Shown here: in pieces, positions 1 through 64,000 of the stretch
Layout: each line of letters starts with the position of its first letter
Position numbering within the stretch: the stretch's first letter is position 1
Assembly (NCBI GenBank): GCA_963773175.1
Contig: CAVZAC010000006.1
Location: forward strand, 2,999-66,998
Direction of reading: 5' to 3'
Length of the DNA: 64,000 nt
Origin: an uncultured Actinomycetes bacterium
GTDB lineage: Bacteria > Actinomycetota > Thermoleophilia > Gaiellales > Gaiellaceae
Position numbers and translations under genes: made by a program
The notes under the pieces: generated by a model
Seen by the model: the letters and a program-made list of their open reading frames with translations, nothing else
Told to the model about the DNA's origin: nothing
Databases searched by the model: none

Positions 1-2460
1 GCGCTCCGCAGCGGCGGCTCCGGCAGTACGGTCGCGACGGCGCGGATCGGAGCCGACAGCGTCGGCGCGGTCGACGCATCGAGTGGGCGCCTCCTGGCGT
101 CCAGTCCGGTGGAGTCGACTCCCGGAGCGCTCGCCGCGGATCGAGGCTCGGTCTGGGTCGCTAATCCCGGCAGCAACAGCGTGTCGAGGATCGACGCGAA
201 GTCGCATGCGAAGACGCAGACGATCGCCGTGGGGAACGATCCGACCGCGATCGCGATCGGCGGCGGTTTCGTGTGGGTGGCGAACGGGCTCTCCGGCACC
301 GTGTCGAAGATCGACCCGAACGCGAACGGCGGAGGCGGCGCGGTCGTGGACACGATCCCGGTCGGGAACGGGCCTTCCGGAGTCGCGTTCATCGACGGTC
401 GACTGTGGGTCGCGAACTCCACCGATCGAACGGTGCTGGAGTTCGTCGCCGGCTCGCACACGCCGCTGCGAACGATCGGCGTCGCCGGCGGTGCGGACGC
501 GCTCGCGACGGGCCTCGGGTTCGTATGGGTGGCGAGCAGCGCCGCCAACAGCGTTACGCGGATCGTCGTGCGCTCGGGGACGGTGCTGTCGGCGATCGGC
601 GTCGGCAACGGTCCCACCGCGATCGCCGTCGGCGACGGTGCCGCGTGGGTGGCGAACAGCCTGGATGGGACGCTGTCCCGGATCGACCCGAGCGACGGGG
701 CCGTCAGCGTGATCCCGGTGGGTGGGATCCCGACCGGGGTTGCCGCAGGCGGCGGGTTGGTGTGGGTGAGCGACGGCCGCGGCGGGACGATCTCGCGTGT
801 CGACCCGGCGGCGAAGACGGTCGCGAAGACTGTCCGGACCGGGAACCAGCCGCAGGAACTGGCGCTCTCCGGGCGGGCGTTGTACGTGGCGGTGAAGGCC
901 TTAGGAGTCGCGCATCGAGGCGGCACCCTGGCGGTGTTCCCGATCGACCCGACGGGTTTCGATTCGATCGATCCGGCTCGCGACTTCACCCAGGACGGGT
1001 GGTCGGCGCTGAGCGTGACGAACGATGGGCTGGTCACCTTCCAGCGCGTCGGCGGCAGCGCCGGCACGCGGCTCGTCCCCGATCTCGCTACCTCCATTCC
1101 CGTCCCGACTGACGGAGGCAGGACGTACACATTCCAGGTGCGCACCGGCATCCGCTACTCGACCGGAGCGCTTGTCGAACCGGCCGACTTCCGCCGCGCG
1201 ATCGAGCGCTCACTCTCCGCGTCCTACCGATCGCACGTCGGCGCAGGCTACATCTACGCCGGCATCGTCGGTGCCTCGTCGTGTGCGAAGAAGACCGGTC
1301 GATGCGACCTGTCCAAGGGCATCATGGTCGACCCGTCCGCGGCCACGGTCACGTTCCATCTGAGCGCACCCGACCCGGTCTTCCTCGACAAGCTCACAGA
1401 GCCCCCGGCCTACGCGGTACCCGCGGACACCCCCCTCGTGGCGCGACTCCCGCTCCCGGCCACCGGCCCGTACCTGATCAAGAAATACGAGGCGAAACAC
1501 GGCGCCGTACTAGCGCGCAATCCCAGGTTCCACGAGTGGTCGTCCGCGGCACAGCCGGCCGGTTACCCCGACGAGATCACCTGGACGTTCGGAGCCTCGT
1601 CTGCCGACCAGGTCGCGGCAGTCCGAGCAGGCACAGCCGACTACACACCCATCGCAGCCGGCCAGGCCCCCGCCTTGCGGCGTAGCGGGTACGGGAACGA
1701 GCTGCACGTCAACCCCACGTTCGAGACGGACTACTTCTTCTTCAACACGAGGCTCGCGCCCTTCGACGACGTCAGAGTTCGTCGAGCGGTCAATCTCGCC
1801 GTCGACCGGAACCACTTGATCACGCTTACGCTCGGCCCAGGCAGCGGCCAGCCGACGTGCCAGGTGCTGCCGCCGAACCTCGCCGGCTACATCCGCTACT
1901 GCCCCTACACGCCTGACCTAGTCCGAGCCAGACGGCTGGTCGCCGCATCCGGAACTACAGACCTGACCGTAACCGTCTGGTCGTTCCCTGGCCGAGCCCG
2001 CGGCGCGGCGTATCTCCGCTCGGTCTTGCGGAGCCTCGGCTACAAGACCCGACTCAAAGTGCTCGAAATCGACGCCTACTTCAAAGCCGCGAATGACCCG
2101 CGGAACCGCATCCAGGTCGGCTCCGCCGGCTGGATCGCCGACCAGCCCTCGGCGGACAACTTCTTCTACCCCCTGCTCACCTGCCCGTCCTACCGCCCGC
2201 GCTCGAACACGTACTCGAACTACGGACTGTTCTGCAGCACGCCCGTCGACCGCGAGATCACCCGCGCCCGAACGCTCGAGATCAGCGACCCCCAAGCCGC
2301 AGGCGCGCTCTGGAGCAAGATCGACCAAGACGTCGTCGACCTGGCCGCCTGGGTCGCGTACGCAAACGCTCAGACGTTCGACCTCGTCTCCAGCCGAGTC
2401 GGCAACTACCAGCACAACCCATGGTGGGGCGCGCTCCTCGACCAGATGTGGGTGCGCTAG
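1..2460 (+). CDS. YVTN/YncE-type beta-propeller repeats fused to a family-5 (peptide/nickel type) ABC substrate-binding domain; 5' end outside window
   Basis: Frame 1 is open from nt 1 (first listed start GTG 109). The N-terminal half consists of ~40-aa units like GNGPTAIAVGDGAAWVANSLDGTLSRIDP (at least 7 copies). The C-terminal half reads like SBP_bac_5 (TYTFQVRTGIRYSTGALVEPADF, NPRFHEWS, HNPWWGALLDQMWVR*). Stop 2458-2460. Confidence 0.7.
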   Translation, partial: ALRSGGSGSTVATARIGADSVGAVDASSGRLLASSPVESTPGALAADRGSVWVANPGSNSVSRIDAKSHAKTQTIAVGNDPTAIAIGGGFVWVANGLSGTVSKIDPNANGGGGAVVDTIPVGNGPSGVAFIDGRLWVANSTDRTVLEFVAGSHTPLRTIGVAGGADALATGLGFVWVASSAANSVTRIVVRSGTVLSAIGVGNGPTAIAVGDGAAWVANSLDGTLSRIDPSDGAVSVIPVGGIPTGVAAGGGLVWVSDGRGGTISRVDPAAKTVAKTVRTGNQPQELALSGRALYVAVKALGVAHRGGTLAVFPIDPTGFDSIDPARDFTQDGWSALSVTNDGLVTFQRVGGSAGTRLVPDLATSIPVPTDGGRTYTFQVRTGIRYSTGALVEPADFRRAIERSLSASYRSHVGAGYIYAGIVGASSCAKKTGRCDLSKGIMVDPSAATVTFHLSAPDPVFLDKLTEPPAYAVPADTPLVARLPLPATGPYLIKKYEAKHGAVLARNPRFHEWSSAAQPAGYPDEITWTFGASSADQVAAVRAGTADYTPIAAGQAPALRRSGYGNELHVNPTFETDYFFFNTRLAPFDDVRVRRAVNLAVDRNHLITLTLGPGSGQPTCQVLPPNLAGYIRYCPYTPDLVRARRLVAASGTTDLTVTVWSFPGRARGAAYLRSVLRSLGYKTRLKVLEIDAYFKAANDPRNRIQVGSAGWIADQPSADNFFYPLLTCPSYRPRSNTYSNYGLFCSTPVDREITRARTLEISDPQAAGALWSKIDQDVVDLAAWVAYANAQTFDLVSSRVGNYQHNPWWGALLDQMWVR

Positions 2461-2580
2461 CAGCGCCGCCAGCGTCTAAGCTCATTCCCTCGGAATTCGA
2501 CGCTGAACATCGCGCAATGTCCACGTTTGGGGGCGTCTCGCGGGTCCTCCCTCCTAACCCGCGCGCGCTAACCTGCAGCG

Positions 2581-3091
2581 ATGACCACCTTCGACCTGCG
2601 CTCGGTGAAGGTGCGGGTCGGCGAGGAGCACCGCACAGTGCAGGAGATCGAGCTGAGGCCGGTCGACCTCGCCGGAACTCGCTACATCCCGGTGCCCGAG
2701 ACGGTGGCGGCCGAGTTCGCCGTCACCCGCGCCAACACGGGCACCGTCTTCGAGCTGCGCTTCCACACGCGGCTGCACGGGCCCATGCTTCCGATGCCTC
2801 TCCGACGCCGTGCTCGACCTTCCGATCACGGCTCGCGAGTACCAGGCGGAGCAGCCCGACGGTCTGGAGGAGCTGATGACCCCGTACCTCGACGACGAGC
2901 TTCTCGATCTGTCGGCCTGGGCGCACGATGCGCTCGTGCTCAACCTGCCGGACAAGATCCTGTGCCGCGCCGACTGCGCCGGGCTCTGCCCCGTCTGCGG
3001 CGCGGATCTGAATGCCGGCCCGCACACGCACGAGGAGACCGAGCCGGACCCGCGCTGGGCCGAGCTGGCGAAGCTGCGCGACGCGCTCTGA
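2581..3091 (+). CDS. yceD: DUF177/YceD-family protein; reading frame broken once as sequenced
   Basis: N-terminal part is in frame 1 (ORF 2581..). C-terminal part is in frame 2 (ORF 2810..3091, ...CRADCAGLCPVCGADLN...). Removing one base at ~2785 (ggg ccc [a] tgc ttc cga tgc) restores LHGPCFRCL, the first CxxC motif. It lies directly upstream of rpmF, the usual synteny. Confidence 0.75.
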
Positions 3092-3132
3092 TCAGCGCTT
3101 CGCGCAGACGGCTGGTAGACTGCCCGACCGCT

Positions 3133-3321
3133 GTGGCAGTCCCCAAGAAGAAAACCTCGAAGTCGCGCCGCGACAAGCGCCGGGCCACGCACAAGCTCGA
3201 GTCCCCGCGCGTGAACGAGTGCCCGAACTGCCACCAGCCCAAGCTGCCGCACCGCGTCTGCCCGAATTGCAAGACCTACCGCGGGCGCGAGGTCGAGCCG
3301 CTCCACAGCCCGGCCCCGTAG
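3133..3321 (+). CDS. rpmF: 50S ribosomal protein L32
   Basis: GTG 3133. The protein MAVPKKKTSKSRRDKRRATHKL...CPNCHQPKLPHRVCPNCKTYRG is read from the tail of ORF 2581..3321. Confidence 0.9.
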   Translation: MAVPKKKTSKSRRDKRRATHKLESPRVNECPNCHQPKLPHRVCPNCKTYRGREVEPLHSPAP

Positions 3322-3325
3322 TCGT

Positions 3326-4330
3326 TTGACAGTACGCGTTGCCGTCGACGCGCTGGGGTCGGATCGAGGCCCGGCCGAGGTCATCGCGGGCGCGCTGGAG
3401 GCGGCGGGGGACGGCATCCAGCCGATCGTCTTCGGGCCGCCCGGCCTCGACACGGGCGGGCTCGAGCTCGTGGAGGCCGCTGACGAGATCGGGATGGACG
3501 AGAAGCCGGCCGAGGCCGTTCGCTCGAAGCCCGACAGCTCGCTGGTGTCCGCCTGCCGAGCGGTCGGCGAGGGCCGCGCCGATGCGGTCGTCTCGGCCGG
3601 GAACACCGGAGCGATGCTCGCCGCCGGTCTCCTCCACCTGCGCAGGCTGCCCGGGATCATGCGGCCGGCGATCGCCGTTCCGATCCCGTCCCGCCGTGCG
3701 CCGTCCGTGCTGATCGACTGCGGCGCGAACGCGGATGCCCGACCCGAGCATCTGCTGCAGTTCGCGCACATGGGTGCCGTCTTCGCGGCCGAGATCCTGG
3801 AGATCCCGGAGCCCGAGGTGCGCCTGCTCTCGATCGGCGAGGAGGCCGAGAAGGGGAACCAGCTGACCCTCGAGGCCCGGGAGCTGCTCGCGGCCGACGT
3901 CCGCCTGCGCTTCGCCGGAAACGTCGAGAGCCGTCAGCTGCTGGCCGGCGCGGGCGACGTCGTCGTCACCGACGGCTTCACCGGGAACGTCTGCCTGAAG
4001 CTTCTGGAGGGGGCGATCACGACGCTGCTCGAGGCGCTGCGCGAGGAGATCTCGGCTACGGCGACCGGCAAGCTCGGCGGGGTGCTGATCCGTCCCGCCG
4101 CCCGCCGCCTCCGCCACCAGCTCGACCCGGACACGTACGGCGGCGCGTACCTGCTCGGGCTCCGCGGCCTCGCCGTGATCGCCCACGGGAACTCGTCCCG
4201 GCGCGCGATCTCGAACGCCGTCAGACTGGCCGCCCGCGGAGTCGAGCACGACGTCGTGCGTCGGCTGCAGGACGAGTTGCCCGAGCGCATGCGGAGAGAA
4301 CAGGAAGAGCGTCGGGCCCCGCGTGTATGA
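3326..4330 (+). CDS. plsX: phosphate acyltransferase PlsX
   Basis: Intact 334-aa ORF (VAVDALGSDRGP..., SAGNTGAMLA, VIAHGNSS). It sits in plsX-acpP synteny. Confidence 0.9.
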   Translation: MTVRVAVDALGSDRGPAEVIAGALEAAGDGIQPIVFGPPGLDTGGLELVEAADEIGMDEKPAEAVRSKPDSSLVSACRAVGEGRADAVVSAGNTGAMLAAGLLHLRRLPGIMRPAIAVPIPSRRAPSVLIDCGANADARPEHLLQFAHMGAVFAAEILEIPEPEVRLLSIGEEAEKGNQLTLEARELLAADVRLRFAGNVESRQLLAGAGDVVVTDGFTGNVCLKLLEGAITTLLEALREEISATATGKLGGVLIRPAARRLRHQLDPDTYGGAYLLGLRGLAVIAHGNSSRRAISNAVRLAARGVEHDVVRRLQDELPERMRREQEERRAPRV

Positions 4331-4371
4331 TCGGCGCGCTTTTTCGGCCCTACAACGGTAAGTGAGGTGTG

Positions 4372-4617
4372 ATGGCAGCGTCTCGTGAGGAAGTCTTCGA
4401 GCGCGTTAAGGATGTTCTGACGGAACAGCTCGGCATCGACGAGTCCGAGATAACTCCGGACGCGTCCTTCCAGGACGATCTCGACGCCGATTCGCTCGAT
4501 CTCGTCGAGCTGATCATGGAGCTGGAGGATCAGTTCGGCATCAAGATCTCGGACGAGGACGCGCAGAAGATCACGACGGTCGGGCAGGCTGTCGACTACG
4601 TCACATCGCACCAGTAG
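4372..4617 (+). CDS. acpP: acyl carrier protein
   Basis: ORF 4369..4617 with [21 protein letters not shown] (DSL phosphopantetheine site). ATG 4372 has GAGG 4 nt upstream and is preferred over GTG 4369. Confidence 0.9.
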
Positions 4618-4624
4618 CAACGGG

Positions 4625-5302
4625 GTCGTCGAGCTCGAGCGGCTGATCGAGGCGCTCCCGGAGGAGCGGCTCGATCATGTCCTCACCCACTCTTCGTGGG
4701 CGCCCGACCGGGCGTCGTCGTACGAGCGTCTCGAGTTCCTCGGCGACAGCGTGCTGGAGCTGGCGGTGGCGCGCGCTCTGTACGAGCGGTATCCGGATTT
4801 CTCGGAAGGGCGGATGGCAAAGATCCGCTCGCACGTGGTGTCGCGGGCCAGCTGCGCCGAGGTGGCCCGCGACCTCGGCCTCGACCGCCGGCTCGCGGAG
4901 CGGGGGGCCACGGAGGTGTCGGCGGACGAGCTCGACCGGCTCACGCACAACCGGAACGTGCTGGCCGCCGTGCTCGAGGCCGCACTGGCCGCGCTGTTCC
5001 TGGCGCACGGGTTCGAGTCGATCGAGGCAGCCGTCGTCGACGCCTTTGCGGGGCGGATCGAGTACGCGCGCTCGGGCCACGTCGATCACAAGACCGAGCT
5101 CCAGGAGGTGCTCGCCCGCGACGGCCGCCAGGTCAGCTACGTCGTGCTTGCCGTGGACGGCCCGCCACATGACCGGCTCTTCACGAGCGCGGCGATGATC
5201 GGCGGCGAGCAGGCGGGGCTCGGCAGCGGCCAGACCAAGAAGGCCGCGGAGCAGTTGGCCGCGCAGGAGGCGCTGGCGTGGCTCGCCAGGGAGAGCGTGT
5301 GA
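4625..5302 (+). CDS. rnc: ribonuclease III (start codon unresolved)
   Basis: Contains YERLEFLGDSVLELAVARALYERYPDFSEGRMAKIRS (RNase III signature) and a C-terminal dsRBD (GSGQTKKAAEQLAAQEALAWL). Conserved residues begin by ~4625, but this frame has no ATG/GTG/TTG between the stop at 4511 and GTG 4751. Confidence 0.8.
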   Translation, partial: VVELERLIEALPEERLDHVLTHSSWAPDRASSYERLEFLGDSVLELAVARALYERYPDFSEGRMAKIRSHVVSRASCAEVARDLGLDRRLAERGATEVSADELDRLTHNRNVLAAVLEAALAALFLAHGFESIEAAVVDAFAGRIEYARSGHVDHKTELQEVLARDGRQVSYVVLAVDGPPHDRLFTSAAMIGGEQAGLGSGQTKKAAEQLAAQEALAWLARESV

Positions 5303-5457
5303 GCGCGCTCACCATCGTCTGTCCCACCTGTGGCGAGGCCATCCCCGGGGAGACGGCAGAGGAGCTCGTCGCCCGTGCACAGCGGCACATCGAGCAGGAG
5401 CATCCGGAGCTGATCGGCCGCTACACGGACGACGACCTGCTCGATCTCGTGCGCTGA
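5299..5457 (+). CDS. small CxxC protein, 52 aa (possibly DUF1059-like)
   Basis: Below the ORF-track size cutoff. GTG 5299 overlaps the rnc stop (GTGTGA). Translation is VSALTIVCPTCGEAIPGETAEELVARAQRHIEQEHPELIGRYTDDDLLDLVR*, with strong G/C third-position bias. Confidence 0.4.
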   Translation: MSALTIVCPTCGEAIPGETAEELVARAQRHIEQEHPELIGRYTDDDLLDLVR

Positions 5458-5494
5458 GCAGGGTCGTCCTGGGGCGCCGTCAGACTTGGCGCCG

Positions 5495-8400
5495 GTGCAC
5501 CTGAAGTCGATCAAGATCCGCGGGTTCAAATCGTTCCCGGACCCGGTCGAGATCCGGCTGGAGCCGGGTGTCGCGGTCGTGGTCGGGCCGAACGGCTCCG
5601 GGAAGTCGAATGTCGCCGACGCGCTGCTCTGGGCCGCGGGGAGTCAGAGCCCGCGCGAGCTGCGGGCCGAGCGTGCGGACGACGTCCTGTTCGCGGGCGC
5701 GAAGGGCCGGCCCCCGGCCGGCTCCTGCGAGGTCGAGCTGGTGTTCGACAACGAGGACGGCGCGCTGGCGGAGCTCGACTTCGCGGAGGTGTCGGTTGCG
5801 CGCAGGCTGCACCGCGGCGGGGAGGGTCAGTACCTCGTCAACCGTGCTGCGGTGCGCCGGCTCGATCTGGTGGAGCTGCTCGCGGACGCAGGGCTCGGCG
5901 GCGGCTTCCGGGCCGTCGTCTCGCAGGGCCGCGTCGAGGAGATCCTCGCCAGCCGCCCCGAGGAGCGGCGGGCGCTCGTGGAGGAGGCGGCAGGGCTCGG
6001 GCGTTTCAAGCTGCGGCGCCACCGCGCCGAGTTGAAGCTCGCGCGCGTCCAGGCTCAGGTCGAGCGGTCGCGCGACGTCGAGCAGGAGGTTCGGGCGAGG
6101 CTTCGGCCGCTCGCGCTCCAGGCGACGGCGGCGGAGCGTGCCGAGCGGCTCGGTGGAGAGATCGCATCGCTGCACGCTCGGGTCGCGGAGCTCGACGTCG
6201 AGGCGCTGGAGGGAAAGCTCGCGGAGGCCGAGGATGCGCGCCTGGCCGCGTCGCTCGCGCGGCGCCGCGTCGACGGGGCGCTCGAGTCCACGCTGGCCGA
6301 GCGCGACGCGGCGGAGGAGGAGCTGGCGGACGCGGCGGGCGGCCGCGAGCGCGCAACGGCGTCTCTCTACCGGATGCGGAGCGCGGTCGAGCGGCTGGAG
6401 CTGCGTCGCGAGGCGGCCGAGGCTCTCGAGTCCCGCCTGCGCTGCGACGTCGAGGAGGCCGCGTCCGCTGCGCGAGAAGAGGCGCTCGACACGGCAGCCC
6501 GGGAAGCGCAGGAGACTGCCCGGGCGGCGGCGCTGGAACGGGTCGAGTTCGCCCGGCGCGCACGGGAGCTGTACGAGCGGCTGGCGGGGGCCGAGCGCGC
6601 GCTCGCCGTCCGCGCCGAGGCGAGGGTGGTCGCGGCGGCGACGGAACGCCGACTCGCGGAGGACGAGCTCGCGGCGGCCGCGCAGGCCCGCGAGCGGCAC
6701 TACTCGGTGCGCGCCGCCGGCGAGCGGGTCGAGCTCCGGCGTGAATCGGCCGCGGCGCTGCTCGCGCGACTGCGCGGCGAGCTGGCACAGGCCGAAACGG
6801 CGCAGCGTCTCGCTCCGGACGACCTGCGGAGGGCAGCGGACGAGGCGGCCGCGGCGGCCAGGGCGGCCGTGCGCGCGCGAGACGAGCTCGGCGAGCGGGC
6901 CCGCCTGGCTCGCGACCGGCTGGCCGCTCTCGACGGCGCTCTGGCGGAGCGCGAGGGCATCCCGCCTGCCGCCCGCGCTCTGGCGGAGGCGGGCCAGCGC
7001 CTGGCGCTGCAACTGGTCGATGTCGAGCCCGGGCACGAGCGGGCCGTCGCGGCCGCTCTCGGGCCGCGGGCGTCGGCGGTGGTCGCCGCGCGACGCGGTG
7101 GCTGCGCTGGCGCTCGTCGAGCAGGCCGCAGCCTCCGGGCTCGGGGCGTTGCGGGTGCTGATCGGACGCGACCCGGCCGAGCTGGTGCGGGAGCTTCCGA
7201 TCGTGCCGAAGGAGCGGCTGCTCGCCTCCCGCGGCCCTGCCGTGACCGTCGAGGGGTTCGGCTACGACCCCGGCCGCGGCGAGCTCTGGTTCGCGGGTGC
7301 GGCCGCGGAGGCGGTGCAGCTGGAGCTGCGCGCCCGCAGGCGCGCGCTGGCGGCTGAGGCGGGGAAGCTCGACCGGGCAGTCGCGAGGGCCGGCGTGAAC
7401 GCAGAGCGCGCGGAGCGGGTCGAGGCGGAAGCCGAGCGGCAGCTCGAGGCGATTCCGCCGGAGCTCCGCCGGCCGCTGCCCGCGCCGGCGGTCGCCGTGC
7501 GCCTCGTCGGTGGAGCGCAGCGCCTCGACGCAGCGTTGCTCGCGGCCGCCGCTGCCGCGCGACGCTTGGAGGAGGGGTCGGCCGCGGGAGCCGCCGCCGG
7601 CGCACCGCTCCGGCAGCTGGCGGACGCCGAGACGGCCTGTCGGCGCCAGGCGCAGGACGCCGCGGCGCGGGCGGCCGCAGCCGAGGCCGAGCTCGTGCGC
7701 CTGGGCGGATCCCCCGGCGCCGCCACCGTCGGCGACGCCGCGTCGCTGCGCGCAGCCGCCGCCGACGCCGGCTCCGAGCTCACCGCGGCCGAGGAGCGCG
7801 CGGCGCGGGCAGCCGAGGACGCGCGGCGGGCCGTCGCGAACCGCGACGCCGCCCTGGGCCGCTCCCCGGACCGCGACCTCCTGGCGCGGATGGCCGATGC
7901 CGCAGCGAGGCTGGCCGCGATCCTCGCGGCGGCGGCGGCCTCCGCCGGACGGGTCGAGGGCCCGCTGCGCGCCCGGGTCGATGCGGGGACGTCCCGCACG
8001 GGCGAGCTGGCCGCGGACCTGCGGCGCCTCGCCGAGCGCGAGGCAGAGCTCCGGCGCGAGGCGGGCGCGGCCGCCGAGCGAGCCTCGGCCGCGGACGTGG
8101 CGTTCGCGACGATCGGATCGAGCCTGGCCGACGCGCGGCACCGGCTGGGCGAGGCCGGGGTCGACCCGGCGCAGGGCGAGAACCGGGACGAGCTCGTGCA
8201 GCGCGCCGAGCGGCTCGAGCGCCGGCGCGAATCACTGGGCCAGGTGAACCCGCTGGCCAAGGCCGACTACGAACGCGAGCGGGAGCGGCTCGACGACTGC
8301 CGCCTGCAGCGGGAGGACCTGGAGCGGAGCCTCCGGGAGCTCGAACGGCTGCGTGCGGAGCTCGCCGAGACCGTCGAGCAGCGCTTCACGGAGACGTTCG

Positions 8401-8858
8401 GCACGATCGCGGAGACCTTCTCCGAGGTCGCTGCCACGCTCTTCCCGGGCGGCGAGGGGCGCCTCTCGCTCGTCGAGCCGGGCGAGGAGGAGGGCGCCGA
8501 ACCCGGCATCGAGGTCGAGCTGCGGCCGGCGGGCAAGCGGGTCACGCGGCTCTCGCTGCTCTCGGGCGGCGAGAAGGCGCTCGGCGCGATCGCCTTCCTG
8601 TTCGCGCTGTTCCTGGCCCGGCCGTGCCCGTTCTACCTGCTCGACGAGGTCGAGGCCGCGCTGGACGACGCCAACATCGGCCGCTTCGTCGCGCTGCTGC
8701 GCCGCTACTCGGACCGGGCCCAGTTCATCGTCGTCACGCACCAGAAGCGGACGATGGAGGCGGCCGACCTGCTGTACGGCGTGACGATGGGCACGGACGG
8801 GGTCTCGGAGGTCGTCTCCCGTCGCATGCCGCGAGAGCGCGCCGCGGTTCCCGCCTGA
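5495..8858 (+). CDS. smc: chromosome segregation protein SMC; one frame break as sequenced
   Basis: Has Walker A GPNGSGKSN, a long coiled coil, a hinge (VDVEPGHERAVAAALG), the signature LSGGEKALGAIAF and Walker B FYLLDEVEAALD. N-part is in frame 2 (ORF 5486..7357) and C-part in frame 3 (ORF 6138..8858), with a +1 step at ~7085. Span length is 3n+1. GTG 5495 gives the classic MHLKSIKIRGFKSF start. Confidence 0.85.
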
Positions 8859-8866
8859 CCCCGACC

Positions 8867-9817
8867 GTGGCGCGATCCTGGGCTGAGCTGCTGGGCGCCG
8901 AAGGCGCCGTACCCGAGCCCGAGACGGCGCGCGCGGGTGTCTTCGCCCGCCTCCGCGACTCGCTCGGTCGCTCCCGCAGAGCGCTCACCGAGCAGCTCGC
9001 CGTGGCGGCGTTCGACCCCGCGGACGATGCCGCCTGGGAGCGGCTCGAGGAGGCGCTGATCGCCGCCGACGTGGGCGTGCGCTCGACCGCCGAGCTCGTC
9101 CGGCGGCTCGAGGCCCGGCCCGAGCTGGGCGATCTGAACGACGCTCTCGCCGAGGAGATCGCCGCCCTGCTCGGAGACCCGGGCCGGCTGCGCGTCGACG
9201 GCGAGCCCGGTGTGATCCTCGTCGTCGGCGTGAACGGCACCGGCAAGACGACGACGATCGGGAAGCTCGCGTTCAGGCTTGCCGAGCACGGGCACTCGGT
9301 GCTGGTGGCCGCCGCGGACACGTTCCGCGCCGCCGCCGACGAGCAGCTCGAGATCTGGGCCAAGCGGGCCGGCGCGGACTTCGTGGGCGCAGAGCGGGGC
9401 GCCGATCCCGCGGCCGTCGCCTACGACGCGCTCGAGGCGGCCCGCGCCCGCCGCCGCGACGTCGTCCTCGTCGACACGGCGGGACGGCTGCACACGCAGC
9501 AGAACCTGATGGCCGAGCTGGAGAAAGTGCGTCGCGTCCTCGCCCGGCGGCTCCCGGGCGCACCGCACGAGACACTGCTCGTGCTGGACGCGACCACGGG
9601 CCAGAACGGTCTCCAGCAGGCACGGCTGTTCCGCGAGGTGGTCGACGTCACCGGCGTGGCGCTGACCAAGCTCGACGGCTCGGCGAAGGGTGGGATCGCG
9701 GTCGCGATCGCACACGAGCTCGGGCTCCCGGTCAAGCTCGTCGGCGTCGGCGAGCAGCTCGATGATCTCCGGCCGTTCGATCCGCAGGATTTCGCACGCG
9801 CCCTCGTCGGCAGCTGA
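8867..9817 (+). CDS. ftsY: signal recognition particle receptor FtsY
   Basis: Tail of ORF 8624..9817. GTG 8867 lies just after the smc stop. Motifs are GVNGTGKTTTIGKLA, DTAGRLH and TKLDGSAKGG. Intact. Confidence 0.85.
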   Translation: MARSWAELLGAEGAVPEPETARAGVFARLRDSLGRSRRALTEQLAVAAFDPADDAAWERLEEALIAADVGVRSTAELVRRLEARPELGDLNDALAEEIAALLGDPGRLRVDGEPGVILVVGVNGTGKTTTIGKLAFRLAEHGHSVLVAAADTFRAAADEQLEIWAKRAGADFVGAERGADPAAVAYDALEAARARRRDVVLVDTAGRLHTQQNLMAELEKVRRVLARRLPGAPHETLLVLDATTGQNGLQQARLFREVVDVTGVALTKLDGSAKGGIAVAIAHELGLPVKLVGVGEQLDDLRPFDPQDFARALVGS

Positions 9818-9847
9818 CGCTCGGCGATCGCGCGCCCCGGCTGACGA

Positions 9848-10414
9848 TCAGCGCTCGCGACGAAGCGTGAGGATCGCGACCGAGCCGGTTTGCCTTGTCT
9901 CCACGAGCTCGAAGGACAGCGTGTCCCCGTCCGCGAACAGGCGCTTGCCGCTCCCCAGCACGATCGGGAACACCATCAGGCGGAGCTCGTCGATCAGGTC
10001 CAGCGCCAGCAGCGACTGCACGAGCCGGGCGCTTCCGGCGACGAGGATGTCGCCGGCGAACCGCCGCTTCAGCTCGCCGACCTCCTCCGCGAGGTCGCCC
10101 TGGAGCACGGTCGTGTTGTTCCACGCGGGGTTCTCGAGGGTCGTCGACGCGACGAACTTGGGCATCGCGTTCATCTTCTCGCCGAACTCGCCCGTGCCCT
10201 CCATCGACGGCCACGCCTTCGCAAAGCCCTCGTACGTCACACGCCCGAGGAGCTGGGCGTCGCTCGCCGTCAGCTCGTCCAGCTTGAACCTGTCGCCCTC
10301 GTCGCCACGGTCGAACCGGAACGCCCAGCCGCCGTGGACGTACTTCTCTGCTCCGCCCGGATCCTCCATCACGCCGTCGAGCGACACGAACTCGGTCACG
10401 ACAAGCTTGCCCAT
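9848..10414 (-). CDS. dihydrofolate reductase-family (RibD C-terminal domain) protein
   Basis: ORF 9848..10477. ATG 10414 is preceded by GGGAGGAAG. Sequence MGKLVVTEFVSLDGV...GDILVAGSARLVQSLL...LRLMVFPIVLGSGKRLF. Intact. Confidence 0.7.
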   Translation of the reverse strand: MGKLVVTEFVSLDGVMEDPGGAEKYVHGGWAFRFDRGDEGDRFKLDELTASDAQLLGRVTYEGFAKAWPSMEGTGEFGEKMNAMPKFVASTTLENPAWNNTTVLQGDLAEEVGELKRRFAGDILVAGSARLVQSLLALDLIDELRLMVFPIVLGSGKRLFADGDTLSFELVETRQTGSVAILTLRRER

Positions 10415-10481
10415 GGTCTTCCTCCCGTCTGCGTTGCGCGGTGTGCTGTGAAGACCATCCTGCCCGCTGGAACTCATCGAC

Positions 10482-10990
10482 TCAGACCGAAGCGACCTCC
10501 CGCAGCGCGGGCTGCAGCGCCGCGACCTCCCTCGCCCAGGCCCGGATCTCGTTCCAGTCCCGCGCGTCCGAGGCGGTCATGCGGCTGAACGGGAAGCGCT
10601 GCTTCGCGGGATCGAGCACGCCGCCAAAGATCGCCACGGCGACCGGCTCGACCTCGGGCACCGCTGCGAGCGCCCGGTCGAGCTGACTCCGTGACCCGGC
10701 CAGCTCCTTCTCGGACAGCGTCCGCGGGCCCATGGCGAAGACCGCGAACGGGCTTCACCGCCAGCGCATGCCGGTGCCGGTGCAGGAACCCCCGCGCGTC
10801 GCGGTGCAGCCGTCCCATGTAGAGGGCGCCGCCGAGCACGACTCCCTCGTAGTCGCTCAGATCCTGCACGTCGCCCGCGGGACGGACCTCGACCGCCAGC
10901 CCCTCCCGGTGCAGCGTCTTGCGCCACGGCCTCGGCGACCTCCTGCGTCGAGCCTCTCTTCGTCGCATACGCAACCAGGGTGCGTCCCAT
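10482..10990 (-). CDS. flavodoxin-domain protein; two frame breaks as sequenced
   Basis: MGRTLVAYATKRGSTQEVAEAVA, then KTLHREGLAVEVRPAGDVQDLSDYEGVVLGGALYMGRLH, then MGPRTLSEKELAGSRSQLDRAL...FGGVLDP lie in three consecutive frames. The +1 steps are at ~10925 and ~10740. ATG 10990 has GGAGG. Span is 3n+2. Confidence 0.6.
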
Positions 10991-11189
10991 CTCGACCTCC
11001 TTCGTCTCACCCGAAGTGAAGCGCCGGACGCTGCAGGCGCCGTCGGTGGCCGCGCGGATCCGCGGTCGGTGGAAGCACGGATCTCTATAGTGAGACCGCT
11101 GCAGCGCGATGAGGCTCGCGCCCAACCGCGGTCACGGTGCCGCTGATGGCCTCTACCGACCCACAGGCTCGCCTGACACGGAGGTAGAG

Positions 11190-12314
11190 ATGAGCGCACT
11201 TGCGGTAGCGGCACTCCTCGCTGGAACGATCCTCCTGGCCTCGATGATCTCGGTCGAGATCGGGCTCTCGGTCGCGCTGATCGAGCTCTTCGCCGGGGTC
11301 GTCGTCGGCAACGCGTTCCACCTCTCGGTTCCCGACTGGCTGAACTTCATCGGCGGCTTCGCCGGGATCCTGCTGACGTTCCTCGCGGGGGCCGAGGTCG
11401 ACGTGCCCCAGTTCAAGCGCGAGTGGAGGGCCTCACTCGCCATCGGCCTGGTCTCGTTCTCCGCGCCCTTCGTCGTGGTCGGGCTGCTGGCCTACTACGG
11501 GCTCGGCTGGAACCACCGCCAGGCGGAGATCGCCGGCATCGCGCTGTCCACGACGAGCCTCGCGGTGGTCTACGCCGTGCTCGTGGAGACGGGGCTGAAC
11601 CAGACGGTGATCGGCAAGCGGCTGATGTCGGCCACCTTCGTCACCGACTTCGGGACCGTCGTCGCGCTGACGATCCTGTTCATCAAGCCGACGATCTGGA
11701 TCGTGCCGTTCGTCGCCGTCTCGATCGCGCTGATCTGGGGGCTGCCGAAGCTCGCGCCGCACTTCTTCAAGCGCTACGGCAACCGGGTGATCGAGCCCGA
11801 GATCAAGCTCGTGTTCGCGTGCCTCTTCGTGCTCATGTGGCTCGGCGGCCGGGCCAACTCGCAGGCCGTGCTGCCCGCGTTCGTGCTCGGGCTCCTGATG
11901 AGCAGCCACTACGCGAGCCACCGCCTCGAGCAGGAGCGGCTGCGGGTCGTCGCGTTCGCGTTCCTCACGCCGTTCTTCTTCCTGAAGGGCGGCATGAACG
12001 TCTCGCTGAACGCGGTGTGGGCCAACCTCGGCATCCTCGCGCTGCTCGTTCGCCGGGAAGATGGTGCCGAAGATCGCCGGCGTCTACCCGCTCGCGCGCC
12101 GCTTCACCGCGCCGCACGCGGCGTTCACGACGCTGCTGATGTCGACCGGGCTCACGTTCGGGACGATCAGCGCGCTCTACGGGCTGAACGCGCACATCAT
12201 CGACCGCACGCAGTTCTCCCTGCTGATCTCCGTCGTCGTACTCTCTGCGATCGTGCCCACCGCGATCGCGCAGCGCTTCTTCCAGCCCCACGCGGCGGCG
12301 GAGCTGGCCCGTGA
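11190..12314 (+). CDS. cation:proton antiporter (CPA2/Na_H_Exchanger type); frame break ~12055, 3' end unresolved
   Basis: ATG 11190 has GGAGG upstream. The protein is highly hydrophobic and multi-helix. It runs in frame 3 to ~12055, then frame 1 (ORF 12061.., KMVPKIAGVYPLARRF...AIAQRFFQP). The end is either TGA 12312-12314 (frame 3, GTGA overlap) or TGA 12445-12447 (frame 1). Confidence 0.65.
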   Translation: MSALAVAALLAGTILLASMISVEIGLSVALIELFAGVVVGNAFHLSVPDWLNFIGGFAGILLTFLAGAEVDVPQFKREWRASLAIGLVSFSAPFVVVGLLAYYGLGWNHRQAEIAGIALSTTSLAVVYAVLVETGLNQTVIGKRLMSATFVTDFGTVVALTILFIKPTIWIVPFVAVSIALIWGLPKLAPHFFKRYGNRVIEPEIKLVFACLFVLMWLGGRANSQAVLPAFVLGLLMSSHYASHRLEQERLRVVAFAFLTPFFFLKGGMNVSLNAVWANLGILALLVRREDGAEDRRRLPARAPLHRAARGVHDAADVDRAHVRDDQRALRAERAHHRPHAVLPADLRRRTLCDRAHRDRAALLPAPRGGGAGP

Positions 12315-12352
12315 CCGCGCCGGGCGCCGCGGCACTCGAGTCGGAGGTGGTC

Positions 12353-12782
12353 GTGACATGCCCTTCGACGCGGATCCTGGTGGCGATCGACGGCTCGGAT
12401 GCGTCGGATCGCGCGTTCGCGCACGGCGCTCGAGCTCGCCGTGCTGACCGGCGCGACCCTCACGGCGCTCGCCATCGAGGGGCCGCTGCCCGCCTACGCG
12501 GCGACGATCGGAGAGGTCGACGAGGTCAAGCGCGAGAAGGACGCGTTCTTCACCGGGCTCGCCACTCGGTCGCAGGAGCAGGCGCGTGCCGCCGGGGTCG
12601 AGGTCGCCGTCGAGCTGCGGCCGGGCCACCCGGCCGAGGTGATCTCGGAGTTCGCCGCGGCCGGCGGGCACGACCTCGTCGTGCTCGGCCACAAGGGCCA
12701 CTTCCTGCGCGACCACCTGCTCGGCTCGACCGCCGACCGCGTCTCCGAGCATGCGCCCTGCCCCGTGATGATCGTGCGCTAG
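12353..12782 (+). CDS. universal stress protein (UspA family); one frame break
   Basis: STRILVAIDGSDASDRAFAH is in frame 2. ALELAVLTGATLTALAI...GHDLVVLGHKGH...LLGSTADRVSEHAPCPVMIVR* is in frame 3 (ORF 12399..12782). The +1 step is at ~12425. GTG 12353 has GGAGG upstream; GTG 12311 is an alternative start. Confidence 0.75.
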
Positions 12783-12818
12783 CGGAGGCCGCGCGAGAGC
12801 CGCGTACACTGTGCGGCC

Positions 12819-14230
12819 GTGTTCGACGCGCTCTCAGACAGGCTCCAGGCCACGCTCGGCGACCTCCGCGGCCGCGGCCGGCTCGACGACGAGGCGATCT
12901 CGAAGGCGATGCGCGAGATCCGGCTCGCGCTGCTCGAGGCGGACGTCAACTTCGGCGTGGTGAAGGAGTTCGTCGCGGGCGTCCGCGAGCGGGCGCTCGG
13001 CGCCGACGTGCTGGCGAGCATCACGCCCGGCCAGCAGGTCGTGAAGATCGTCCACGAGGAGCTGACCGCGCTGATGGGCTCGGGCGACTCGCGGCTGGCC
13101 TTCGCCGGCAAGCCGCCGACCGTGATCCTGCTCGCCGGGCTCCAGGGCTCGGGCAAGACGACGGCCGCCGCCAAGCTCGCGCTGCTGCTGCAGAAGGACG
13201 GGAAGCGGCCGGCGCTCGTCGCCGCCGACCTGCAGCGGCCGGCGGCGATCGACCAGCTGCAGCAGCTCGGCGCCCAGATCGAGCGTGCCGGTGTATGCGG
13301 ACGACCGCGCCGACCCCGTGACCGCCGTCCGGCTGGGCATCGAGCGGGCCCGGGCTGAGAGCCGGGACGTCGTGATCCTCGACACGGCCGGCCGCCTTCA
13401 CGTCGACGAGTCGCTGATGGACGAGCTCGCGGCCGTCCGCAAGGAGGCGCGGCCGACGAACGTCCTGCTCGTCGTCGACGCGATGACCGGCCAGGAAGCC
13501 GTCTCGGTCGCCCAGGCCTTCCAGGAGCGGGTCGCCTTCGACGGCGTGATCCTCACGAAGCTCGACGGCGACGCCCGCGGCGGGGCGGCCCTGTCCGTCA
13601 GGGCCGTGACCGGGAGGCCCATCAAGCTCGCCTCCACGGGCGAGAAGCTCGACCAGCTCGAGTGGTTCCACCCCGATCGCATGGCGTCGCGGATCCTCGG
13701 CATGGGCGACGTGCTCACGCTGATCGAGCGCGCCGAGGCCGCGGTCGAGGTGGACGAGAAGGAGGAGATGGAGCGCCGCATGATGCGCGGCGAGTTCACC
13801 TTCGACGACTTTCTGCGCAGCTACCGGATGCTGCGCAGGATGGGCCCGCTGCAGGGCGTCCTGAAGATGATCCCGGGGATGGGCAAGCAGCTCGAGGGAC
13901 TCGACCAGGTCGACGACCGGCAGATGGCGCGGGTCGAGGCGGTCATCCTCTCGATGACGCCCCACGAGCGGCGCGTCCCGCACGTGATCGACGGCTCGCG
14001 GCGTCGCCGCATCGCCGCCGGCAGCGGCACGACGGTCGAGCAGGTGAACCAGCTCATCGAGGGCCGCAAGATGATGGCCAAGATGATGAAGCAGGTCGGG
14101 AAAGGGCAAGATGCCCGCGCTGCCGGGGATGCCCGAGCTGCCGGGCGCGTCCGGATCGGGCGGCCACGCCCGCTCGGCCACGCGGAGCACGAAGAACAAG
14201 CGGAAAGCGAAGAGAAAGAGTCGGAAGTGA
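12819..14230 (+). CDS. ffh: signal recognition particle protein Ffh (SRP54); two frame breaks
   Basis: MFDALSDRLQ, GLQGSGKTTAAAKLA, DTAGRLH, TKLDGDARGG, an M domain, and the basic tail RSTKNKRKAKRKSRK*. Frames go 3 -> 1 (~13285) -> 2 (~14108, ggg aaa ggg [c] aag atg). Span is 3n+2. Confidence 0.9.
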
Positions 14231-14368
14231 TGGATACGAGCGTCTGCATCGCGGGCGGAGGCGGGCTTGCGCCGCCGCAGCCCACCTGGCAGATGTCCAT
14301 CGGCACACTGCAAAGGAGGGGGCTCATGGGGGAACCATGGGTTCCCACATGTTGAGGAGGTAAACGGT

Positions 14369-14611
14369 TTGGCAGTTCGCATGAGGTTGACGCGGGTCGG
14401 TTCGAAGAAGAATCCGATCTACCGCGTCGTCGTCGCCGACTCGCGCTCGCCGCGGGACGGCAAGTTCATCGAGATCGTCGGTCGCTACAACCCGCAGACC
14501 GATCCCTCGATCATCGAGTTCAACGAGGAGCGGGTGAAGCACTGGCTGTCGGTCGGAGTCCAGCCGACCGACCAGGTCCACCGCCTGCTGAAGACGCAGA
14601 ATCTCCGGTGA
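14369..14611 (+). CDS. rpsP: 30S ribosomal protein S16
   Basis: TTG 14369 with GGAGG 8 nt upstream. Sequence [35 protein letters not shown]... (tail of ORF 14267..14611). Confidence 0.9.
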
Positions 14612-14645
14612 ACCCGGGGCGGACGATGGGCCGGGGGGTCGCGGC

Positions 14646-14876
14646 GTGAAGGAGCTGCTCGAGTTCCTGGCCCGCAGCCTCGTGGACGACCCGGATGCGG
14701 TGCGGGTCGACGCGGCGGAGGAGGACGACGCGCTCGTTCTCCGGCTGCATGTCGCGCCGGCGGACGTGGGCAAGGTGATCGGACGGCAGGGCCGCATCGT
14801 CCGCGCGCTGCGCACGGTCGTCCGTGCCGCCGGTGTCCGCGAGAACCGGCGGGTGCTGCTCGAGATCGTGGACTAG
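14646..14876 (+). CDS. KH-domain RNA-binding protein (YlqC family)
   Basis: Intact 76-aa ORF with VGKVIGRQGRIVRALRTV (GxxG KH motif). It sits between rpsP and rimM as usual. Confidence 0.8.
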   Translation: MKELLEFLARSLVDDPDAVRVDAAEEDDALVLRLHVAPADVGKVIGRQGRIVRALRTVVRAAGVRENRRVLLEIVD

Positions 14877-14880
14877 GCCG

Positions 14881-15624
14881 GTGCGGGTCGCGGCGCTCTA
14901 CGACATCCACGGGATGGCGGACGCGCTCGGCGCCGTGCTGGCGGACGTGGAGCGGGCGGACGTCGACGCGATCGTGGTCGGCGGCGACACCGTGGGAGGC
15001 CCGCAGCCGGCCGAGACGATGGCGCTGCTGCGGACGTCGGGCGTTCCCCTCCACTGGATCCGCGGGAACGGCGATCGGGCGCTCGGCGAGGACGGGGCGA
15101 CCGGCGCGGACGCCGAGACCCTGGCCTTCACGGTCGAGCGCCTCGATCCGGCGGATCGGGCGTTTCTGACGGCGCTCCCCGAGCAGCTCGAGCTCGACGT
15201 CGAAGGACTCGGGCCCGTGCTCTTCTGCCACGGCACGCCGCGGAAGCGACATCGAGCTCGTCACGCCGGAGACGCCCGAGTGGGTGCTCCGCCGGGCGCT
15301 GGAGGGCGTCGACGCCGGCGTCGTCGTGAGCGGGCACACGCACATGCAGTTCGACCGGCGCGTGGACGGCCGGCGCTGGCTCAACGCGGGCTCGGTCGGT
15401 ATGCCGTACCAGGGGGACGTCGCCGCGTTCTGGGCGCTGCGTCGGCCCGGATCTCGAGCTGCGCCGGACGCCGTTCGACACCGAGCAGGCGGAGCGCGCA
15501 ATCCTCGGCTCGGGATGGCCGGAGGCTGCGGAGTTCGTTGCCGAGAACCTCCGGCAGGCCGTCCCCGGCGCGGCAGCCATCGCCGCACTTCGAGCGTGTC
15601 GCGGCCGAGCGCGGCGAACGGTGA
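14881..15624 (+). CDS. metallophosphoesterase-family protein; three frame breaks
   Basis: VRVAALYDIHG...VVGGDTVGG...IRGNGD...FCHGTP (frame 1), then LRRALEGVDAGVVVSGHTHMQFDRRVDGRRWLNAGSVGMPY (frame 2), then GPDLELRRTPFDTEQAERAILGSGWPEAAEF (frame 3), then HFERVAAERGER* (frame 1). Span is 3n with three +1 steps. The stop overlaps the rimM GTG (GTGA). Confidence 0.6.
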   Translation: MRVAALYDIHGMADALGAVLADVERADVDAIVVGGDTVGGPQPAETMALLRTSGVPLHWIRGNGDRALGEDGATGADAETLAFTVERLDPADRAFLTALPEQLELDVEGLGPVLFCHGTPRKRHRARHAGDARVGAPPGAGGRRRRRRRERAHAHAVRPARGRPALAQRGLGRYAVPGGRRRVLGAASARISSCAGRRSTPSRRSAQSSARDGRRLRSSLPRTSGRPSPARQPSPHFERVAAERGER

Positions 15625-16088
15625 GCCGCGACCGCGTCCAGGTGGGTCGAGTCGGGCGCCCGCACGGCATCAACGGCGCGTTCGTGGTCGAGCGCCCGAG
15701 CGAGACGCCGGAGCGGTATGCGGTCGGCGCGACGTTGCTCGTGGGCGGCGAGCCGGCGACGGTCGTCGAGTCGAAGCGCTCCGGAGGCCGCACCGTGATC
15801 CGGCTCGACCGTGCCGTCGACCGGGGGGCGGCGATCGAGCTCGCACGTGACGCCCTCGGGCCGCCTGCGCCGGACTCGTTCTACGTCTTCCAGCTCGTCG
15901 GCCTGGCGGTCGCGGAGGAGGGTGGACGGGAGCTCGGCCGGGTCAACGCCGTCAGACCCGGCGTCGCCAACGACGTGCTCGAGCTCGACACGGGGCTCGC
16001 GCTCCCGATGGTCGAGGACTGCATCCGGGGGATCGATCTCGACGGGGGCAGCATCCTCGTCGCGCCCGGGTTCGCGGACGAGGGATAA
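15621..16088 (+). CDS. rimM: 16S rRNA processing protein RimM
   Basis: Intact 155-aa ORF (VQVGRVGRPHGINGAFVV..., C-terminal PRC barrel). It is in the rpsP-rimM-trmD context. Confidence 0.85.
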   Translation: MSRDRVQVGRVGRPHGINGAFVVERPSETPERYAVGATLLVGGEPATVVESKRSGGRTVIRLDRAVDRGAAIELARDALGPPAPDSFYVFQLVGLAVAEEGGRELGRVNAVRPGVANDVLELDTGLALPMVEDCIRGIDLDGGSILVAPGFADEG

Positions 16089-16149
16089 CCTGAGATGGTC
16101 GCGCAGGGCCGCCTCGCCGTATGACCATCCTCTACTCCGGCCAACCACG

Positions 16150-17022
16150 GTGACCACAGCACAGGTCGTCGATCTCATACGCGAGCACAGGGCTCTCGAC
16201 CTGCGGCTGGTCGGAGCCTTCGCGGGGGGCGAGATCGGCGCGACCGACGTCCGTGGCTGCGACGGCACCAGATACGTCCTCAAGTGGTGGCCGGGACCGG
16301 AGCACCTGGAGTCGGCCCGGAGGGCGGCCGTTCTCGGCGAGCGCCTGCGGAACCGCAGCTACCCCGTTCCCCGGTACCCCTTGGTTGACGCCGTGAACGG
16401 TGTGACGGTCATGCTCCAAGAGCATCTCGACGGCGCGGCGGGCGACGTTGTCGCCGATCCCGTCGCCGGCGAGCTGTGCCTGCTCAACGAGCTACAGGCG
16501 GGCGCGGGCGACCTTGACGGAGGCGCCTGGCGCGAGCACATCGTCGGGTCGCTCGTCGAGGGGTGCGACGGATACTGCGTCCATCAATCACTCCGCGACT
16601 ACGACGCCCGGACCGCTTCCCTTCTCGACGAGATCGAGCGCATTGGTCGCTCTGCACACCTGGATCGGCTGCCGACCGGAGACATCGTCCACGGCGACTT
16701 CCACCACCGCAACGTGCTCGTCCGAGACGGCCGAGTCGGCGCGGTCATAGATTGGGAAGGATGCCGCTCCGGCGACCGGCTGTTCGACCTCGTGACGCTC
16801 TCGTTCGGGCTATCCGTCGCGTCCGTTTCCGAACGAGCCCGCGAACGCGTGTGGCAGATCGTGTGCGACGGAACGGAGCGTGAGGCGCGTCGCGCGTATG
16901 TCGCACATATGGCGCTCAGGCAGGTGGACTGGTCGATTCGTTACCGGACGACGGCGGACGTGGATCACTGGCTGGCGGTTTCCGAGGACTTCATGAAGCG
17001 GGCCGAGGGTGGTCATGGGTGA
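16150..17022 (+). CDS. aminoglycoside/choline-kinase-type phosphotransferase (APH family)
   Basis: Tail of ORF 15811..17022, starting at GTG 16150. The catalytic-loop-like IVHGDFHHRNVLV and the following VIDWEG match the Brenner/APH motif pattern. Intact. Confidence 0.65.
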   Translation: MTTAQVVDLIREHRALDLRLVGAFAGGEIGATDVRGCDGTRYVLKWWPGPEHLESARRAAVLGERLRNRSYPVPRYPLVDAVNGVTVMLQEHLDGAAGDVVADPVAGELCLLNELQAGAGDLDGGAWREHIVGSLVEGCDGYCVHQSLRDYDARTASLLDEIERIGRSAHLDRLPTGDIVHGDFHHRNVLVRDGRVGAVIDWEGCRSGDRLFDLVTLSFGLSVASVSERARERVWQIVCDGTEREARRAYVAHMALRQVDWSIRYRTTADVDHWLAVSEDFMKRAEGGHG

Positions 17023-17060
17023 AACCCGTGGGATTCGTGGGTAACGGGCCCTCCTAGCCG

Positions 17061-17717
17061 TTGCAGCTCGACGTCTTCACGCTCCTGCCGCAGGCGTTCG
17101 CCTGGCTGACCGAGCAGCGGCCCGTCGCTGCGGTGCTGGGCGGCGAGCTCGACCTCCGGCTGTTCAGCTACCGGGACACGACCCCTCTCCGTTCGGGCCA
17201 GGTAGACGACACGCCGTACGGCGGCGGCGCCGGGATGGTGCTGCGCGTCGATGTGGTCGCCGCGGCAATCGACGCCGTGTACGGCGGCGTACCCGGGCAC
17301 CGGGTCGTCGCTCTGACCCCGCAGGGTCGGCAGCTCACCCAGCGGGTCGTCGACGAGCTCGCCGCCGAGTCACGGCTGACCTTGCTGTCCGCGCGCTTCG
17401 AGGGCTTCGACGAGCGCGTGATCGCCCATCTCGCGTCCGATGCGGTCTCGATCGGCCCCTACGTTCTCTCCGGCGGCGAGCTGCCCGCGATGGTGCTGCT
17501 GGACGCGATCGCCCGCCGCCTCCCGGGCGCGCTCAGCGAGGAATCGGGTCTGATGGAGAGCTTCTCGCCCGGGCTCGACGGCGGCCTCGAGTACCCGCAC
17601 TACTCGCGCCCGGCCGAGTTCCGCGGCTGGCGTGTGCCGGACGTGCTCGTGTCCGGCGATCACGGCCGGATCGACGAGTGGCGGCTGGAGCAGAGCCGGT
17701 CGAGAAGCCTCGGGTGA
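17061..17717 (+). CDS. trmD: tRNA (guanine37-N1)-methyltransferase TrmD
   Basis: Intact 218-aa ORF with TTG start. Contains DDTPYGGGAGMVL and RFEGFDERV. Confidence 0.9.
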   Translation: MQLDVFTLLPQAFAWLTEQRPVAAVLGGELDLRLFSYRDTTPLRSGQVDDTPYGGGAGMVLRVDVVAAAIDAVYGGVPGHRVVALTPQGRQLTQRVVDELAAESRLTLLSARFEGFDERVIAHLASDAVSIGPYVLSGGELPAMVLLDAIARRLPGALSEESGLMESFSPGLDGGLEYPHYSRPAEFRGWRVPDVLVSGDHGRIDEWRLEQSRSRSLG

Positions 17718-18313
17718 AGAACCCGATCGATCGGCTGACCGCGAGGCTGCCGCGGCCGTGGCAGATTGCGATCGACTGGATCGTGACCATCGCGGTCGCC
17801 GTCCTGATCGTGCTTGCGGTGAAGGCGTGGGTGGTCAACCCGTACCGGATCCCGTCCTCGTCGATGGAGCCGACGCTGCACTGCGCGCGCCCCGGGCCCG
17901 GCTGCCTCGCGTCCCACTCGGATCGGGTGCTCGCCTGCCGCTTCTGCTACCGGTTCCATTCGCCGCATCGCGGTGACATCGTCGTCTTCAACACGCCGCC
18001 GACGGCCGCCGACCGGTGCGGCGAGGGCGGCGTCTTCGTCAAACGGCTGATCGGCCTTCCCGGCGATCACGTCGACTACGACGGCAGTCGCCTGCGTATC
18101 AACGGCAATCTGATCCCGGAGCCGTACGTGAAGCCGGGCCGCGCGGGCGGTGACGTCGGCCTCTGGATCGTGCCGCGGGGCTACTACTTCATGATGGGCG
18201 ACAACCGCCGTCAGTCGTGCGACTCGAGGTCGTGGGGCCCTGTGCCGCGCAAGAACCTGATCGGCCCGGTGTTCGCGACCTACTGGCCCCTGAACCGCAT
18301 TTCCTTCAGGTGA
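17714..18313 (+). CDS. lepB: signal peptidase I (copy 1)
   Basis: ORF 17678..18313. GTG 17714 overlaps the trmD stop (GTGA). It has a TM anchor, IPSSSMEPTL (catalytic Ser), VKRLIGLPGD (Lys) and MMGDNRRQSCDSR. Intact. Confidence 0.85.
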   Translation: MKNPIDRLTARLPRPWQIAIDWIVTIAVAVLIVLAVKAWVVNPYRIPSSSMEPTLHCARPGPGCLASHSDRVLACRFCYRFHSPHRGDIVVFNTPPTAADRCGEGGVFVKRLIGLPGDHVDYDGSRLRINGNLIPEPYVKPGRAGGDVGLWIVPRGYYFMMGDNRRQSCDSRSWGPVPRKNLIGPVFATYWPLNRISFR

Positions 18314-18653
18314 TCGGCGCGGCCCGTCACGGACGCGGGTATCCTCGCATCCGGCCTTCGCCGTTCGCCGTCCGAGCGGTGCCCTCGGAGATCGGCTGAA
18401 CAGCGCGACAGCGAGCAATGATGGACACCACGGACACAGCGGAGCCAGCGGATCCGGCACAGCCGGCGGGTTCGGCGGGCCGGCGGAGCCCGACGCGCGG
18501 GCCGAGCCCGCAGAGGCCGCCGATCCGGCGGTCGCGGCGCAGCCCGTCGGGCCGACCGCGCCCGGTGAAAGCGCAGAGCCGGTAACGACGCCCGAGCTGG
18601 CCGATCCGTCCGGTACAGCCGAGCCCGCGGAGACGGCGGAGACGGCGGCGCCC

Positions 18654-19313
18654 ATGGGGCTCGCCGCGCCCATGGAGCCGGCGCTGGAGGCCGAGCGGCC
18701 TCGCAAGCGGAAATCGCGGAACCCGGTCGACCGGCTGACCGCCGGGCTGCCGCGGCCCTGGCGGATCGCGATCGACTGGATCGTGACGATCGTCGGCGCG
18801 GTCCTGATCGTGCTCGCGATCAAGGCCTGGATCGTCAACCCGTACCGGATCCCGTCCTCGTCGATGGAGCCCACGCTGCATTGCGCGCGCCCCGGCGAGG
18901 GCTGCGAGGCGCGCCTGTCCGACCGCGTGCTCGCGAACCGGTTCATCTACCGCTTCCGCTCGCCGCACCGCGGCGAGATCGTCGTCTTCAAGACGCCCCC
19001 GCAGGCCGAGAGCAGCTGCGGCGCGGGCGGGACGTTCGTGAAGCGGCTGATCGGCCTTCCCGGCGACAGGCTCACGTACAACGGATCGCGCCTCATTCGA
19101 AACGGGCAGGTCGTGAACGAGCCGTACGTCAAGCCGGCGCGCCAGGGCGGGCAGACGGGCCACTGGGTCGTTCCCGCGGGCAACTACTTCATGATGGGCG
19201 ACAACCGCGCCGAGTCGTGCGACTCGCGCGTCTGGGGCCCGGTGCCGCGCAAGAACCTGATCGGCCCCGTGTTCGCGACCTACTGGCCGCCGACGCGGCT
19301 CTCGTTCCACTGA
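18654..19313 (+). CDS. lepB: signal peptidase I (copy 2); possibly with N-terminal extension from ~18418
   Basis: Intact 219-aa ORF with the same motifs as copy 1 (IPSSSMEPTL, VKRLIGLPGD, MMGDNRAESCDSR). The frame stays open and coding-like (Pro/Ala/Glu-rich) upstream to 18402. Confidence 0.85.
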   Translation: MGLAAPMEPALEAERPRKRKSRNPVDRLTAGLPRPWRIAIDWIVTIVGAVLIVLAIKAWIVNPYRIPSSSMEPTLHCARPGEGCEARLSDRVLANRFIYRFRSPHRGEIVVFKTPPQAESSCGAGGTFVKRLIGLPGDRLTYNGSRLIRNGQVVNEPYVKPARQGGQTGHWVVPAGNYFMMGDNRAESCDSRVWGPVPRKNLIGPVFATYWPPTRLSFH

Positions 19314-19363
19314 CCCGGCGATTCGTTCGCTAGGATTGTCCACCGCCCTCGGTCGCCTTTCCA

Positions 19364-19856
19364 ATGAGCAAGATCATCGAGTCCATCGAGCAGCGCCAGC
19401 TGCGCCCCAACCTGCCGCAGTTCAAGGCGGGGGACACGGTTCGCGTGCATTTCCAGGTGATCGAGGGCCAGCGCCGCCGCGTCCAGGTGTTCGAGGGCAT
19501 CGTGATCAAGCGCCAGGGCGCCGGTGCGCGCGAGACGTTCACCGTCCGCAAGCAGTCGTTCGGCATCGGGGTCGAGCGCACGTTCCCGCTCCACTCGCCG
19601 AAGATCGAGAAGATCGACGTGATGGCGATCGGCGACGTCAACCGCGCGAAGCTCTACTACCTGCGCGGCAAGGTCGGCAAGAAGGCCCGCGTCCGCGAGA
19701 AGCAGCACGTACGCGTCCCGAAGCAGTCCGTGGAGGCAGCGTCCGCGGTCGAGGCGGAGGCCGCGGTCGAGCCCGAGCCTGAGCCGGAGGCCGCCGCCGA
19801 GCCCGAGGCCGAGGCGGTCACGGTTCCCGAGCACGCCCGCCGAGAGCGACGCGTAG
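19364..19856 (+). CDS. rplS: 50S ribosomal protein L19 with acidic C-terminal tail; one frame break near the end
   Basis: [13 protein letters not shown]...[33 protein letters not shown]...[14 protein letters not shown]. As sequenced the frame runs on to 20896. Removing one base at ~19830 gives ...[14 protein letters not shown] with TAG 19854-19856. Span is 3n+1. Confidence 0.75.
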
Positions 19857-19859
19857 AGC

Positions 19860-20243
19860 CTGCGGGCGCGCGGCCGCCCTCGCGGCCCTCGCGCTGCTGG
19901 CCGCCGGGTGCCAGGACGCGCGGCAGCGGCGCGCCGAGCACGCGGTCGAGGCGTACCTTCGCGGGAACGGCGCGGCCGGTTACGAGCTCGAGCGCACGCA
20001 CTGCTCGCGCGTCGCACGGATGGTCGCTCAGCAGCTCCAGACGAGCGTCTTCATCTGCACGGTCGCCGACGACCGCGTGCGCTGCGACGAGTTCCGGGCC
20101 ACGGTCGAGGAGCCGGCCGGTTCACGGTCGTCCGCGGCGCGGCGCGGGATCGACTGCATCCTCCGCTCGCCGCTGCAGCTCAGAAGTCACTGCAGTTCTC
20201 GGCACGAACGGCGGCCGCCGGCGGCGGCGCTATCCTCGCCCCG
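19860..20243 (+). CDS. possible small lipoprotein (start and stop not definable as sequenced)
   Basis: Frame 1 reads [81 protein letters not shown]. It has a lipobox LAAGC and high GC3. There is no ATG/GTG/TTG before 20020, and no stop in any forward frame until 20353. Confidence 0.25.
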
Positions 20244-20896
20244 GTGCGCACTCCACCGGGACAGCGGCTCCTCCGCTTCGACCGCGCGCTCGGCGCGCGC
20301 TTCGTGGCCGGCGCCGACGAGGCGGGGCGGGGCTCGCTCGCAGGCCCGCTGGTGACGGCCGGCGTGCTGCTCGACTACGAGCGGCTGCGCGACCACCGCG
20401 TCCGGCCGCTGGCCGAGCTCAACGACTCGAAGCAGGTGACGCCCGAGCGGCGCGAGCGGCTCTTCGAGGCCGTCGTCGCGTGCGCCGAGCAGATCGTCGT
20501 GCGCGTGATCCCGGCGTCGGACATCGATCGCAACGGCCTGCACCGCTCGAACCTCGCGGGCCTGCGGTCCGCCCTGGCCGCGCTGTACCCGCCCGCGGAG
20601 ATCTGCCTCGTCGACGGCTTCCGGCTCGGCCCCACCGCGCCGCCGCACCGGGCGGTCGTCGACGGCGACACGAAGAGCGCCGCCATCGCGGCCGCCTCGA
20701 TCGTGGCGAAGGTCGTCCGCGACCGGGCGATGAGGCGGATGGACGCGCTCTACCCGCAGTACGGCTTCGCGCGCCACGTCGGCTACATCACGCCCGGCCA
20801 CTCGGCGGTCGTCCGGGCGCGGGGCCCGTGCGAGATCCACCGGCGCTCGTTCCAGGCGCTCTGCTACGGCGCGAGCGCGAGCTCGCAACCGCGTAG
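20244..20896 (+). CDS. rnhB: ribonuclease HII (3' end unresolved)
   Basis: GTG 20244. Contains [52 protein letters not shown] and HRRSF (part of ORF 19908..21392). There is no in-frame stop before the yraN-like sequence. TAG 20894-20896 lies in the -1 frame. Confidence 0.75.
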
Positions 20897-20897
20897 C

Positions 20898-21234
20898 ACC
20901 ACCGCAGCGGGGCGGGCCGCCGAGGCCCGGGTGCGGCTGTTCTATCGCCTGCGCGGCTACCGGATCCTGGGCGCGAACGTGCGAGCCGGCGGGGTCGAGC
21001 TCGACCTGATCGTCCGCCGCGGCGACCGGCTCGCGGTTCTGCGAGGTGAAGGCCAAGGGCGGCGAGGCGTTCGGCGACCCGCTGGAGATGGTCGGCCCGG
21101 CGAAGGTCGCACGGCTCAGGCGCGGCGCGGAGGCGTGGCTCGCGGCGCACCCGGAGGCGGCGGAGCTGGAGGTCGGCTTCGACGTGGTCGCGGTGCGGGG
21201 GAGGCGGGTCGAGCGGGTGGCGGACGCGTTCTGA
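20898..21234 (+). CDS. yraN: YraN-family (UPF0102) endonuclease-like protein; start unresolved, one frame break
   Basis: GRAAEARVRLFYRLRGYRILGANVRAGGVELDLIVRRGDRLA is in frame 3. (F)CEVKAKGGEAFGDPLEMVGPAKVARLRR...VERVADAF* is in frame 1 (ORF 21046..21234). The +1 step is at ~21038 (ctc gcg [g]tt c...). Confidence 0.65.
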
Positions 21235-21245
21235 TCCCGACCGGC

Positions 21246-22639
21246 CTAACGCACCGTGGCCGCGAACCGTTTGGTTGCGGTTCCGCTCGGGGTTGGTGGC
21301 CGACACCGACCCGACGAGCGTCGGGATCTGCCAGGGCTTGCCGCGGGCGGTCTTCGGGATCTGCCAGACGCAGCGGGCGCTGCTGGCGCTGAACCCGTGC
21401 GTGGTCGGCGGGAGCTTGCGGCCGGCGAGCGTGGCGGTGCAGGCGACCTTCGCGCCGACGACCGTGCTGCCGCCGGCCAGGACCGGCATCGCTCGCGGTC
21501 AGCTGCTTGCCCGCCCGCGCCGGCCAGGGCTGGAGCACGAGCTTCCCAGCCTGCGGCGCCCACGCCCGGCCGACGCTGACCAGCGTCGGTCGTGCCCGCC
21601 ACGCGGTCGCGCACGAACACGTCTTCGCAGTTGTAGTTCTCCTGCCCGTCGAAGCACCTGTTCGTGTCGCCGGCGACCAGGTTCGACGCGGCCGAGTCGA
21701 AGGCGACGAAGCGGCCGTCCGCGCTGATCGCCGCAGCGTCGACTGTCGCAGTCTCGCCTGGGCGCCGGTGCTGCTCACGCTCACCCGCTCGGTCGTGCCC
21801 GCCACCCGGTCACGCACGAACACGTCGCTCGACCTGCTGTGTTCGTGTCGCCGGCGACCAGGTTCGACGCGTCCGAGCAGAAGGCGACGAAGCGCCCGTC
21901 CGCGCTGATCGCCACGCAATCGCTGGCGCTGTTCGCCTGGGCGCCGCCGCTGCTCACGCTCACCCGCTCGGTCGTGCCCGCCACCCGGTCGCGCACGAAC
22001 ACGTCGTCACCGCGTTGTTCGTGTCGCCGGCGACCAGGTTCGACGCGCCCGAGTCGAAGGCGACGAAGCGCCCGTCCGCGCTGATCGCAGGCACACTTCG
22101 CTGCGCGTTCGTTCGCCTGGGCGCCGCTGCTGCTCACGCTCACCCGCTCGGTCGTGCCCGGCCACCCGGTCACGCACGAACACGTCCGGCATCGCTCTCG
22201 TTCGTGTCGCCGGCGACCGAGGTTCGGACGCCGGCTCGCGACAGTCGAAGGCGACGAAGCGCCCGTCCGCGCTGATCGCTGCACTGGCTGCCGTCTGCCG
22301 CCCGTTCGCCTGGGCGCCGCTGCTGCTCACGCTCACCCGCTCGGTCGTGCCCGCCACCCGGTCGCGCACGAACACGTCGCCGTTGCGGTTCGTGTCGCCG
22401 GCGACCAGGTTCGACGCGTCCGAGGTGAAGGCGACGAAGCGCCCGTCCGCGCTGATCGCCGCACCGGCGCTGTCACCGTTCGCGGGCGCGGGGCCGCCAC
22501 TCGCGCTCACCTGCGTGCCGCTTCCGCACGCTGCCAGCGAGAGCGCGACCACCGCCAGCACCGACACCGCTAATACCGCCAACAGCGGCCGCCGCCAGCG
22601 CGCCTGCCGGCTTCTCGAGAAACCGCCGCTGCCGCTCAT
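21246..22639 (-). CDS. PD40/TolB-like beta-propeller repeat lipoprotein; many frame breaks (at least 8)
   Basis: ATG 22639 has GGAGGG 6 nt upstream. Signal peptide plus lipobox MSGSGGFSRSRQARWRRPLLAVLAVSVLAVVALSLAAC. Then repeated ISADGRFVAF.S.ASNLVAGDTN...DVFVRDRVAGTTERVSVSS.GAQAN units spread over all three reverse frames. The C-terminal part reads ...CTATLAGRKLPPTTHGFSASSARCVWQIPKTARGKPW...TKRFAATVR*. Confidence 0.65.
21590..22470 (-). repeat. five tandem ~176-188 bp coding repeats (one PD40 unit each)
   Basis: The near-identical block ttcgtgtcgccggcgacc(a)ggttcgacgcg starts at 21661, 21842, 22018, 22201 and 22389. The block gctcacgctcacccgctcggtcgtgcccgccacccggtc.cgcacgaacacgtc recurs near 21771, 21949, 22129 and 22321, with a partial copy at ~21590. 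Confidence 0.85.
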
Positions 22640-22846
22640 GACCATCCCTCCGATCCGGGGGAGTCTTCGCATCCGGCCGCGTGCGGCGGCTCTCACACAC
22701 GACGCGTTGCGGCCAGCGGCCGACCAGGTGCCACGACTGTACGGCGCCCCACAACCGCTGCCATCGGTAGTCGGCCCGCTCTCTGCTCCGTAGTTCCATG
22801 CAGCGCCGCGTCGCTGCACGACCCAGAGCCAGGAGTCCACCGCACG

Positions 22847-23980
22847 GTGTCGTATGCGGAAGTCGTGGCCCCGACGCAGGAAGCGCTCTACGCGGACATC
22901 GACCTCGAGCTCTCGTGGTCGGAGCGCGACCTCCCCGAGCGTGTGCGGACGAAGCACGTCCACCGCCTCCACCCGTACCTCGGCAAGTTCATCCCGCAGC
23001 TCGTCGAGATCCTGCTTGCGCCGCTACGTCGCGCCCGGCGGCCGCGTGCTCGACCCGTTCGCCGGCTCCGGGCACGACGCTCGTCCAGGCGCTCGAGTCC
23101 GGCTACGACGCGGTCGGCGCCGACATCGCCGCGTTCAACTGCCTGCTGATGCGGGTCAAGACCGGCGAGTACAACCCGTTCACGCTGGAGCGCGAGCTGC
23201 GCGACGCGCTCGTCCGCGAGGGCGTCCCGGACGAGCCGTCCGCGTACGTGCGCGCCTGGTACGCGCCGCAGGCGGCCGAGGAGCTGCTCGCGTTCCGCTC
23301 GCTCGTCGGCGAGCTACGAGCACGCCGACGTGCTGCGCGATCGTGCTCGCCCGCGCGGCCCGCTCGGCGCGGCGCACGACGCACTTCGACCTCGACTTCC
23401 CGCGGCGCGCCGCAACTCGAGCCGTACTGGTGCTACAAGCACAAGCGGGAGTGCCGGCCGGTCGAGCGCGGCGCGCGCACTTCATCGACCGCTACGCGCT
23501 GGACACGCTGGCGCCGGATCCGCGAGTTCGGCCGCGTCCGGAAGCGCGGCGTTCGCGGCGACGGTGCTCCACGGCGACTCGCGCGAGCTCGACGTCGGCG
23601 GCCCGTTCGACGCCGTCGTCACCTCGCCGCCGTATCCGGGGCTGATCGACTACCACGAGCAGCACCGCTACGCCTACGAGCTGCTCGGCCTCGACGACCT
23701 GCGCGAGCTGGAGCTCGGCGCCGCCGAGCGCGGGACGGCTCGGGCGGCGGTCGCCGCGTACTCCGACGGCGATCGCAGCGACGCTGCGCCAACGCGCGGG
23801 AGGCTCTGCGGCCCGGCGCGCCCGTGCTGATCGTCGTCAACGACCGGCGAGAGCTCTACCCGCGAGATCCTCGAGCGCGCGGGGCTGCGCCTGGACGAGC
23901 GCCTGCGCCGCCACGTGAACCGCCGCACCGGCCGCCGGGCGGGCGAGTACTTCGAGGACGTGCTGGTCGCGCGCGCCTAG
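22847..23980 (+). CDS. SAM-dependent nucleic-acid methyltransferase (N6/N4 type, SPPY motif); about 12 frame breaks
   Basis: Reconstructed across frames: MSYAEVVAPTQEALY...HRLHPYLGKFIPQLVEILL / RRYVAPGGRVLDPFAGSG / TTLVQALESGYDAVGADIAAFNCLLMRVKT... / ...FDAVVTSPPYPGLIDYHEQHRYAYELLG... / ...PGAPVLIVVNDRRELYP / EILERAGLRLDERLRRHVNRRTGRRAGEYFEDVLVARA*. Motif I (FAGSGTT) precedes motif IV (SPPY). Stop TAG 23978-23980. Confidence 0.6.
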
Positions 23981-24412
23981 CCCGACCCGATGTAGTCGGT
24001 CAGGAACCTGATCTGGAAGCTCTGCTGCTTCGACTGGAACTTGACCAGATCGCCGATCGAGACCATGCCGACGATGTCGCGGCTCTCCGTGAACACCGGC
24101 ACGTGCCTGATCCGGCGCTCGGTCATGACGGCCATGCACTCCTCGATCGTCGTGTCGGGCGTGACGTAGACGAGCGGCGAGGACATGATCTCGCGCACCG
24201 GCGTCTCCTTCTCGGCGCGGCCCTCGAGCGTGACGCGGCGCAGGTAGTCGCGCTCGGTGACGATGCCGGCGACCTGTCCGTTCTCCGTTACGAGCAGCGA
24301 TCCGACGTTCGACTCGACCATGCGCTTGATCGCGTCGAAGACGGTGGCGGACGCCGTCGATCTGGAGAACCTTGCTGCCCTTCTCCTCCAGGATGTTCGA
24401 TACGTGGGTCAC
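23977..24412 (-). CDS. CBS-pair domain protein; one frame break
   Basis: GTG 24412 with GGAGGAG upstream: VTHVSNILEEKGSKVLQID, then a +1 step (~24352, gac g[g]cg tcc), then ASATVFDAIKRMVESNVGSLLVTENGQVAGIVTERDYLRRV... (ORF 23977..24321). Span is 3n+1. Confidence 0.75.
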
Positions 24413-24564
24413 GGCACTCCTCCGGAATGTGAGCTGACCGCCTAGCCTGCACGAGACCGGCGCGGACGGCAAACGTCTTCTGGGGCCGATGTCCGCTGAA
24501 ACGACACACATCCGGCACGGTCCAGGCACAGACACGTCACATTGACCCGGCTAGCGTCGCGTCT

Positions 24565-26029
24565 GTGCTCGGTCGGACGGTGACGCACGCCCTCGTCGGT
24601 CTGGACGCGCGCCGCGTCGAGGTCGAGGCGCACCTGCAGCGTGGCGTGCCGGCGTTCGCGATCGTCGGGCTGGCCGACCGCGCCTGCCAGGAGGCGAAGG
24701 AGCGGGTGCGCAGCGGGATCGTGTCCGCCGAGCTCGAGTGGCCGGTCACGGCGCATCACGGTCAACCTGGCACCTGCGGCGCTGCGCAAGGAGGGCTCCG
24801 GGTTCGATCTCCCGATCGCGCTGGCGATACTCGCCGCGTCGCGGCAGATTCCGGGCCGCGCGCTGGCGGGGCACGCGGCGTTCGGCGAGCTGGCACTGGA
24901 CGGGCGTGTCCGGCCGGTCGGAGGCGTGCTCGTGGCAGCGGAGGGAGCGCGCCGGGCCGGGTTGGAGCGGCTGCTCTGCGCCGCGGAGTCGTCGCCCGAG
25001 GCGGCGCTCGCGGGCGTCGAGCCGGTGCCGCTCGTGCATCTTGCGGAAGCCGTTGCGTATCTGAGGGGGGAGCGAGACCCGCCGCCGTACGAGCCGGCCG
25101 CGAACGGGAGGCCGCCGCTCCCGCCGCCGCCCGACCTCGCAGACGTCCGCGGACAGGAGCGCGCCCGCCGCGCTCTCGAGATCGCAGCCGCGGGGCGGCA
25201 CAACCTGCTCCTGGCGGGCCCGCCCGGAACCGGCAAGACGATGCTCGCCCGGCGGCTGCCCGGGATTCTGCCGAGGCTCACCGTCGACGAGGCGCTCGAG
25301 GTCACGCGGATCCACTCCGTCGCAGGGCTGCTGGTACCGGGCCGGCCGCTCGTCGAGAGCCCGCCGTTCCGGGCGCCGCACCACACCGCCTCGACGGCTG
25401 CGGTGGTCGGTGGAGGCCACGGCCCGCGCCCGGGCGAGGCGACGCTGGCCCACCGCGGGGTTCTGCTGCTCGACGAGCTTCCGGAGTTCGCGCGACCGAC
25501 GCTGGAGGCGCTCCGCCAACCGCTCGAGGACGGGACGATCGCCGTCGCCCGGGTCGAGGGCAAGGCCGTGTTCCCCGCGCGCTTTCAGCTCGTCGGGACG
25601 ATGAACCTCTGCCCGTGCGGCGGCCGCGGCGACCCCGCGGCGGAGTGCTCGTGCTCGGCGCAGCGGCTCGCGGGGTTTCGCGACAAGCTGTCGCGGGCGC
25701 TGCTCGACCGCTTCGACCTCGTCGTCACCGTGCCGCGGCCGCGCGCGCACGAGCTCGCTGCCGACGCGGGCGAGCCGTCGGCGGTCGTGCAGTCGAGGGT
25801 GACCGCGGCCCGCGAGCTGCTCGCAGCGGGGCAGCCGCCGCGCACGACGGCGGCCGACGAGCTGCTCTCGAAGGCCGTCGAGCGGTTGCCGCTCTCGGGC
25901 CGGGGCCGGGCCCGGGTTGCGCGCTCGGCGGCCACGATCGCGAGCCTCGCCGGTGAGCGGCACGTGGGTGCGGAGCACGTCGGCGAGGCGCTCGCGTACC
26001 GGACGCCGAGGGAGCTGTCGCCGGCATGA
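24565..26029 (+). CDS. comM: Mg-chelatase-like AAA+ protein ComM/YifB; one frame break
   Basis: MLGRTVTHALVGLDARRVEVEAHLQRGVPAFAIVGLADRACQEAKERV is in frame 1. RITVNLAPAALRKEGSGFDLPIALAILAA...LLLAGPPGTGKTMLARRL...GVLLLDELPEF... is in frame 2. The +1 step is at ~24752. Its stop overlaps the dprA ATG (ATGA). Confidence 0.85.
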
Positions 26030-27011
26030 GCGAGCTCTCCGCTGCGGTTCGCGCCGCGGCCGGCCCGGGCGCCCGCGGGGGTGGGCGGGTCGACGAGCGG
26101 GCGCTGCTGGCCGAGCTCCGGCGGCTCGGCCTCCGCTGGCTCCCTCGCTCGCACACGTCGTTCCCCCGGCTCCTGTCGTGCGATCCACGATCCGCCGGCC
26201 GGCCTGTTCGTCCGCGGCGAGGCCGGCTCCGGAGCTGCTCGGCCGACCGGCGGTCGCGATCGTCGGCGCGCGTGCCTGCTCGTCATACGGCCGCCATGTG
26301 GCACGGCTGCTCGGCCGCGAGCTCGCCGGTGCCGGGCTGGTCGTGGTCAGCGGAATGGCGCGCGGCATCGACGGGGAGGCTCATCGCGGCGCTCTCGAAG
26401 CCGGCGGCACGACCGTCGCGGTGCTCGGCTGCGGTATCGAGCGCGACTATCCGGCAGCGCACGCCGAGCTCGCGCGGCGGATCGCGGCGACGGGCCTGAT
26501 CGTCTCGGAGTACCCGCCCGGGATCGAGCCGGCGCCCTGGCGGTTTCCGGCGCGAAACAGGATCATCGCGGGACTGGCGCGTGCGACCGTGGTGGTCGAG
26601 GCACGGGAGCGGAGCGGCGCGTTGATCACCGCCGACTTCGCGCTCGAAGAGGGACGCGAGGTGTTCGCCGTGCCCGGCGAGATCGTCTCGGCGCTGTCGC
26701 GCGGGCCGAACGCGCTGCTCCGGCTCGGGGCGACACCGCTGACCGGCGCCGGCGACGTCTTCGAGGCGCTCGGGATCGAGCCCGCCGTGTCCGAGCCGCC
26801 GTCGCTCGGCGGCGCTGCCACAGCCGTCGTCGACGCGCTGGCGGCGGGTCCGGCCGGCGCTGACGAGCTTGCCCGGACGGTCGGCCTCACCGCCGGAGCG
26901 GTCGCCGCCGCTCTGGCAGAGCTCGAGCTCGCGGGTCTCGCCACGGAGGCCGAAGGCGTGTACCGGGCGGCGTTGGTCGCAGGTACGCAGCGCGAGGACC
27001 GGCCATCTTGA
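26026..27011 (+). CDS. dprA: DNA-processing protein DprA; two frame breaks
   Basis: Frames go 1 -> 2 (~26175) -> 3 (~26228). The core is ...AIHDPPAGLFVRGEA / PELLGRPAVAIVGARACSSYGRHVARLLGRELAGAGLVVVSGMARGIDGEAHRGALEAGGTTVAVLGCGIERDYP...FPARNRIIAGLA. Span is 3n+2. Confidence 0.85.
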
Positions 27012-27044
27012 GTTGCGGACGGCCCGTGGAAGTAGCATCGGCCC

Positions 27045-28173
27045 ATGGGCGAACCGTTCTGGCTCGACGACGCGCCGCCGCCACCTGCCGACCAGCGACT
27101 GCGCGGAACCCCGGACGTCGAGATCGTGGGCGCCGGGATCACCGGCTGCGCGTGCGCGCTCGTGCTGGCCCGCGACGGTCTCCGCGTGCGCGTGCACGAC
27201 GCCCGCCGCGTGGCCGAGGGCGCGAGCGGGAGGAACGGCGGCTTCCTCCTGCGCGGGGGTGCTGCACGCTACGACGTCGCGCGGGAGACGTACGGGGCCG
27301 AGCATGCGCGGGAGCTGTGGCACCGGACCGAGTCCGCGCTCGCCTCGCTGGGCGCTGTCGGCGGGGACAGCCGTGCGACTCGACGGCAGCCTGCGTCTGG
27401 CCGCCGACGAGGAGGAGCTCGGGCAGATCCGCGGCGAGTTCGCCGCGCTGCACGAGGACGGGTTCGAGGCGGAGTGGCTCGACGAGCTCGCCGAGCACCT
27501 CGCGGGGACGTTCCTCGGCGCGATCCACCATCCATGCGACGGAGCGGTGCAGCCGGCTCGGCTCGTTCGCAGGCTCGCGGCGGCCGCGACCGGCGAAGGC
27601 GTCGAGTTCGTGCAGGAGAGCCGCGTTGACGACGCTCGACGCGCTGCAGGCGGCGAACGTCGTGCTTGCCACCGACGGCTACGGGCGCGGCCTCGTCCCC
27701 GAGCTCGACGAGCGGATCTGGCCGGCGCGCGGCCAGGTCCTCGCCACGGAGCCGCTAGCCGAGCGGCTCTTCGACATCCCGCACTATGCACGGCAGGGCT
27801 TCGATTACTGGCACCAGCTCCCGGACGGCCGGCTCGTGGCAGGTGGGTTCCGCGACTTCTCGATCATGTCGGAGCTGACCGACGTCGAGGAGACGACGCC
27901 GATCATCCAGGACGCGCTCGACAGCTTCCTCGTCGATCTTCTCGGCTACGCGCCGCGCGTCACGCACCGCTGGGCGGGCATCTTCGGTCTCACGCAGGAC
28001 TTCCTCCCGCTCGTCGGGCCGGTTCCGGGCCACGCCGGGGCTCTGGGTCGCCGCGGGCTACTCGGGCCACGGCAACGTGCTCGGTTACCTCTGCGGAGAG
28101 CTGGTCGGCCAACGCGATCCTCGGCAGGAGCGATCCGCTGCTCGAGCTGCTCGACCCGGCGCGCCTGTATTGA
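27045..28173 (+). CDS. FAD-dependent oxidoreductase (DAO/glycine-oxidase-like family); four frame breaks
   Basis: N-terminal dinucleotide fold DVEIVGAGITGCACALVLARDG. Later pieces are GAIHHPCDGAVQPARLV, VVLATDGYG, PARGQVLATEPL and LWVAAGYSGHGNVLG. Frames go 3-1-2-3-1 (steps at ~27365, ~27640, ~28040, ~28100). Span is 3n+1. Confidence 0.65.
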
Positions 28174-28234
28174 ATGCTCGGTCTGAGCCATCCCCGGAAG
28201 AGCTTGACGCGCGACTGGTACGCCAAGCTCGGAA

Positions 28235-28615
28235 ATGCTGACCGCTGTACTGAGCGTGGCGGCAGGGTGCGGCTCGACGTCAGGGCACAAGTACTCGATC
28301 GCACACGTCCAAAACGTGTTCGCCTCTGTCGGTGAACCGCTCCAAGTCGACTTTCAACCAAAGGGGATCCCGGGCGGGCCGTCGCCACCGCTCACGGCTG
28401 TGTTGGTCGGGAGCGGCCAAGATGATGCTACGAGGTTTGGTGTGAACATCTTCCCAAGCGCTGGACTGGCGGATCAAGAGGCTGGGCGAGCTCGCCAAGC
28501 GTACGGGGCGACGCACCGGAAGATCATCAACAAAGGGAATGTCATCGTGGACTTTGCAAGGAACCTCGATGCGAAGACCGTTGAGCGAATCAAGGCGGGT
28601 ATAGCCAAGCTCTAG
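28235..28615 (+). CDS. hypothetical lipoprotein in a locally lower-GC patch
   Basis: Intact 126-aa ORF starting MLTAVLSVAAGCGSTSG (lipobox). Its codon usage is atypical for the window (caa, ttt, aaa, ata codons). Confidence 0.5.
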   Translation: MLTAVLSVAAGCGSTSGHKYSIAHVQNVFASVGEPLQVDFQPKGIPGGPSPPLTAVLVGSGQDDATRFGVNIFPSAGLADQEAGRARQAYGATHRKIINKGNVIVDFARNLDAKTVERIKAGIAKL

Positions 28616-28670
28616 CGCTGTAGACCGGGGCCGTCTTGCGCCAGGATTCGCCTTCGCTGGCCCTTTTAGA

Positions 28671-28695
28671 TGTACGGGCCACGGTGGCCCGTACA
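28671..28695. terminator. perfect 12-bp palindrome (hairpin) between convergent genes
   Basis: tgtacgggccac g gtggcccgtaca. It starts 55 nt after the lipoprotein stop and ends 2 nt before the stop of the minus-strand cyclodeaminase gene. A TTTT run lies immediately 5' on the plus strand. Confidence 0.5.
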
Positions 28696-28696
28696 G

Positions 28697-29643
28697 CTAG
28701 AGCTCGATCTGCGGCAGGTCGAGATCGTCCGGCCCGCTCCAGCGGCGGCCAGCGCGATCGCGAGATCCTGGATCGCCAGGCCCGTCGAGTCGAAGGCGGT
28801 GATCTCCGCAGCGTCGCGGCGGCCCACGGCCGATCCGGCGAGCACGGCGCCGAGATCGGTGACGTCCCTCGCGGGCGAGCGCGCCCTGCTCGACCGCGTG
28901 CACGAGCTCGCCGTTGTGGCTCGCCTGCGCCCAGTCGTCACAGAAGATGCGGCAGCGCATGAGCTCGGCGACGGCGATCTCGGCCTTGCCCGGCCCGTCG
29001 GCGCCCATCAGGCTCACGTGCTGGCCCGGCGCGCAGCGTTCCCTCCGGGAGCACGATCTCGTGGCCGGGCGTCACGGTCACGACCACGTCGGCGTCGAGC
29101 GCATCCTGCGAGCGATCGGCGCGACGTTCGCAGCCGAGCTCGGTCGCGGCGGCCTCGGCCCGCGCCGGGTCGACGTCGAAGATCGCGACGCTCGTGGCCT
29201 CGCGCAAGGAAGGTGCGCGCGGCCGCCCGGCCGTTGACGCCTGCGCCGATCACGGCCGCTGTCTTCGCAGTCGGCCCGACCGAGCGTCTCCGCGGCGAGC
29301 ACAGCGGCCGCGCCGGTGCGCAGCGCGGTGACGGCTGCCCGCGTCGAGCACGGCCACCGGCGCGCCGTTCGACGCGTCCGAGAGCAGCACGAGCCCCATC
29401 ACGGTCGGCAGCCCCTGCGCGGGGTTGCCCGGGAACGAGGTGACCCACTTGAGCAGCGCGTGGCCCGAGCCCGAGCGCGGGCATGGCCCGGAAGTCGCCG
29501 GCCGGGTACGCAGGCACGTAGACCTTCGGCGGCATCGTCCACTCGCCCCGCGCGTAGGCGACGAACGCCTCGCGGACGGCCTCGACCGCGCGCTCGGGCG
29601 ACACCGCCGCCTCGACCGCCTCGCCGGAGAAGACCGGGATCAC
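28697..29643 (-). CDS. ornithine cyclodeaminase/mu-crystallin family protein; about 7-8 frame breaks
   Basis: GTG 29643. Pieces are VIPVFSGEAVEAAVSPERAVEAVREAFVAYARGEWTMPPKVY..., ...PTAKTAAVIGAGVNGRAAARTFLA, VAIFDVDPARAEAAATELG, HVSLMGADGPGKAEI, EITAFDSTGLAIQDLAIAL and PDDLDLPQIEL*. They are distributed over all three frames. Confidence 0.65.
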
Positions 29644-29819
29644 GGGGCGAAGCCTAATTCGTCGCCGGCCCGCTCCCGCGGCGATCAAGGTTGCCTCAGG
29701 TCCACGGGGTCTGACCCCGCATGACCCGCGTCGTCGGTGTCGCGGCAGTCGTTCACGAGCGGGTTTGCGGCGCCGGGTCATGTCCGGTTCTTGACCACGG
29801 TCAGTGAAAGGACAGGGAG

Positions 29820-31198
<1,379 letters not shown>

Positions 31199-31218
<20 letters not shown>

Positions 31219-31558
31219 CCGTCTTCCTCGGAGGCTCGCGCTTCTTGAACATCTCGAGCATGCGGTCGGTGACCACGAAGCCGCCGACGACGTTCGCCGA
31301 GGCGAGCACGACCGCGACGAAGCCGATGATGAGCGTGTACGTGTCCGGGTGCGGGATCGTGAAGATCAGCATCGCGCCCACGATCACGATTCCGTGGATG
31401 GCGTTGGTGCCGGACATCAGCGGCGTGTGCAGCATGGTCGGCACCTTCGAGATCACCTCGAAGCCGAGGAAGATCGCCAGCACGAGGATGGTGAGCTCGA
31501 GGACGAGCAGCAGCGAATGGCCGAAGATCTCGGTCGTCAGGAGTAGGGAGGAGCTCAT
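31199..31558 (-). CDS. pntAB: NAD(P) transhydrogenase subunit alpha part 2 (membrane)
   Basis: Intact 119-aa hydrophobic ORF (LHTPLMSGTNAIHGIVIVGA). It lies between the pntAA-like and pntB genes. Confidence 0.8.
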
Positions 31559-31589
31559 ACGCGGCCGCGCCGAGCGGGCGGTTCGTTCC

Positions 31590-32673
31590 TCACGCCGCCA
31601 CCTGTTTGCGCGTGACGCAGGCGCCGGCGGTGATCTCGTCGTCCCAGTCGAGCGTCAGCTTGCCGTCGGGGGCGAGATGTGTCAGCAGGGCGAGGAGGTT
31701 GCGCGAGTAGAGCTGGCTCGCGTGGGAGGGCATCGAGCTCGGAAGGTTCACGAGCCCGACGATCGTCACGCCCTCGCGCTCCACGATCTCGCCCGGGGCT
31801 GTCAGCTCGCAGTTGCCGCCCGTCTCGGCGGCGAGGTCGACGATCACCGAGCCGGCCCGCATGGCCGTCACCGCGGCGGCCGGAATGAGCCGTGGCGCCG
31901 CCCGTCCGGGGACGGCGGCGGTCGTGATCACCACGTCGAACTGGCCGATCCGGCCCTCGAGCGCCGCCTGTTGGGCCAGCTGCTCTTCCGCCGTCAGCTC
32001 CTGCGCGTACCCGCCCTCCGTCTCGCCGCCGCCCACGCCGAGGTCGAGCCACGACGCGCCCAGGCTCTCGATCTGCTCCCGCACGACCGGGCGCACGTCG
32101 AAGCCGGTCACGACCGCGCCCAGCCGCCGGGCGGTCGCGATCGCCTGCAGGCCTGCGACACCCGCGCCCAGCACCAGCACCTTGGCGGGCGCGACGGTGC
32201 CCGGCGGCGGTCATCAGCATCGGGAAGAAGCGCGGCAGATGCTCGGCGCCGAGCAGCGCTGCCTTGTAGCCGGCCACCGTCGCCTGGGAGGAGAGCGCAT
32301 CCATCGACTGCGCGCGGGTGATCCGCGGGATCGACTCGACCGCGAAGGCGATCACGCCGCGCGCTGCCAGGCGCTCGATCCCCTCGTGATCCGTCAGCGG
32401 CTGGAGGTGGCCGATCAGGAGCGCGCCGTCGCGCAGCCGCTCGACCTCCGCGGCGGTCGGCTTCTGCACCTTCAGCACGGCGTCGGCACCCCAGGGGTCG
32501 CCGAGGGTCGCTCCCGCAGCCGTGTACTCGGCGTCCGGAAAGGAGGCCGCAGTCCCGGCACCGGGCTCGACGACGAGCTCGAATCCCGCGGCCGCCAGAC
32601 GCTTCACCGACTCGGGGACGAGGGCGACGCGGCGCTCCCCGGCCGCGGTCTCCTTGGTGACCCCGACGCGCAC
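31590..32673 (-). CDS. pntAA: NAD(P) transhydrogenase subunit alpha part 1 (alanine dehydrogenase-like); one frame break
   Basis: GTG 32673. VRVGVTKETAAGERRVALVPESV...SMDALSSQATVAGYKAALLGAEHLPRFFPMLMTAAG, then a +1 step at ~32195 into ORF 31590..32180 (VLVLGAGVAGLQAIATARRLGA...). Span is 3n+1. Confidence 0.85.
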
Positions 32674-32727
32674 GCGCCGAGTGTATTGCCTCTGTGCCCA
32701 ACCGGTGCCGGGTGCGGGCACTCCCGG

Positions 32728-33364
32728 TCACGCGATGTGGTCCGGCGGGGAGAACACCTTGCCGTTCTGCGAGGCCCGCTCGGTCACCTCGCGCTCGATC
32801 GCGATCGTCTGCACCGCGCGTTCGAGCAGCTCGACGACACGGGACAGGCGCTCGCGCTCCGAGCGCGACTCGAGGAGCTCCTGCTTCACGTCGGCGCCGA
32901 GATCGATCCGGGCGGCGAGCTCGAACGAGAGCATCGGCGACCCGGCCTCGGGAGGCTCGACCTCGGCGCCTGCGTGCTCGGCGAGCCGGCGGAAGACCTG
33001 GATCGCCGCGCTCGGCAGCGTCCGGGCTCCGCCGGGTCGTCCTCGTCGTCCACCGGCTCGATCTCGGCGGTGCGGAACGATCGGCCCTCCGTCCAGTCGA
33101 CGAGCCGGAACCGGCGCCTTCCGGCGACGACGACGTTCAGCCGGCCGTCCTCGAACCGGTGCACGACCTCCTCGACGTCCGCCAGCGTGCCGACGCTGCG
33201 TATGCCCGTCTCGTCCTCGTACAGCATCCCGAACTCGCCGCCGATCCGTCGATGCACTCGCCGATCAGCTCCCGGTAGCGCGGCTCGAAGATGTGCAGCG
33301 GCAGCTGCTCGGTCGGCAGGAGCACCATGCCGAGAGGGAAGACGCCGACTTCCAGCACGGGCAA
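32728..33364 (-). CDS. LON N-terminal (substrate-binding, PUA-like) domain protein; two frame breaks of the -1 type
   Basis: TTG 33364 with GGAGG upstream. [41 protein letters not shown] / [49 protein letters not shown]... / [17 protein letters not shown]...[13 protein letters not shown]... Confidence 0.6.
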
Positions 33365-33395
33365 AGCGTACGACCTCCGGCGCGCCGGATGTAGA

Positions 33396-34545
33396 GTGGC
33401 GCCCGTGCCCGTCCCGTTTGCGACGCTCGCCGAGAGCTTCTTCCGCCCGGCGCTCGCGGGCCTGGTGCCGTACGAGCCCGGCAAGCCCGTCGAGGAGGTG
33501 CAGCGCGAGCTGGGGCTCGAGCGCGTCGTCAAGCTGGCCTCCAACGAGGGCAGTCGACGGACCGTTCCCGGCGGCCCTGGAGGCGCTCGCGCGCGCCGCC
33601 TCGCGAGCTGAACCGCTATCCGGACGGCGGCTCGTACCGGCTGCGCGCGGCGCTCGCCGAGCGGCACGGAGTCCGGTACGAGGAGGTCATCGTCGGCGCC
33701 GGCTCCGATGCGCTCGTCGACGGCCTGTCGCAGGCCGTGCTCGAGCCCGGCGACGAGATCGTGTGCGGCTGGCCGTCCTTCCCCAGCTACGTGATCTACG
33801 CGGCCAAGATGGGCGATCACGGCCGCATCTGGTTCCGCTACGCGACGGCCGCTACGACCTCGATGCGATGCTCGACGCGATCGGGCCGCGCACGAAGATC
33901 GCGTACCTCTGCCACCCCAACAACCCGACCGGGACGGCGAACAGCGCGGGCCGAGGTCGACGCCTGGTTCGACCGCGTACCGGAGCATGTGCTGACTGTG
34001 CTCGACCAGGCGTACCTCGAGTACGTCGACGACCCGGACTACCCGGACGCGATCGAGGAGTACGCGAAGCGGGGCCGGCGGGCCGTCGTGCTGCGCACGT
34101 TCTCGAAGATCTACGGGCTCGCCGGTCTCCGCGTCGGGTACGCGGTCGGCCCGGCCGAGCTGATCGTCGCGCTCGGCAAGACACGGCGGGCCTTCGACCT
34201 GACGACGCCGGCGCAGGTCGCCGCGCTCGCGAGCCTCGACGGCGCCGTCGAGCTGGAGCGCCGGCGCCGCGCAGAACGCCGAGCGCCGGCCCGAGCTCGA
34301 AGCGCATCCTCCGCGCCCACGGCCTCGAGCCGCTCGGCCCGGCGGTGGCGAACTTCCTCTTCGTCGACGTCGGCGGCGACTCGCGCCCGCTGTTCGAGCG
34401 GCTGCTGCGGGAGGGCGTGATCGTCCGTCCGCTGGCCGGCTTCGGCGCGCCCGAGGCGCTGCGCGTCACCGTCGGCACGGGCGACGAGCACGAGTTCCTC
34501 GACGCTGCCCTCGCCCGCGTCGTCAGCGCCGCGCCGGCAGGCTGA
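33396..34545 (+). CDS. hisC: histidinol-phosphate aminotransferase; seven frame breaks
   Basis: Pieces in cycling frames 3-1-2-3-1-2-3-1: [29 protein letters not shown] / [15 protein letters not shown] / [23 protein letters not shown]...[16 protein letters not shown] / [36 protein letters not shown] / [13 protein letters not shown]...[17 protein letters not shown] (PLP Lys) / [10 protein letters not shown] / [20 protein letters not shown]... Span is 3n+1. Confidence 0.8.
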
Positions 34546-34609
34546 GCGAACCCGGGCACGGTTGACGGCGGCGCCTGGCGCGGCCGGACAGGCTGGTACG
34601 TTTTCACGC

Positions 34610-35859
34610 GTGACCCACCGGCCGCTCGGTAGGCAGCTGGCGCTCCTCCGGTCGGCGCCGAGCTTCCGGAGCCTGTTCCTCGCCACGCTGGCGTCGGGGA
34701 CGGGGACGTGGCTCGCCGTTCGTCGCCCTCCAGCTCGACGTCCAGCAGCTCACCGACTCGGGCTCCTGGATCAGCCTGCTGCTGATGGCCGAGATCCTGC
34801 CCGCCGTGCTGATCGGGCTGCTGCTCGGCTCGCTCGTCGACCGGCTCTCGCGACGAGGGCTGATGATCGGCGCCGACCTGCTGCGCTGCGCCGTGTTCTG
34901 CGCGCTGCCCTTCGCGCCGGGTGCGGCCGCGATCGTCGCTCTCGCGTTCGTCGCCGGCATCGGCACCGGCTTCTTCCGGCCCGCCGTCTACGCGGGGCTG
35001 CCGAACCTCGTCTCCGACGACGACCTGCCCGGACGCGAACTCGCTCCTGCAGGGGGTCGACAACCTCACGTGGGCCGTCGCGCCGCTCGCCGGCGGGCGT
35101 GCTCGTCGCCGCCACGAGCCCGGACGTCGCGTACTGGTTCAACGCCGTGACGTTCCTCGTCTCGGCGGCGCTGGTGGCGAGGATCCCGGCGCGGCTGCTG
35201 CAGGCGTCGGCGGCGGTCACGCACGGCCACTGGCGCGACCTCGGCGACGGCCTGCGGCTCGTCATGCGCTCGGCTGCGCTGCTGACCGTGCTGATCACCT
35301 GGAACGTCGTGATGCTCACGACCGCGGGGATCAACGTCGGCGAGGTCTTCCTCGCCAAGGACTCGCTGGGCGCCGGCGACGCCGGCTTCGGACTGCTCGT
35401 CGGCGCCGCCGGGATCGGGCTGACGCTCGGCAGCATGGCGGCGGCCGGCGCGCTCCGGCGCTGGAGGCTGCCGGAGCGTCTACGGCGTCCTCGATCGCCC
35501 TGCTCGCGCTGGGCACGGGCGCAGCGGCCGTGTCGCCGGGCATCTGGGCCGCAGCCGTCTGCGTTCTCGTGGCGGGCTGCGGCAACGGGGCCGCCGTCGT
35601 CTGCAACGCCTGCTCGTGCAGCGAGGCGCGCCCGACCACCTGCGCGGCCGCGCCTTCACGCTGCTGATGAGCTCGAACTACGTCGTGCTCGTGGCCGCGA
35701 TGATCGTCGCCGGCCGGCTCACCGACGTCGTCGGCGCCCGCTGGGTCTGGGGCGCGGCGGCGATCGCGGCCGGCGTGGCCTCCGTGCTCGGCTTCGCGCT
35801 CGCCCGCCGGGCCGTCGGGCACCGGCCCATGGAAGCGGCCGCTGCAGGCGCGCGCGTGA
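34610..35859 (+). CDS. MFS transporter; about 8 frame breaks
   Basis: Hydrophobic segments are recovered by cycling frames (LFLATLASGTGTWLA / ...AEILPAVLIGLLLGSLVDRLSRRGLMIG... / ...VLVAATSPDVAYWFNAVTFLVSAAL... / ...RGRAFTLLMSSNYVVLVAAMIVAG...). Span is 3n+2. The TGA 35857-35859 end overlaps the meaB GTG (GTGA). Confidence 0.6.
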
Positions 35860-36847
35860 CGCGCAAGGCATGGACGCAGGGAGGCGCTCGTCGAGGGGGT
35901 TCGCGGCGGCGACCGGCGGGCGCTCGCACGGGCGATCACGCTGGTCGAGAACTCCGACCCGCTCGCCTACGACATCGTCCGCGAGCTCTACCCGCATACC
36001 GGCAACGCGTACGCCGTCGGCGTCACCGGGCCGCCCGGCGTCGGCAAGTCGAGCCTGATCTCCGCGCTCGTCCGGCACGTGCGCGCCGCCGACCGGAGCG
36101 TCGGCGTCGTCTCGGTCGACCCGTCGAGCCCGTTCTCGAAGGGCGCGCTGCTCGGCGACCGGATCCGCCTGACCGACCACTTCCTCGATCCCGGCGTCTT
36201 CATCCGCTCGATGGGCACGCGCGGCCATCTCGGCGGGCTCGCCGAGGCGACGCTGCAGGCGCTGCTGCTCCTCGACGCGTCGGGCAAGGACCTCGTCTTC
36301 CTCGAGACCGTCGGCGCCGGGCAGGGCGAGGTCGAGGTGATCTCGATCGCCGACACCGTGCTGCTCGTGCTGATGCCGGGTTCGGGCGACTCGATCCAGG
36401 CGCTGAAGGCCGGGATCATGGAGATCCCCGACGTGATCGCGATCAACAAGCTGGATCACCCTGCGGCGAAGACGATGCTCAACGAGGTGCGCTCCGATAC
36501 TCGCGCTCGACCACGACAGCGCGTGGCGTCCGCCGATCGTGCTGACGGAGGCGACGCGCGGGGAGGGCGTGCCCGAGCTGTGGGAGAAGATCGAGGAGCA
36601 CCGCGCGCATCTCGAGTCGGGTGGGCTGCTCGAGGAACGTCGCCGCCGGAACCTCGCCGGCGAGGTGTTCGCCGTCGCCTCGGCGCGGGCGAAGCTGCAT
36701 CTGCAGCGGGCGGTGGCCGACGATCCCGAGCTGCGGCGGCTGCTCGACGAGGTGACGGCCGGCGAGCTCGACCCGCTGACCGCCGTTCGCGAGATCATGG
36801 AGAAGGTGTTCAAGGTTGACGACCCGTACAGCCCCGACCCAGGCTGA
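35856..36847 (+). CDS. meaB: methylmalonyl-CoA mutase-associated G3E GTPase MeaB/ArgK; two frame breaks
   Basis: EALVEGVRGGDRRALARAITLVEN, P-loop GVTGPPGVGKSSLISAL, FLETVGAGQGE, NKLD. Frames go 3 -> 1 (~35878) -> 2 (~36497, cgc tc[c] g ata ctc). Span is 3n+2. Confidence 0.8.
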
Positions 36848-37986
36848 GATCGGCGAGGCGCGCCGTCGCCTCGACGGCGTGGTGCGCGTGACCCCGGTCT
36901 ATTCGTCCGAGACCTTCTCGCGGCTGACCGGGCGCGGCGTGTACCTGAAGGCGGAGAACCTCCAGCGCACGGGGTCGTTCAAGGCGCGCGGCGCGGTCAG
37001 CAAGATCGCCACGCTGTCGGCACGGGAGCGCGCCGCCGGCGTCGTCGCGGCAAGCGCGGGCAACCACGGGCAGGCCGTGGCCTGGGCGGCGCGCGAGGCG
37101 GGCATCCAGGCCCGGATCTACGTGCCGCAGGACGCACCGATGTCGAAGGTCGAGGCCTGCAGGCACTACGGCGCGGAGACGATCATGGGCGGCGCGCATT
37201 TCGAGGATGCCCTCGCCGCGGCCCGGCTCGACGTGGACGAGACCGGGGCGACGTTCGTCCACCCGTACGAGGACCGCGCGATCATCGCCGGTCAGGGAAC
37301 GATCGGGCTCGAGCTGGCGGAGCAGGTGCCGGACGCGGGAACGGTGCTCATCCCGATCGGAGGCGGCGGGCTCGCAGCGGGGATCGCGCTCGCGTTGCGC
37401 TCGGTCCGCCCGCAGGTGCGGATCGTGGGCGTCCAGGCGGGGCGCGACGGCTACACGATCGCCGACGGCATCGCGGTCAAGCACCCCGGCGAGCTGACCG
37501 GCTCGATCCTCGCCGACGTCCTGGACGACATCGTGGCCGTCTCCGACGACGAGATCTGCGAGGCGATCGTGCTCCTGCTGGAGCGCGTCAAGTTCGTCGT
37601 CGAGGGCGCCGGGGCGGTGTCGGTCGCCGCGCTGCTCGCCGGCAAGGCCGGCGGTACCGGCCCCGCTGTGTGCGTGCTCTCGGGCGGGAACATCGACGCG
37701 ACGATGCTCATCTCCGTGATGCGCCACGGCCTCACCGCCGCCGGTCGCTATCTCGTCGTCCGCACGCATCTCGCCGACCGGCCCGGGCGAGCTGATCAAG
37801 CTGCTGTCGCTCGTGGCCGAGAAGCGCGGCAACCTCGTCTCCGTCGAGCATCACCGCGAGGGGATGGACATCCCGGTGAGCGCGACCGGGGTCGAGCTCA
37901 CGATGGTGACGCGCGACGAGGAGCACTGCCAGAGCCTGCTCGGCGCGATGGCGGAGAGCGGCTACGAGGTCGAGCGGCTGTCCTAG
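36816..37986 (+). CDS. ilvA: threonine ammonia-lyase (threonine dehydratase), short form with ACT-like C-terminus; one frame break
   Basis: TTG 36816. Contains VTPVYSSETFS...YLKAENLQRTGSFKARGA (PLP Lys) and GGGGLAAG. The +1 step at ~37786 gives ...ADRPGELIKLLSLVAEKRGNLVSVEHHREG...GYEVERLS*. Span is 3n+1. Confidence 0.8.
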
Positions 37987-38066
37987 CCGGGCAGTCCGGG
38001 TGCAACCGCTCGCGCCAACCGACAGGCAGCGGCGGGGGTGTGCAGCGGTCGGCCCGGCCTTCTCGG

Positions 38067-39414
38067 TCAGGTCGTGCCGCAGCGGCGGAACGAGACCGTC
38101 CCGTCGCCGACGCGGGCCCAGTCGTCCATGCCGCCGTCGAGTACGGGTCGCGCCTCGACGCCTTCGTGGGCGAGCACGCTGGCGGCGATCGCGGCCCGGG
38201 CGCCCGACTCGCAGATCGTCACCACCGGCTTGCCGCCGCGCAGGTCGGCGGCGAACTCGCGGGCGAGCCGGTACGGGATGTGCCTGCTCCCGGCGATGTA
38301 GCCCTCGTCGCGCTCGGCACGCTCGCGGACGTCGACGATCAGAACCTCGCCTGCGAGGTCCATCTCCGCCAGCTCGCCGACGCCGATCGGGACGAGCTGC
38401 TCGCTCTCGTCGGCTGCGGCCAGGAAGCCCCGGAGCTCGTCGCCGTAGCCGACCGAGCGCAGCCCGGCGGCCGCGCGCTCGGCCTCCTCCCGCGACGAGG
38501 CGTGGATCGCGAGCGGCTCGCCGGGCAGCAGCACGAAGCCGGCCCGCGTCGAGAACGACGAGCCGGAGACCGGGACGTTGATCGCGCCGGGCACGTGACC
38601 GGCCGCGAACGCCTGCGCCGGCCGGACGTCCAGCACCGTGGCGTCGTCTGCCCGCTCGAGCTCCTGGAGCTCCGGCGGCCGGCCGAGGAACGGCCCGCGG
38701 TTGAGCTCGACGATGCGCTCCATGTTCGGCGGACGCGGGAGGAGCGACGGCCGACTCGGCCACGAACTCCTCCACGTTCACGACCCGCAGCGCGGCGTTG
38801 AAGCGCCGCTCGAAGCCGATCGTCGAGGACGCCTTGGAGCTCATGCCCGCGCCGCAGAGCGAGCCGGAGACGTGGCCGGGGAAGACCTCGACGCCGTCCT
38901 CGAGCTCGAGCAGCCGCCGCAGGCTCGCGTAAGAGGCTGCGCGCGCCGTCCGTCGCCTTCGACGGCGAGATCCGGCCGGGCGACGTCGCCGACGAACAGC
39001 GAGTCGCCGGTCAGCACGAGCCACGGCTCGTCGGCGCGCGTGCGGTCGCTGACCGCGAAGCAGCAGTGCTCGGGCCGGTGTCCCGGCGTGTGGACCACCC
39101 GGATCGCCACGTCGCCGAGCACGCAGCTCGGCGCCGTCGACGAGCGGCTCGAACGGGAAGGCGGGCCGTGCCTCCGGGTGCACGTGCACGCGGGCACCGT
39201 GCTCCAGCGCGAGCCGGCCGTGGCCCGAGACGTGGTCGGCGTGCGTGTGCGTCTCGAGCACGTGGGCGATCCGCACGCCGCCGCGCTCGGCCTCCTCGAG
39301 GTACTGCTCGATCGCGTAGGCAGGGTCGACGATCGCCGCCTCGCCCGTGCGGTCGTCGCCGATCAGGTAGGAGGCGCAGCCGAGATCCTCGTTCACGAGC
39401 TGCTTGAAGAACAC
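38067..39414 (-). CDS. MBL-fold (persulfide dioxygenase-like) hydrolase fused to two rhodanese domains; three frame breaks
   Basis: GTG 39414. MFFKQLVNEDLGCASYLIGD...VLETHTHADHVSGHG, HTPGHRPEH, GDSLFVGDVARPDL, VFPGHVSGSLCGAG. Then ORF 38067..38723 carries rhodanese 1 (no active Cys) and rhodanese 2 (VVTICESGARAA). Breaks are at ~39125, ~38950 and ~38735. Confidence 0.7.
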
Positions 39415-39560
39415 GACCCGACGCTAGCACCCGGTTCGGCTTGCTTTCTTGAAGTCCCTGCACCACGGCGACGCCGGACCCCGGAAAGAGCACGATCGAA
39501 GTGCGGCAGCTCTCAGCAGCCGCTAGCGGCTGCGAGGGAAGGCGATCCCGCCGGAAATCG

Positions 39561-40734
39561 TCATGGCCCAGGCGTAGCCGGGGCCGGATTGCCGGCGGTT
39601 AAGCCGAGGTGCTTGGCGATCACCATGCGCTGCACGTCGTTCGTGCCCTCGCCGATCTCCAGGATCTTCTGGTCGCGATACAGGCGCGAGATCGCGATAC
39701 TCGTCCATGAAGCCGTACCCGCCGTGGATCTGCAGCGACTCGCTGGCGACCCGGTGTGCGAGCTCGCCCGTGTAGAGCTTCGCCATCGCGGCGGCCTGGG
39801 CGAAGTCGCGCCCCTGATCCTTGAGCCACGCGGCCCTGTAGACGAGCCCGCGGCCGGCCTCGATCTCCACCGCCATGTCGGCGAGGCGGAACTGCACCGC
39901 CTGGAACGTCGAGATCGGCCGGCCGAACTGCCTGCCGCTCCCGCGCATACGCCACAGCGAGGTCGTACGCGCCCTGCGCGAGCCCGAGGCCCATCGCGGC
40001 GACCGAGATCCGGCCGCCGTCGAGGATCTGCAGGAACTGCCTGAACCCCTCGCCGCGCCGGCCCGAGCAGGTGGTCCTCGGGGACGGCGACGTCGTGGAA
40101 GGACAGCTCGCGCGTGTCGGACGCGCGCCAGCCCAGCTTGTGCATCGGCGCCGAGATCTCGTAGCCCGGGGTGCCGTTCGGGATCACGAGGTTCGAGATC
40201 TCGTCCTCGCCCGTCCTCGCCGTGATCGATCACGCAGGCGGTGATGTCCGTGCCCGCGTTGGTGATGAAGATCTTCGAGCCGTTCACGATCCACCGGCCG
40301 TCGCGGAGCTCGGCCGTCGTGCGCGCCGCGCCCGCGTCGGAGCCGGCGTCGGGCTCGGTCAGCCCGAACGCGGCGAGCTTCCGCCCCGCGGCCAGCTCGG
40401 GCAGCCAGCGGCGCCTCTGCTCCTCGGTGCCGAACAGGTAGATCGGCAGCGTGCCGAGCGAGTGGTGCGCCGCGACCGTGATCGCAACCGACGAGTCGAT
40501 CCGCGTCAGCTCCTCGATCGCGATCGCGTACGAGAGCGTGTCGGTGCCGCCGCCGCCGTACTCCTCGGGGATCGTCATCCCCATCAGGCCGAGCTCGGCG
40601 AGCTCGGCGACGAGCTCGTACGGGAAGCGGCGCTCGCGATCGAGCTCCTCGGCGACCGGAGCGATCCGGTCGAGCGCGAACTCGCGCACGGTCTGGCGGA
40701 CGAGCTCGTGCTCGGGGGTCAGATCGAGGTTCAA
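39561..40734 (-). CDS. acyl-CoA dehydrogenase (isovaleryl/short-branched-chain type likely); four frame breaks
   Basis: TTG 40734. MNLDLTPEHELVRQTVREFA...GAFGLTEPDAGSDAG...ITNAGTDI / ITARTGEDEISNLVIPNGTPGYE... / MGLGLAQGAYDLAVAYARERQ / QFGRPISTFQAVQFRLADMA...LQIHGGYGFMDEY / ISRLYRDQKILEIGEGTNDVQRMVIAKHL. Span is 3n+1. Confidence 0.8.
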
Positions 40735-40747
40735 CGGACGGGCCGTC

Positions 40748-42235
40748 TCAAGCGTACGAGGAGGCGAGCGCGACGAGCAGCCGCACGCCGTACCCCGTCG
40801 CGCCGCGCTGCGTCAGGTAGTCGCCCCGCGAGCGGCGAGAGGAACGCCGGCCCGGCGATGTCCACGTGGGCCCAGGCCCCCTCGCCGGCGAACTCCCGCA
40901 GGAACTCGGCGGCGAGTGCGGGTCCGGCCTCGCGCAGGTCGGACGAGTTCTTCAGGTCGGCGAACGACGAGTCGACGTAACGCCGGTAGCGGGGGTGGAG
41001 CGGGAATCGCCAGGCGAGGTCGCCGCTCGCTTCCGCCGCGGCTCCGATCCGTGCGGCCCAGTCCTCGTCGTTGGCGAAGTAGCCGCTGTAGAGGTCGCCG
41101 AGCGCGACCACCATCGCGCCGGTCAGCGTCGCGAGGTCGATCGACGTGGGTCGCGCCCTCGCGCCGGGCGTACCACAGTGCGTCGGCGAGCACGAGCCGG
41201 CCCTCGGCGTCGGTGTTCGTGATCTCGATCGTCTTGCCGTTGGCGGCGGTGAGGATGTCGCCCGGGCGGTACGCGCTTCCGTCGGGCATGTTCTCCGCGG
41301 CGGCGATCACGGCCGTAACGCGCACGGGGAGGCCCAGCTCGGCGATCGCGCCCATCGCCTCGAGCACGGCGGCGCCGCCGGCCATGTCGCCCTTCATGTC
41401 CTCCATGTGCAGCGGCGGCTTGAGCGAGATGCCGCCCGTGTCGAAGGTGATCGCCTTGCCGACGAGGCCGAGCGTGACGTCCGCGTGCGTGGGCGCCGGA
41501 GGCTCGTAGCGGAGCACGATCATCCGCGGCTCGTTGCGGCTGCCCTGTCCGACGGCCGCGAACGCGCCCATCCCGAGCGCCGCCACCGCCTCCGGCCCGA
41601 GCGCCTCGGACGTCAGGTGCGGGGCGCCGGACGCGATCTCCTCTGCGCGCTCCGCCAGCCGGACGGGCGTCACCAGGTTCGGAGGGCTGTTGACGAGGTC
41701 GCGCGCGCGGTTCGTCCACTGCACGGCGACGAAGGCGCGCTCGGCAGGGGCGGCGAGCCCGGCGGGGCCGAGCAGGACGAGCCGCTCGACCGGTCTGCGC
41801 TCGGGCTCTCCCGTCTTCCAGCGTGCGGGCTCGTACGCTCCGAGCACGACACCGTCCACCGCGGCGCGGGCCTGGTCCTCCGGCGGGAGCTCGAACGACT
41901 CGTCGACGAGCCAGGCGAGCGTTCCGCCGAAGGCGCGCGCGGATCGCGTCGGCTGCCGCGGCGGCGGTGCGGAAGGCGTCGGGGCCGGCGGTGTCCGGAG
42001 CTCCCAGCCCGGCGATGGCGACCCGCCGCGCCGCGATTCCGCCGTCGACGTGGATGACTGCAGCGCTACCGAGCTTCCCGGTCAACTCGCCGTCGGCGAG
42101 CAGGCGTGTGAGCCGTCCGTCCAGGAGGTCGTCGAGCTCGGCGGCCGACCCTGTCAGGCCTCCCTCGAAGGTCGCGGCGGCGAGGAGGTCCGCGTCCACC
42201 TCGCCGGGCGCGGAATCAGCTACCTCGATCCGCAT
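40748..42235 (-). CDS. pepA: leucyl aminopeptidase (M17); three frame breaks
   Basis: ATG 42235. The core is in ORF 40813..41859 (VGKAITFDTGGISLKP, MKGDMAGGAAV, NTDAEGRLVLADAL). The tail is ATLTGAMVVALGDLY... and ...RGDYLTQRGATGYGVRLLVALASSYA*. Span is 3n with three +1 steps (~41945, ~41150, ~40830). Confidence 0.85.
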
Positions 42236-42288
42236 CGCGGGGCGATGCTACCCGAGTCCCAATCCGCCCGCTCGGTCGGCGTGTCGCC

Positions 42289-43487
42289 GTGGCTAGGCTC
42301 TCCGGGTTGAGACGGGAGCTCGACCGGCGCGCGCTGACGGCCCTCTCGGGCGGCCATCTCGCGGTCGACTTCGCCGCCGGCTCGCGTCCCGGCGCTGCTG
42401 CCCTTCCTCAAGGACCGCTTCGGGCTCTCGTACACGCTCGCAGCGCTGTTGATCCTGGCGTCGGCCTTCTGCTCGTCGCTGATCCAGCCGCTGTTCGGCC
42501 TGTGGTCCGACCGGCGGGGCGCGATCTGGCTGCTTCCGGTCGGCGTCGCGGTGGCAGGCATCGGCGTGGCGCTCGCCGCCGACGCCCCGAGCTACTGGCT
42601 CGTTGTCCTGCTCGTGGCCGTGTCCGGGCTCGGCGTCGCCGCGTACCATCCCGAGGGCTCGAAGTTCGCCGCCTACGCGAGCGGGCCGCGGCGGGCGAGC
42701 GGGATGTCGTACTTCTCGATCGGCGGCAACCTCGGCTACGCACTCGGGCCGCTGCTCGCAACGCCGCTCATCGTCTGGCTGGGCCTCGAGGGCGGGCTTC
42801 TGCTGGCAGTGCCGTGCCTTGCCGTCGCGTTCGTGCTGATGCGTGCCGCCCCGTTCCTCAAGGGGTTCGCTGTCGAGCAACGGCACATCACGAGCGCCGG
42901 ACGGCCCCGACCGGATCGGGGCGCTCGTGCTGCTGCTCACCGTGATCTGCTGCCGCAGCGTCGCGTGGTTCGGGCTCATCACGTTCGTGCCGCTCTGGGA
43001 GGTCTCGCTGGGCCACTCGGCGGCCCACGGGAACCACCTGCTGACGCTGATGCTGCTGGCGGGCGGGCTGGGAACGGTCGTCGCGGGGCCGCTCGCCGAC
43101 CGGCTCGGGCTGCGCCCGGTCCTGCTGGTCAGCCTGGTCGCGGCGGGGCCGTTGATCCTCGTATTCGTGCTCGTCGGCGGGGTTCCGGGAGCCGTCGCGC
43201 TTGCCCTCGTCGGCTGCTGCGTGATCGGCACGTTCGGCGTCACGATGGTGATGAGCCAGCAGTACCTGCCGAGCCGGATCGGCATGGCATCGGGCCTGTC
43301 GGTCGGGATGTCGATCGGCCTGGGCGGGATCGCGGCGGTGGCGCTCGGCGCGGTCGCCGACTCGATCGACCTGCGCGCCGCCCTGCTGATCTGCGCTGCC
43401 GCGGCCGTCGTGGCGGCCGTGCTCGCCGTGTGGCTGCCCGGGGCCGCGCGTCGGGTCGAGCAGGAAGAGCTCGCCGCGGCCGCATGA
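42289..43487 (+). CDS. MFS transporter; two frame breaks
   Basis: Frames go 1 -> 2 (~42385) -> 3 (~42905). Hydrophobic core ...LILASAFCSSLIQPLFGLWSDRRG...VAAYHPEGSKFA...MSYFSIGGNLGYALGP... and ORF 42843..43487. Span is 3n+2. Confidence 0.7.
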
Positions 43488-43502
43488 GGTAGCCTCGCGC
43501 CC

Positions 43503-43812
43503 GTGCCGGGAAGCGTGCGCGAGTTCTTCGAGAGTCTGGAGTCGCGTGCCGACCCGTCGAGGGCTGCAGGCATGACGGCCTCGTACCTGTTCGTCATCGA
43601 CGGGGCCGGCCAGTGGAAGGTCGACGTCGTCGACGGCCACGTCACCGTCACCGAGGGTGCCGGCCCGGCGGACTGCACGATCACGGCGTCGGAGCGGACC
43701 TTCGAGCGCATCGTGGCCGCGCGAGCAGAACCCAACGACCGCGTACATGACCGGCAAGCTGAAGATCGCCGGCGACATGGGACAGGCGCTGAAGCTCCAG
43801 AAGCTTTTCTAA
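43503..43812 (+). CDS. SCP2 sterol-binding-domain protein; one frame break
   Basis: MPGSVREFFESLESRADPSRAAGMTASYLFVIDGAGQWKVDVVDGHVTVTEGAG...SERTFERIVA, then a +1 step at ~43725 into EQNPTTAYMTGKLKIAGDMGQALKLQKLF* (TAA 43810-43812). Confidence 0.65.
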
Positions 43813-43903
43813 CAACCCGGCGCAAAATCCTCAGAGATTCGTCTCGGCCGCCTTACATCGCGGTCGTAGCGTCCGTTGCGAAGCGACTCGAGGAGGCGCC
43901 GTC

Positions 43904-46011
43904 ATGGCGGGACATGTTCTTCGAGGGGTCATCGTGCTCGTCGCGGCGGCCGCGGTCGGAGGGGCCGCGGCCGCCGGCGACGGATCGAGCGCCGGGCTGG
44001 CCGGAACGATCGTGTTCAGCAGCGACCGGGCGCCCAACCTCATTCCACAGCTCATCTCCGTCGGCAGCGACGGGAGCGCACGGCGGCAGCTCACCAACTG
44101 GTCGGCCTACGCCTCGGCGGTCGTCCCGTCGCCCGACCGCACGCGCGTGGCCTACCTCGTCGGCAACGCCCTCTGGGTTGCGGACGCGGACGGGTCGCAC
44201 GCGCTCCAGCTCACCGACGGCTCCTACTTCGTGACGCCGCCGACCTGGGCGCCCGACGGGTCGACGCTCGCCTACTTCGCTGTCCAGCAGGACGGGTTCT
44301 GGCTCACCGTCGCGTCTGCCGCCGGCGGAGCTCCCACGCGGCTGACGTCCGTCGCGTCCTCGACGCGGGTCGCGTGGAGCCCGGACAGCACGCGGATCGC
44401 CTTCGACGGGGGCACGTACGTGCACCCCGAGGTCGACACGATCCGGGTCGCCGACGGCGACACGCGGACGATCACGCCCACGGTCTTCTTCCCGACCGCG
44501 CTGGCCTGGTCGCCGGACGGCGCCCGCCTCGCCTACACCGCGAACTCGCTCTGGGTCGTGAACGCCGACGGCACCGGAGCCACGCAACTGACCCACAGCT
44601 ACGACGACACGCCGGTGTTCTCGCCGGACAGCACGCGGATCGCGTACTCGAGCTACACCGACCGCAGCTGGGAGCTCTTCGCGATCGGCGCCGACGGCTC
44701 GTCCCCGGTGCGGCTGACCGCGAACGACGACTACGACCAGTCACCGGCGTGGTCGCCCGACGGCTCGCAGATCGCCGTCGCCCGCATGGACAGCAACGAT
44801 CAGAAAGGCGAGATCGTGAGCGTGGCCGCGAACGGCAGCGGAGAGCGCGTCGTGCTCCGGGAGCCCGAGCACGCGACGATCGACGACGGCCCCTGGTGGA
44901 CGCCCGACGGTACGCGGCTGCTCGTCGCCGACCACCTCGTCTCCAACGACCGCGAGCTCTACGCGACGGACGGGCAACGGTGGGCGTGTCACGCAGCTCA
45001 CGAACAACAGCGTCGACGACGCCGATCCGGCCGTCTCTCCGGACGGACGCCTCGTGGCGTTCGACCGCGGCGACCCCGGAAACCAGGAGCTGTACGTGAT
45101 GCGGATGGGCGGCGGCGGCCTGCACCGGCTGACGACGAACCGCTTCGTCAGCGACGTGCAGCCGAGCTGGTCGCCGGACGGCACCCAGATCGCGTTCGCC
45201 AGCAACCGAACTCGGCGTCTCCCACATCTACGTCATCGGCTCGAACGGAGGCCGGGTGCGGCGGGTCACCGGGGGACGCGCGGTCGACACCGAGCCGGCC
45301 TGGTCGCCAGACGGCTCGTCGATCGCCTTCACCTCGGCGAGCCCGGACACCGGACTCCGCCAGGTCTGGTCGGTCGGGCCGTACGGGGGCCGGCAGCACC
45401 GGCTCGACAGCTCGACCGATGCTTCCGGCCCCGCCTGGTCGCCGCGCGGGACTCGGCTCGCCTACGTCGCGGACGAGCCCGGGACGACGCCCGACCAGGG
45501 GATCCGGGGCCTGTTCGTGACGACGGGGAGCGGCGTGCAGGAGGTCGCCCACGGCGTCGTGTCACGGCCGGCCTGGAGTCCGGACGGCAGCTGGAATCCG
45601 AACGGCAGCGAGATCCTGTACAGCAACGGCTGGCAGCTTCTCGCCGTGGCTCCCGACGGCACCAACGTCGTCGCGAGGACGCTCGGAGCCCCCGGCACGA
45701 CCGACGAGCCCGCCCGGCAGCGCCGCTGCGACATCGTCGGAACGCCGGGGAACGACGTGCTGCAGGGCAACGCGAGCGACGAGGTGATCTGCGGCCTCGG
45801 CGGGAACGACACGATCCGCGGCGGCGGCGGGAACGACGTGCTGCTCGGCGGCGACGGCAACGACACGCTCGTCGGCGGGCCCGGGCGCGACTTCGTGTTC
45901 GGAGGACGCGGCAACGATCTCCTGCTCGGCCGCGACGGGTCGCGCGACGTCCTCGACGGCGGCCCCGGCCGCGACCGCGTGCAGGCCGACCGGCTCGACG
46001 TCGTGCGCTGA
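43904..46011 (+). CDS. secreted TolB-like PD40 beta-propeller protein with C-terminal RTX (hemolysin-type Ca-binding) repeats; two frame breaks
   Basis: ATG 43904 with GAGGAGG upstream, followed by a signal-like N-terminus. It has many W/F-SPDG units (AWSPDSTRIAF, AWSPDGSQIAV, SWSPDGTQIAF...). The C-terminus is GLGGNDTIRGGGGNDVLLGGDGNDTLVGGPGRDFVFGGRGNDLLLGRDGSRDVLDGGPGRDRV. Steps are at ~44983 and ~45213. Span is 3n+2. Confidence 0.7.
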
Positions 46012-46022
46012 GGAGCGGCGGC

Positions 46023-47639
46023 CTACTCCTCCAGCTCGACGAGCACGGTTCCCCCCGCCACGCGGTCGCCCTCGGCGACGTGCACGGCGCGGACGACCGC
46101 CTCGTAGGGGGACACGATCGGCGTCTCCATCTTCATCGCCTCCAGCACGACGAGCGGCTGGCGCGGCTCGACCGCGTCGCCCTCCGCGACCAGCACCTTC
46201 ACCACGGTGCCGGGCATCGGGGCAGCGAGGGAGCTCTGCTCGGCGCCGGGGCCGTGCCGTGGGCGGCCGCGTCCACGTCCGGCGGCGGCTGCGGGGGCCG
46301 GGGCGGGGAGATTGAGCCGGAAGGCACCGCGCCAGGGGCCCTCCGGAAGCGCGACGGGCGGCGCCGAGAGCGGCGGATAGTCGGTCAGGAATGCGGTCGT
46401 CGTCCGTCCCGCCTCGCAGCGCCGGGTGGCGCACGAGCCAGCGCAGGAACGGGAGATTCGTCGTGACGCCGGCGACCTCGGTCTCGTCCAGCGCGGCGGC
46501 GAGCCGGTCGAGCGCCTCGGCGCGCGTCGAGCCCGGATGCGATCAGCTTCGCGATCATCGGGTCGTACGCGACGCCCACCTCGTCGCCCTCCTCGACTCC
46601 CGCGTCGACCCGGATCCCGTCCGGCAGCCGCAACCGCTCGACCGGCCCCGCCTGCGGCAGGAACGTCCGGGGATCCTCGGCGTACAGGCGCACCTCGACG
46701 GCATGGCCCTCGCGGCTCCGGCCGCAGGTCGAGCGGGCGGCCTTCGGCGATCCGGATCTGCTCGCGCACGAGGTCGACGCCGGTCACCAGCTCGGTCACC
46801 GGATGCTCGACCTGAATTCGGCCGTTCAGCTCCAGGAAGAAGAAGTCCCGGCCGTCCAGCATGAACTCCGCGGTGCCCGCGCTCGTGTAGCCGATCGCGC
46901 GGGCGAAGGCGACGGCCGCCTCGCTCATCGCCGCCCGCAGCGCCGGGTCGAGCGCGGGGGAGGGCGACTCCTCGAGCACCTTCTGGTGGCGGCGCTGCAC
47001 CGAGCACTCGCGCTCGCCGAGGGCGACCACCGTGCCCTGCGTGTCGCCCAGGAGCTGGATCTCGACGTGCCGCGGCCGCTCCACGTAGCGCTCGCAGAAC
47101 ACCGTGCCGTCGCCGAAGGCCGCCTGGGCCTCGCGCTCCGCGGCCTCGAGCGCCTCGGCGAGCTCTGCCCGGCCGCGCACGATCCGCATCCCGCGGCCGC
47201 CGCCGCCCGCCGCCGCCTTGATGATCAGCGGGAAGCCCAGGGCCTCGGGGTCTCCGCTCTCGACCACGGGCACCCCCGCCTCGCGCGCGATCCGCTTGGC
47301 CGCCAGCTTGTCGCCGCCGGCCCGCAGCGCCTCCGGCGTCGGCCCGACGAACACGAGCCCGGCCGCGCCCGTCGCCTCCGCGAAATCGGCGTTCTCGGCG
47401 AGGAACCCGTACCCGGGATGGATCGCGTCCGCGCCGGTCTGCCTCGCGGCGCGGATGTGCTCCTCGGAGTACAGGTAGGAAGCGATCTCGACCGTCTCGT
47501 CGGCGGTGCGGCCGTGCAGCGAGCCGCGATCGTCCGGAGCGACGACGGCGACGGTGCCGATCCCGAGCTCGCGGCAGGTGCGGAAGATCCGCGCTGCGAT
47601 CTCGCCCCGGTTCGCGACCAGCAGCTTCCTGATCGTCAT
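46023..47639 (-). CDS. acyl-CoA carboxylase alpha subunit (biotin carboxylase + biotinyl/BCCP domain); three frame breaks
   Basis: ATG 47639. MTIRKLLVANRGEIAARIFRT...IIKAAAGGGGRGMRIV...LELNGRIQVEHPVTE..., then VRLYAEDP...YDPMIAKLIA, ...LRWLVRHPALR, and the C-terminus PMPGTVVKVLVAEGDAVEPRQPLVVLEAMKMETPI (biotinyl Lys in AMKM). Span is 3n. Confidence 0.8.
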   Translation of the reverse strand: MTIRKLLVANRGEIAARIFRTCRELGIGTVAVVAPDDRGSLHGRTADETVEIASYLYSEEHIRAARQTGADAIHPGYGFLAENADFAEATGAAGLVFVGPTPEALRAGGDKLAAKRIAREAGVPVVESGDPEALGFPLIIKAAAGGGGRGMRIVRGRAELAEALEAAEREAQAAFGDGTVFCERYVERPRHVEIQLLGDTQGTVVALGERECSVQRRHQKVLEESPSPALDPALRAAMSEAAVAFARAIGYTSAGTAEFMLDGRDFFFLELNGRIQVEHPVTELVTGVDLVREQIRIAEGRPLDLRPEPRGPCRRGAPVRRGSPDVPAAGGAGRAVAAAGRDPGRRGSRGGRRGGRRVRPDDREADRIRARRAPRRSTGSPPRWTRPRSPASRRISRSCAGSCATRRCEAGRTTTAFLTDYPPLSAPPVALPEGPWRGAFRLNLPAPAPAAAAGRGRGRPRHGPGAEQSSLAAPMPGTVVKVLVAEGDAVEPRQPLVVLEAMKMETPIVSPYEAVVRAVHVAEGDRVAGGTVLVELEE

Positions 47640-48789
47640 GCCGGACTCAGGGAGAGCAGCGAGTGGTGACGGCGCAGGAACAGCAAGCGTGAGCACGCAC
47701 ACGACGCCGGCGCAGAGGTACGGGACGGCGTCGCTGCCGGTTGCTCCCGCGAGCGCGCCGCCGAGCACCGCCCCGGTGAACTGCCCCGGGGCCCAGGCCA
47801 TGTTCATCAGCGCGAAGCCGTAGGCGTAGTCGAGTCCGCGCGCCTCCGAGCTGTCGGCCAGCAGCGACATCGCGGGCGCCCAGAAGAGGCCGAACGACAC
47901 CGCGGCGCAGAGCACGAGCACGGCGAGCACGAACCAGCGGTCCGGCCACGGGAGCAGGCTGAGCGCGATCGCCGAGGCGACGAGGCCGACGAGAATCGGT
48001 GCGATCCGCCCACGGCGGTCGGAGACGCGGCCGACGTACGGGCTGGCTATCGCCTCGAACGCGGTCGCGACCAGCCACGTCGCCCCGATCCCGAGCGCCC
48101 CCAGGCCGAGCTCGGACAGCCGCAGCGGACCGAGCACACCGAGCATCCCGAACAGGATCCCGGGTAGCACGACGAACCACATCGCCGTGCGGACCCGGGG
48201 ATCGCCGAGCCGCGTGCCAGAACGCACTGAGCGGCTGGCGCCCCTGCGGGCCGGGCGCCGCCGTGGTCGCCACGCCGACCGCGATCCCGGCGGCCAGCAC
48301 GGCGATCCCGCCGAATGCCGCGGCCGTCCCCACGACCGACGCGATCCCGCCCACGACGGGGCCGAACAGCGCGCCTCCGATCGCCGCCGCGAGCGCCGAG
48401 CCGATCAGCTCGCCGCGCCGGTCGGCCGGGGCCATCAGCGTGAGCCACGTGAGCGCGGCCGTCCACGTGAAGGAGCTCGACACGCCCTGCGCGAACCGCG
48501 CCGTGTCGAGCAGCCACTCGCTGTGCGCGAGCCCGAACAGGACGGTGGTCGCGATCAGCCCGCCCAGCCCGATCAGCGCCGCGCGCTTGACCCCGAGCCG
48601 CGAGGTCGCGATCCCTCCCGGGAGCGCGCCGACGAACGTCCCCAGCGGGTAGGCGGCCGCGAGCATGCCCGCGTGCGCCTTGGAGAGGCCCAGCTCGTCG
48701 ACGTAGTGCGGCAGCAGCGGAGTGAGCGCCGCGAAGAACATCGTGTCGACGAAGACGATGGCGCCGACGAGGATCAGCAGTCTCCGCAT
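47636..48789 (-). CDS. MFS transporter; two frame breaks
   Basis: ATG 48789. MRRLLILVGAIVFVDTMFFAALTPLLPHYVDELGLSK..., then a +1 step at ~48225 into ...MWFVVLPGILFGMLGVLGPLRLSELGLGA.... A second step near ~47690 gives ...LLFLRRHHSLLSLSPA*, with the TGA overlapping the carboxylase ATG (ATGA). Span is 3n+2. Confidence 0.6.
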
Positions 48790-48899
48790 CAGGCGAAGCC
48801 TATGGAGCGGCCGCCTGCCGATGTCGTTAACACGACGTACGCACGGGCTCAACCTGCCGCAACAGGACGTTAATCTCGCCTGGGTACAACGAGAGCGGC

Positions 48900-49866
48900 A
48901 TGCCAGGGCAGAGCGCGGTGAGGCACGAGGTTCGGCCGTCCGCGCTCCGTCGCGCTCCGGAGTGTCTTCGTCCTCGTTCTCGCCGCGTTCCTCGCCGGCG
49001 GCCTGGCCGGGCTCGGGAGCTACGTCCGGAACTACTGGCTCTACCGCGGCTTCCCCCCGCCGCGAGACCCGGCGTTCGTGCAGACCCCCGGCCGCACCGT
49101 GCGGTTCAAGCTGACCAGCCCGGCGCTCGGCGGGCGGCGGCAAGAGGTGTACGTCTACCTCCCCGCCGCCTACGAGCAGCAGCCCGCGCGCCGCTTCCCC
49201 GTCGTCTACCTGCTGCACGGCTTCCCGGGCCGTCCCACGGCCTTCCTGCAGACCGTCCGCGCCGGCGTCGTGGACGACATCATCGCCGCGAAAGGCGTCG
49301 CGCAGCCCGCGATCCTCGTCATGCCGTTCGGCTCAACCGGGACGTTCACCGACAAGGAGTGGGCCAACGGGATCCGCCCGCACGAGGACTGGGAGACGTT
49401 CGTCGCGCGCGATGTCGTGCGCGCTGTCGATCGCCGCTACAGGACGATCCCGACCGCGTCGGGGCGCGTGCTCGCCGGGCTCTCGGAGGGGGGCTACGGC
49501 TCCCTCAACATCGGGCTCCACCACCCCGGCGAGTTCGGGGTGCTCGAGAGCTGGTCGGGGTACGAGCAGGCCGACAACATCGCGTCGATCTTCGGCCGCA
49601 GGCCGAGGCTGCTCGCCTACAACAGCCCGACGAAGCAGCTTCCGCTGGTGCTCCCGGGACTGCGCCGCGCGCACACGTACATCTGGTTCTACAGCGGGAG
49701 CACGGATCCGCTCCGGCGCCAGAACGCGGCCTTCGCCAAGGAGCTCGTGCGCTACCGGATCCCGCATCGCTACTTCCTCGTGCGCGGCGGCCACAACTGG
49801 GCGCTCTGGCGCGGGCAGGCCGAACGGGCGCTCTCTGCGGCGCTGACGAGGCTCGCGCATGGCTAG
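48900..49866 (+). CDS. putative esterase (esterase-D/enterochelin-esterase-like alpha/beta hydrolase) with N-terminal TM anchor; one frame break
   Basis: ORF 49078..49866 (VVYLLHGFPGRP..., GLSEGGYGSL nucleophile elbow, ...RGGHNWALW). The same frame is open upstream through a TM segment (VFVLVLAAFLAGGLAGLGSY) but has no start. ATG 48900 lies one frame back, so there is a +1 step at ~48945. Confidence 0.65.
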
Positions 49867-51959
49867 ATGCTGCTCGGATCGCCGCCGACGTCGCCGCCGG
49901 GCTGGCCGTGCCTCGCGGTCGTCCTCGGCGCGAGCGGCTGGCTGTACCTCCTCGAGTCGCACACCTGGGGCCCGTTGTTCGGCCCGTCGATCGGCGACGC
50001 GCTGCCGCTGGACGAGCTCTCGAAGCACTCGGCCGTGCCGCTGTCCGGCTTCGTGGCGGTCTGGGGGGCCGCCGCGCGTCCTGCTCGGGCTGATCGCCCG
50101 TTGGCGCCGAGTCGAGCGGCTCACCGCCGCGCTCCTGCTCGCGCTCGGAGTGGCGCTGTGGGGCTACCTGGAGACCGGCGTGTCGCTGCTGATCGTGCGC
50201 CAGGTGCCGGCCCACGCGGCGTTCGGTGCCGCGTCGCAGCTGGAGGCCGTCTACCTCCCGGCGGCACTCGCGGGTCTCGGCGGCGCCCTGCTCGCACGGG
50301 AGCGAGGGTCGCGGCACCGGGCGGCGACGGTTCTCGCCTGCTTCGTCGGCGCGGCCGGTGCTCTGGACGTGCTCGACGGGATCCTGCCGGCGCGCGGCGA
50401 GGGTTTCCTCGAGCAGCTCGCGCCGCAGCCCGGTGCACCCCGTGACCGTGGCGCTCGTGGCCCCGATCGGATTGCTGCTGATCCTGCTGGCCCGTGGGCT
50501 CGCCCGCCGCAAGCGCCGCGCGTGGCAGCTTGCGACCGCGCTCCTCTGTGGCTCGGCGGCCCTGAACGCGCTGCACGGGTTCAACCACGGCGCGCTGGCG
50601 ACCGCTCTGGTCGCGATCGCCCTCGTGGCGAGGAGGCGGGACTTCGACGCACGGGGTGATCCCGGTGCGAGGCCGCGCGTCATCGCCCGCGCGGCGGTCT
50701 TCCTCGCGCTCGTCTACGCCTACGGCGCGAGTGCCCTGTGGGCCAACCGGATCATGGCCGACCAGCCGTTCACGTTCCCGTTCGCGATCCGCGAGACGAC
50801 GCTGTCGCTCGTCGGCGTCAACATCCGCGGCTCGGCCCACCTCGTCGGCGCCTTCGACTCGTGGTTCCCGTTGTCGATGCTGCTGCTCGGGCTCGGCGGC
50901 GCGATCTCTCTGCTCGTCACCTGGCTCGCGCCCTGGCGGCACCGCGTGGCGCAGGAGGCGCACCAGCGCGAGCTGGCCCGCGACCTCGTGCGCGCCTGGG
51001 GAGAGGACACGCTGGCGCCGTTCGTGCTGCGCCGGGACAAGTCGTACTTCTTCACCGAGGACGAGCGGGCGATGATCGCATACAAGGTAGTGAGCGGCGT
51101 CGCGATCGTCTCCGGCGATCCGATTGGCCCGCCCGGAGCGCTCGCGGGCCTCGTGCGGGCGTTCGTCGCGTTTGCGCACGACCGCGACTGGCGGATCGCC
51201 ATCCTCGGGGCGTCCGAGCGGTGCCTCGCGCTCTACCGCTCGCAGGGTCTGCGCGCGCTGTACCACGGCGACGAGGCGGTGCTCGACGTGCCGACCTTCT
51301 CGCTCGAGGGCCGTGCGATCCGCAAGGTGCGCCAGTCGGTGCACCGGCTGGGCAAGGCCGGCTACCGCGCAGAGGTGCTGCGCCCGGGGGCGATCGGCGG
51401 CCCGCTGCGCGCCGAGCTCGAGGCGATCGCGCGCACGTGGCGCGCGGGCGAGCCGAACCGCGGCTTCGTGATGTCGCTGGACGCGCTGTTCCGGCTCGAG
51501 CACGACGACGCCGTGTTCGTCATCGGCTTCGGGCCCGACGGACGCGCCGCCGGCTTTCTCCACTACGCGGTCTGCGAGCGGGCCAGCGCTCTCTCGCTCT
51601 CGTCGATGCCGCGCCTGCGCGATACGCCGAACGGCTTCAACGAATGGCTCGTCTGCGAGACGGTGGACTGGGCGCGGTCGCGTGGGATCGAGCGGATCTC
51701 GCTCAACTTCGCGCCGTTCGCCGCCGTGCTCGCGCCGGAGGCCGAGCTGACGGCGCTCCTGCGGCTGGAGCGGAGCGCGCTGCTCCGCCTCAAGGGGCAC
51801 TTCCAGCTCGACAATCTCCTGGTCTTCAACCGGAAGTTCTACCCGGCCTGGCAGCGTCGCTTCGTCGTCTACGAGCGGCGCCGCGACCTGCCGCGCGTCG
51901 GGCTCGCGGCACTGGCCGCCGAGGCGTACCTGCCGTTCACCGGGCGCGAGCGCGCGTGA
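49867..51959 (+). CDS. MprF-like membrane protein with C-terminal aminoacyl-phosphatidylglycerol synthase domain (DUF2156); two frame breaks
   Basis: ATG 49867 abuts the previous stop. N-terminal TM segments span frames 1 -> 2 (~50075) -> 3 (~50430). The C-terminal ~330 aa (ORF 50226..51959) read ...LVRAWGEDTLAPFVLRRDKSYFF...IAYKVVSGVAIVSGDPIG...FLHYAV...SLSSMPR...PNGFNEWL...ISLNFAPF...NLLVFNRKFYPAW. Confidence 0.7.
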
Positions 51960-52836
51960 ACCTCGCGCTCGGGCTGCTGCTCGCCCTCGGCTCCGCGGTC
52001 GCCATCAACTGGGGCTACTACGCGCAGCATGCCGTCGCCCACGAGCTTCCGCCGCTGTCGGTCCGGCGGCCGATCAAGTCGCTGCTCGCGCTGTTCACGG
52101 TCCCCCGATGGTTGATCGGCTTCTGGGTGAGCATCGGCGGATGGGTGCTGTACGTGGTTGCGCTGAAGCTCGCGCCGCTCTCGCTCGTCCAGGCCACGGC
52201 GGCCGGCGGGATCGCGGTGCTCGCGCTGCTCGTCTCGCGCGGCGGCAAGGCGCTGGCGCAGGAAGGAGCTGGCCGGTGTCGCCGTGTCGCTGCTCGGGCT
52301 GGTGCTGCTCGGCGTCTCGCTCGTCGGGCCAGTCGACGCCGACGAGCGACGGGCACGTGGGATCGGTCGTGCTCTGGCTCGTCGCGTCGGCGGTGGTCGC
52401 CGGGCTGGCCGCCGGGGCGGGGATGCGGTGGGCAGCCGGGGGCGCGGGTCTGGGCATCGCCGCGGGTGTGCTCTACGCGGCAGGCGATGTGGGGACGAAG
52501 GCTGCGGTCGTCGGAGGACCGCGGCTCTGGCTCGTCGTCCCCGTGCTCGCTTGCCACGGCGCCGCCTTCGTCGCGCTGCAGCTCGGCTTCCAGCGCGGCG
52601 GCGCGCTCGCCACGGCGGGAGTCGCGACGCTCTTCACGAACGCGCTGCCGATCCTGGCCGGCACCGTCCTCTTCGCAGAGGGCCTGCCGAGCGGCGCGCT
52701 CGGCGTCGTCCGCGTCGCGTCGTTCGCCGCGGTCGTCGTCGGCGCGGCTCTACTCGCCCGGCCGGAGACTCCGGACGAGCCGGTGCCGATCGAGAGCGCA
52801 CAGGGAGCCGCTCTGGCCCTGGTTCGTCCCGACTAG
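51956..52836 (+). CDS. multi-pass membrane protein (DMT/EamA-like?); two frame breaks
   Basis: GTG 51956 overlaps the previous stop (GTGA). VNLALGLLLALGSAVAINWGYYAQHAV...VVALKLAPLSLVQATAAGGIAVLALL / ELAGVAVSLLGLVLLGVSL / ...VLYAAGDVGTKAAV...LFTNALPILAGTVLFAE.... Frames go 2-3-1. Span is 3n+2. Confidence 0.5.
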
Positions 52837-53628
52837 CTCTTCCGGGTCTCGGGCTCGGGTGCGAACACGCCCCACGGTGAGCCGTCTGCTGCGTGCCTCG
52901 CGGGACGCCGCTCGAGGAAGGCGCGGAGTCCCTCCTGTCCCTCGACGCTGGTGCGGCGCTCGGCGGTGCGGTCGACCGTCTCAGCCGCGTCCGGCCGTTC
53001 CAGCACCAGCCGCTTCGCGGCCCGCACTGCCTCCGGGCCGGACGACAGCAGCTCGGCGACGATCCGTTCGACGGCCGCGTCGAGATCGTCCGCGACCTCG
53101 CTGACCAGCCCGATCCGCAGCGCCGTTGCGGCGTCGAAGCGCTCGCCGGTGAGGAAGAGCCGCCGCGCATGCGCTTCGCCGATCTTGCGCAGCACGAAGG
53201 GCGAGATCACCGCCGGGACGATCCCGAGCTTCACCTCGGAGAACGCGAACAGCGCATCCGGCGCGGCGACGACGATGTCCGAGCAGGCGACCAGCCCGCA
53301 GCCGCCGCCCAGCGCGTGGCCCTGCACCGCGGTCACGACCGGAGCAGGGCAGGAGTCGATCGCGTCGAGCATCGCGCGCAGGCGCTCGCGCGTCGCGCAC
53401 GTTCTCCTCGAAGTCGAGGTCGACCGAGGCCCGCATCCATCCGACGTCGGCGCCCGCGGAGAAGCTCGGGCCCTCGCCGGAGAGCAGCACGGCCCGCGCG
53501 TCGCCGACGTCCGCGAACGCGGCCCCGAGCTCCTCGATCAGCTCCGCGTCGAACGCGTTCCGGCGCTCGGGCCGGGCCAGCACGATCCGCCGCAGCGGGC
53601 CGTCGGCGTCGATCCGCAGGCCACTCAT
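52833..53628 (-). CDS. enoyl-CoA hydratase/isomerase family protein (methylglutaconyl-CoA hydratase-like); one frame break
   Basis: ATG 53628. MSGLRIDADGPLRRIVLARPERRNAFD...VLLSGEGPSFSAGADV, then a +1 step at ~53395 into ORF 52833..53372 (...VQGHALGGGCGLVACSDIVVAAPDALFAFSEVKLGIVP...). Span is 3n+1. Confidence 0.8.
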
Positions 53629-53653
53629 CGCGGCGCCATCGTATGCTGCGGAT

Positions 53654-54511
53654 GTGATCTCCGGCGCACTCGCCGCGGCGCTGACGCCGCTCCGGGACGG
53701 GGGCGCGGCGCTCGACGAGCCGGCCTTCGCCCCCTACGTCGACTTCCTCGCCGGGAGCGGGCTCGACGGCATCCTCGCGCTGGGGACGACGGGCGAGGGG
53801 ATCCTGCTCTCGCCGCCCGAGCGCCGGCGTGCCGCCGAGCTGTTCGTCGGCGCGTCGCAGGGCAGGCTCGCGGTCGCAGTGCACTGCGGAGCGCAGACGA
53901 CGGCGGACACAGTCGCGCTCGCGGCGCACGCGGCCGAGGCCGGCGCCGCCGCCGTCGCGGTGATCGGGCCGCCGTACTTCGCGCTCGACGAGACGTGCGC
54001 TGCTCGAGCACTTCGCCGCCGCGGCCGCTGCGTGCGCGCCGCTGCCGTTCTACGTCTACGAGTTCGCGGCGCGGACCGGCTACGCCGTGCCGCTCGGCGT
54101 CATCGAGCGGCTGCGGGAGCGGGCGCCGAACCTGTCCGGGCTGAAGGTGTCCGACTCGCCGTGGGAGCGCTTCGAGCCGTATCTGATCGAAGGGCTGGAC
54201 ATCTTCGTCGGGCCGGAGGCGCTGATCGTGCAGGGTCTCGAGGCCGGAGCAGCCGGAGCGGTCTCGGGGCTCGGGTCGGCATACCCCGAGCTCGTCGCCG
54301 AGCCTCGTACACGAGCCGACGAAGGAGAGGATGGCGGAGGCGAAGCGGCTGCGGGAGGGACTGGAGCGCTTCCCGTTCCAGGCGGCTGCGAAGGCAGTCG
54401 TGGCCCTGCGGGGAGTCCCGCTGCACGAGGACGTGCGCGGCGCCGCTGCGGACGCTGACCGCGGAGGAGCGCGCCGAGGTCGCCCTTCTGGCCGGCCTCG
54501 ACTCCGGCTGA
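53654..54511 (+). CDS. dihydrodipicolinate synthase (DapA)/N-acetylneuraminate lyase family protein; three frame breaks
   Basis: AALTPLRDGGAALDEPAFAPYVDFLAGSGLDGILALGTTGEG...AVAVIGPPYF / LLEHFAAAAAACAPLPFYVYEF...NLSGLKVSD... / ...RFPFQAAAKAVVALRG.... Frames go 2-3-1-2. Span is 3n. Confidence 0.7.
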   Translation: MISGALAAALTPLRDGGAALDEPAFAPYVDFLAGSGLDGILALGTTGEGILLSPPERRRAAELFVGASQGRLAVAVHCGAQTTADTVALAAHAAEAGAAAVAVIGPPYFALDETCAARALRRRGRCVRAAAVLRLRVRGADRLRRAARRHRAAAGAGAEPVRAEGVRLAVGALRAVSDRRAGHLRRAGGADRAGSRGRSSRSGLGARVGIPRARRRASYTSRRRRGWRRRSGCGRDWSASRSRRLRRQSWPCGESRCTRTCAAPLRTLTAEERAEVALLAGLDSG

Positions 54512-54532
54512 CACCGGGGCCTCAGGGCCGGG

Positions 54533-54769
54533 TCACTGCGGCGACGCCTCGACGTCGAACTCCTCGGCCGCGTCCGGGTCACGGCCGATCAGCTCGCGGA
54601 CACCGTGGATCTCGGGTAGCTCCTCGCCGTACACGATCAGGCCGAAGCGCTCCGCAGCTTCGTTGGAGATCCACACGCTCGGCGGCTCGAGCGGCGGCAG
54701 CTGCGACCGCAGCTCCTCCAGCGTCGTCTTGGAGTCGCCGAGGTTCCAGAGCAGCACGCGGACGATCAC
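54533..54769 (-). CDS. hypothetical 78-aa protein
   Basis: Intact ORF with high GC3. Its GTG start overlaps the stop of the upstream 54-aa ORF (GTGA). No family recognised. Confidence 0.5.
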   Translation of the reverse strand: MIVRVLLWNLGDSKTTLEELRSQLPPLEPPSVWISNEAAERFGLIVYGEELPEIHGVRELIGRDPDAAEEFDVEASPQ

Positions 54770-54930
54770 GCGGCGTCCGGGCTCTCCGCCGCGTCCGGCG
54801 GGAGCTTGGCGAGCAGTCTCTTGATCGCGCGCAGGACGTCGGCCTCCTCGTGCCCGAAGTCGTCGAGGTACGCGTGGAGCGCCGCGTGGAGCAGGCGGAG
54901 CTCGTCGTCGTCGAGCTCGATCGGTGGCAT
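54766..54930 (-). CDS. hypothetical 54-aa helical protein
   Basis: Below the ORF-track cutoff. ATG 54930 shares one base with the cupin stop (TGATG). Translation is MPPIELDDDELRLLHAALHAYLDDFGHEEADVLRAIKRLLAKLPPDAAESPDAA*, with high GC3. Confidence 0.4.
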   Translation of the reverse strand: MPPIELDDDELRLLHAALHAYLDDFGHEEADVLRAIKRLLAKLPPDAAESPDAA

Positions 54931-55286
54931 CAGAACGGCCCGTGCGGCTCGTAACTCCCGGGCGGCGACCCGACCGCCAGCACCGTCATGCCGTCGGGGC
55001 CCGCCACCGCGCAGCGCACCGTGCTCGGGTCGAAGCGGAAGAAGTCGCCCTCGCGCGCCGGGTGGTCCTCGCCGTCGATCCGGTAGACGCCCGACCCGCG
55101 GATCACGACGTTGACCTCCTCCTGCCCCGTGCCGGTCTCATCGTGCTCGAGGCCTTCCGCGCCGGGTGGGAACTCGAACCAGTTGATGCCGAACGCCACG
55201 GCGCCCAGCTCGCGGCGAACGAACTGAACCATCCCGCCGGGACCGCCCGGCTCGATGTCCCTCAGGTTGACCGTCGAATACCCCAT
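54930..55286 (-). CDS. cupin-domain protein
   Basis: ATG 55286 with AGGAGG 6 nt upstream. MGYSTVNLRDIEPGGPGGMVQFVRRELGAVAFGINWFEFPPGAEGLEHDETGTGQEEVNVVIRGSG...GDFFRFDP (tail of ORF 54930..56579). Confidence 0.65.
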   Translation of the reverse strand: MGYSTVNLRDIEPGGPGGMVQFVRRELGAVAFGINWFEFPPGAEGLEHDETGTGQEEVNVVIRGSGVYRIDGEDHPAREGDFFRFDPSTVRCAVAGPDGMTVLAVGSPPGSYEPHGPF

Positions 55287-55324
55287 GAGAACCTCCTGGC
55301 TTCGAGACAGTGGGCGAGACCCGA

Positions 55325-56884
55325 TTACATTCTGAACACGCCGAACGTCGTCTCCGGGATCGGTGCGTTGAGCGCGGCCGAGATCCCGAGCGCGAGCACC
55401 CGCCGCGTGTCCAGCGGATCGATGATCCCGTCGTCCCACAGCCGCGCCGTCGAGTAGTACGGGTTGCCCTCGGCCTCGTACTTGGCGCGGATCTCGTCGG
55501 GATCGGCGTCCCCCACCATGGTCAGCACCATCGCGGCCTGCTCGCCGCCCATCACGGAGATCCGGGCGTTCGGCCACATCCACAGCTGTCGTGGTGAGTA
55601 CGCGCGCCCGCACATTCCGTAGTTCCCGGCTCCGAACGAGCCGCCGATCACGACCGTGAACTTCGGCACCTCCGCGCAGGCGACGGCGGTCACGAGCTTC
55701 GCCCCGTCGCGGGCGATCCCGCCGGCCTCGTACTCCTTGCCGACCATGAACCCCGTGATGTTCTGCAGGAAGAGGAGCGGGATCTTGCGCTTGCAGCAGA
55801 GCTCGACGAAGTGCGCGCCCTTCTGCGCCGACTCGGCGAAGAGGACGCCGTTGTTGGCAAGGATCCCCACGGGGAAGCCCTCGATCCGCGCGAAGCCGGT
55901 CACGAGCGTCTCGCCGTAGAGCGCCTTGAACTCGTCGAAGCGGCTGCCGTCCACGATTCGCGCGATCACCTCCCGCGGGTCGACCTGAGTCCGGAAGTCC
56001 TCGGGGATCAACCCGTACAGGTCCTCCGGATCGACCACGGGCGGCTCCGGCTCGGCGATCTCCCACGGCGCTTCCTTGCGGCGGTGGAGGTTGGCGGCGA
56101 TGCGGCGGGCGATCGCGAGCGCATGCTCGTCCGATGTGGCGTAGTGGTCGGCGACGCCCGACTGCCGTGCATGGACATCGGCGCCGCCGAGCTCCTCCGC
56201 CGTCACCTCCTGGCCGGTGGCCGCCTTCACGAGCGGAGGACCGCCGATGAAGATCGTCCCCGTCCCGCGTACGATCACCGTCTCGTCGCTCATGGCCGGG
56301 ACGTAGGCGCCGCCCGCCGTGCACGAGCCCATCACGACGGCGATCTGCGGAATCCCCTTCGCCGACATCCGGGCCTGGTTGAAGAAGATGCGGCCGAAAT
56401 GATCGCGGTCGGGGAAGACCTCGTCCTGGAGCGGCAGGAACGCGCCGCCCGAGTCCACGAGGTACACGCAGGGCAGGTGGTTCTGCTCGGCGATCTCCTG
56501 GGCCCGCAGGTGCTTCTTGACGGTCAGCGGGAAGTACGTGCCGCCCTTGACGGTCGCGTCGTTGGCGACGATCACGCACTCCTGGCCCTCGATCAGCCCG
56601 ATCCCGGTGACGATCCCAGCGGAGGGGGCCTGGCCGTCGTAGACATCCCAGGCTGCCAGCACGGAGAGCTCCAGAAACGCGCTGTCGGGATCGACCAGGC
56701 GGTCGATCCGCTCCCGCGCGGGCAGCTTGCCGCGTGACCGGTGGCGCTCCAGCGACCGCTCCCCGCCGCCGCGCGCGACGAGGGCGGTGCGCTCGCGAAG
56801 TTCCGCGACGAGCTCCTCCATCCGTGTCCGGCGGCGCTCGAAGTCGGCGGACCCCCGCCCGGCCTGGGTGGTCAGCAGCGCCAT
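55325..56884 (-). CDS. acyl-CoA carboxylase carboxyltransferase (beta) subunit, methylcrotonyl/propionyl-CoA carboxylase type
   Basis: ATG 56884. Intact 519 aa within ORF 55325..57403 (...[28 protein letters not shown]...[14 protein letters not shown]...[19 protein letters not shown]...[19 protein letters not shown]...). Confidence 0.9.
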
Positions 56885-56922
56885 CGAGACGAGCCTACAG
56901 CGCGGGCGGCAACCGGGTCCTG

Positions 56923-56944
56923 CGCAAAGTTCCCGCACTTTGCG
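56923..56944. promoter_or_regulatory. 8-bp perfect inverted repeat (candidate operator)
   Basis: cgcaaagt tcccgc actttgcg, an AT-richer palindrome 39-60 nt upstream of the carboxyltransferase start codon. It lies in the ~200-nt gap before the next plus-strand ORF. Confidence 0.35.
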
Positions 56945-57078
56945 GACGGGTCGATTCCGGGTGGGGTCGGCGGCCGGGGCGCCGAGGAGTAGACTCGTCC
57001 CTCGGCGGGTGCTGCGGCTCCGTTCACTGGTGAGGGCTCGGTGCTGGGCCCGGTTTTCCACAGAATCCACAGGGAGGT

Positions 57079-57267
57079 GTGAGGGAATTGGCTGGTCCAA
57101 AACGGCCGTCCGATCCACAGCCGAAGCCCGATCGCCATCCACCCGGCGAGTTCGTCTCGCCCGAGCTCCAGTCCGAATGCGCGCGGTTTCTCGAAGACGT
57201 GAAGAGCCTGGTCGATCGCCGCAAGAACCCTCCTTCGAGGAGTAGCCCGACGCGGGAAGGACGCTGA
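57079..57267 (+). CDS. hypothetical small protein (weak call)
   Basis: 62-aa ORF in a lower-GC spacer with moderate GC3. GGGAGG lies only 1 nt before GTG 57079. In-frame TTG 57088 is an alternative start. Confidence 0.25.
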
Positions 57268-57297
57268 CAATGAGTCTGCGCCCTGGAGCGGGCGGGA

Positions 57298-57510
57298 ATG
57301 CGGATTCAGGTGAGCGACCCGATCTACGCTGAGGATCTCGCGAGGTTCCTCGCGCGGTCTGGCTGCGTGGTCGAGCGAGTCGGGTCCGATTCGCTGGAGG
57401 CATCGTTGCTCGGGTCGTTCCACCACGATCGCCTGCGGCTCGAGGTCGAGCTGCTCCTGCGGGCCTGGCTGACCACCCGGCCTGCTGCGAGCGCCCGGCT
57501 GACCGATTGA
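57298..57510 (+). CDS. hypothetical 70-aa protein
   Basis: Intact ORF with high GC3. Its stop shares one base with the ridA ATG (TGATG). No family recognised. Confidence 0.45.
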
Positions 57511-57891
57511 TGGAGCGGGGCCGCGTCGACGCTGTCTCGGCGTTCGCCGAGGCCGTCGGCTACTCGCGCGCCGTCCGCCGGGGCGATCGCGTGCTCGTGG
57601 CCGGCACGGCTCCGGTGATGCCCGGCGACGCCGACCCGCCGGCAGACGCCTACGGCCAGGCGCGGCGGTGCCTCGAGATACATCGTCGCCGCGCTCGCGG
57701 AGCTCGGCGCCGCTCCGCGCGATGTCGTGCGCACCCGGCTCTATCTGACCAGGGCGGAAGACATCGACGGGGTCGGGCGCGCCCACGGCGAGGTCTTCCA
57801 CCAGGCGCGACCGGTTTCGACGGCCGTTGTCGTCGCCGCTCTCCTCGATCCGCGCTGGCTCGTGGAGATCGAGGCCGAGGCCGTGATCTGA
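57510..57891 (+). CDS. RidA/YjgF/endoribonuclease L-PSP family protein; one frame break
   Basis: [36 protein letters not shown]...[11 protein letters not shown], then a +1 step at ~57680 (gag ata [c] atc gtc) into [39 protein letters not shown]...VEIEAEAVI*. Span is 3n+1. Confidence 0.75.
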
Positions 57892-58014
57892 CCGTCCGCG
57901 GGCACGGCCCCTTCGGCACGCACCACGCCCGATCGTGCTCGCGGTGCGACGAGGGCTGACGAGCCGCAATGTGGTGCCGCGTAGAGCCGCGGAGGCGATC
58001 CTGATCGACGCCGC

Positions 58015-58431
58015 CTATGACGTCGGCGCGCTCTGGCGGACCCGGCGGCGCAGGACCAGCGCGAGCAGGACGCAGGCCAGCGCGAGCTGGGCCGGCGCCG
58101 AGATCCCTCCCGCCTGGTGCAGGCCCGGGATGCGATGGCTGGGAAACAGCTCGCGTCCCCCCGGCCGCGGCAACGGGAGGATGTGCTCCAGGTCGGGAGC
58201 TGCTGCGGCGGCGGCGCAGATCGTCGCCGGGTCGAGCGGCCCGCGCAGGGCGGCGAGGAGCCCGAGGCCGACGAGGCCGGAACGGAGCTCGAAGTGGGGC
58301 GAGGAGAAATCCTGGTGAGGCACCATGTCGCCCGCGAGGTGCAGGACGGGCCCCAGAGCGAGCGCACCCAGCCGGGAGCGTGCCAGCGCACCGCCCACCG
58401 CCCCGGTCGCCACGTGCAGGGAGACAATCAA
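58015..58431 (-). CDS. small His-rich membrane protein (possibly DUF457/YdjM-like metal-dependent hydrolase)
   Basis: TTG 58431 overlaps the uppP stop (TTGA). MIVSLHVATGAVGGAL...VLHLAGDMVPHQDFSSPHFE...APDLEHILP...FPSHRIPGLHQ...C-terminal TM. This is the tail of ORF 58015..59400. Intact. Confidence 0.45.
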   Translation of the reverse strand: MIVSLHVATGAVGGALARSRLGALALGPVLHLAGDMVPHQDFSSPHFELRSGLVGLGLLAALRGPLDPATICAAAAAAPDLEHILPLPRPGGRELFPSHRIPGLHQAGGISAPAQLALACVLLALVLRRRVRQSAPTS

Positions 58432-59300
58432 TTGACGAGGAAGTAGATGCTGTAGCAGAGACCTGCGACCACGCAGAAGATCGCGAACGGCGTCAGCGTG
58501 TTGGTCTCGAAGAAGCGCATGAGGAAGCGCACCGAGAGGTACGCCGTGAGCGCGGCGCAGAGCGCCGCGACGAGCGCCTGCCCGCGGACGCCGTTGCCCT
58601 GGGTGCCGAGCAGCTCGGGAATCTTCAGCAGCGCCGCCGCGCCGATGATCGGCGTGGCGAGCAGAAACGAGAACCGCGCGGCGTCCTTGTTGGATAGGCC
58701 GACGAGCAGGCCGCCGCCCATCGTCGCACCGGAGCGGGAGAAGCCCGGGATGAGCGCGAGCGTCTGCGCCGCGCCGACCACGAAGGAGTTGCGCCAGCTC
58801 ACCTGGCGGGCGATCCGTGCGTCGTCGTCGGTGTCCACCTGCGGAGCGCGCCTGCGCAGGAGCTCCGCGCCGTAGAGCATGAAGCCGTTGATGATCAGGA
58901 AGAAGGAGGCGGAGCTGGCCGACGCGAAGACGCTGCGGAGCCTGTGCTCGAGCAGCAGCCCGAGGACGCCTGCCGGGATGGTGCCGACCACGAGCAGCCA
59001 GCCGAGCCGCGCGTCCGTGTCGTCCGGGCCGATCCCCCGGTCGCGGAGACTGCGGCCGACGCCCTTGACGATCCGCACCCAGTCGGCCCAGAAGAACACG
59101 AGCAGCACGGTGGCGGTCGCGAGATGCGTCGCCACCAGGAAGGTGATGAAGTACGGATCGTTCTGGTGGATGTTCCAGCCCAGGAGCTGCGGGATGATCA
59201 CGCTCTGCCCGAGGCTCGATACCGGGAACAGCTCGGCGATCCCCTGGAGCAGCCCGAGCAGGATCGCCTGCGGATAGGAGATGAGCGATAGCAGCACCAT
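58428..59300 (-). CDS. uppP: undecaprenyl-diphosphate phosphatase
   Basis: ATG 59300. MVLLSLISYPQAILLGLLQGIAELFPVSSLGQSVI...PGFSRSGATMGGGL.... This is the intact tail of ORF 58428..60647. Confidence 0.9.
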   Translation of the reverse strand: MVLLSLISYPQAILLGLLQGIAELFPVSSLGQSVIIPQLLGWNIHQNDPYFITFLVATHLATATVLLVFFWADWVRIVKGVGRSLRDRGIGPDDTDARLGWLLVVGTIPAGVLGLLLEHRLRSVFASASSASFFLIINGFMLYGAELLRRRAPQVDTDDDARIARQVSWRNSFVVGAAQTLALIPGFSRSGATMGGGLLVGLSNKDAARFSFLLATPIIGAAALLKIPELLGTQGNGVRGQALVAALCAALTAYLSVRFLMRFFETNTLTPFAIFCVVAGLCYSIYFLVN

Positions 59301-59542
59301 CAGGCGGCGCCGTCGGACTGCCGTTTCGTTCCTGTCTGAAACCAGGCGAAAACGAGCAGGGCGACGCCGAGCAGGAACGCCGCGATCCCGTGCTTGACAT
59401 GGTGGTGCCCGGACCCGGCCTGGTGGCCGGGGAGCCAGGTGGGGAGCGAGCGGGCCGGCTCGACCCAGTAGTAGATCGCGAGCCCGATCAGCGCACAGCC
59501 GATCACTGCGGCAACAGGGGCTAGACGGCGCATGTCCTTCAT
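59300..59542 (-). CDS. small two-TM membrane protein with His-rich loop
   Basis: Intact 80-aa ORF with GGAGG 9 nt upstream. TM1 - LPTWLPGHQAGSGHHHVKHG - TM2. Its stop shares one base with the uppP ATG (TGATG). Confidence 0.55.
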   Translation of the reverse strand: MKDMRRLAPVAAVIGCALIGLAIYYWVEPARSLPTWLPGHQAGSGHHHVKHGIAAFLLGVALLVFAWFQTGTKRQSDGAA

Positions 59543-59828
59543 CGACTCGACCTCCGCGGGGGTTCGGAGCCGTAAGACAATCAGAAGGCGCGGCCGGGCT
59601 CATGGTCGAACCGGCGCGGACCGTGTCGCCCCGCGGCCGTTGCCATTCAGGTCCATGCGGGCGTGGCGCTCTGTTGCGCCGTTCGCGGTTTCCCGTGCGC
59701 ACCGGTCGCCGGGGCCTTGCCCCGAGGGGCATCGGTTCGGTCACATCCTCACGACGGGGTATTGACTTTCGGCAGCCGGCGCGCAAACGTGACGTGGTGA
59801 CCCCTCGCCCCTGCTTGCGACGATTCGA

Positions 59829-60518
59829 ATGAACGAGCAGCTGGCCAGCGAGCAGGCCCTGCGCTACGCCGAGGAGCTGAGCCAGCTCCATGCCGACGAG
59901 CGCATGCAGCGGCGGAGGGCGGAGCAGGCTCTCGGGCAGCTCGAGGAGTCGTATGCGGCGACCGTGCGTGCGCTGGCCGCGACGCTGGAGCTGCGAGACG
60001 ACGTCAGCGGCGGCCACGCCGACCGCGTGGCCAGGCTCGGGCTGCGCTTCACGCTGCGGGTGGCGCCGAGGCTTGCCGACGAGCCTACGCTCGAGTACGG
60101 CTTCCTGCTGCACGACCTCGGAAAGATCGGGGTGCCCGATGCGATCCTGCTCAAGCCCGGCCGGCTCGACGCCGCCGAGATGGAGCAGATGCGGAAGCAC
60201 ACGATTCTGGGCGAGGAGATCGTCTCCCACGTCCCGTGCCTCGACGATCTCGCGCGACAGGTGATCGGCTCCCATCACGAGCGCTGGGACGGAGCGGGCT
60301 ATCCGCGTGGCCTCGAGGCGCAGGAGATCCCGCTTCCGGCGCGAATCTTCGCCCTCGCCGACGCCTACGATGCGATGACCACGGACCGTCCCTACCGCAA
60401 GGCTCTGCCCTACGAGGCTGCGAGGCGCGAGCTCGTGACCGGAGCGGGGTGGCAGTTCGACCCCGGGTTGGCGGAGTCGTTCATCGACCTCGTTGATGAG
60501 CTGCGCAGCGCGGCCTGA
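59829..60518 (+). CDS. HD-GYP domain protein (putative c-di-GMP phosphodiesterase)
   Basis: Intact 229-aa ORF with HADRVA, LLHDLGKIGVPD, HHERWDGAGYPRGL and DAYDAMTTDRPYRKA. Confidence 0.85.
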   Translation: MNEQLASEQALRYAEELSQLHADERMQRRRAEQALGQLEESYAATVRALAATLELRDDVSGGHADRVARLGLRFTLRVAPRLADEPTLEYGFLLHDLGKIGVPDAILLKPGRLDAAEMEQMRKHTILGEEIVSHVPCLDDLARQVIGSHHERWDGAGYPRGLEAQEIPLPARIFALADAYDAMTTDRPYRKALPYEAARRELVTGAGWQFDPGLAESFIDLVDELRSAA

Positions 60519-60534
60519 CCATGACCGCACCTCC

Positions 60535-61566
60535 ATGAGTGAGCTGGGCCGGCCCCGCGGCGATGAGCTCGTGTCGCTTGCGGCGCACCAGCTGAAGACG
60601 CCGCTGGCGGTGATCGCCGGCCATGCCGAGCTGATCCTCACGCGCACCGCGCAGCCGGAGGTGCAGGCGGAGGCCGCCTACATCGCGGAGGCCGCCGCCC
60701 AGCTCGGCCGGGCCCTCGACGGCATCCTCGCGCTCTTCGCGCTCGACACCGCTCGGGTTCTGGACGAGCCACGTGCGATCTCGCTCGCGGATCTCCTCGA
60801 CCGGGCCGTCGCGTTCTCGCCGGGGCTGCGCACGCGCCACCCTCGCCTGCCCGCGGACGGACTCGTGCAGGTGGTGCGCGGCGATCCGAACAGGCTCGCA
60901 CAGGCGCTCGCCGCGCTGCTCTCGTCCGGGTATGCGGAGCTCGCCGAGGGAACGGAGCTGACGCTGGACGTCGAGGAGCGGCGGGGTGTCACGATGCTGT
61001 CGGTCGGCTCCGATGCCGGGTGGCCCATGGGCGATTCGGCTCGGCTCGGCCTGTACGTGGCCGCCCGCCTCGTCGAGAGCGACGGCGCGTCGCTCTTCGT
61101 CCGCGAGCAGGGAGGCGCGGTCTCGAGCGTCGTGATGATGCTCTCGACGCCGGGGCAAGCGCCCAGCGCCGAACAGTCTCGCGTGCTGATCGTCGACGAC
61201 GACGTCACCATGCGCCGGCTCCTGCGCGCCACGCTGCCGGAGGCCGAGGGCTTCGAGATCATCGAGGCCGGCGACGGCAAGCAGGCCCTCGAGCTGCTGG
61301 AGCGGGACGAGCCCGTGCACCTCGTGCTGCTCGACTGGATGATGCCGGGCCGCTCCGGTGCGGATGTGCTCGAGCAGCTGCGCAGCCGCCATCCGGAGGT
61401 GCCGGTGATCGTCGTCACCGCCGAGCTCGAGCCCCGGCAGCGCGAGCTCGCCGACTCGCTTGGCGCCGACATCTTCCTCACCAAGCCGTTCAGCCCGCTC
61501 CAGCTCCTGGAGCACGTCGAGCGGATGCTGCCACGGCGGCTCGGCGACCCGGTCCGGCACGAGTAG
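60535..61566 (+). CDS. histidine-kinase-like (HisKA + degenerate ATPase region) protein fused to a receiver domain
   Basis: ORF 60493..61566. ATG 60535 avoids overlap with the HD-GYP gene. It has the H-box SLAAHQLKTPL and a kinase-like region lacking an obvious N-box Asn (GDPNRLAQALAALLSSGYAE). The C-terminal REC domain reads RVLIVDDD...LVLLDWMMPG...FLTKPF. Confidence 0.75.
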   Translation: MSELGRPRGDELVSLAAHQLKTPLAVIAGHAELILTRTAQPEVQAEAAYIAEAAAQLGRALDGILALFALDTARVLDEPRAISLADLLDRAVAFSPGLRTRHPRLPADGLVQVVRGDPNRLAQALAALLSSGYAELAEGTELTLDVEERRGVTMLSVGSDAGWPMGDSARLGLYVAARLVESDGASLFVREQGGAVSSVVMMLSTPGQAPSAEQSRVLIVDDDVTMRRLLRATLPEAEGFEIIEAGDGKQALELLERDEPVHLVLLDWMMPGRSGADVLEQLRSRHPEVPVIVVTAELEPRQRELADSLGADIFLTKPFSPLQLLEHVERMLPRRLGDPVRHE

Positions 61567-61617
61567 CCGCCGCAAGTCCGGCTCGCGCTTCGCGCTTGAC
61601 ATGACGACTTGCGGCGG
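61567..61617. other. 12-bp perfect inverted repeat with 27-nt spacer
   Basis: ccgccgcaagtc (61567-61578) and gacttgcggcgg (61606-61617). It starts 1 nt after the kinase/receiver stop. No T-tract follows. Confidence 0.4.
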
Positions 61618-61758
61618 GGAAGCCGGCTTGCCTCGCGGCCGCAAGCGGCGGCTCCCATCTGCCGCTCTGCGCAACAGTAATGTCCGAGCTCTGGCTCCGG
61701 CTCTGTCCACGGTGTCCTGTTTCAGCGGACACCAGCGATCGAGTCCTATTCTGCGGTC

Positions 61759-62148
61759 GTGGATCCAGTCTGGCTCGCGCTCACGGCGGTGGCGGCGGTT
61801 GCGCTCGCCGCGGTGGCCTTCCGCACCTTTCTGTTGCAGATCGGCGGCAAGGACGTTCTCTTCGGCAAGCAGCGGCTCGAGGTACGCGAGGCGGACGGGT
61901 TTGCCGCGGGCGAGCAGGATGTCGAGATCGCGGCGACGATCGAGAACAGGGGAGGCGCACCCGCGAGGGGAGCCGTCATCCAGGCTGTCGTGGACGGAGC
62001 CGTCGTCGCCGAGTCGGAGCCGGTCGATGTTCGGGCGGGTGAGTCCGCCAGCGTCCGGCTTGCCATTCCGCGACGTTTTGTCGGCGACGTAACAGGCGAA
62101 CGACCGCTGTACAGGGGTGATTTCGCCCTTAGGGTCGCGGCCGCCTGA
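61759..62148 (+). CDS. hypothetical membrane-anchored protein (CARDB-like fold possible)
   Basis: Intact 129-aa ORF starting at GTG. N-terminal TM (WLALTAVAAVALAAVAF), then ...VEIAATIENRGGAPARGAVIQAVVDGAVV...VRAGESASVRLAIP.... Confidence 0.45.
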   Translation: MDPVWLALTAVAAVALAAVAFRTFLLQIGGKDVLFGKQRLEVREADGFAAGEQDVEIAATIENRGGAPARGAVIQAVVDGAVVAESEPVDVRAGESASVRLAIPRRFVGDVTGERPLYRGDFALRVAAA

Positions 62149-62187
62149 GGCGACCGCGGACGTCGCTGCTTCCCGCGCCGGAAGATG

Positions 62188-63210
62188 TCATGCCGACGGC
62201 GACGCCGAGGCGGACTTCCGGCGGATTCGAAACTCGCGACCGCCGGTGAGGCCCGAGGGACGCAGGACGAGGACGATCGCCATGAGCGAGCTGACGACGA
62301 TGATCCGCGTGCCTGCGGGAAGGTCGATCGTGCGGCCGAGCAGGGTCACGCCGTTCTCCGCGTTTGCGAGGAACGAGTCGAGCCCGCTCACCGCCAGCGC
62401 GCCCACGACGGCGCCCCACAGGCTCGTCGCGCCCCCGACGACGAGCATCGCGAGCGTGATGAACGTCAGATCGAGGTACACCGCCTCGGTGTTCAGGGGC
62501 AGCAGGTGCACGTACAGCCCGCCTGCGAACCCCGCGAGCGCACCGGACAGCGCGAAAGCGATCAGCCGCTGGATGTAGACGGAGACGCCGCTCGCGCGGG
62601 CGGCCGCCGCGTCCTCGCGCGTGGCCCGCAGCAGCCGGCCGAAGCGGCTCCGGCCGTAGGCGTAGGCGACGGCGATCACGATCAGCGCGCCGATCGCAGC
62701 CTGCCGCAGGTTCGTGGTCTCGGGAACCGACGAGAACGTGTTCAGGCCGGGCCCGATCTTCTCGTAGTAGCGGAGCACGTTGTTCGTGATCGCCAGCACG
62801 GCGAACGTCGCGATCCCGGCCGCGAGGCCCGAGAGTCGCATCAGCGGCAGCCCCACGGCCAGCGCGTAGACCCCGCCCACGGCGGCCGCGACGACCAGCG
62901 ACGAGAGGTTCCCCACCGTACGGTGGCTCAGGAAGCCGGCGAGGTTCGGCATGATCGCCGGCTTCGAGGCGATCGGAACCGAGAGCACGCCCGCCGCCCA
63001 CGCGCCCACGGCGACGAAGCTGATGTGCCCGAACGAGAGCACTCCAGAGTTGCCGACGAACACGAACAGCGCGGTCACGATCGCGACCTTCACGAGCGAA
63101 TCGATGAAGTAGCCCTTGAGGTAGGTCGACACCAGCGTTCCGAGCAGCGCCGTCAGCACGACGAGCGCCATGGGCGCCGCCAGCTGCTCGAGGCCGGCGA
63201 GCCGCTTCAT
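62188..63210 (-). CDS. livM: branched-chain amino acid ABC transporter permease (LivM type)
   Basis: ATG 63210. Intact ~340 aa (tail of ORF 62188..63939): ...GNSGVLSFGHISFVAVGAWAAG...RSRFGRLLRATREDAAAARASGV.... Confidence 0.85.
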   Translation of the reverse strand: MKRLAGLEQLAAPMALVVLTALLGTLVSTYLKGYFIDSLVKVAIVTALFVFVGNSGVLSFGHISFVAVGAWAAGVLSVPIASKPAIMPNLAGFLSHRTVGNLSSLVVAAAVGGVYALAVGLPLMRLSGLAAGIATFAVLAITNNVLRYYEKIGPGLNTFSSVPETTNLRQAAIGALIVIAVAYAYGRSRFGRLLRATREDAAAARASGVSVYIQRLIAFALSGALAGFAGGLYVHLLPLNTEAVYLDLTFITLAMLVVGGATSLWGAVVGALAVSGLDSFLANAENGVTLLGRTIDLPAGTRIIVVSSLMAIVLVLRPSGLTGGREFRIRRKSASASPSA

Positions 63211-64000
63211 ACGCGTTCCACTCCGGCGCTGCGCGAGCCCGTGAACAGGCCGTTGGGGCGAACGAGGAGGACGAGGATCACGGCGCCGAACAGGAACGAC
63301 GGCAGGTACTGGCTCTGGGCCGTCGGCAGCGCGCCGCCGAGGAGGCCGCTCGCGAAGCCGATCGTGAACCCGCCGAGGGTCGCCGGAACGAGCCGGTTCA
63401 TCCCGCCGACCACGACTCCGACGAGCACGAGGAGCGTGTCGTTGAAGGCAAAGTCGGGAGTGACGAGCGGTGTCTGCACGGTCAGCATCACGGCGACGAC
63501 CGCGGCCAGCGCTCCGGACATGAGCACGGCGGAGCCGATCACGCGATTGGCGCGGACGCCGAGCAGCCGTGCGGTGCCGAAGTCCAGCGAGGCCGCGCGC
63601 ATCTGCAGCCCGACCGTCGTCCGCTCCAGCAGCAGCACGAGCGCGACGAGGCACACCGCGGCCACGACGGTCGCGACGATCGTGATCTTCCGGATGTCGA
63701 CCCCGTGGATCGTCACCGGCCGGTTCAGGTACGCGAGCGAGACGGCGATCTTGCCCAGCGACCCGAACTTGAGCAGCGCGATGCTCTGCAGCAGGAACGC
63801 GACCGCGAAGGTCGCGGCCAGCATCACCGCCGGCGAGTGCCCGCGCAAGGGCCGGAACACGAGGCGCTCCATGAGCAGCGAGAGGACCAGCACGACCGCG
63901 AAGCAGAGAAGGATCCCGACCCATACCGGCCAGTTCCACTGGGAGGCGAGCGCAAGCGCGTAGGCGCCGGCCATGATGAGCTGCCCGTACGCGAAGTTGA
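63207..64000 (-). CDS. livH: branched-chain amino acid ABC transporter permease (LivH type), 5' end outside window
   Basis: ORF 63207..63974, with the frame continuing to the window edge (…NFAYGQLIMAGAY...). Its stop overlaps the livM ATG (ATGA). Confidence 0.85.
   Translation of the reverse strand, partial: NFAYGQLIMAGAYALALASQWNWPVWVGILLCFAVVLVLSLLMERLVFRPLRGHSPAVMLAATFAVAFLLQSIALLKFGSLGKIAVSLAYLNRPVTIHGVDIRKITIVATVVAAVCLVALVLLLERTTVGLQMRAASLDFGTARLLGVRANRVIGSAVLMSGALAAVVAVMLTVQTPLVTPDFAFNDTLLVLVGVVVGGMNRLVPATLGGFTIGFASGLLGGALPTAQSQYLPSFLFGAVILVLLVRPNGLFTGSRSAGVERV

Follow-up and report, generated by a model that had tools for sequence, protein, structure and literature searches.

Genes interrupted by frameshifts are numerous in pseudogene-rich genomes such as those of Mycobacterium leprae and recently host-restricted symbionts. 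Essential genes are spared in these genomes, nonsense mutations and deletions accompany the frameshifts, and selection is relaxed; bacterial gene decay in general is deletion-biased. Frameshifts of a different origin are well documented in metagenome-assembled genomes (MAGs) built from long reads, where they arise as errors and are worse at low coverage (PMC8103633; proovframe preprint). Such single-base indels split or shorten conserved genes, increase with poor consensus quality, are absent from short-read relatives, and are found by frameshift-aware protein-to-DNA alignment (proovframe, Kastor and IDEEL-type checks). The textbook Nanopore signature is the homopolymer deletion, and PacBio CLR raw reads contain 8% insertions, 3% deletions and 2% substitutions (proovframe preprint).

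The DNA described here, a stretch of 64,000 nucleotides (the window), is a Gaiellaceae-like MAG contig of 72% GC from a soil bacterium. It has many frameshifted genes, as do M. leprae-type genomes, but the spared essential genes, nonsense mutations and relaxed selection of those genomes are all unseen in it. It resembles the long-read MAGs in each of the respects given above, although its rate of frame breaks is unusually high (about 2/kb, and up to 10/kb in one gene) and, in contrast to the textbook Nanopore signature, its errors are almost purely insertions outside homopolymers. In this it is similar to the PacBio CLR raw-read profile, in which insertions dominate, substitutions are few and errors are not confined to homopolymers; that profile differs in describing raw reads rather than a consensus, and the relatives with a +1 bias are Nanopore-only MAGs. 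Judged by its error spectrum, the non-homopolymer insertion bias of the window appears to fit PacBio CLR raw-read error better than classic Nanopore error. We propose that the extra bases are very probably uncorrected single-base insertion errors in a long-read metagenome consensus and do not represent a biological system.

The window is collinear with contig Ga0683289_0001536 of JGI 3300086553, in which all of the genes are intact and which is 84–92% identical in nucleotide sequence by block (about 88% overall; blastn). This is the nearest relative found and is a different species; a second assembly of the same strain was not found. Plain DNA alignment to this relative called too many paired gaps (176 gap events within 21 kb), and a codon-aware aligner was used instead, a purpose-written protein-to-DNA dynamic-programming program that allows frameshifts and takes the intact JGI proteins as queries. 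The comparison set is composed of 44 orthologous genes between 2.5 and 52 kb of the window (41,952 coding nt). Genes without a JGI ortholog were analyzed by a codon-usage Viterbi frame path, by the continuity of Pfam domains across junctions, and with distant relatives, and a repeat protein lacking a JGI ortholog was self-aligned at the protein level to its own repeat unit. Antisense ORFs, which are typical of high-GC DNA, were removed from the reference ORFs of the relatives' loci by the relation GC3 > GC1 > GC2. Rfam and tRNA scans of the window revealed no RNA gene usable as a non-coding check.

Among the genes with a JGI ortholog, 30 of 44 (68%) are broken, and the alignment identifies 78 one-base insertions, four two-base insertions and five one-base deletions, corresponding to 86 extra and five missing bases (binomial p = 4e-20). 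Approximately 19 additional breaks are present in six genes with no JGI counterpart, for a total of about 105 breaks in 36 of about 66 genes in the window. These values are close to those of the original prediction, in which about 100 frame breaks, almost all of them +1, were proposed for about 37 genes, and more than half of the genes were considered broken. The essential genes ffh, smc, rplS, accA and pntB are all affected, as are comM and dprA, and function is no guide to which genes break. The broken genes are listed below by position and strand, with breaks derived from the JGI alignment unless another basis is given.

2581..3088 (+), yceD: one extra base in GGG 2779–2781; corrected amino acid identity 92.9%
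5486..8855 (+), smc: one extra C at 7089
10497..10990 (-), flavodoxin-like gene: extra bases at 10748 and 10918
11214..12749 (+), Na+/H+ exchanger-Usp gene: +1 steps at ~12048, ~12310 and ~12422 (codon-usage Viterbi path)
12819..14227 (+), ffh: extra bases at 13284 (C) and 14097–14103
14881..15621 (+), metallophosphoesterase: extra bases at 15240, 15440 and 15583
19364..19853 (+), rplS (ribosomal protein L19): extra G at 19831
20931..21231 (+), UPF0102: one extra base at ~21033
21274..22680 (-), secreted protein with 60-aa PD40-like repeats: ~8–10 breaks, mostly gains (self-alignment, Viterbi path)
22865..23977 (+), N6_N4 DNA methyltransferase: 11 events, 12 extra bases; corrected amino acid identity 94.0%
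23980..24472 (-), CBS-domain gene: extra C at 24356
24484..26026 (+), comM: one extra base at 24747–24748
26026..27008 (+), dprA: extra bases at 26179 and ~26223
27045..28170 (+), FAD oxidase (DAO): extra bases at 27369, 27630, 28035 and 28107
28700..29643 (-), ornithine cyclodeaminase-like gene: seven events, eight extra bases
29823..31218 (-), pntB: extra C at 31102
31593..32673 (-), pntAA: one extra base at ~32202
32740..33358 (-), LON substrate-binding domain gene: +1 at 33003, +1 at 33027, +2 at 33240 (JGI alignment, Viterbi path)
33396..34542 (+), hisC-like aminotransferase: six events, seven extra bases
34673..35855 (+), MFS transporter: five extra bases, one missing (35609)
35856..36844 (+), MeaB: extra A at 35878, extra A at 36497
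36816..37983 (+), PALP enzyme: one extra G in GGG 37785–37787
38070..39422 (-), MBL-rhodanese gene: four extra bases; a -1 at codon 3 is doubtful
39600..40734 (-), acyl-CoA dehydrogenase: extra bases at 39697, 39936, 40065 and 40230
40751..42235 (-), pepA: extra bases at 40836, 41143 and ~41949
42245..43484 (+), MFS transporter: extra bases at 42385 and ~42899; a -1 at codon 12 is doubtful
43503..43809 (+), SCP2-like gene: extra C at 43720 (four other references concur)
43904..46008 (+), TolB-like / RTX protein: extra bases at 44970 and 45212 (JGI alignment, Pfam)
46026..47639 (-), accA (biotin carboxylase-BCCP): extra bases at 46710, 46536, 46414 and 46290, and -1 at 46257 (linker)
47639..48789 (-), MFS transporter: extra bases at 47686 and 48211
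49859..51956 (+), lysyl-phosphatidylglycerol synthase-like gene: extra bases at 49868, 49897, 50078 and 50429
51951..52794 (+), membrane protein: +1 steps at ~52263 and ~52326 (Viterbi path only)
52878..53647 (-), enoyl-CoA hydratase: one extra base at ~53385 (four references concur)
53654..54502 (+), DHDPS-family gene: +1 steps at ~53993, ~54300 and ~54437 (references and Viterbi path)
57460..57888 (+), RidA: +1 step at ~57679 (Viterbi path)

Several of these breaks are seen in more than one way. The first break in ffh (13284) is recovered with four more distant references, and four other references also agree with the JGI alignment on the breaks in accA. Relatives of smc in the metagenome contig collection are 45–77% identical, and all 80 of them match the smc ORF at 6138–8858 only from residue 251–319 onward. 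Pfam hits run through the junctions in pepA after correction (Peptidase_M17 and M17_N), in RidA (Ribonuc_L-PSP, profile 4–120 of 121) and, as a weak TMEM234 hit covering both junctions, in the membrane protein at 51951..52794. The Na_H_Exchanger and Usp hits are each unbroken across one junction of the exchanger-Usp gene; its ~12310 step lies between both domains and is less certain, as are the steps at 49868 and 49897, which are close to the start codon of the lysyl-phosphatidylglycerol synthase-like gene. Alignment of the PD40-like repeat protein to its own repeat unit recovers five repeats across frames, with the signs of events in its linkers uncertain since there is no external reference; Tandem Repeats Finder detected nothing in this gene. 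The deposited record itself carries the extra bases, as its shortened products, P0001, P0121 and P0241, match fragments of the window exactly; P0001 is a 425-aa remnant of pntB, and P0241 a 505-aa remnant of the lysyl-phosphatidylglycerol synthase-like gene.

The number of steps anticipated for individual genes was recovered for smc (one), ffh (two), the metallophosphoesterase and pepA (three each) and hisC (seven extra bases), and the breaks claimed in yceD, comM, dprA, pntAA and pntB are all present in the JGI alignment. The nucleotide-level placements proposed earlier are off by a few nucleotides; in yceD, for example, the best placement is a G in GGG 2779–2781. Losses are few, as had been thought when about eight -1 junctions were proposed, and the alignment gives five one-base deletions. 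Four of these are doubtful: three are at N-termini (lepB2 18479, MBL-rhodanese 39415 and MFS 42279), and the fourth, accA 46257, is in a linker adjoining an insertion. The two -1 steps assigned to the LON-domain gene are in fact two-base gains, one of them a +2 at 33240 and the other the sum of the +1 events at 33003 and 33027. In intergenic regions there are 11 one-base gains and seven losses relative to the JGI contig in 1.8 kb, counts that are confounded by real indels.

The 53 extra bases that can be placed exactly include 21 G, 16 C, 9 A and 7 T, and their 70% GC content is similar to that of the genome (72%); 24 ambiguously placed events are outside these counts and those of neighboring bases. 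Most are not homopolymer extensions, as had been predicted: 38 of the 53 have no identical neighbor, and the longest run is 3. These 38 are distributed almost uniformly among the three codon offsets (13/10/15). The events therefore lack the in-run and typically deletional character of homopolymer-type indel error (454, Ion Torrent, Nanopore R9). Nor is there any strong motif shared around the events, a test that had been suggested with the original prediction, and only a marginal enrichment of ACGC/GCGT was seen. A GATC or methylation motif, suspected by eye from the sequence contexts, was rejected, as GATC is present at 10.5/kb window-wide and is not enriched near events.

The breaks are unevenly distributed, with a density of 0.2–0.5/kb at 1–10 kb, 2–4.6/kb at 20–50 kb, and only a single break beyond 55 kb. 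The central 30 kb averages about 2/kb, and the methyltransferase is the densest of the genes compared with the JGI relative, at up to 10 breaks/kb. The variation is about tenfold along the contig and heterogeneity across genes is significant (chi-square p = 1e-5); break density tracks contig position and not gene function or dispensability. This strong unevenness is absent from the original prediction.

There is no evolutionary trace of gene inactivation. After correction, amino acid identity to the JGI orthologs is 81–97% for broken genes and 83–100% for unbroken ones, and not a single in-frame stop codon is present in approximately 14,000 aligned codons. The dN/dS ratio of unbroken genes is 0.124; in broken genes it is 0.163 for the part before the first break and 0.142 for the part after it. 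Codon-sized indels relative to the JGI contig are balanced (22 vs 28 codons), and the insertion bias is restricted to the class that breaks the frame. The window thus shows neither the deletion bias, nonsense codons and relaxed selection of genuine pseudogenes nor their sparing of essential genes.

The same crude tblastn count of frame changes was applied to the window and to all sets of relatives. It reports 46 changes in 46 genes of the window, 40 of them +1, and 15 changes in 102 genes of relatives that are Nanopore-only MAGs from Microflora Danica, 13 of them +1 (13 to 2). There are no frame changes in 107 genes of short-read MAG relatives, and three in 266 genes of JGI and other metagenome contigs. 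Frame breaks among the relatives are therefore almost confined to Nanopore-only MAGs, which in Microflora Danica are metaFlye assemblies polished once with Medaka (PMC12313526), and the rate in the window is about nine times that of these relatives.

That the extra bases are present in the deposited sequence is also what real frameshift mutations would give in a lineage that is dying out, or has lately become host-restricted, and is accumulating pseudogenes on a massive scale, and some events could be genuine, such as the +1/-1 pair in the accA linker and those at N-termini. However, with 68% of the compared genes broken, including ffh, smc, rplS and accA, pseudogene formation is hard to square with viability, and it is further opposed by the lack of nonsense codons, a dN/dS that is not raised downstream of breaks, and an insertion bias of 86 to 5, opposite to that of bacterial decay. 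A break density that follows contig position rather than gene dispensability, and short-read relatives without any breaks, likewise argue against it, and we regard it as very improbable, in agreement with the original prediction that natural decay is not responsible. It is barely conceivable that the extra bases are real in this Gaiellaceae-like lineage and the genes are still expressed, through +1 ribosomal frameshifting on a large scale, translational bypass, transcriptional slippage or base deletion at the RNA level. This would need genome-wide, motif-free skipping of one nucleotide, at the ribosome or in RNA, and all that speaks for it is that the shifts share one direction and that the coding sequence beyond them is preserved. 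Against it, the sites share no slippery or stimulatory motif, including the conserved slippery or stall motif common to orthologs in programmed +1 frameshifting of the prfB type, and there are no long homopolymers to support slippage; the longest runs at break sites (3) are of G or C, not the long A/T tracts of endosymbiont-type transcriptional slippage rescue. No site is conserved in the close relative, whose orthologs are single-frame throughout, and both the tenfold variation in density and the presence of the same bias at a low level in unrelated Nanopore MAGs weigh against decoding of this kind.

A different artefact, the collapse of co-existing strains into one consensus whose graph retained the two alleles next to each other at polymorphic sites and so gained one differing base, draws on the observation that, of the extra bases with an exact position, 72% are unlike either neighbor, compared to about 49% expected at random. 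Moreover, 11 of 25 non-run G/C insertions split a GG or CC pair (contexts read by eye), and the densest stretch, at 21.3–24 kb with the methyltransferase and the repeat protein, is of a strain-variable kind. The depletion of neighbor matches vanishes, though, if the 24 ambiguously placed events are of the homopolymer type, and the predicted deficit of the offset incompatible with third-position polymorphism is weak and not significant in the observed distribution. We consider strain collapse unlikely. The explanation originally favored was indel error in the consensus or another non-biological process of insertion, and every sequence-level test run concurs with it.

If the extra bases are uncorrected insertion errors, noisy single-molecule reads would have been assembled into the 80.9-kb MAG contig, and consensus building or polishing would have left stray bases at about two per kb over the middle 30 kb but at a much lower density towards the ends of the window, perhaps through uneven depth or uneven polishing. 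Every stray base would shift the reading frame, and since out-of-frame stops are rare at 72% GC, gene callers would return long spurious or shortened ORFs; the deposited products are just such fragments. The origin of the extra bases would lie in the sequencing platform and the consensus step, and the raw reads would be expected to lend them no support.

In the organism itself the genes are almost certainly whole, and the breaks are therefore of no biological importance; the finding holds for the file but is ordinary as a phenomenon. Its consequence is one of data quality, in that over half of the genes in a public MAG contig are split or shortened. The fragment proteins P0001, P0121 and P0241 are already in the protein collection searched, and this record would mislead any analysis of pseudogenes, gene content or protein families. 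Low-level, +1-biased breaks are also present in Nanopore-only MAGs of this high-GC clade, a point that may be relevant to those who maintain polishing pipelines.

Protein-to-DNA alignment of the window with a collinear relative reveals single extra bases in most of the genes compared. The reference is 46.5 kb of JGI contig Ga0683289_0001536 (JGI 3300086553; three look-ups), which is collinear with window positions 2.5–52 kb at a blastn identity of 84–92% by block, and in which all called genes are intact. Each JGI protein was used as query in a purpose-written aligner that permits gains and losses of one or two bases. Among the 44 JGI orthologs (41,952 coding nt) 30 are broken in the window, with 78 one-base gains, four two-base gains and five one-base losses. 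This frameshift-aware comparison thus yields 86 extra bases against 5 missing (binomial p = 4e-20), the +1 direction proposed from inspection by eye; of the five losses, four (three N-terminal and one in the accA biotin-carrier linker) are doubtful. In that linker +1 and −1 events are about 30 nt apart (46257–46290), and, instead of two errors, the pair may reflect a genuine compensated difference or an alignment effect of low-complexity sequence. The smc gene of the relative (JGI locus L082, 3431–6802) is 86.7% identical over 1123 aa; a word-index protein search with the window smc fragment missed it while returning other hits on the same contig, which is a limit of the search and not biology.

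A second, reference-free count used a Viterbi path through six coding frames scored by the window's own codon usage, and recovered the junctions already known within a few bases. With this path, Pfam continuity, Gaiellales references and repeat self-alignment, the count was extended past the JGI orthologs.

Breaks in genes without a JGI ortholog, and in pepA
Na+/H+ exchanger-Usp gene: 3 steps, 2 confirmed by Pfam domains continuous across the junction
pepA N-terminus: break confirmed by a Pfam domain continuous across the junction
RidA: 1 step
Membrane protein at 52 kb: 2 steps
Enoyl-CoA hydratase: 1 step, from several Gaiellales references
DHDPS-family gene: 3 steps, from several Gaiellales references
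Secreted repeat protein, 21.3–22.7 kb: about 8–10 breaks, from alignment to its own 60-aa repeat unit, which restores five repeats across three frames

All breaks combined number about 105, in 36 of about 66 genes. The original prediction of about 100 breaks is borne out, and its counts of extra bases match for individual genes (smc 1, ffh 2, metallophosphoesterase 3, pepA 3, hisC 7).

The same breaks are evident in the deposited record, an 80,912-bp contig. A protein search with the window PntB fragment shows that the deposited PntB product (425 aa) is identical to it and is a truncated gene call; a full-length PntB (465 aa, 96% identical) is present on a 57.9-kb JGI contig, and Gaiellaceae MAG proteins at 79–85% identity form a long tail. 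Likewise, deposited P0121 (smc, 586 aa) and P0241 (lysyl-phosphatidylglycerol synthase, 505 aa) are identical to window fragments, and the frame breaks were therefore already in the public record and do not come from preparation of the window. Among window ORFs with the best third-position GC, which were the input to the Pfam search, some matches start in mid-profile (SRP54 from profile position 52, PntB from position 34).

Five tests on the sequence argue that the breaks are not biological. First, removing the extra bases leaves no in-frame stop codons in the aligned codons, and broken genes then match the JGI relative at the same amino acid identity as unbroken ones; the methyltransferase, which has 11 events, reaches 94% identity to its ortholog once corrected. 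Second, unbroken genes have a dN/dS of 0.124, and broken genes one of 0.163 before the first break and 0.142 after it, so that DNA past the breaks, which would be untranslated were the breaks real, is constrained like the remainder. Third, codon-sized indels relative to the JGI contig are balanced (22 vs 28 codons), and the insertion bias is confined to the frame-breaking class. Fourth, the 53 exactly placed extra bases have a genome-like composition (G 21, C 16, A 9, T 7) and a longest run of 3, and the 38 without an identical neighbor divide 13/10/15 among the codon offsets. The test for a shared motif within 6 nt of the events found no convincingly enriched k-mer (105 tests). ACGC/GCGT lies near 27 of 82 insertion events where 12.8 would be expected (nominal p = 3e-4), a borderline excess given 105 tests; this may be chance or a slight context preference in the error process. 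GATC was discarded as an insertion motif, being simply very common genome-wide. Finally, break density varies with contig position and not with gene function: it is 0.2–0.5 per kb at 1–10 kb, about 1.4 at 10–20 kb and 2–4.6 at 20–50 kb (between-gene heterogeneity, chi-square p = 1e-5). Past 55 kb there is a single break, and pccB, uppP and the ABC permeases in that part each keep one frame throughout. The densest stretch, about 20 breaks in 2.7 kb (21274–23977), contains an N6_N4 DNA methyltransferase and the adjoining secreted protein of 60-aa PD40-like repeats; lower depth or strain variation there is our guess as to the reason.

For a control with relatives, a crude measure was taken in the window and in 159 fetched loci: the number of times the frame changed from one tblastn segment to the next within 46 intact reference proteins.

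Frame changes by data source (genes; changes; +1, −1; changes per kb coding)
Window: 46; 46; 40, 6; 1.04
Microflora Danica Nanopore-only MAG relatives: 102; 15; 13, 2; 0.12
Short-read MAG relatives (GTDB): 107; 0; 0, 0; 0.000
JGI and other metagenome contigs: 266; 3; 2, 1; 0.012

Among the relatives, long-read assemblies hold nearly all of the frame breaks, with the same +1 direction, which ties the signature to data type and not to lineage biology. The Microflora Danica loci concerned are L095, L113, L119 (seven changes alone), L125, L129, L130, L132 and L139; these MAGs were assembled with metaFlye and given a single Medaka polishing round (PMC12313526). Frameshift errors in long-read MAGs are well documented and are worse at low coverage (PMC8103633; proovframe preprint). 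For long-read MAGs of this high-GC clade, a bias toward +1 may be a general trait.

The tests and this control together support the non-biological reading proposed at the outset, consensus indel error or the like, and the breaks are very probably an assembly artefact, well known in kind and of unusual severity in this record, with no biological novelty. The near-pure, non-homopolymer insertion bias is closer to PacBio CLR raw error (proovframe preprint) than to the classic error profile of Nanopore, although the relatives with this bias come from Nanopore-only data. A sub-mechanism in which strain polymorphisms were collapsed and the consensus kept each of the two alleles would account for the extra base being usually unlike its neighbors and for the maximum density in the strain-variable methyltransferase and repeat-protein region. 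The deficit in codon offset that it predicts is weak and not significant in the window, and we consider it an improbable source of the breaks.

The GC content of the window is 69–75% along its whole extent, and its 321 six-frame ORFs of at least 80 aa are a number expected of such very high-GC DNA. Scans for tRNA genes and Rfam-detectable RNA genes found none in the window. An ORF at 60439–61563 encodes HisKA and receiver domains separated by about 150 residues without a reported ATPase domain match; the codon-usage path detects no frame change in it. Gene content departs from that of the JGI relative at three places.

11060–12812: Na+/H+ exchanger-Usp gene in place of the relative's DUF190 and CrcB
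16090–17060: APH-like phosphotransferase ORF inserted, with rimM on one side and trmD on the other
21240–22820: repeat-protein gene, absent from the relative, inserted next to the methyltransferase
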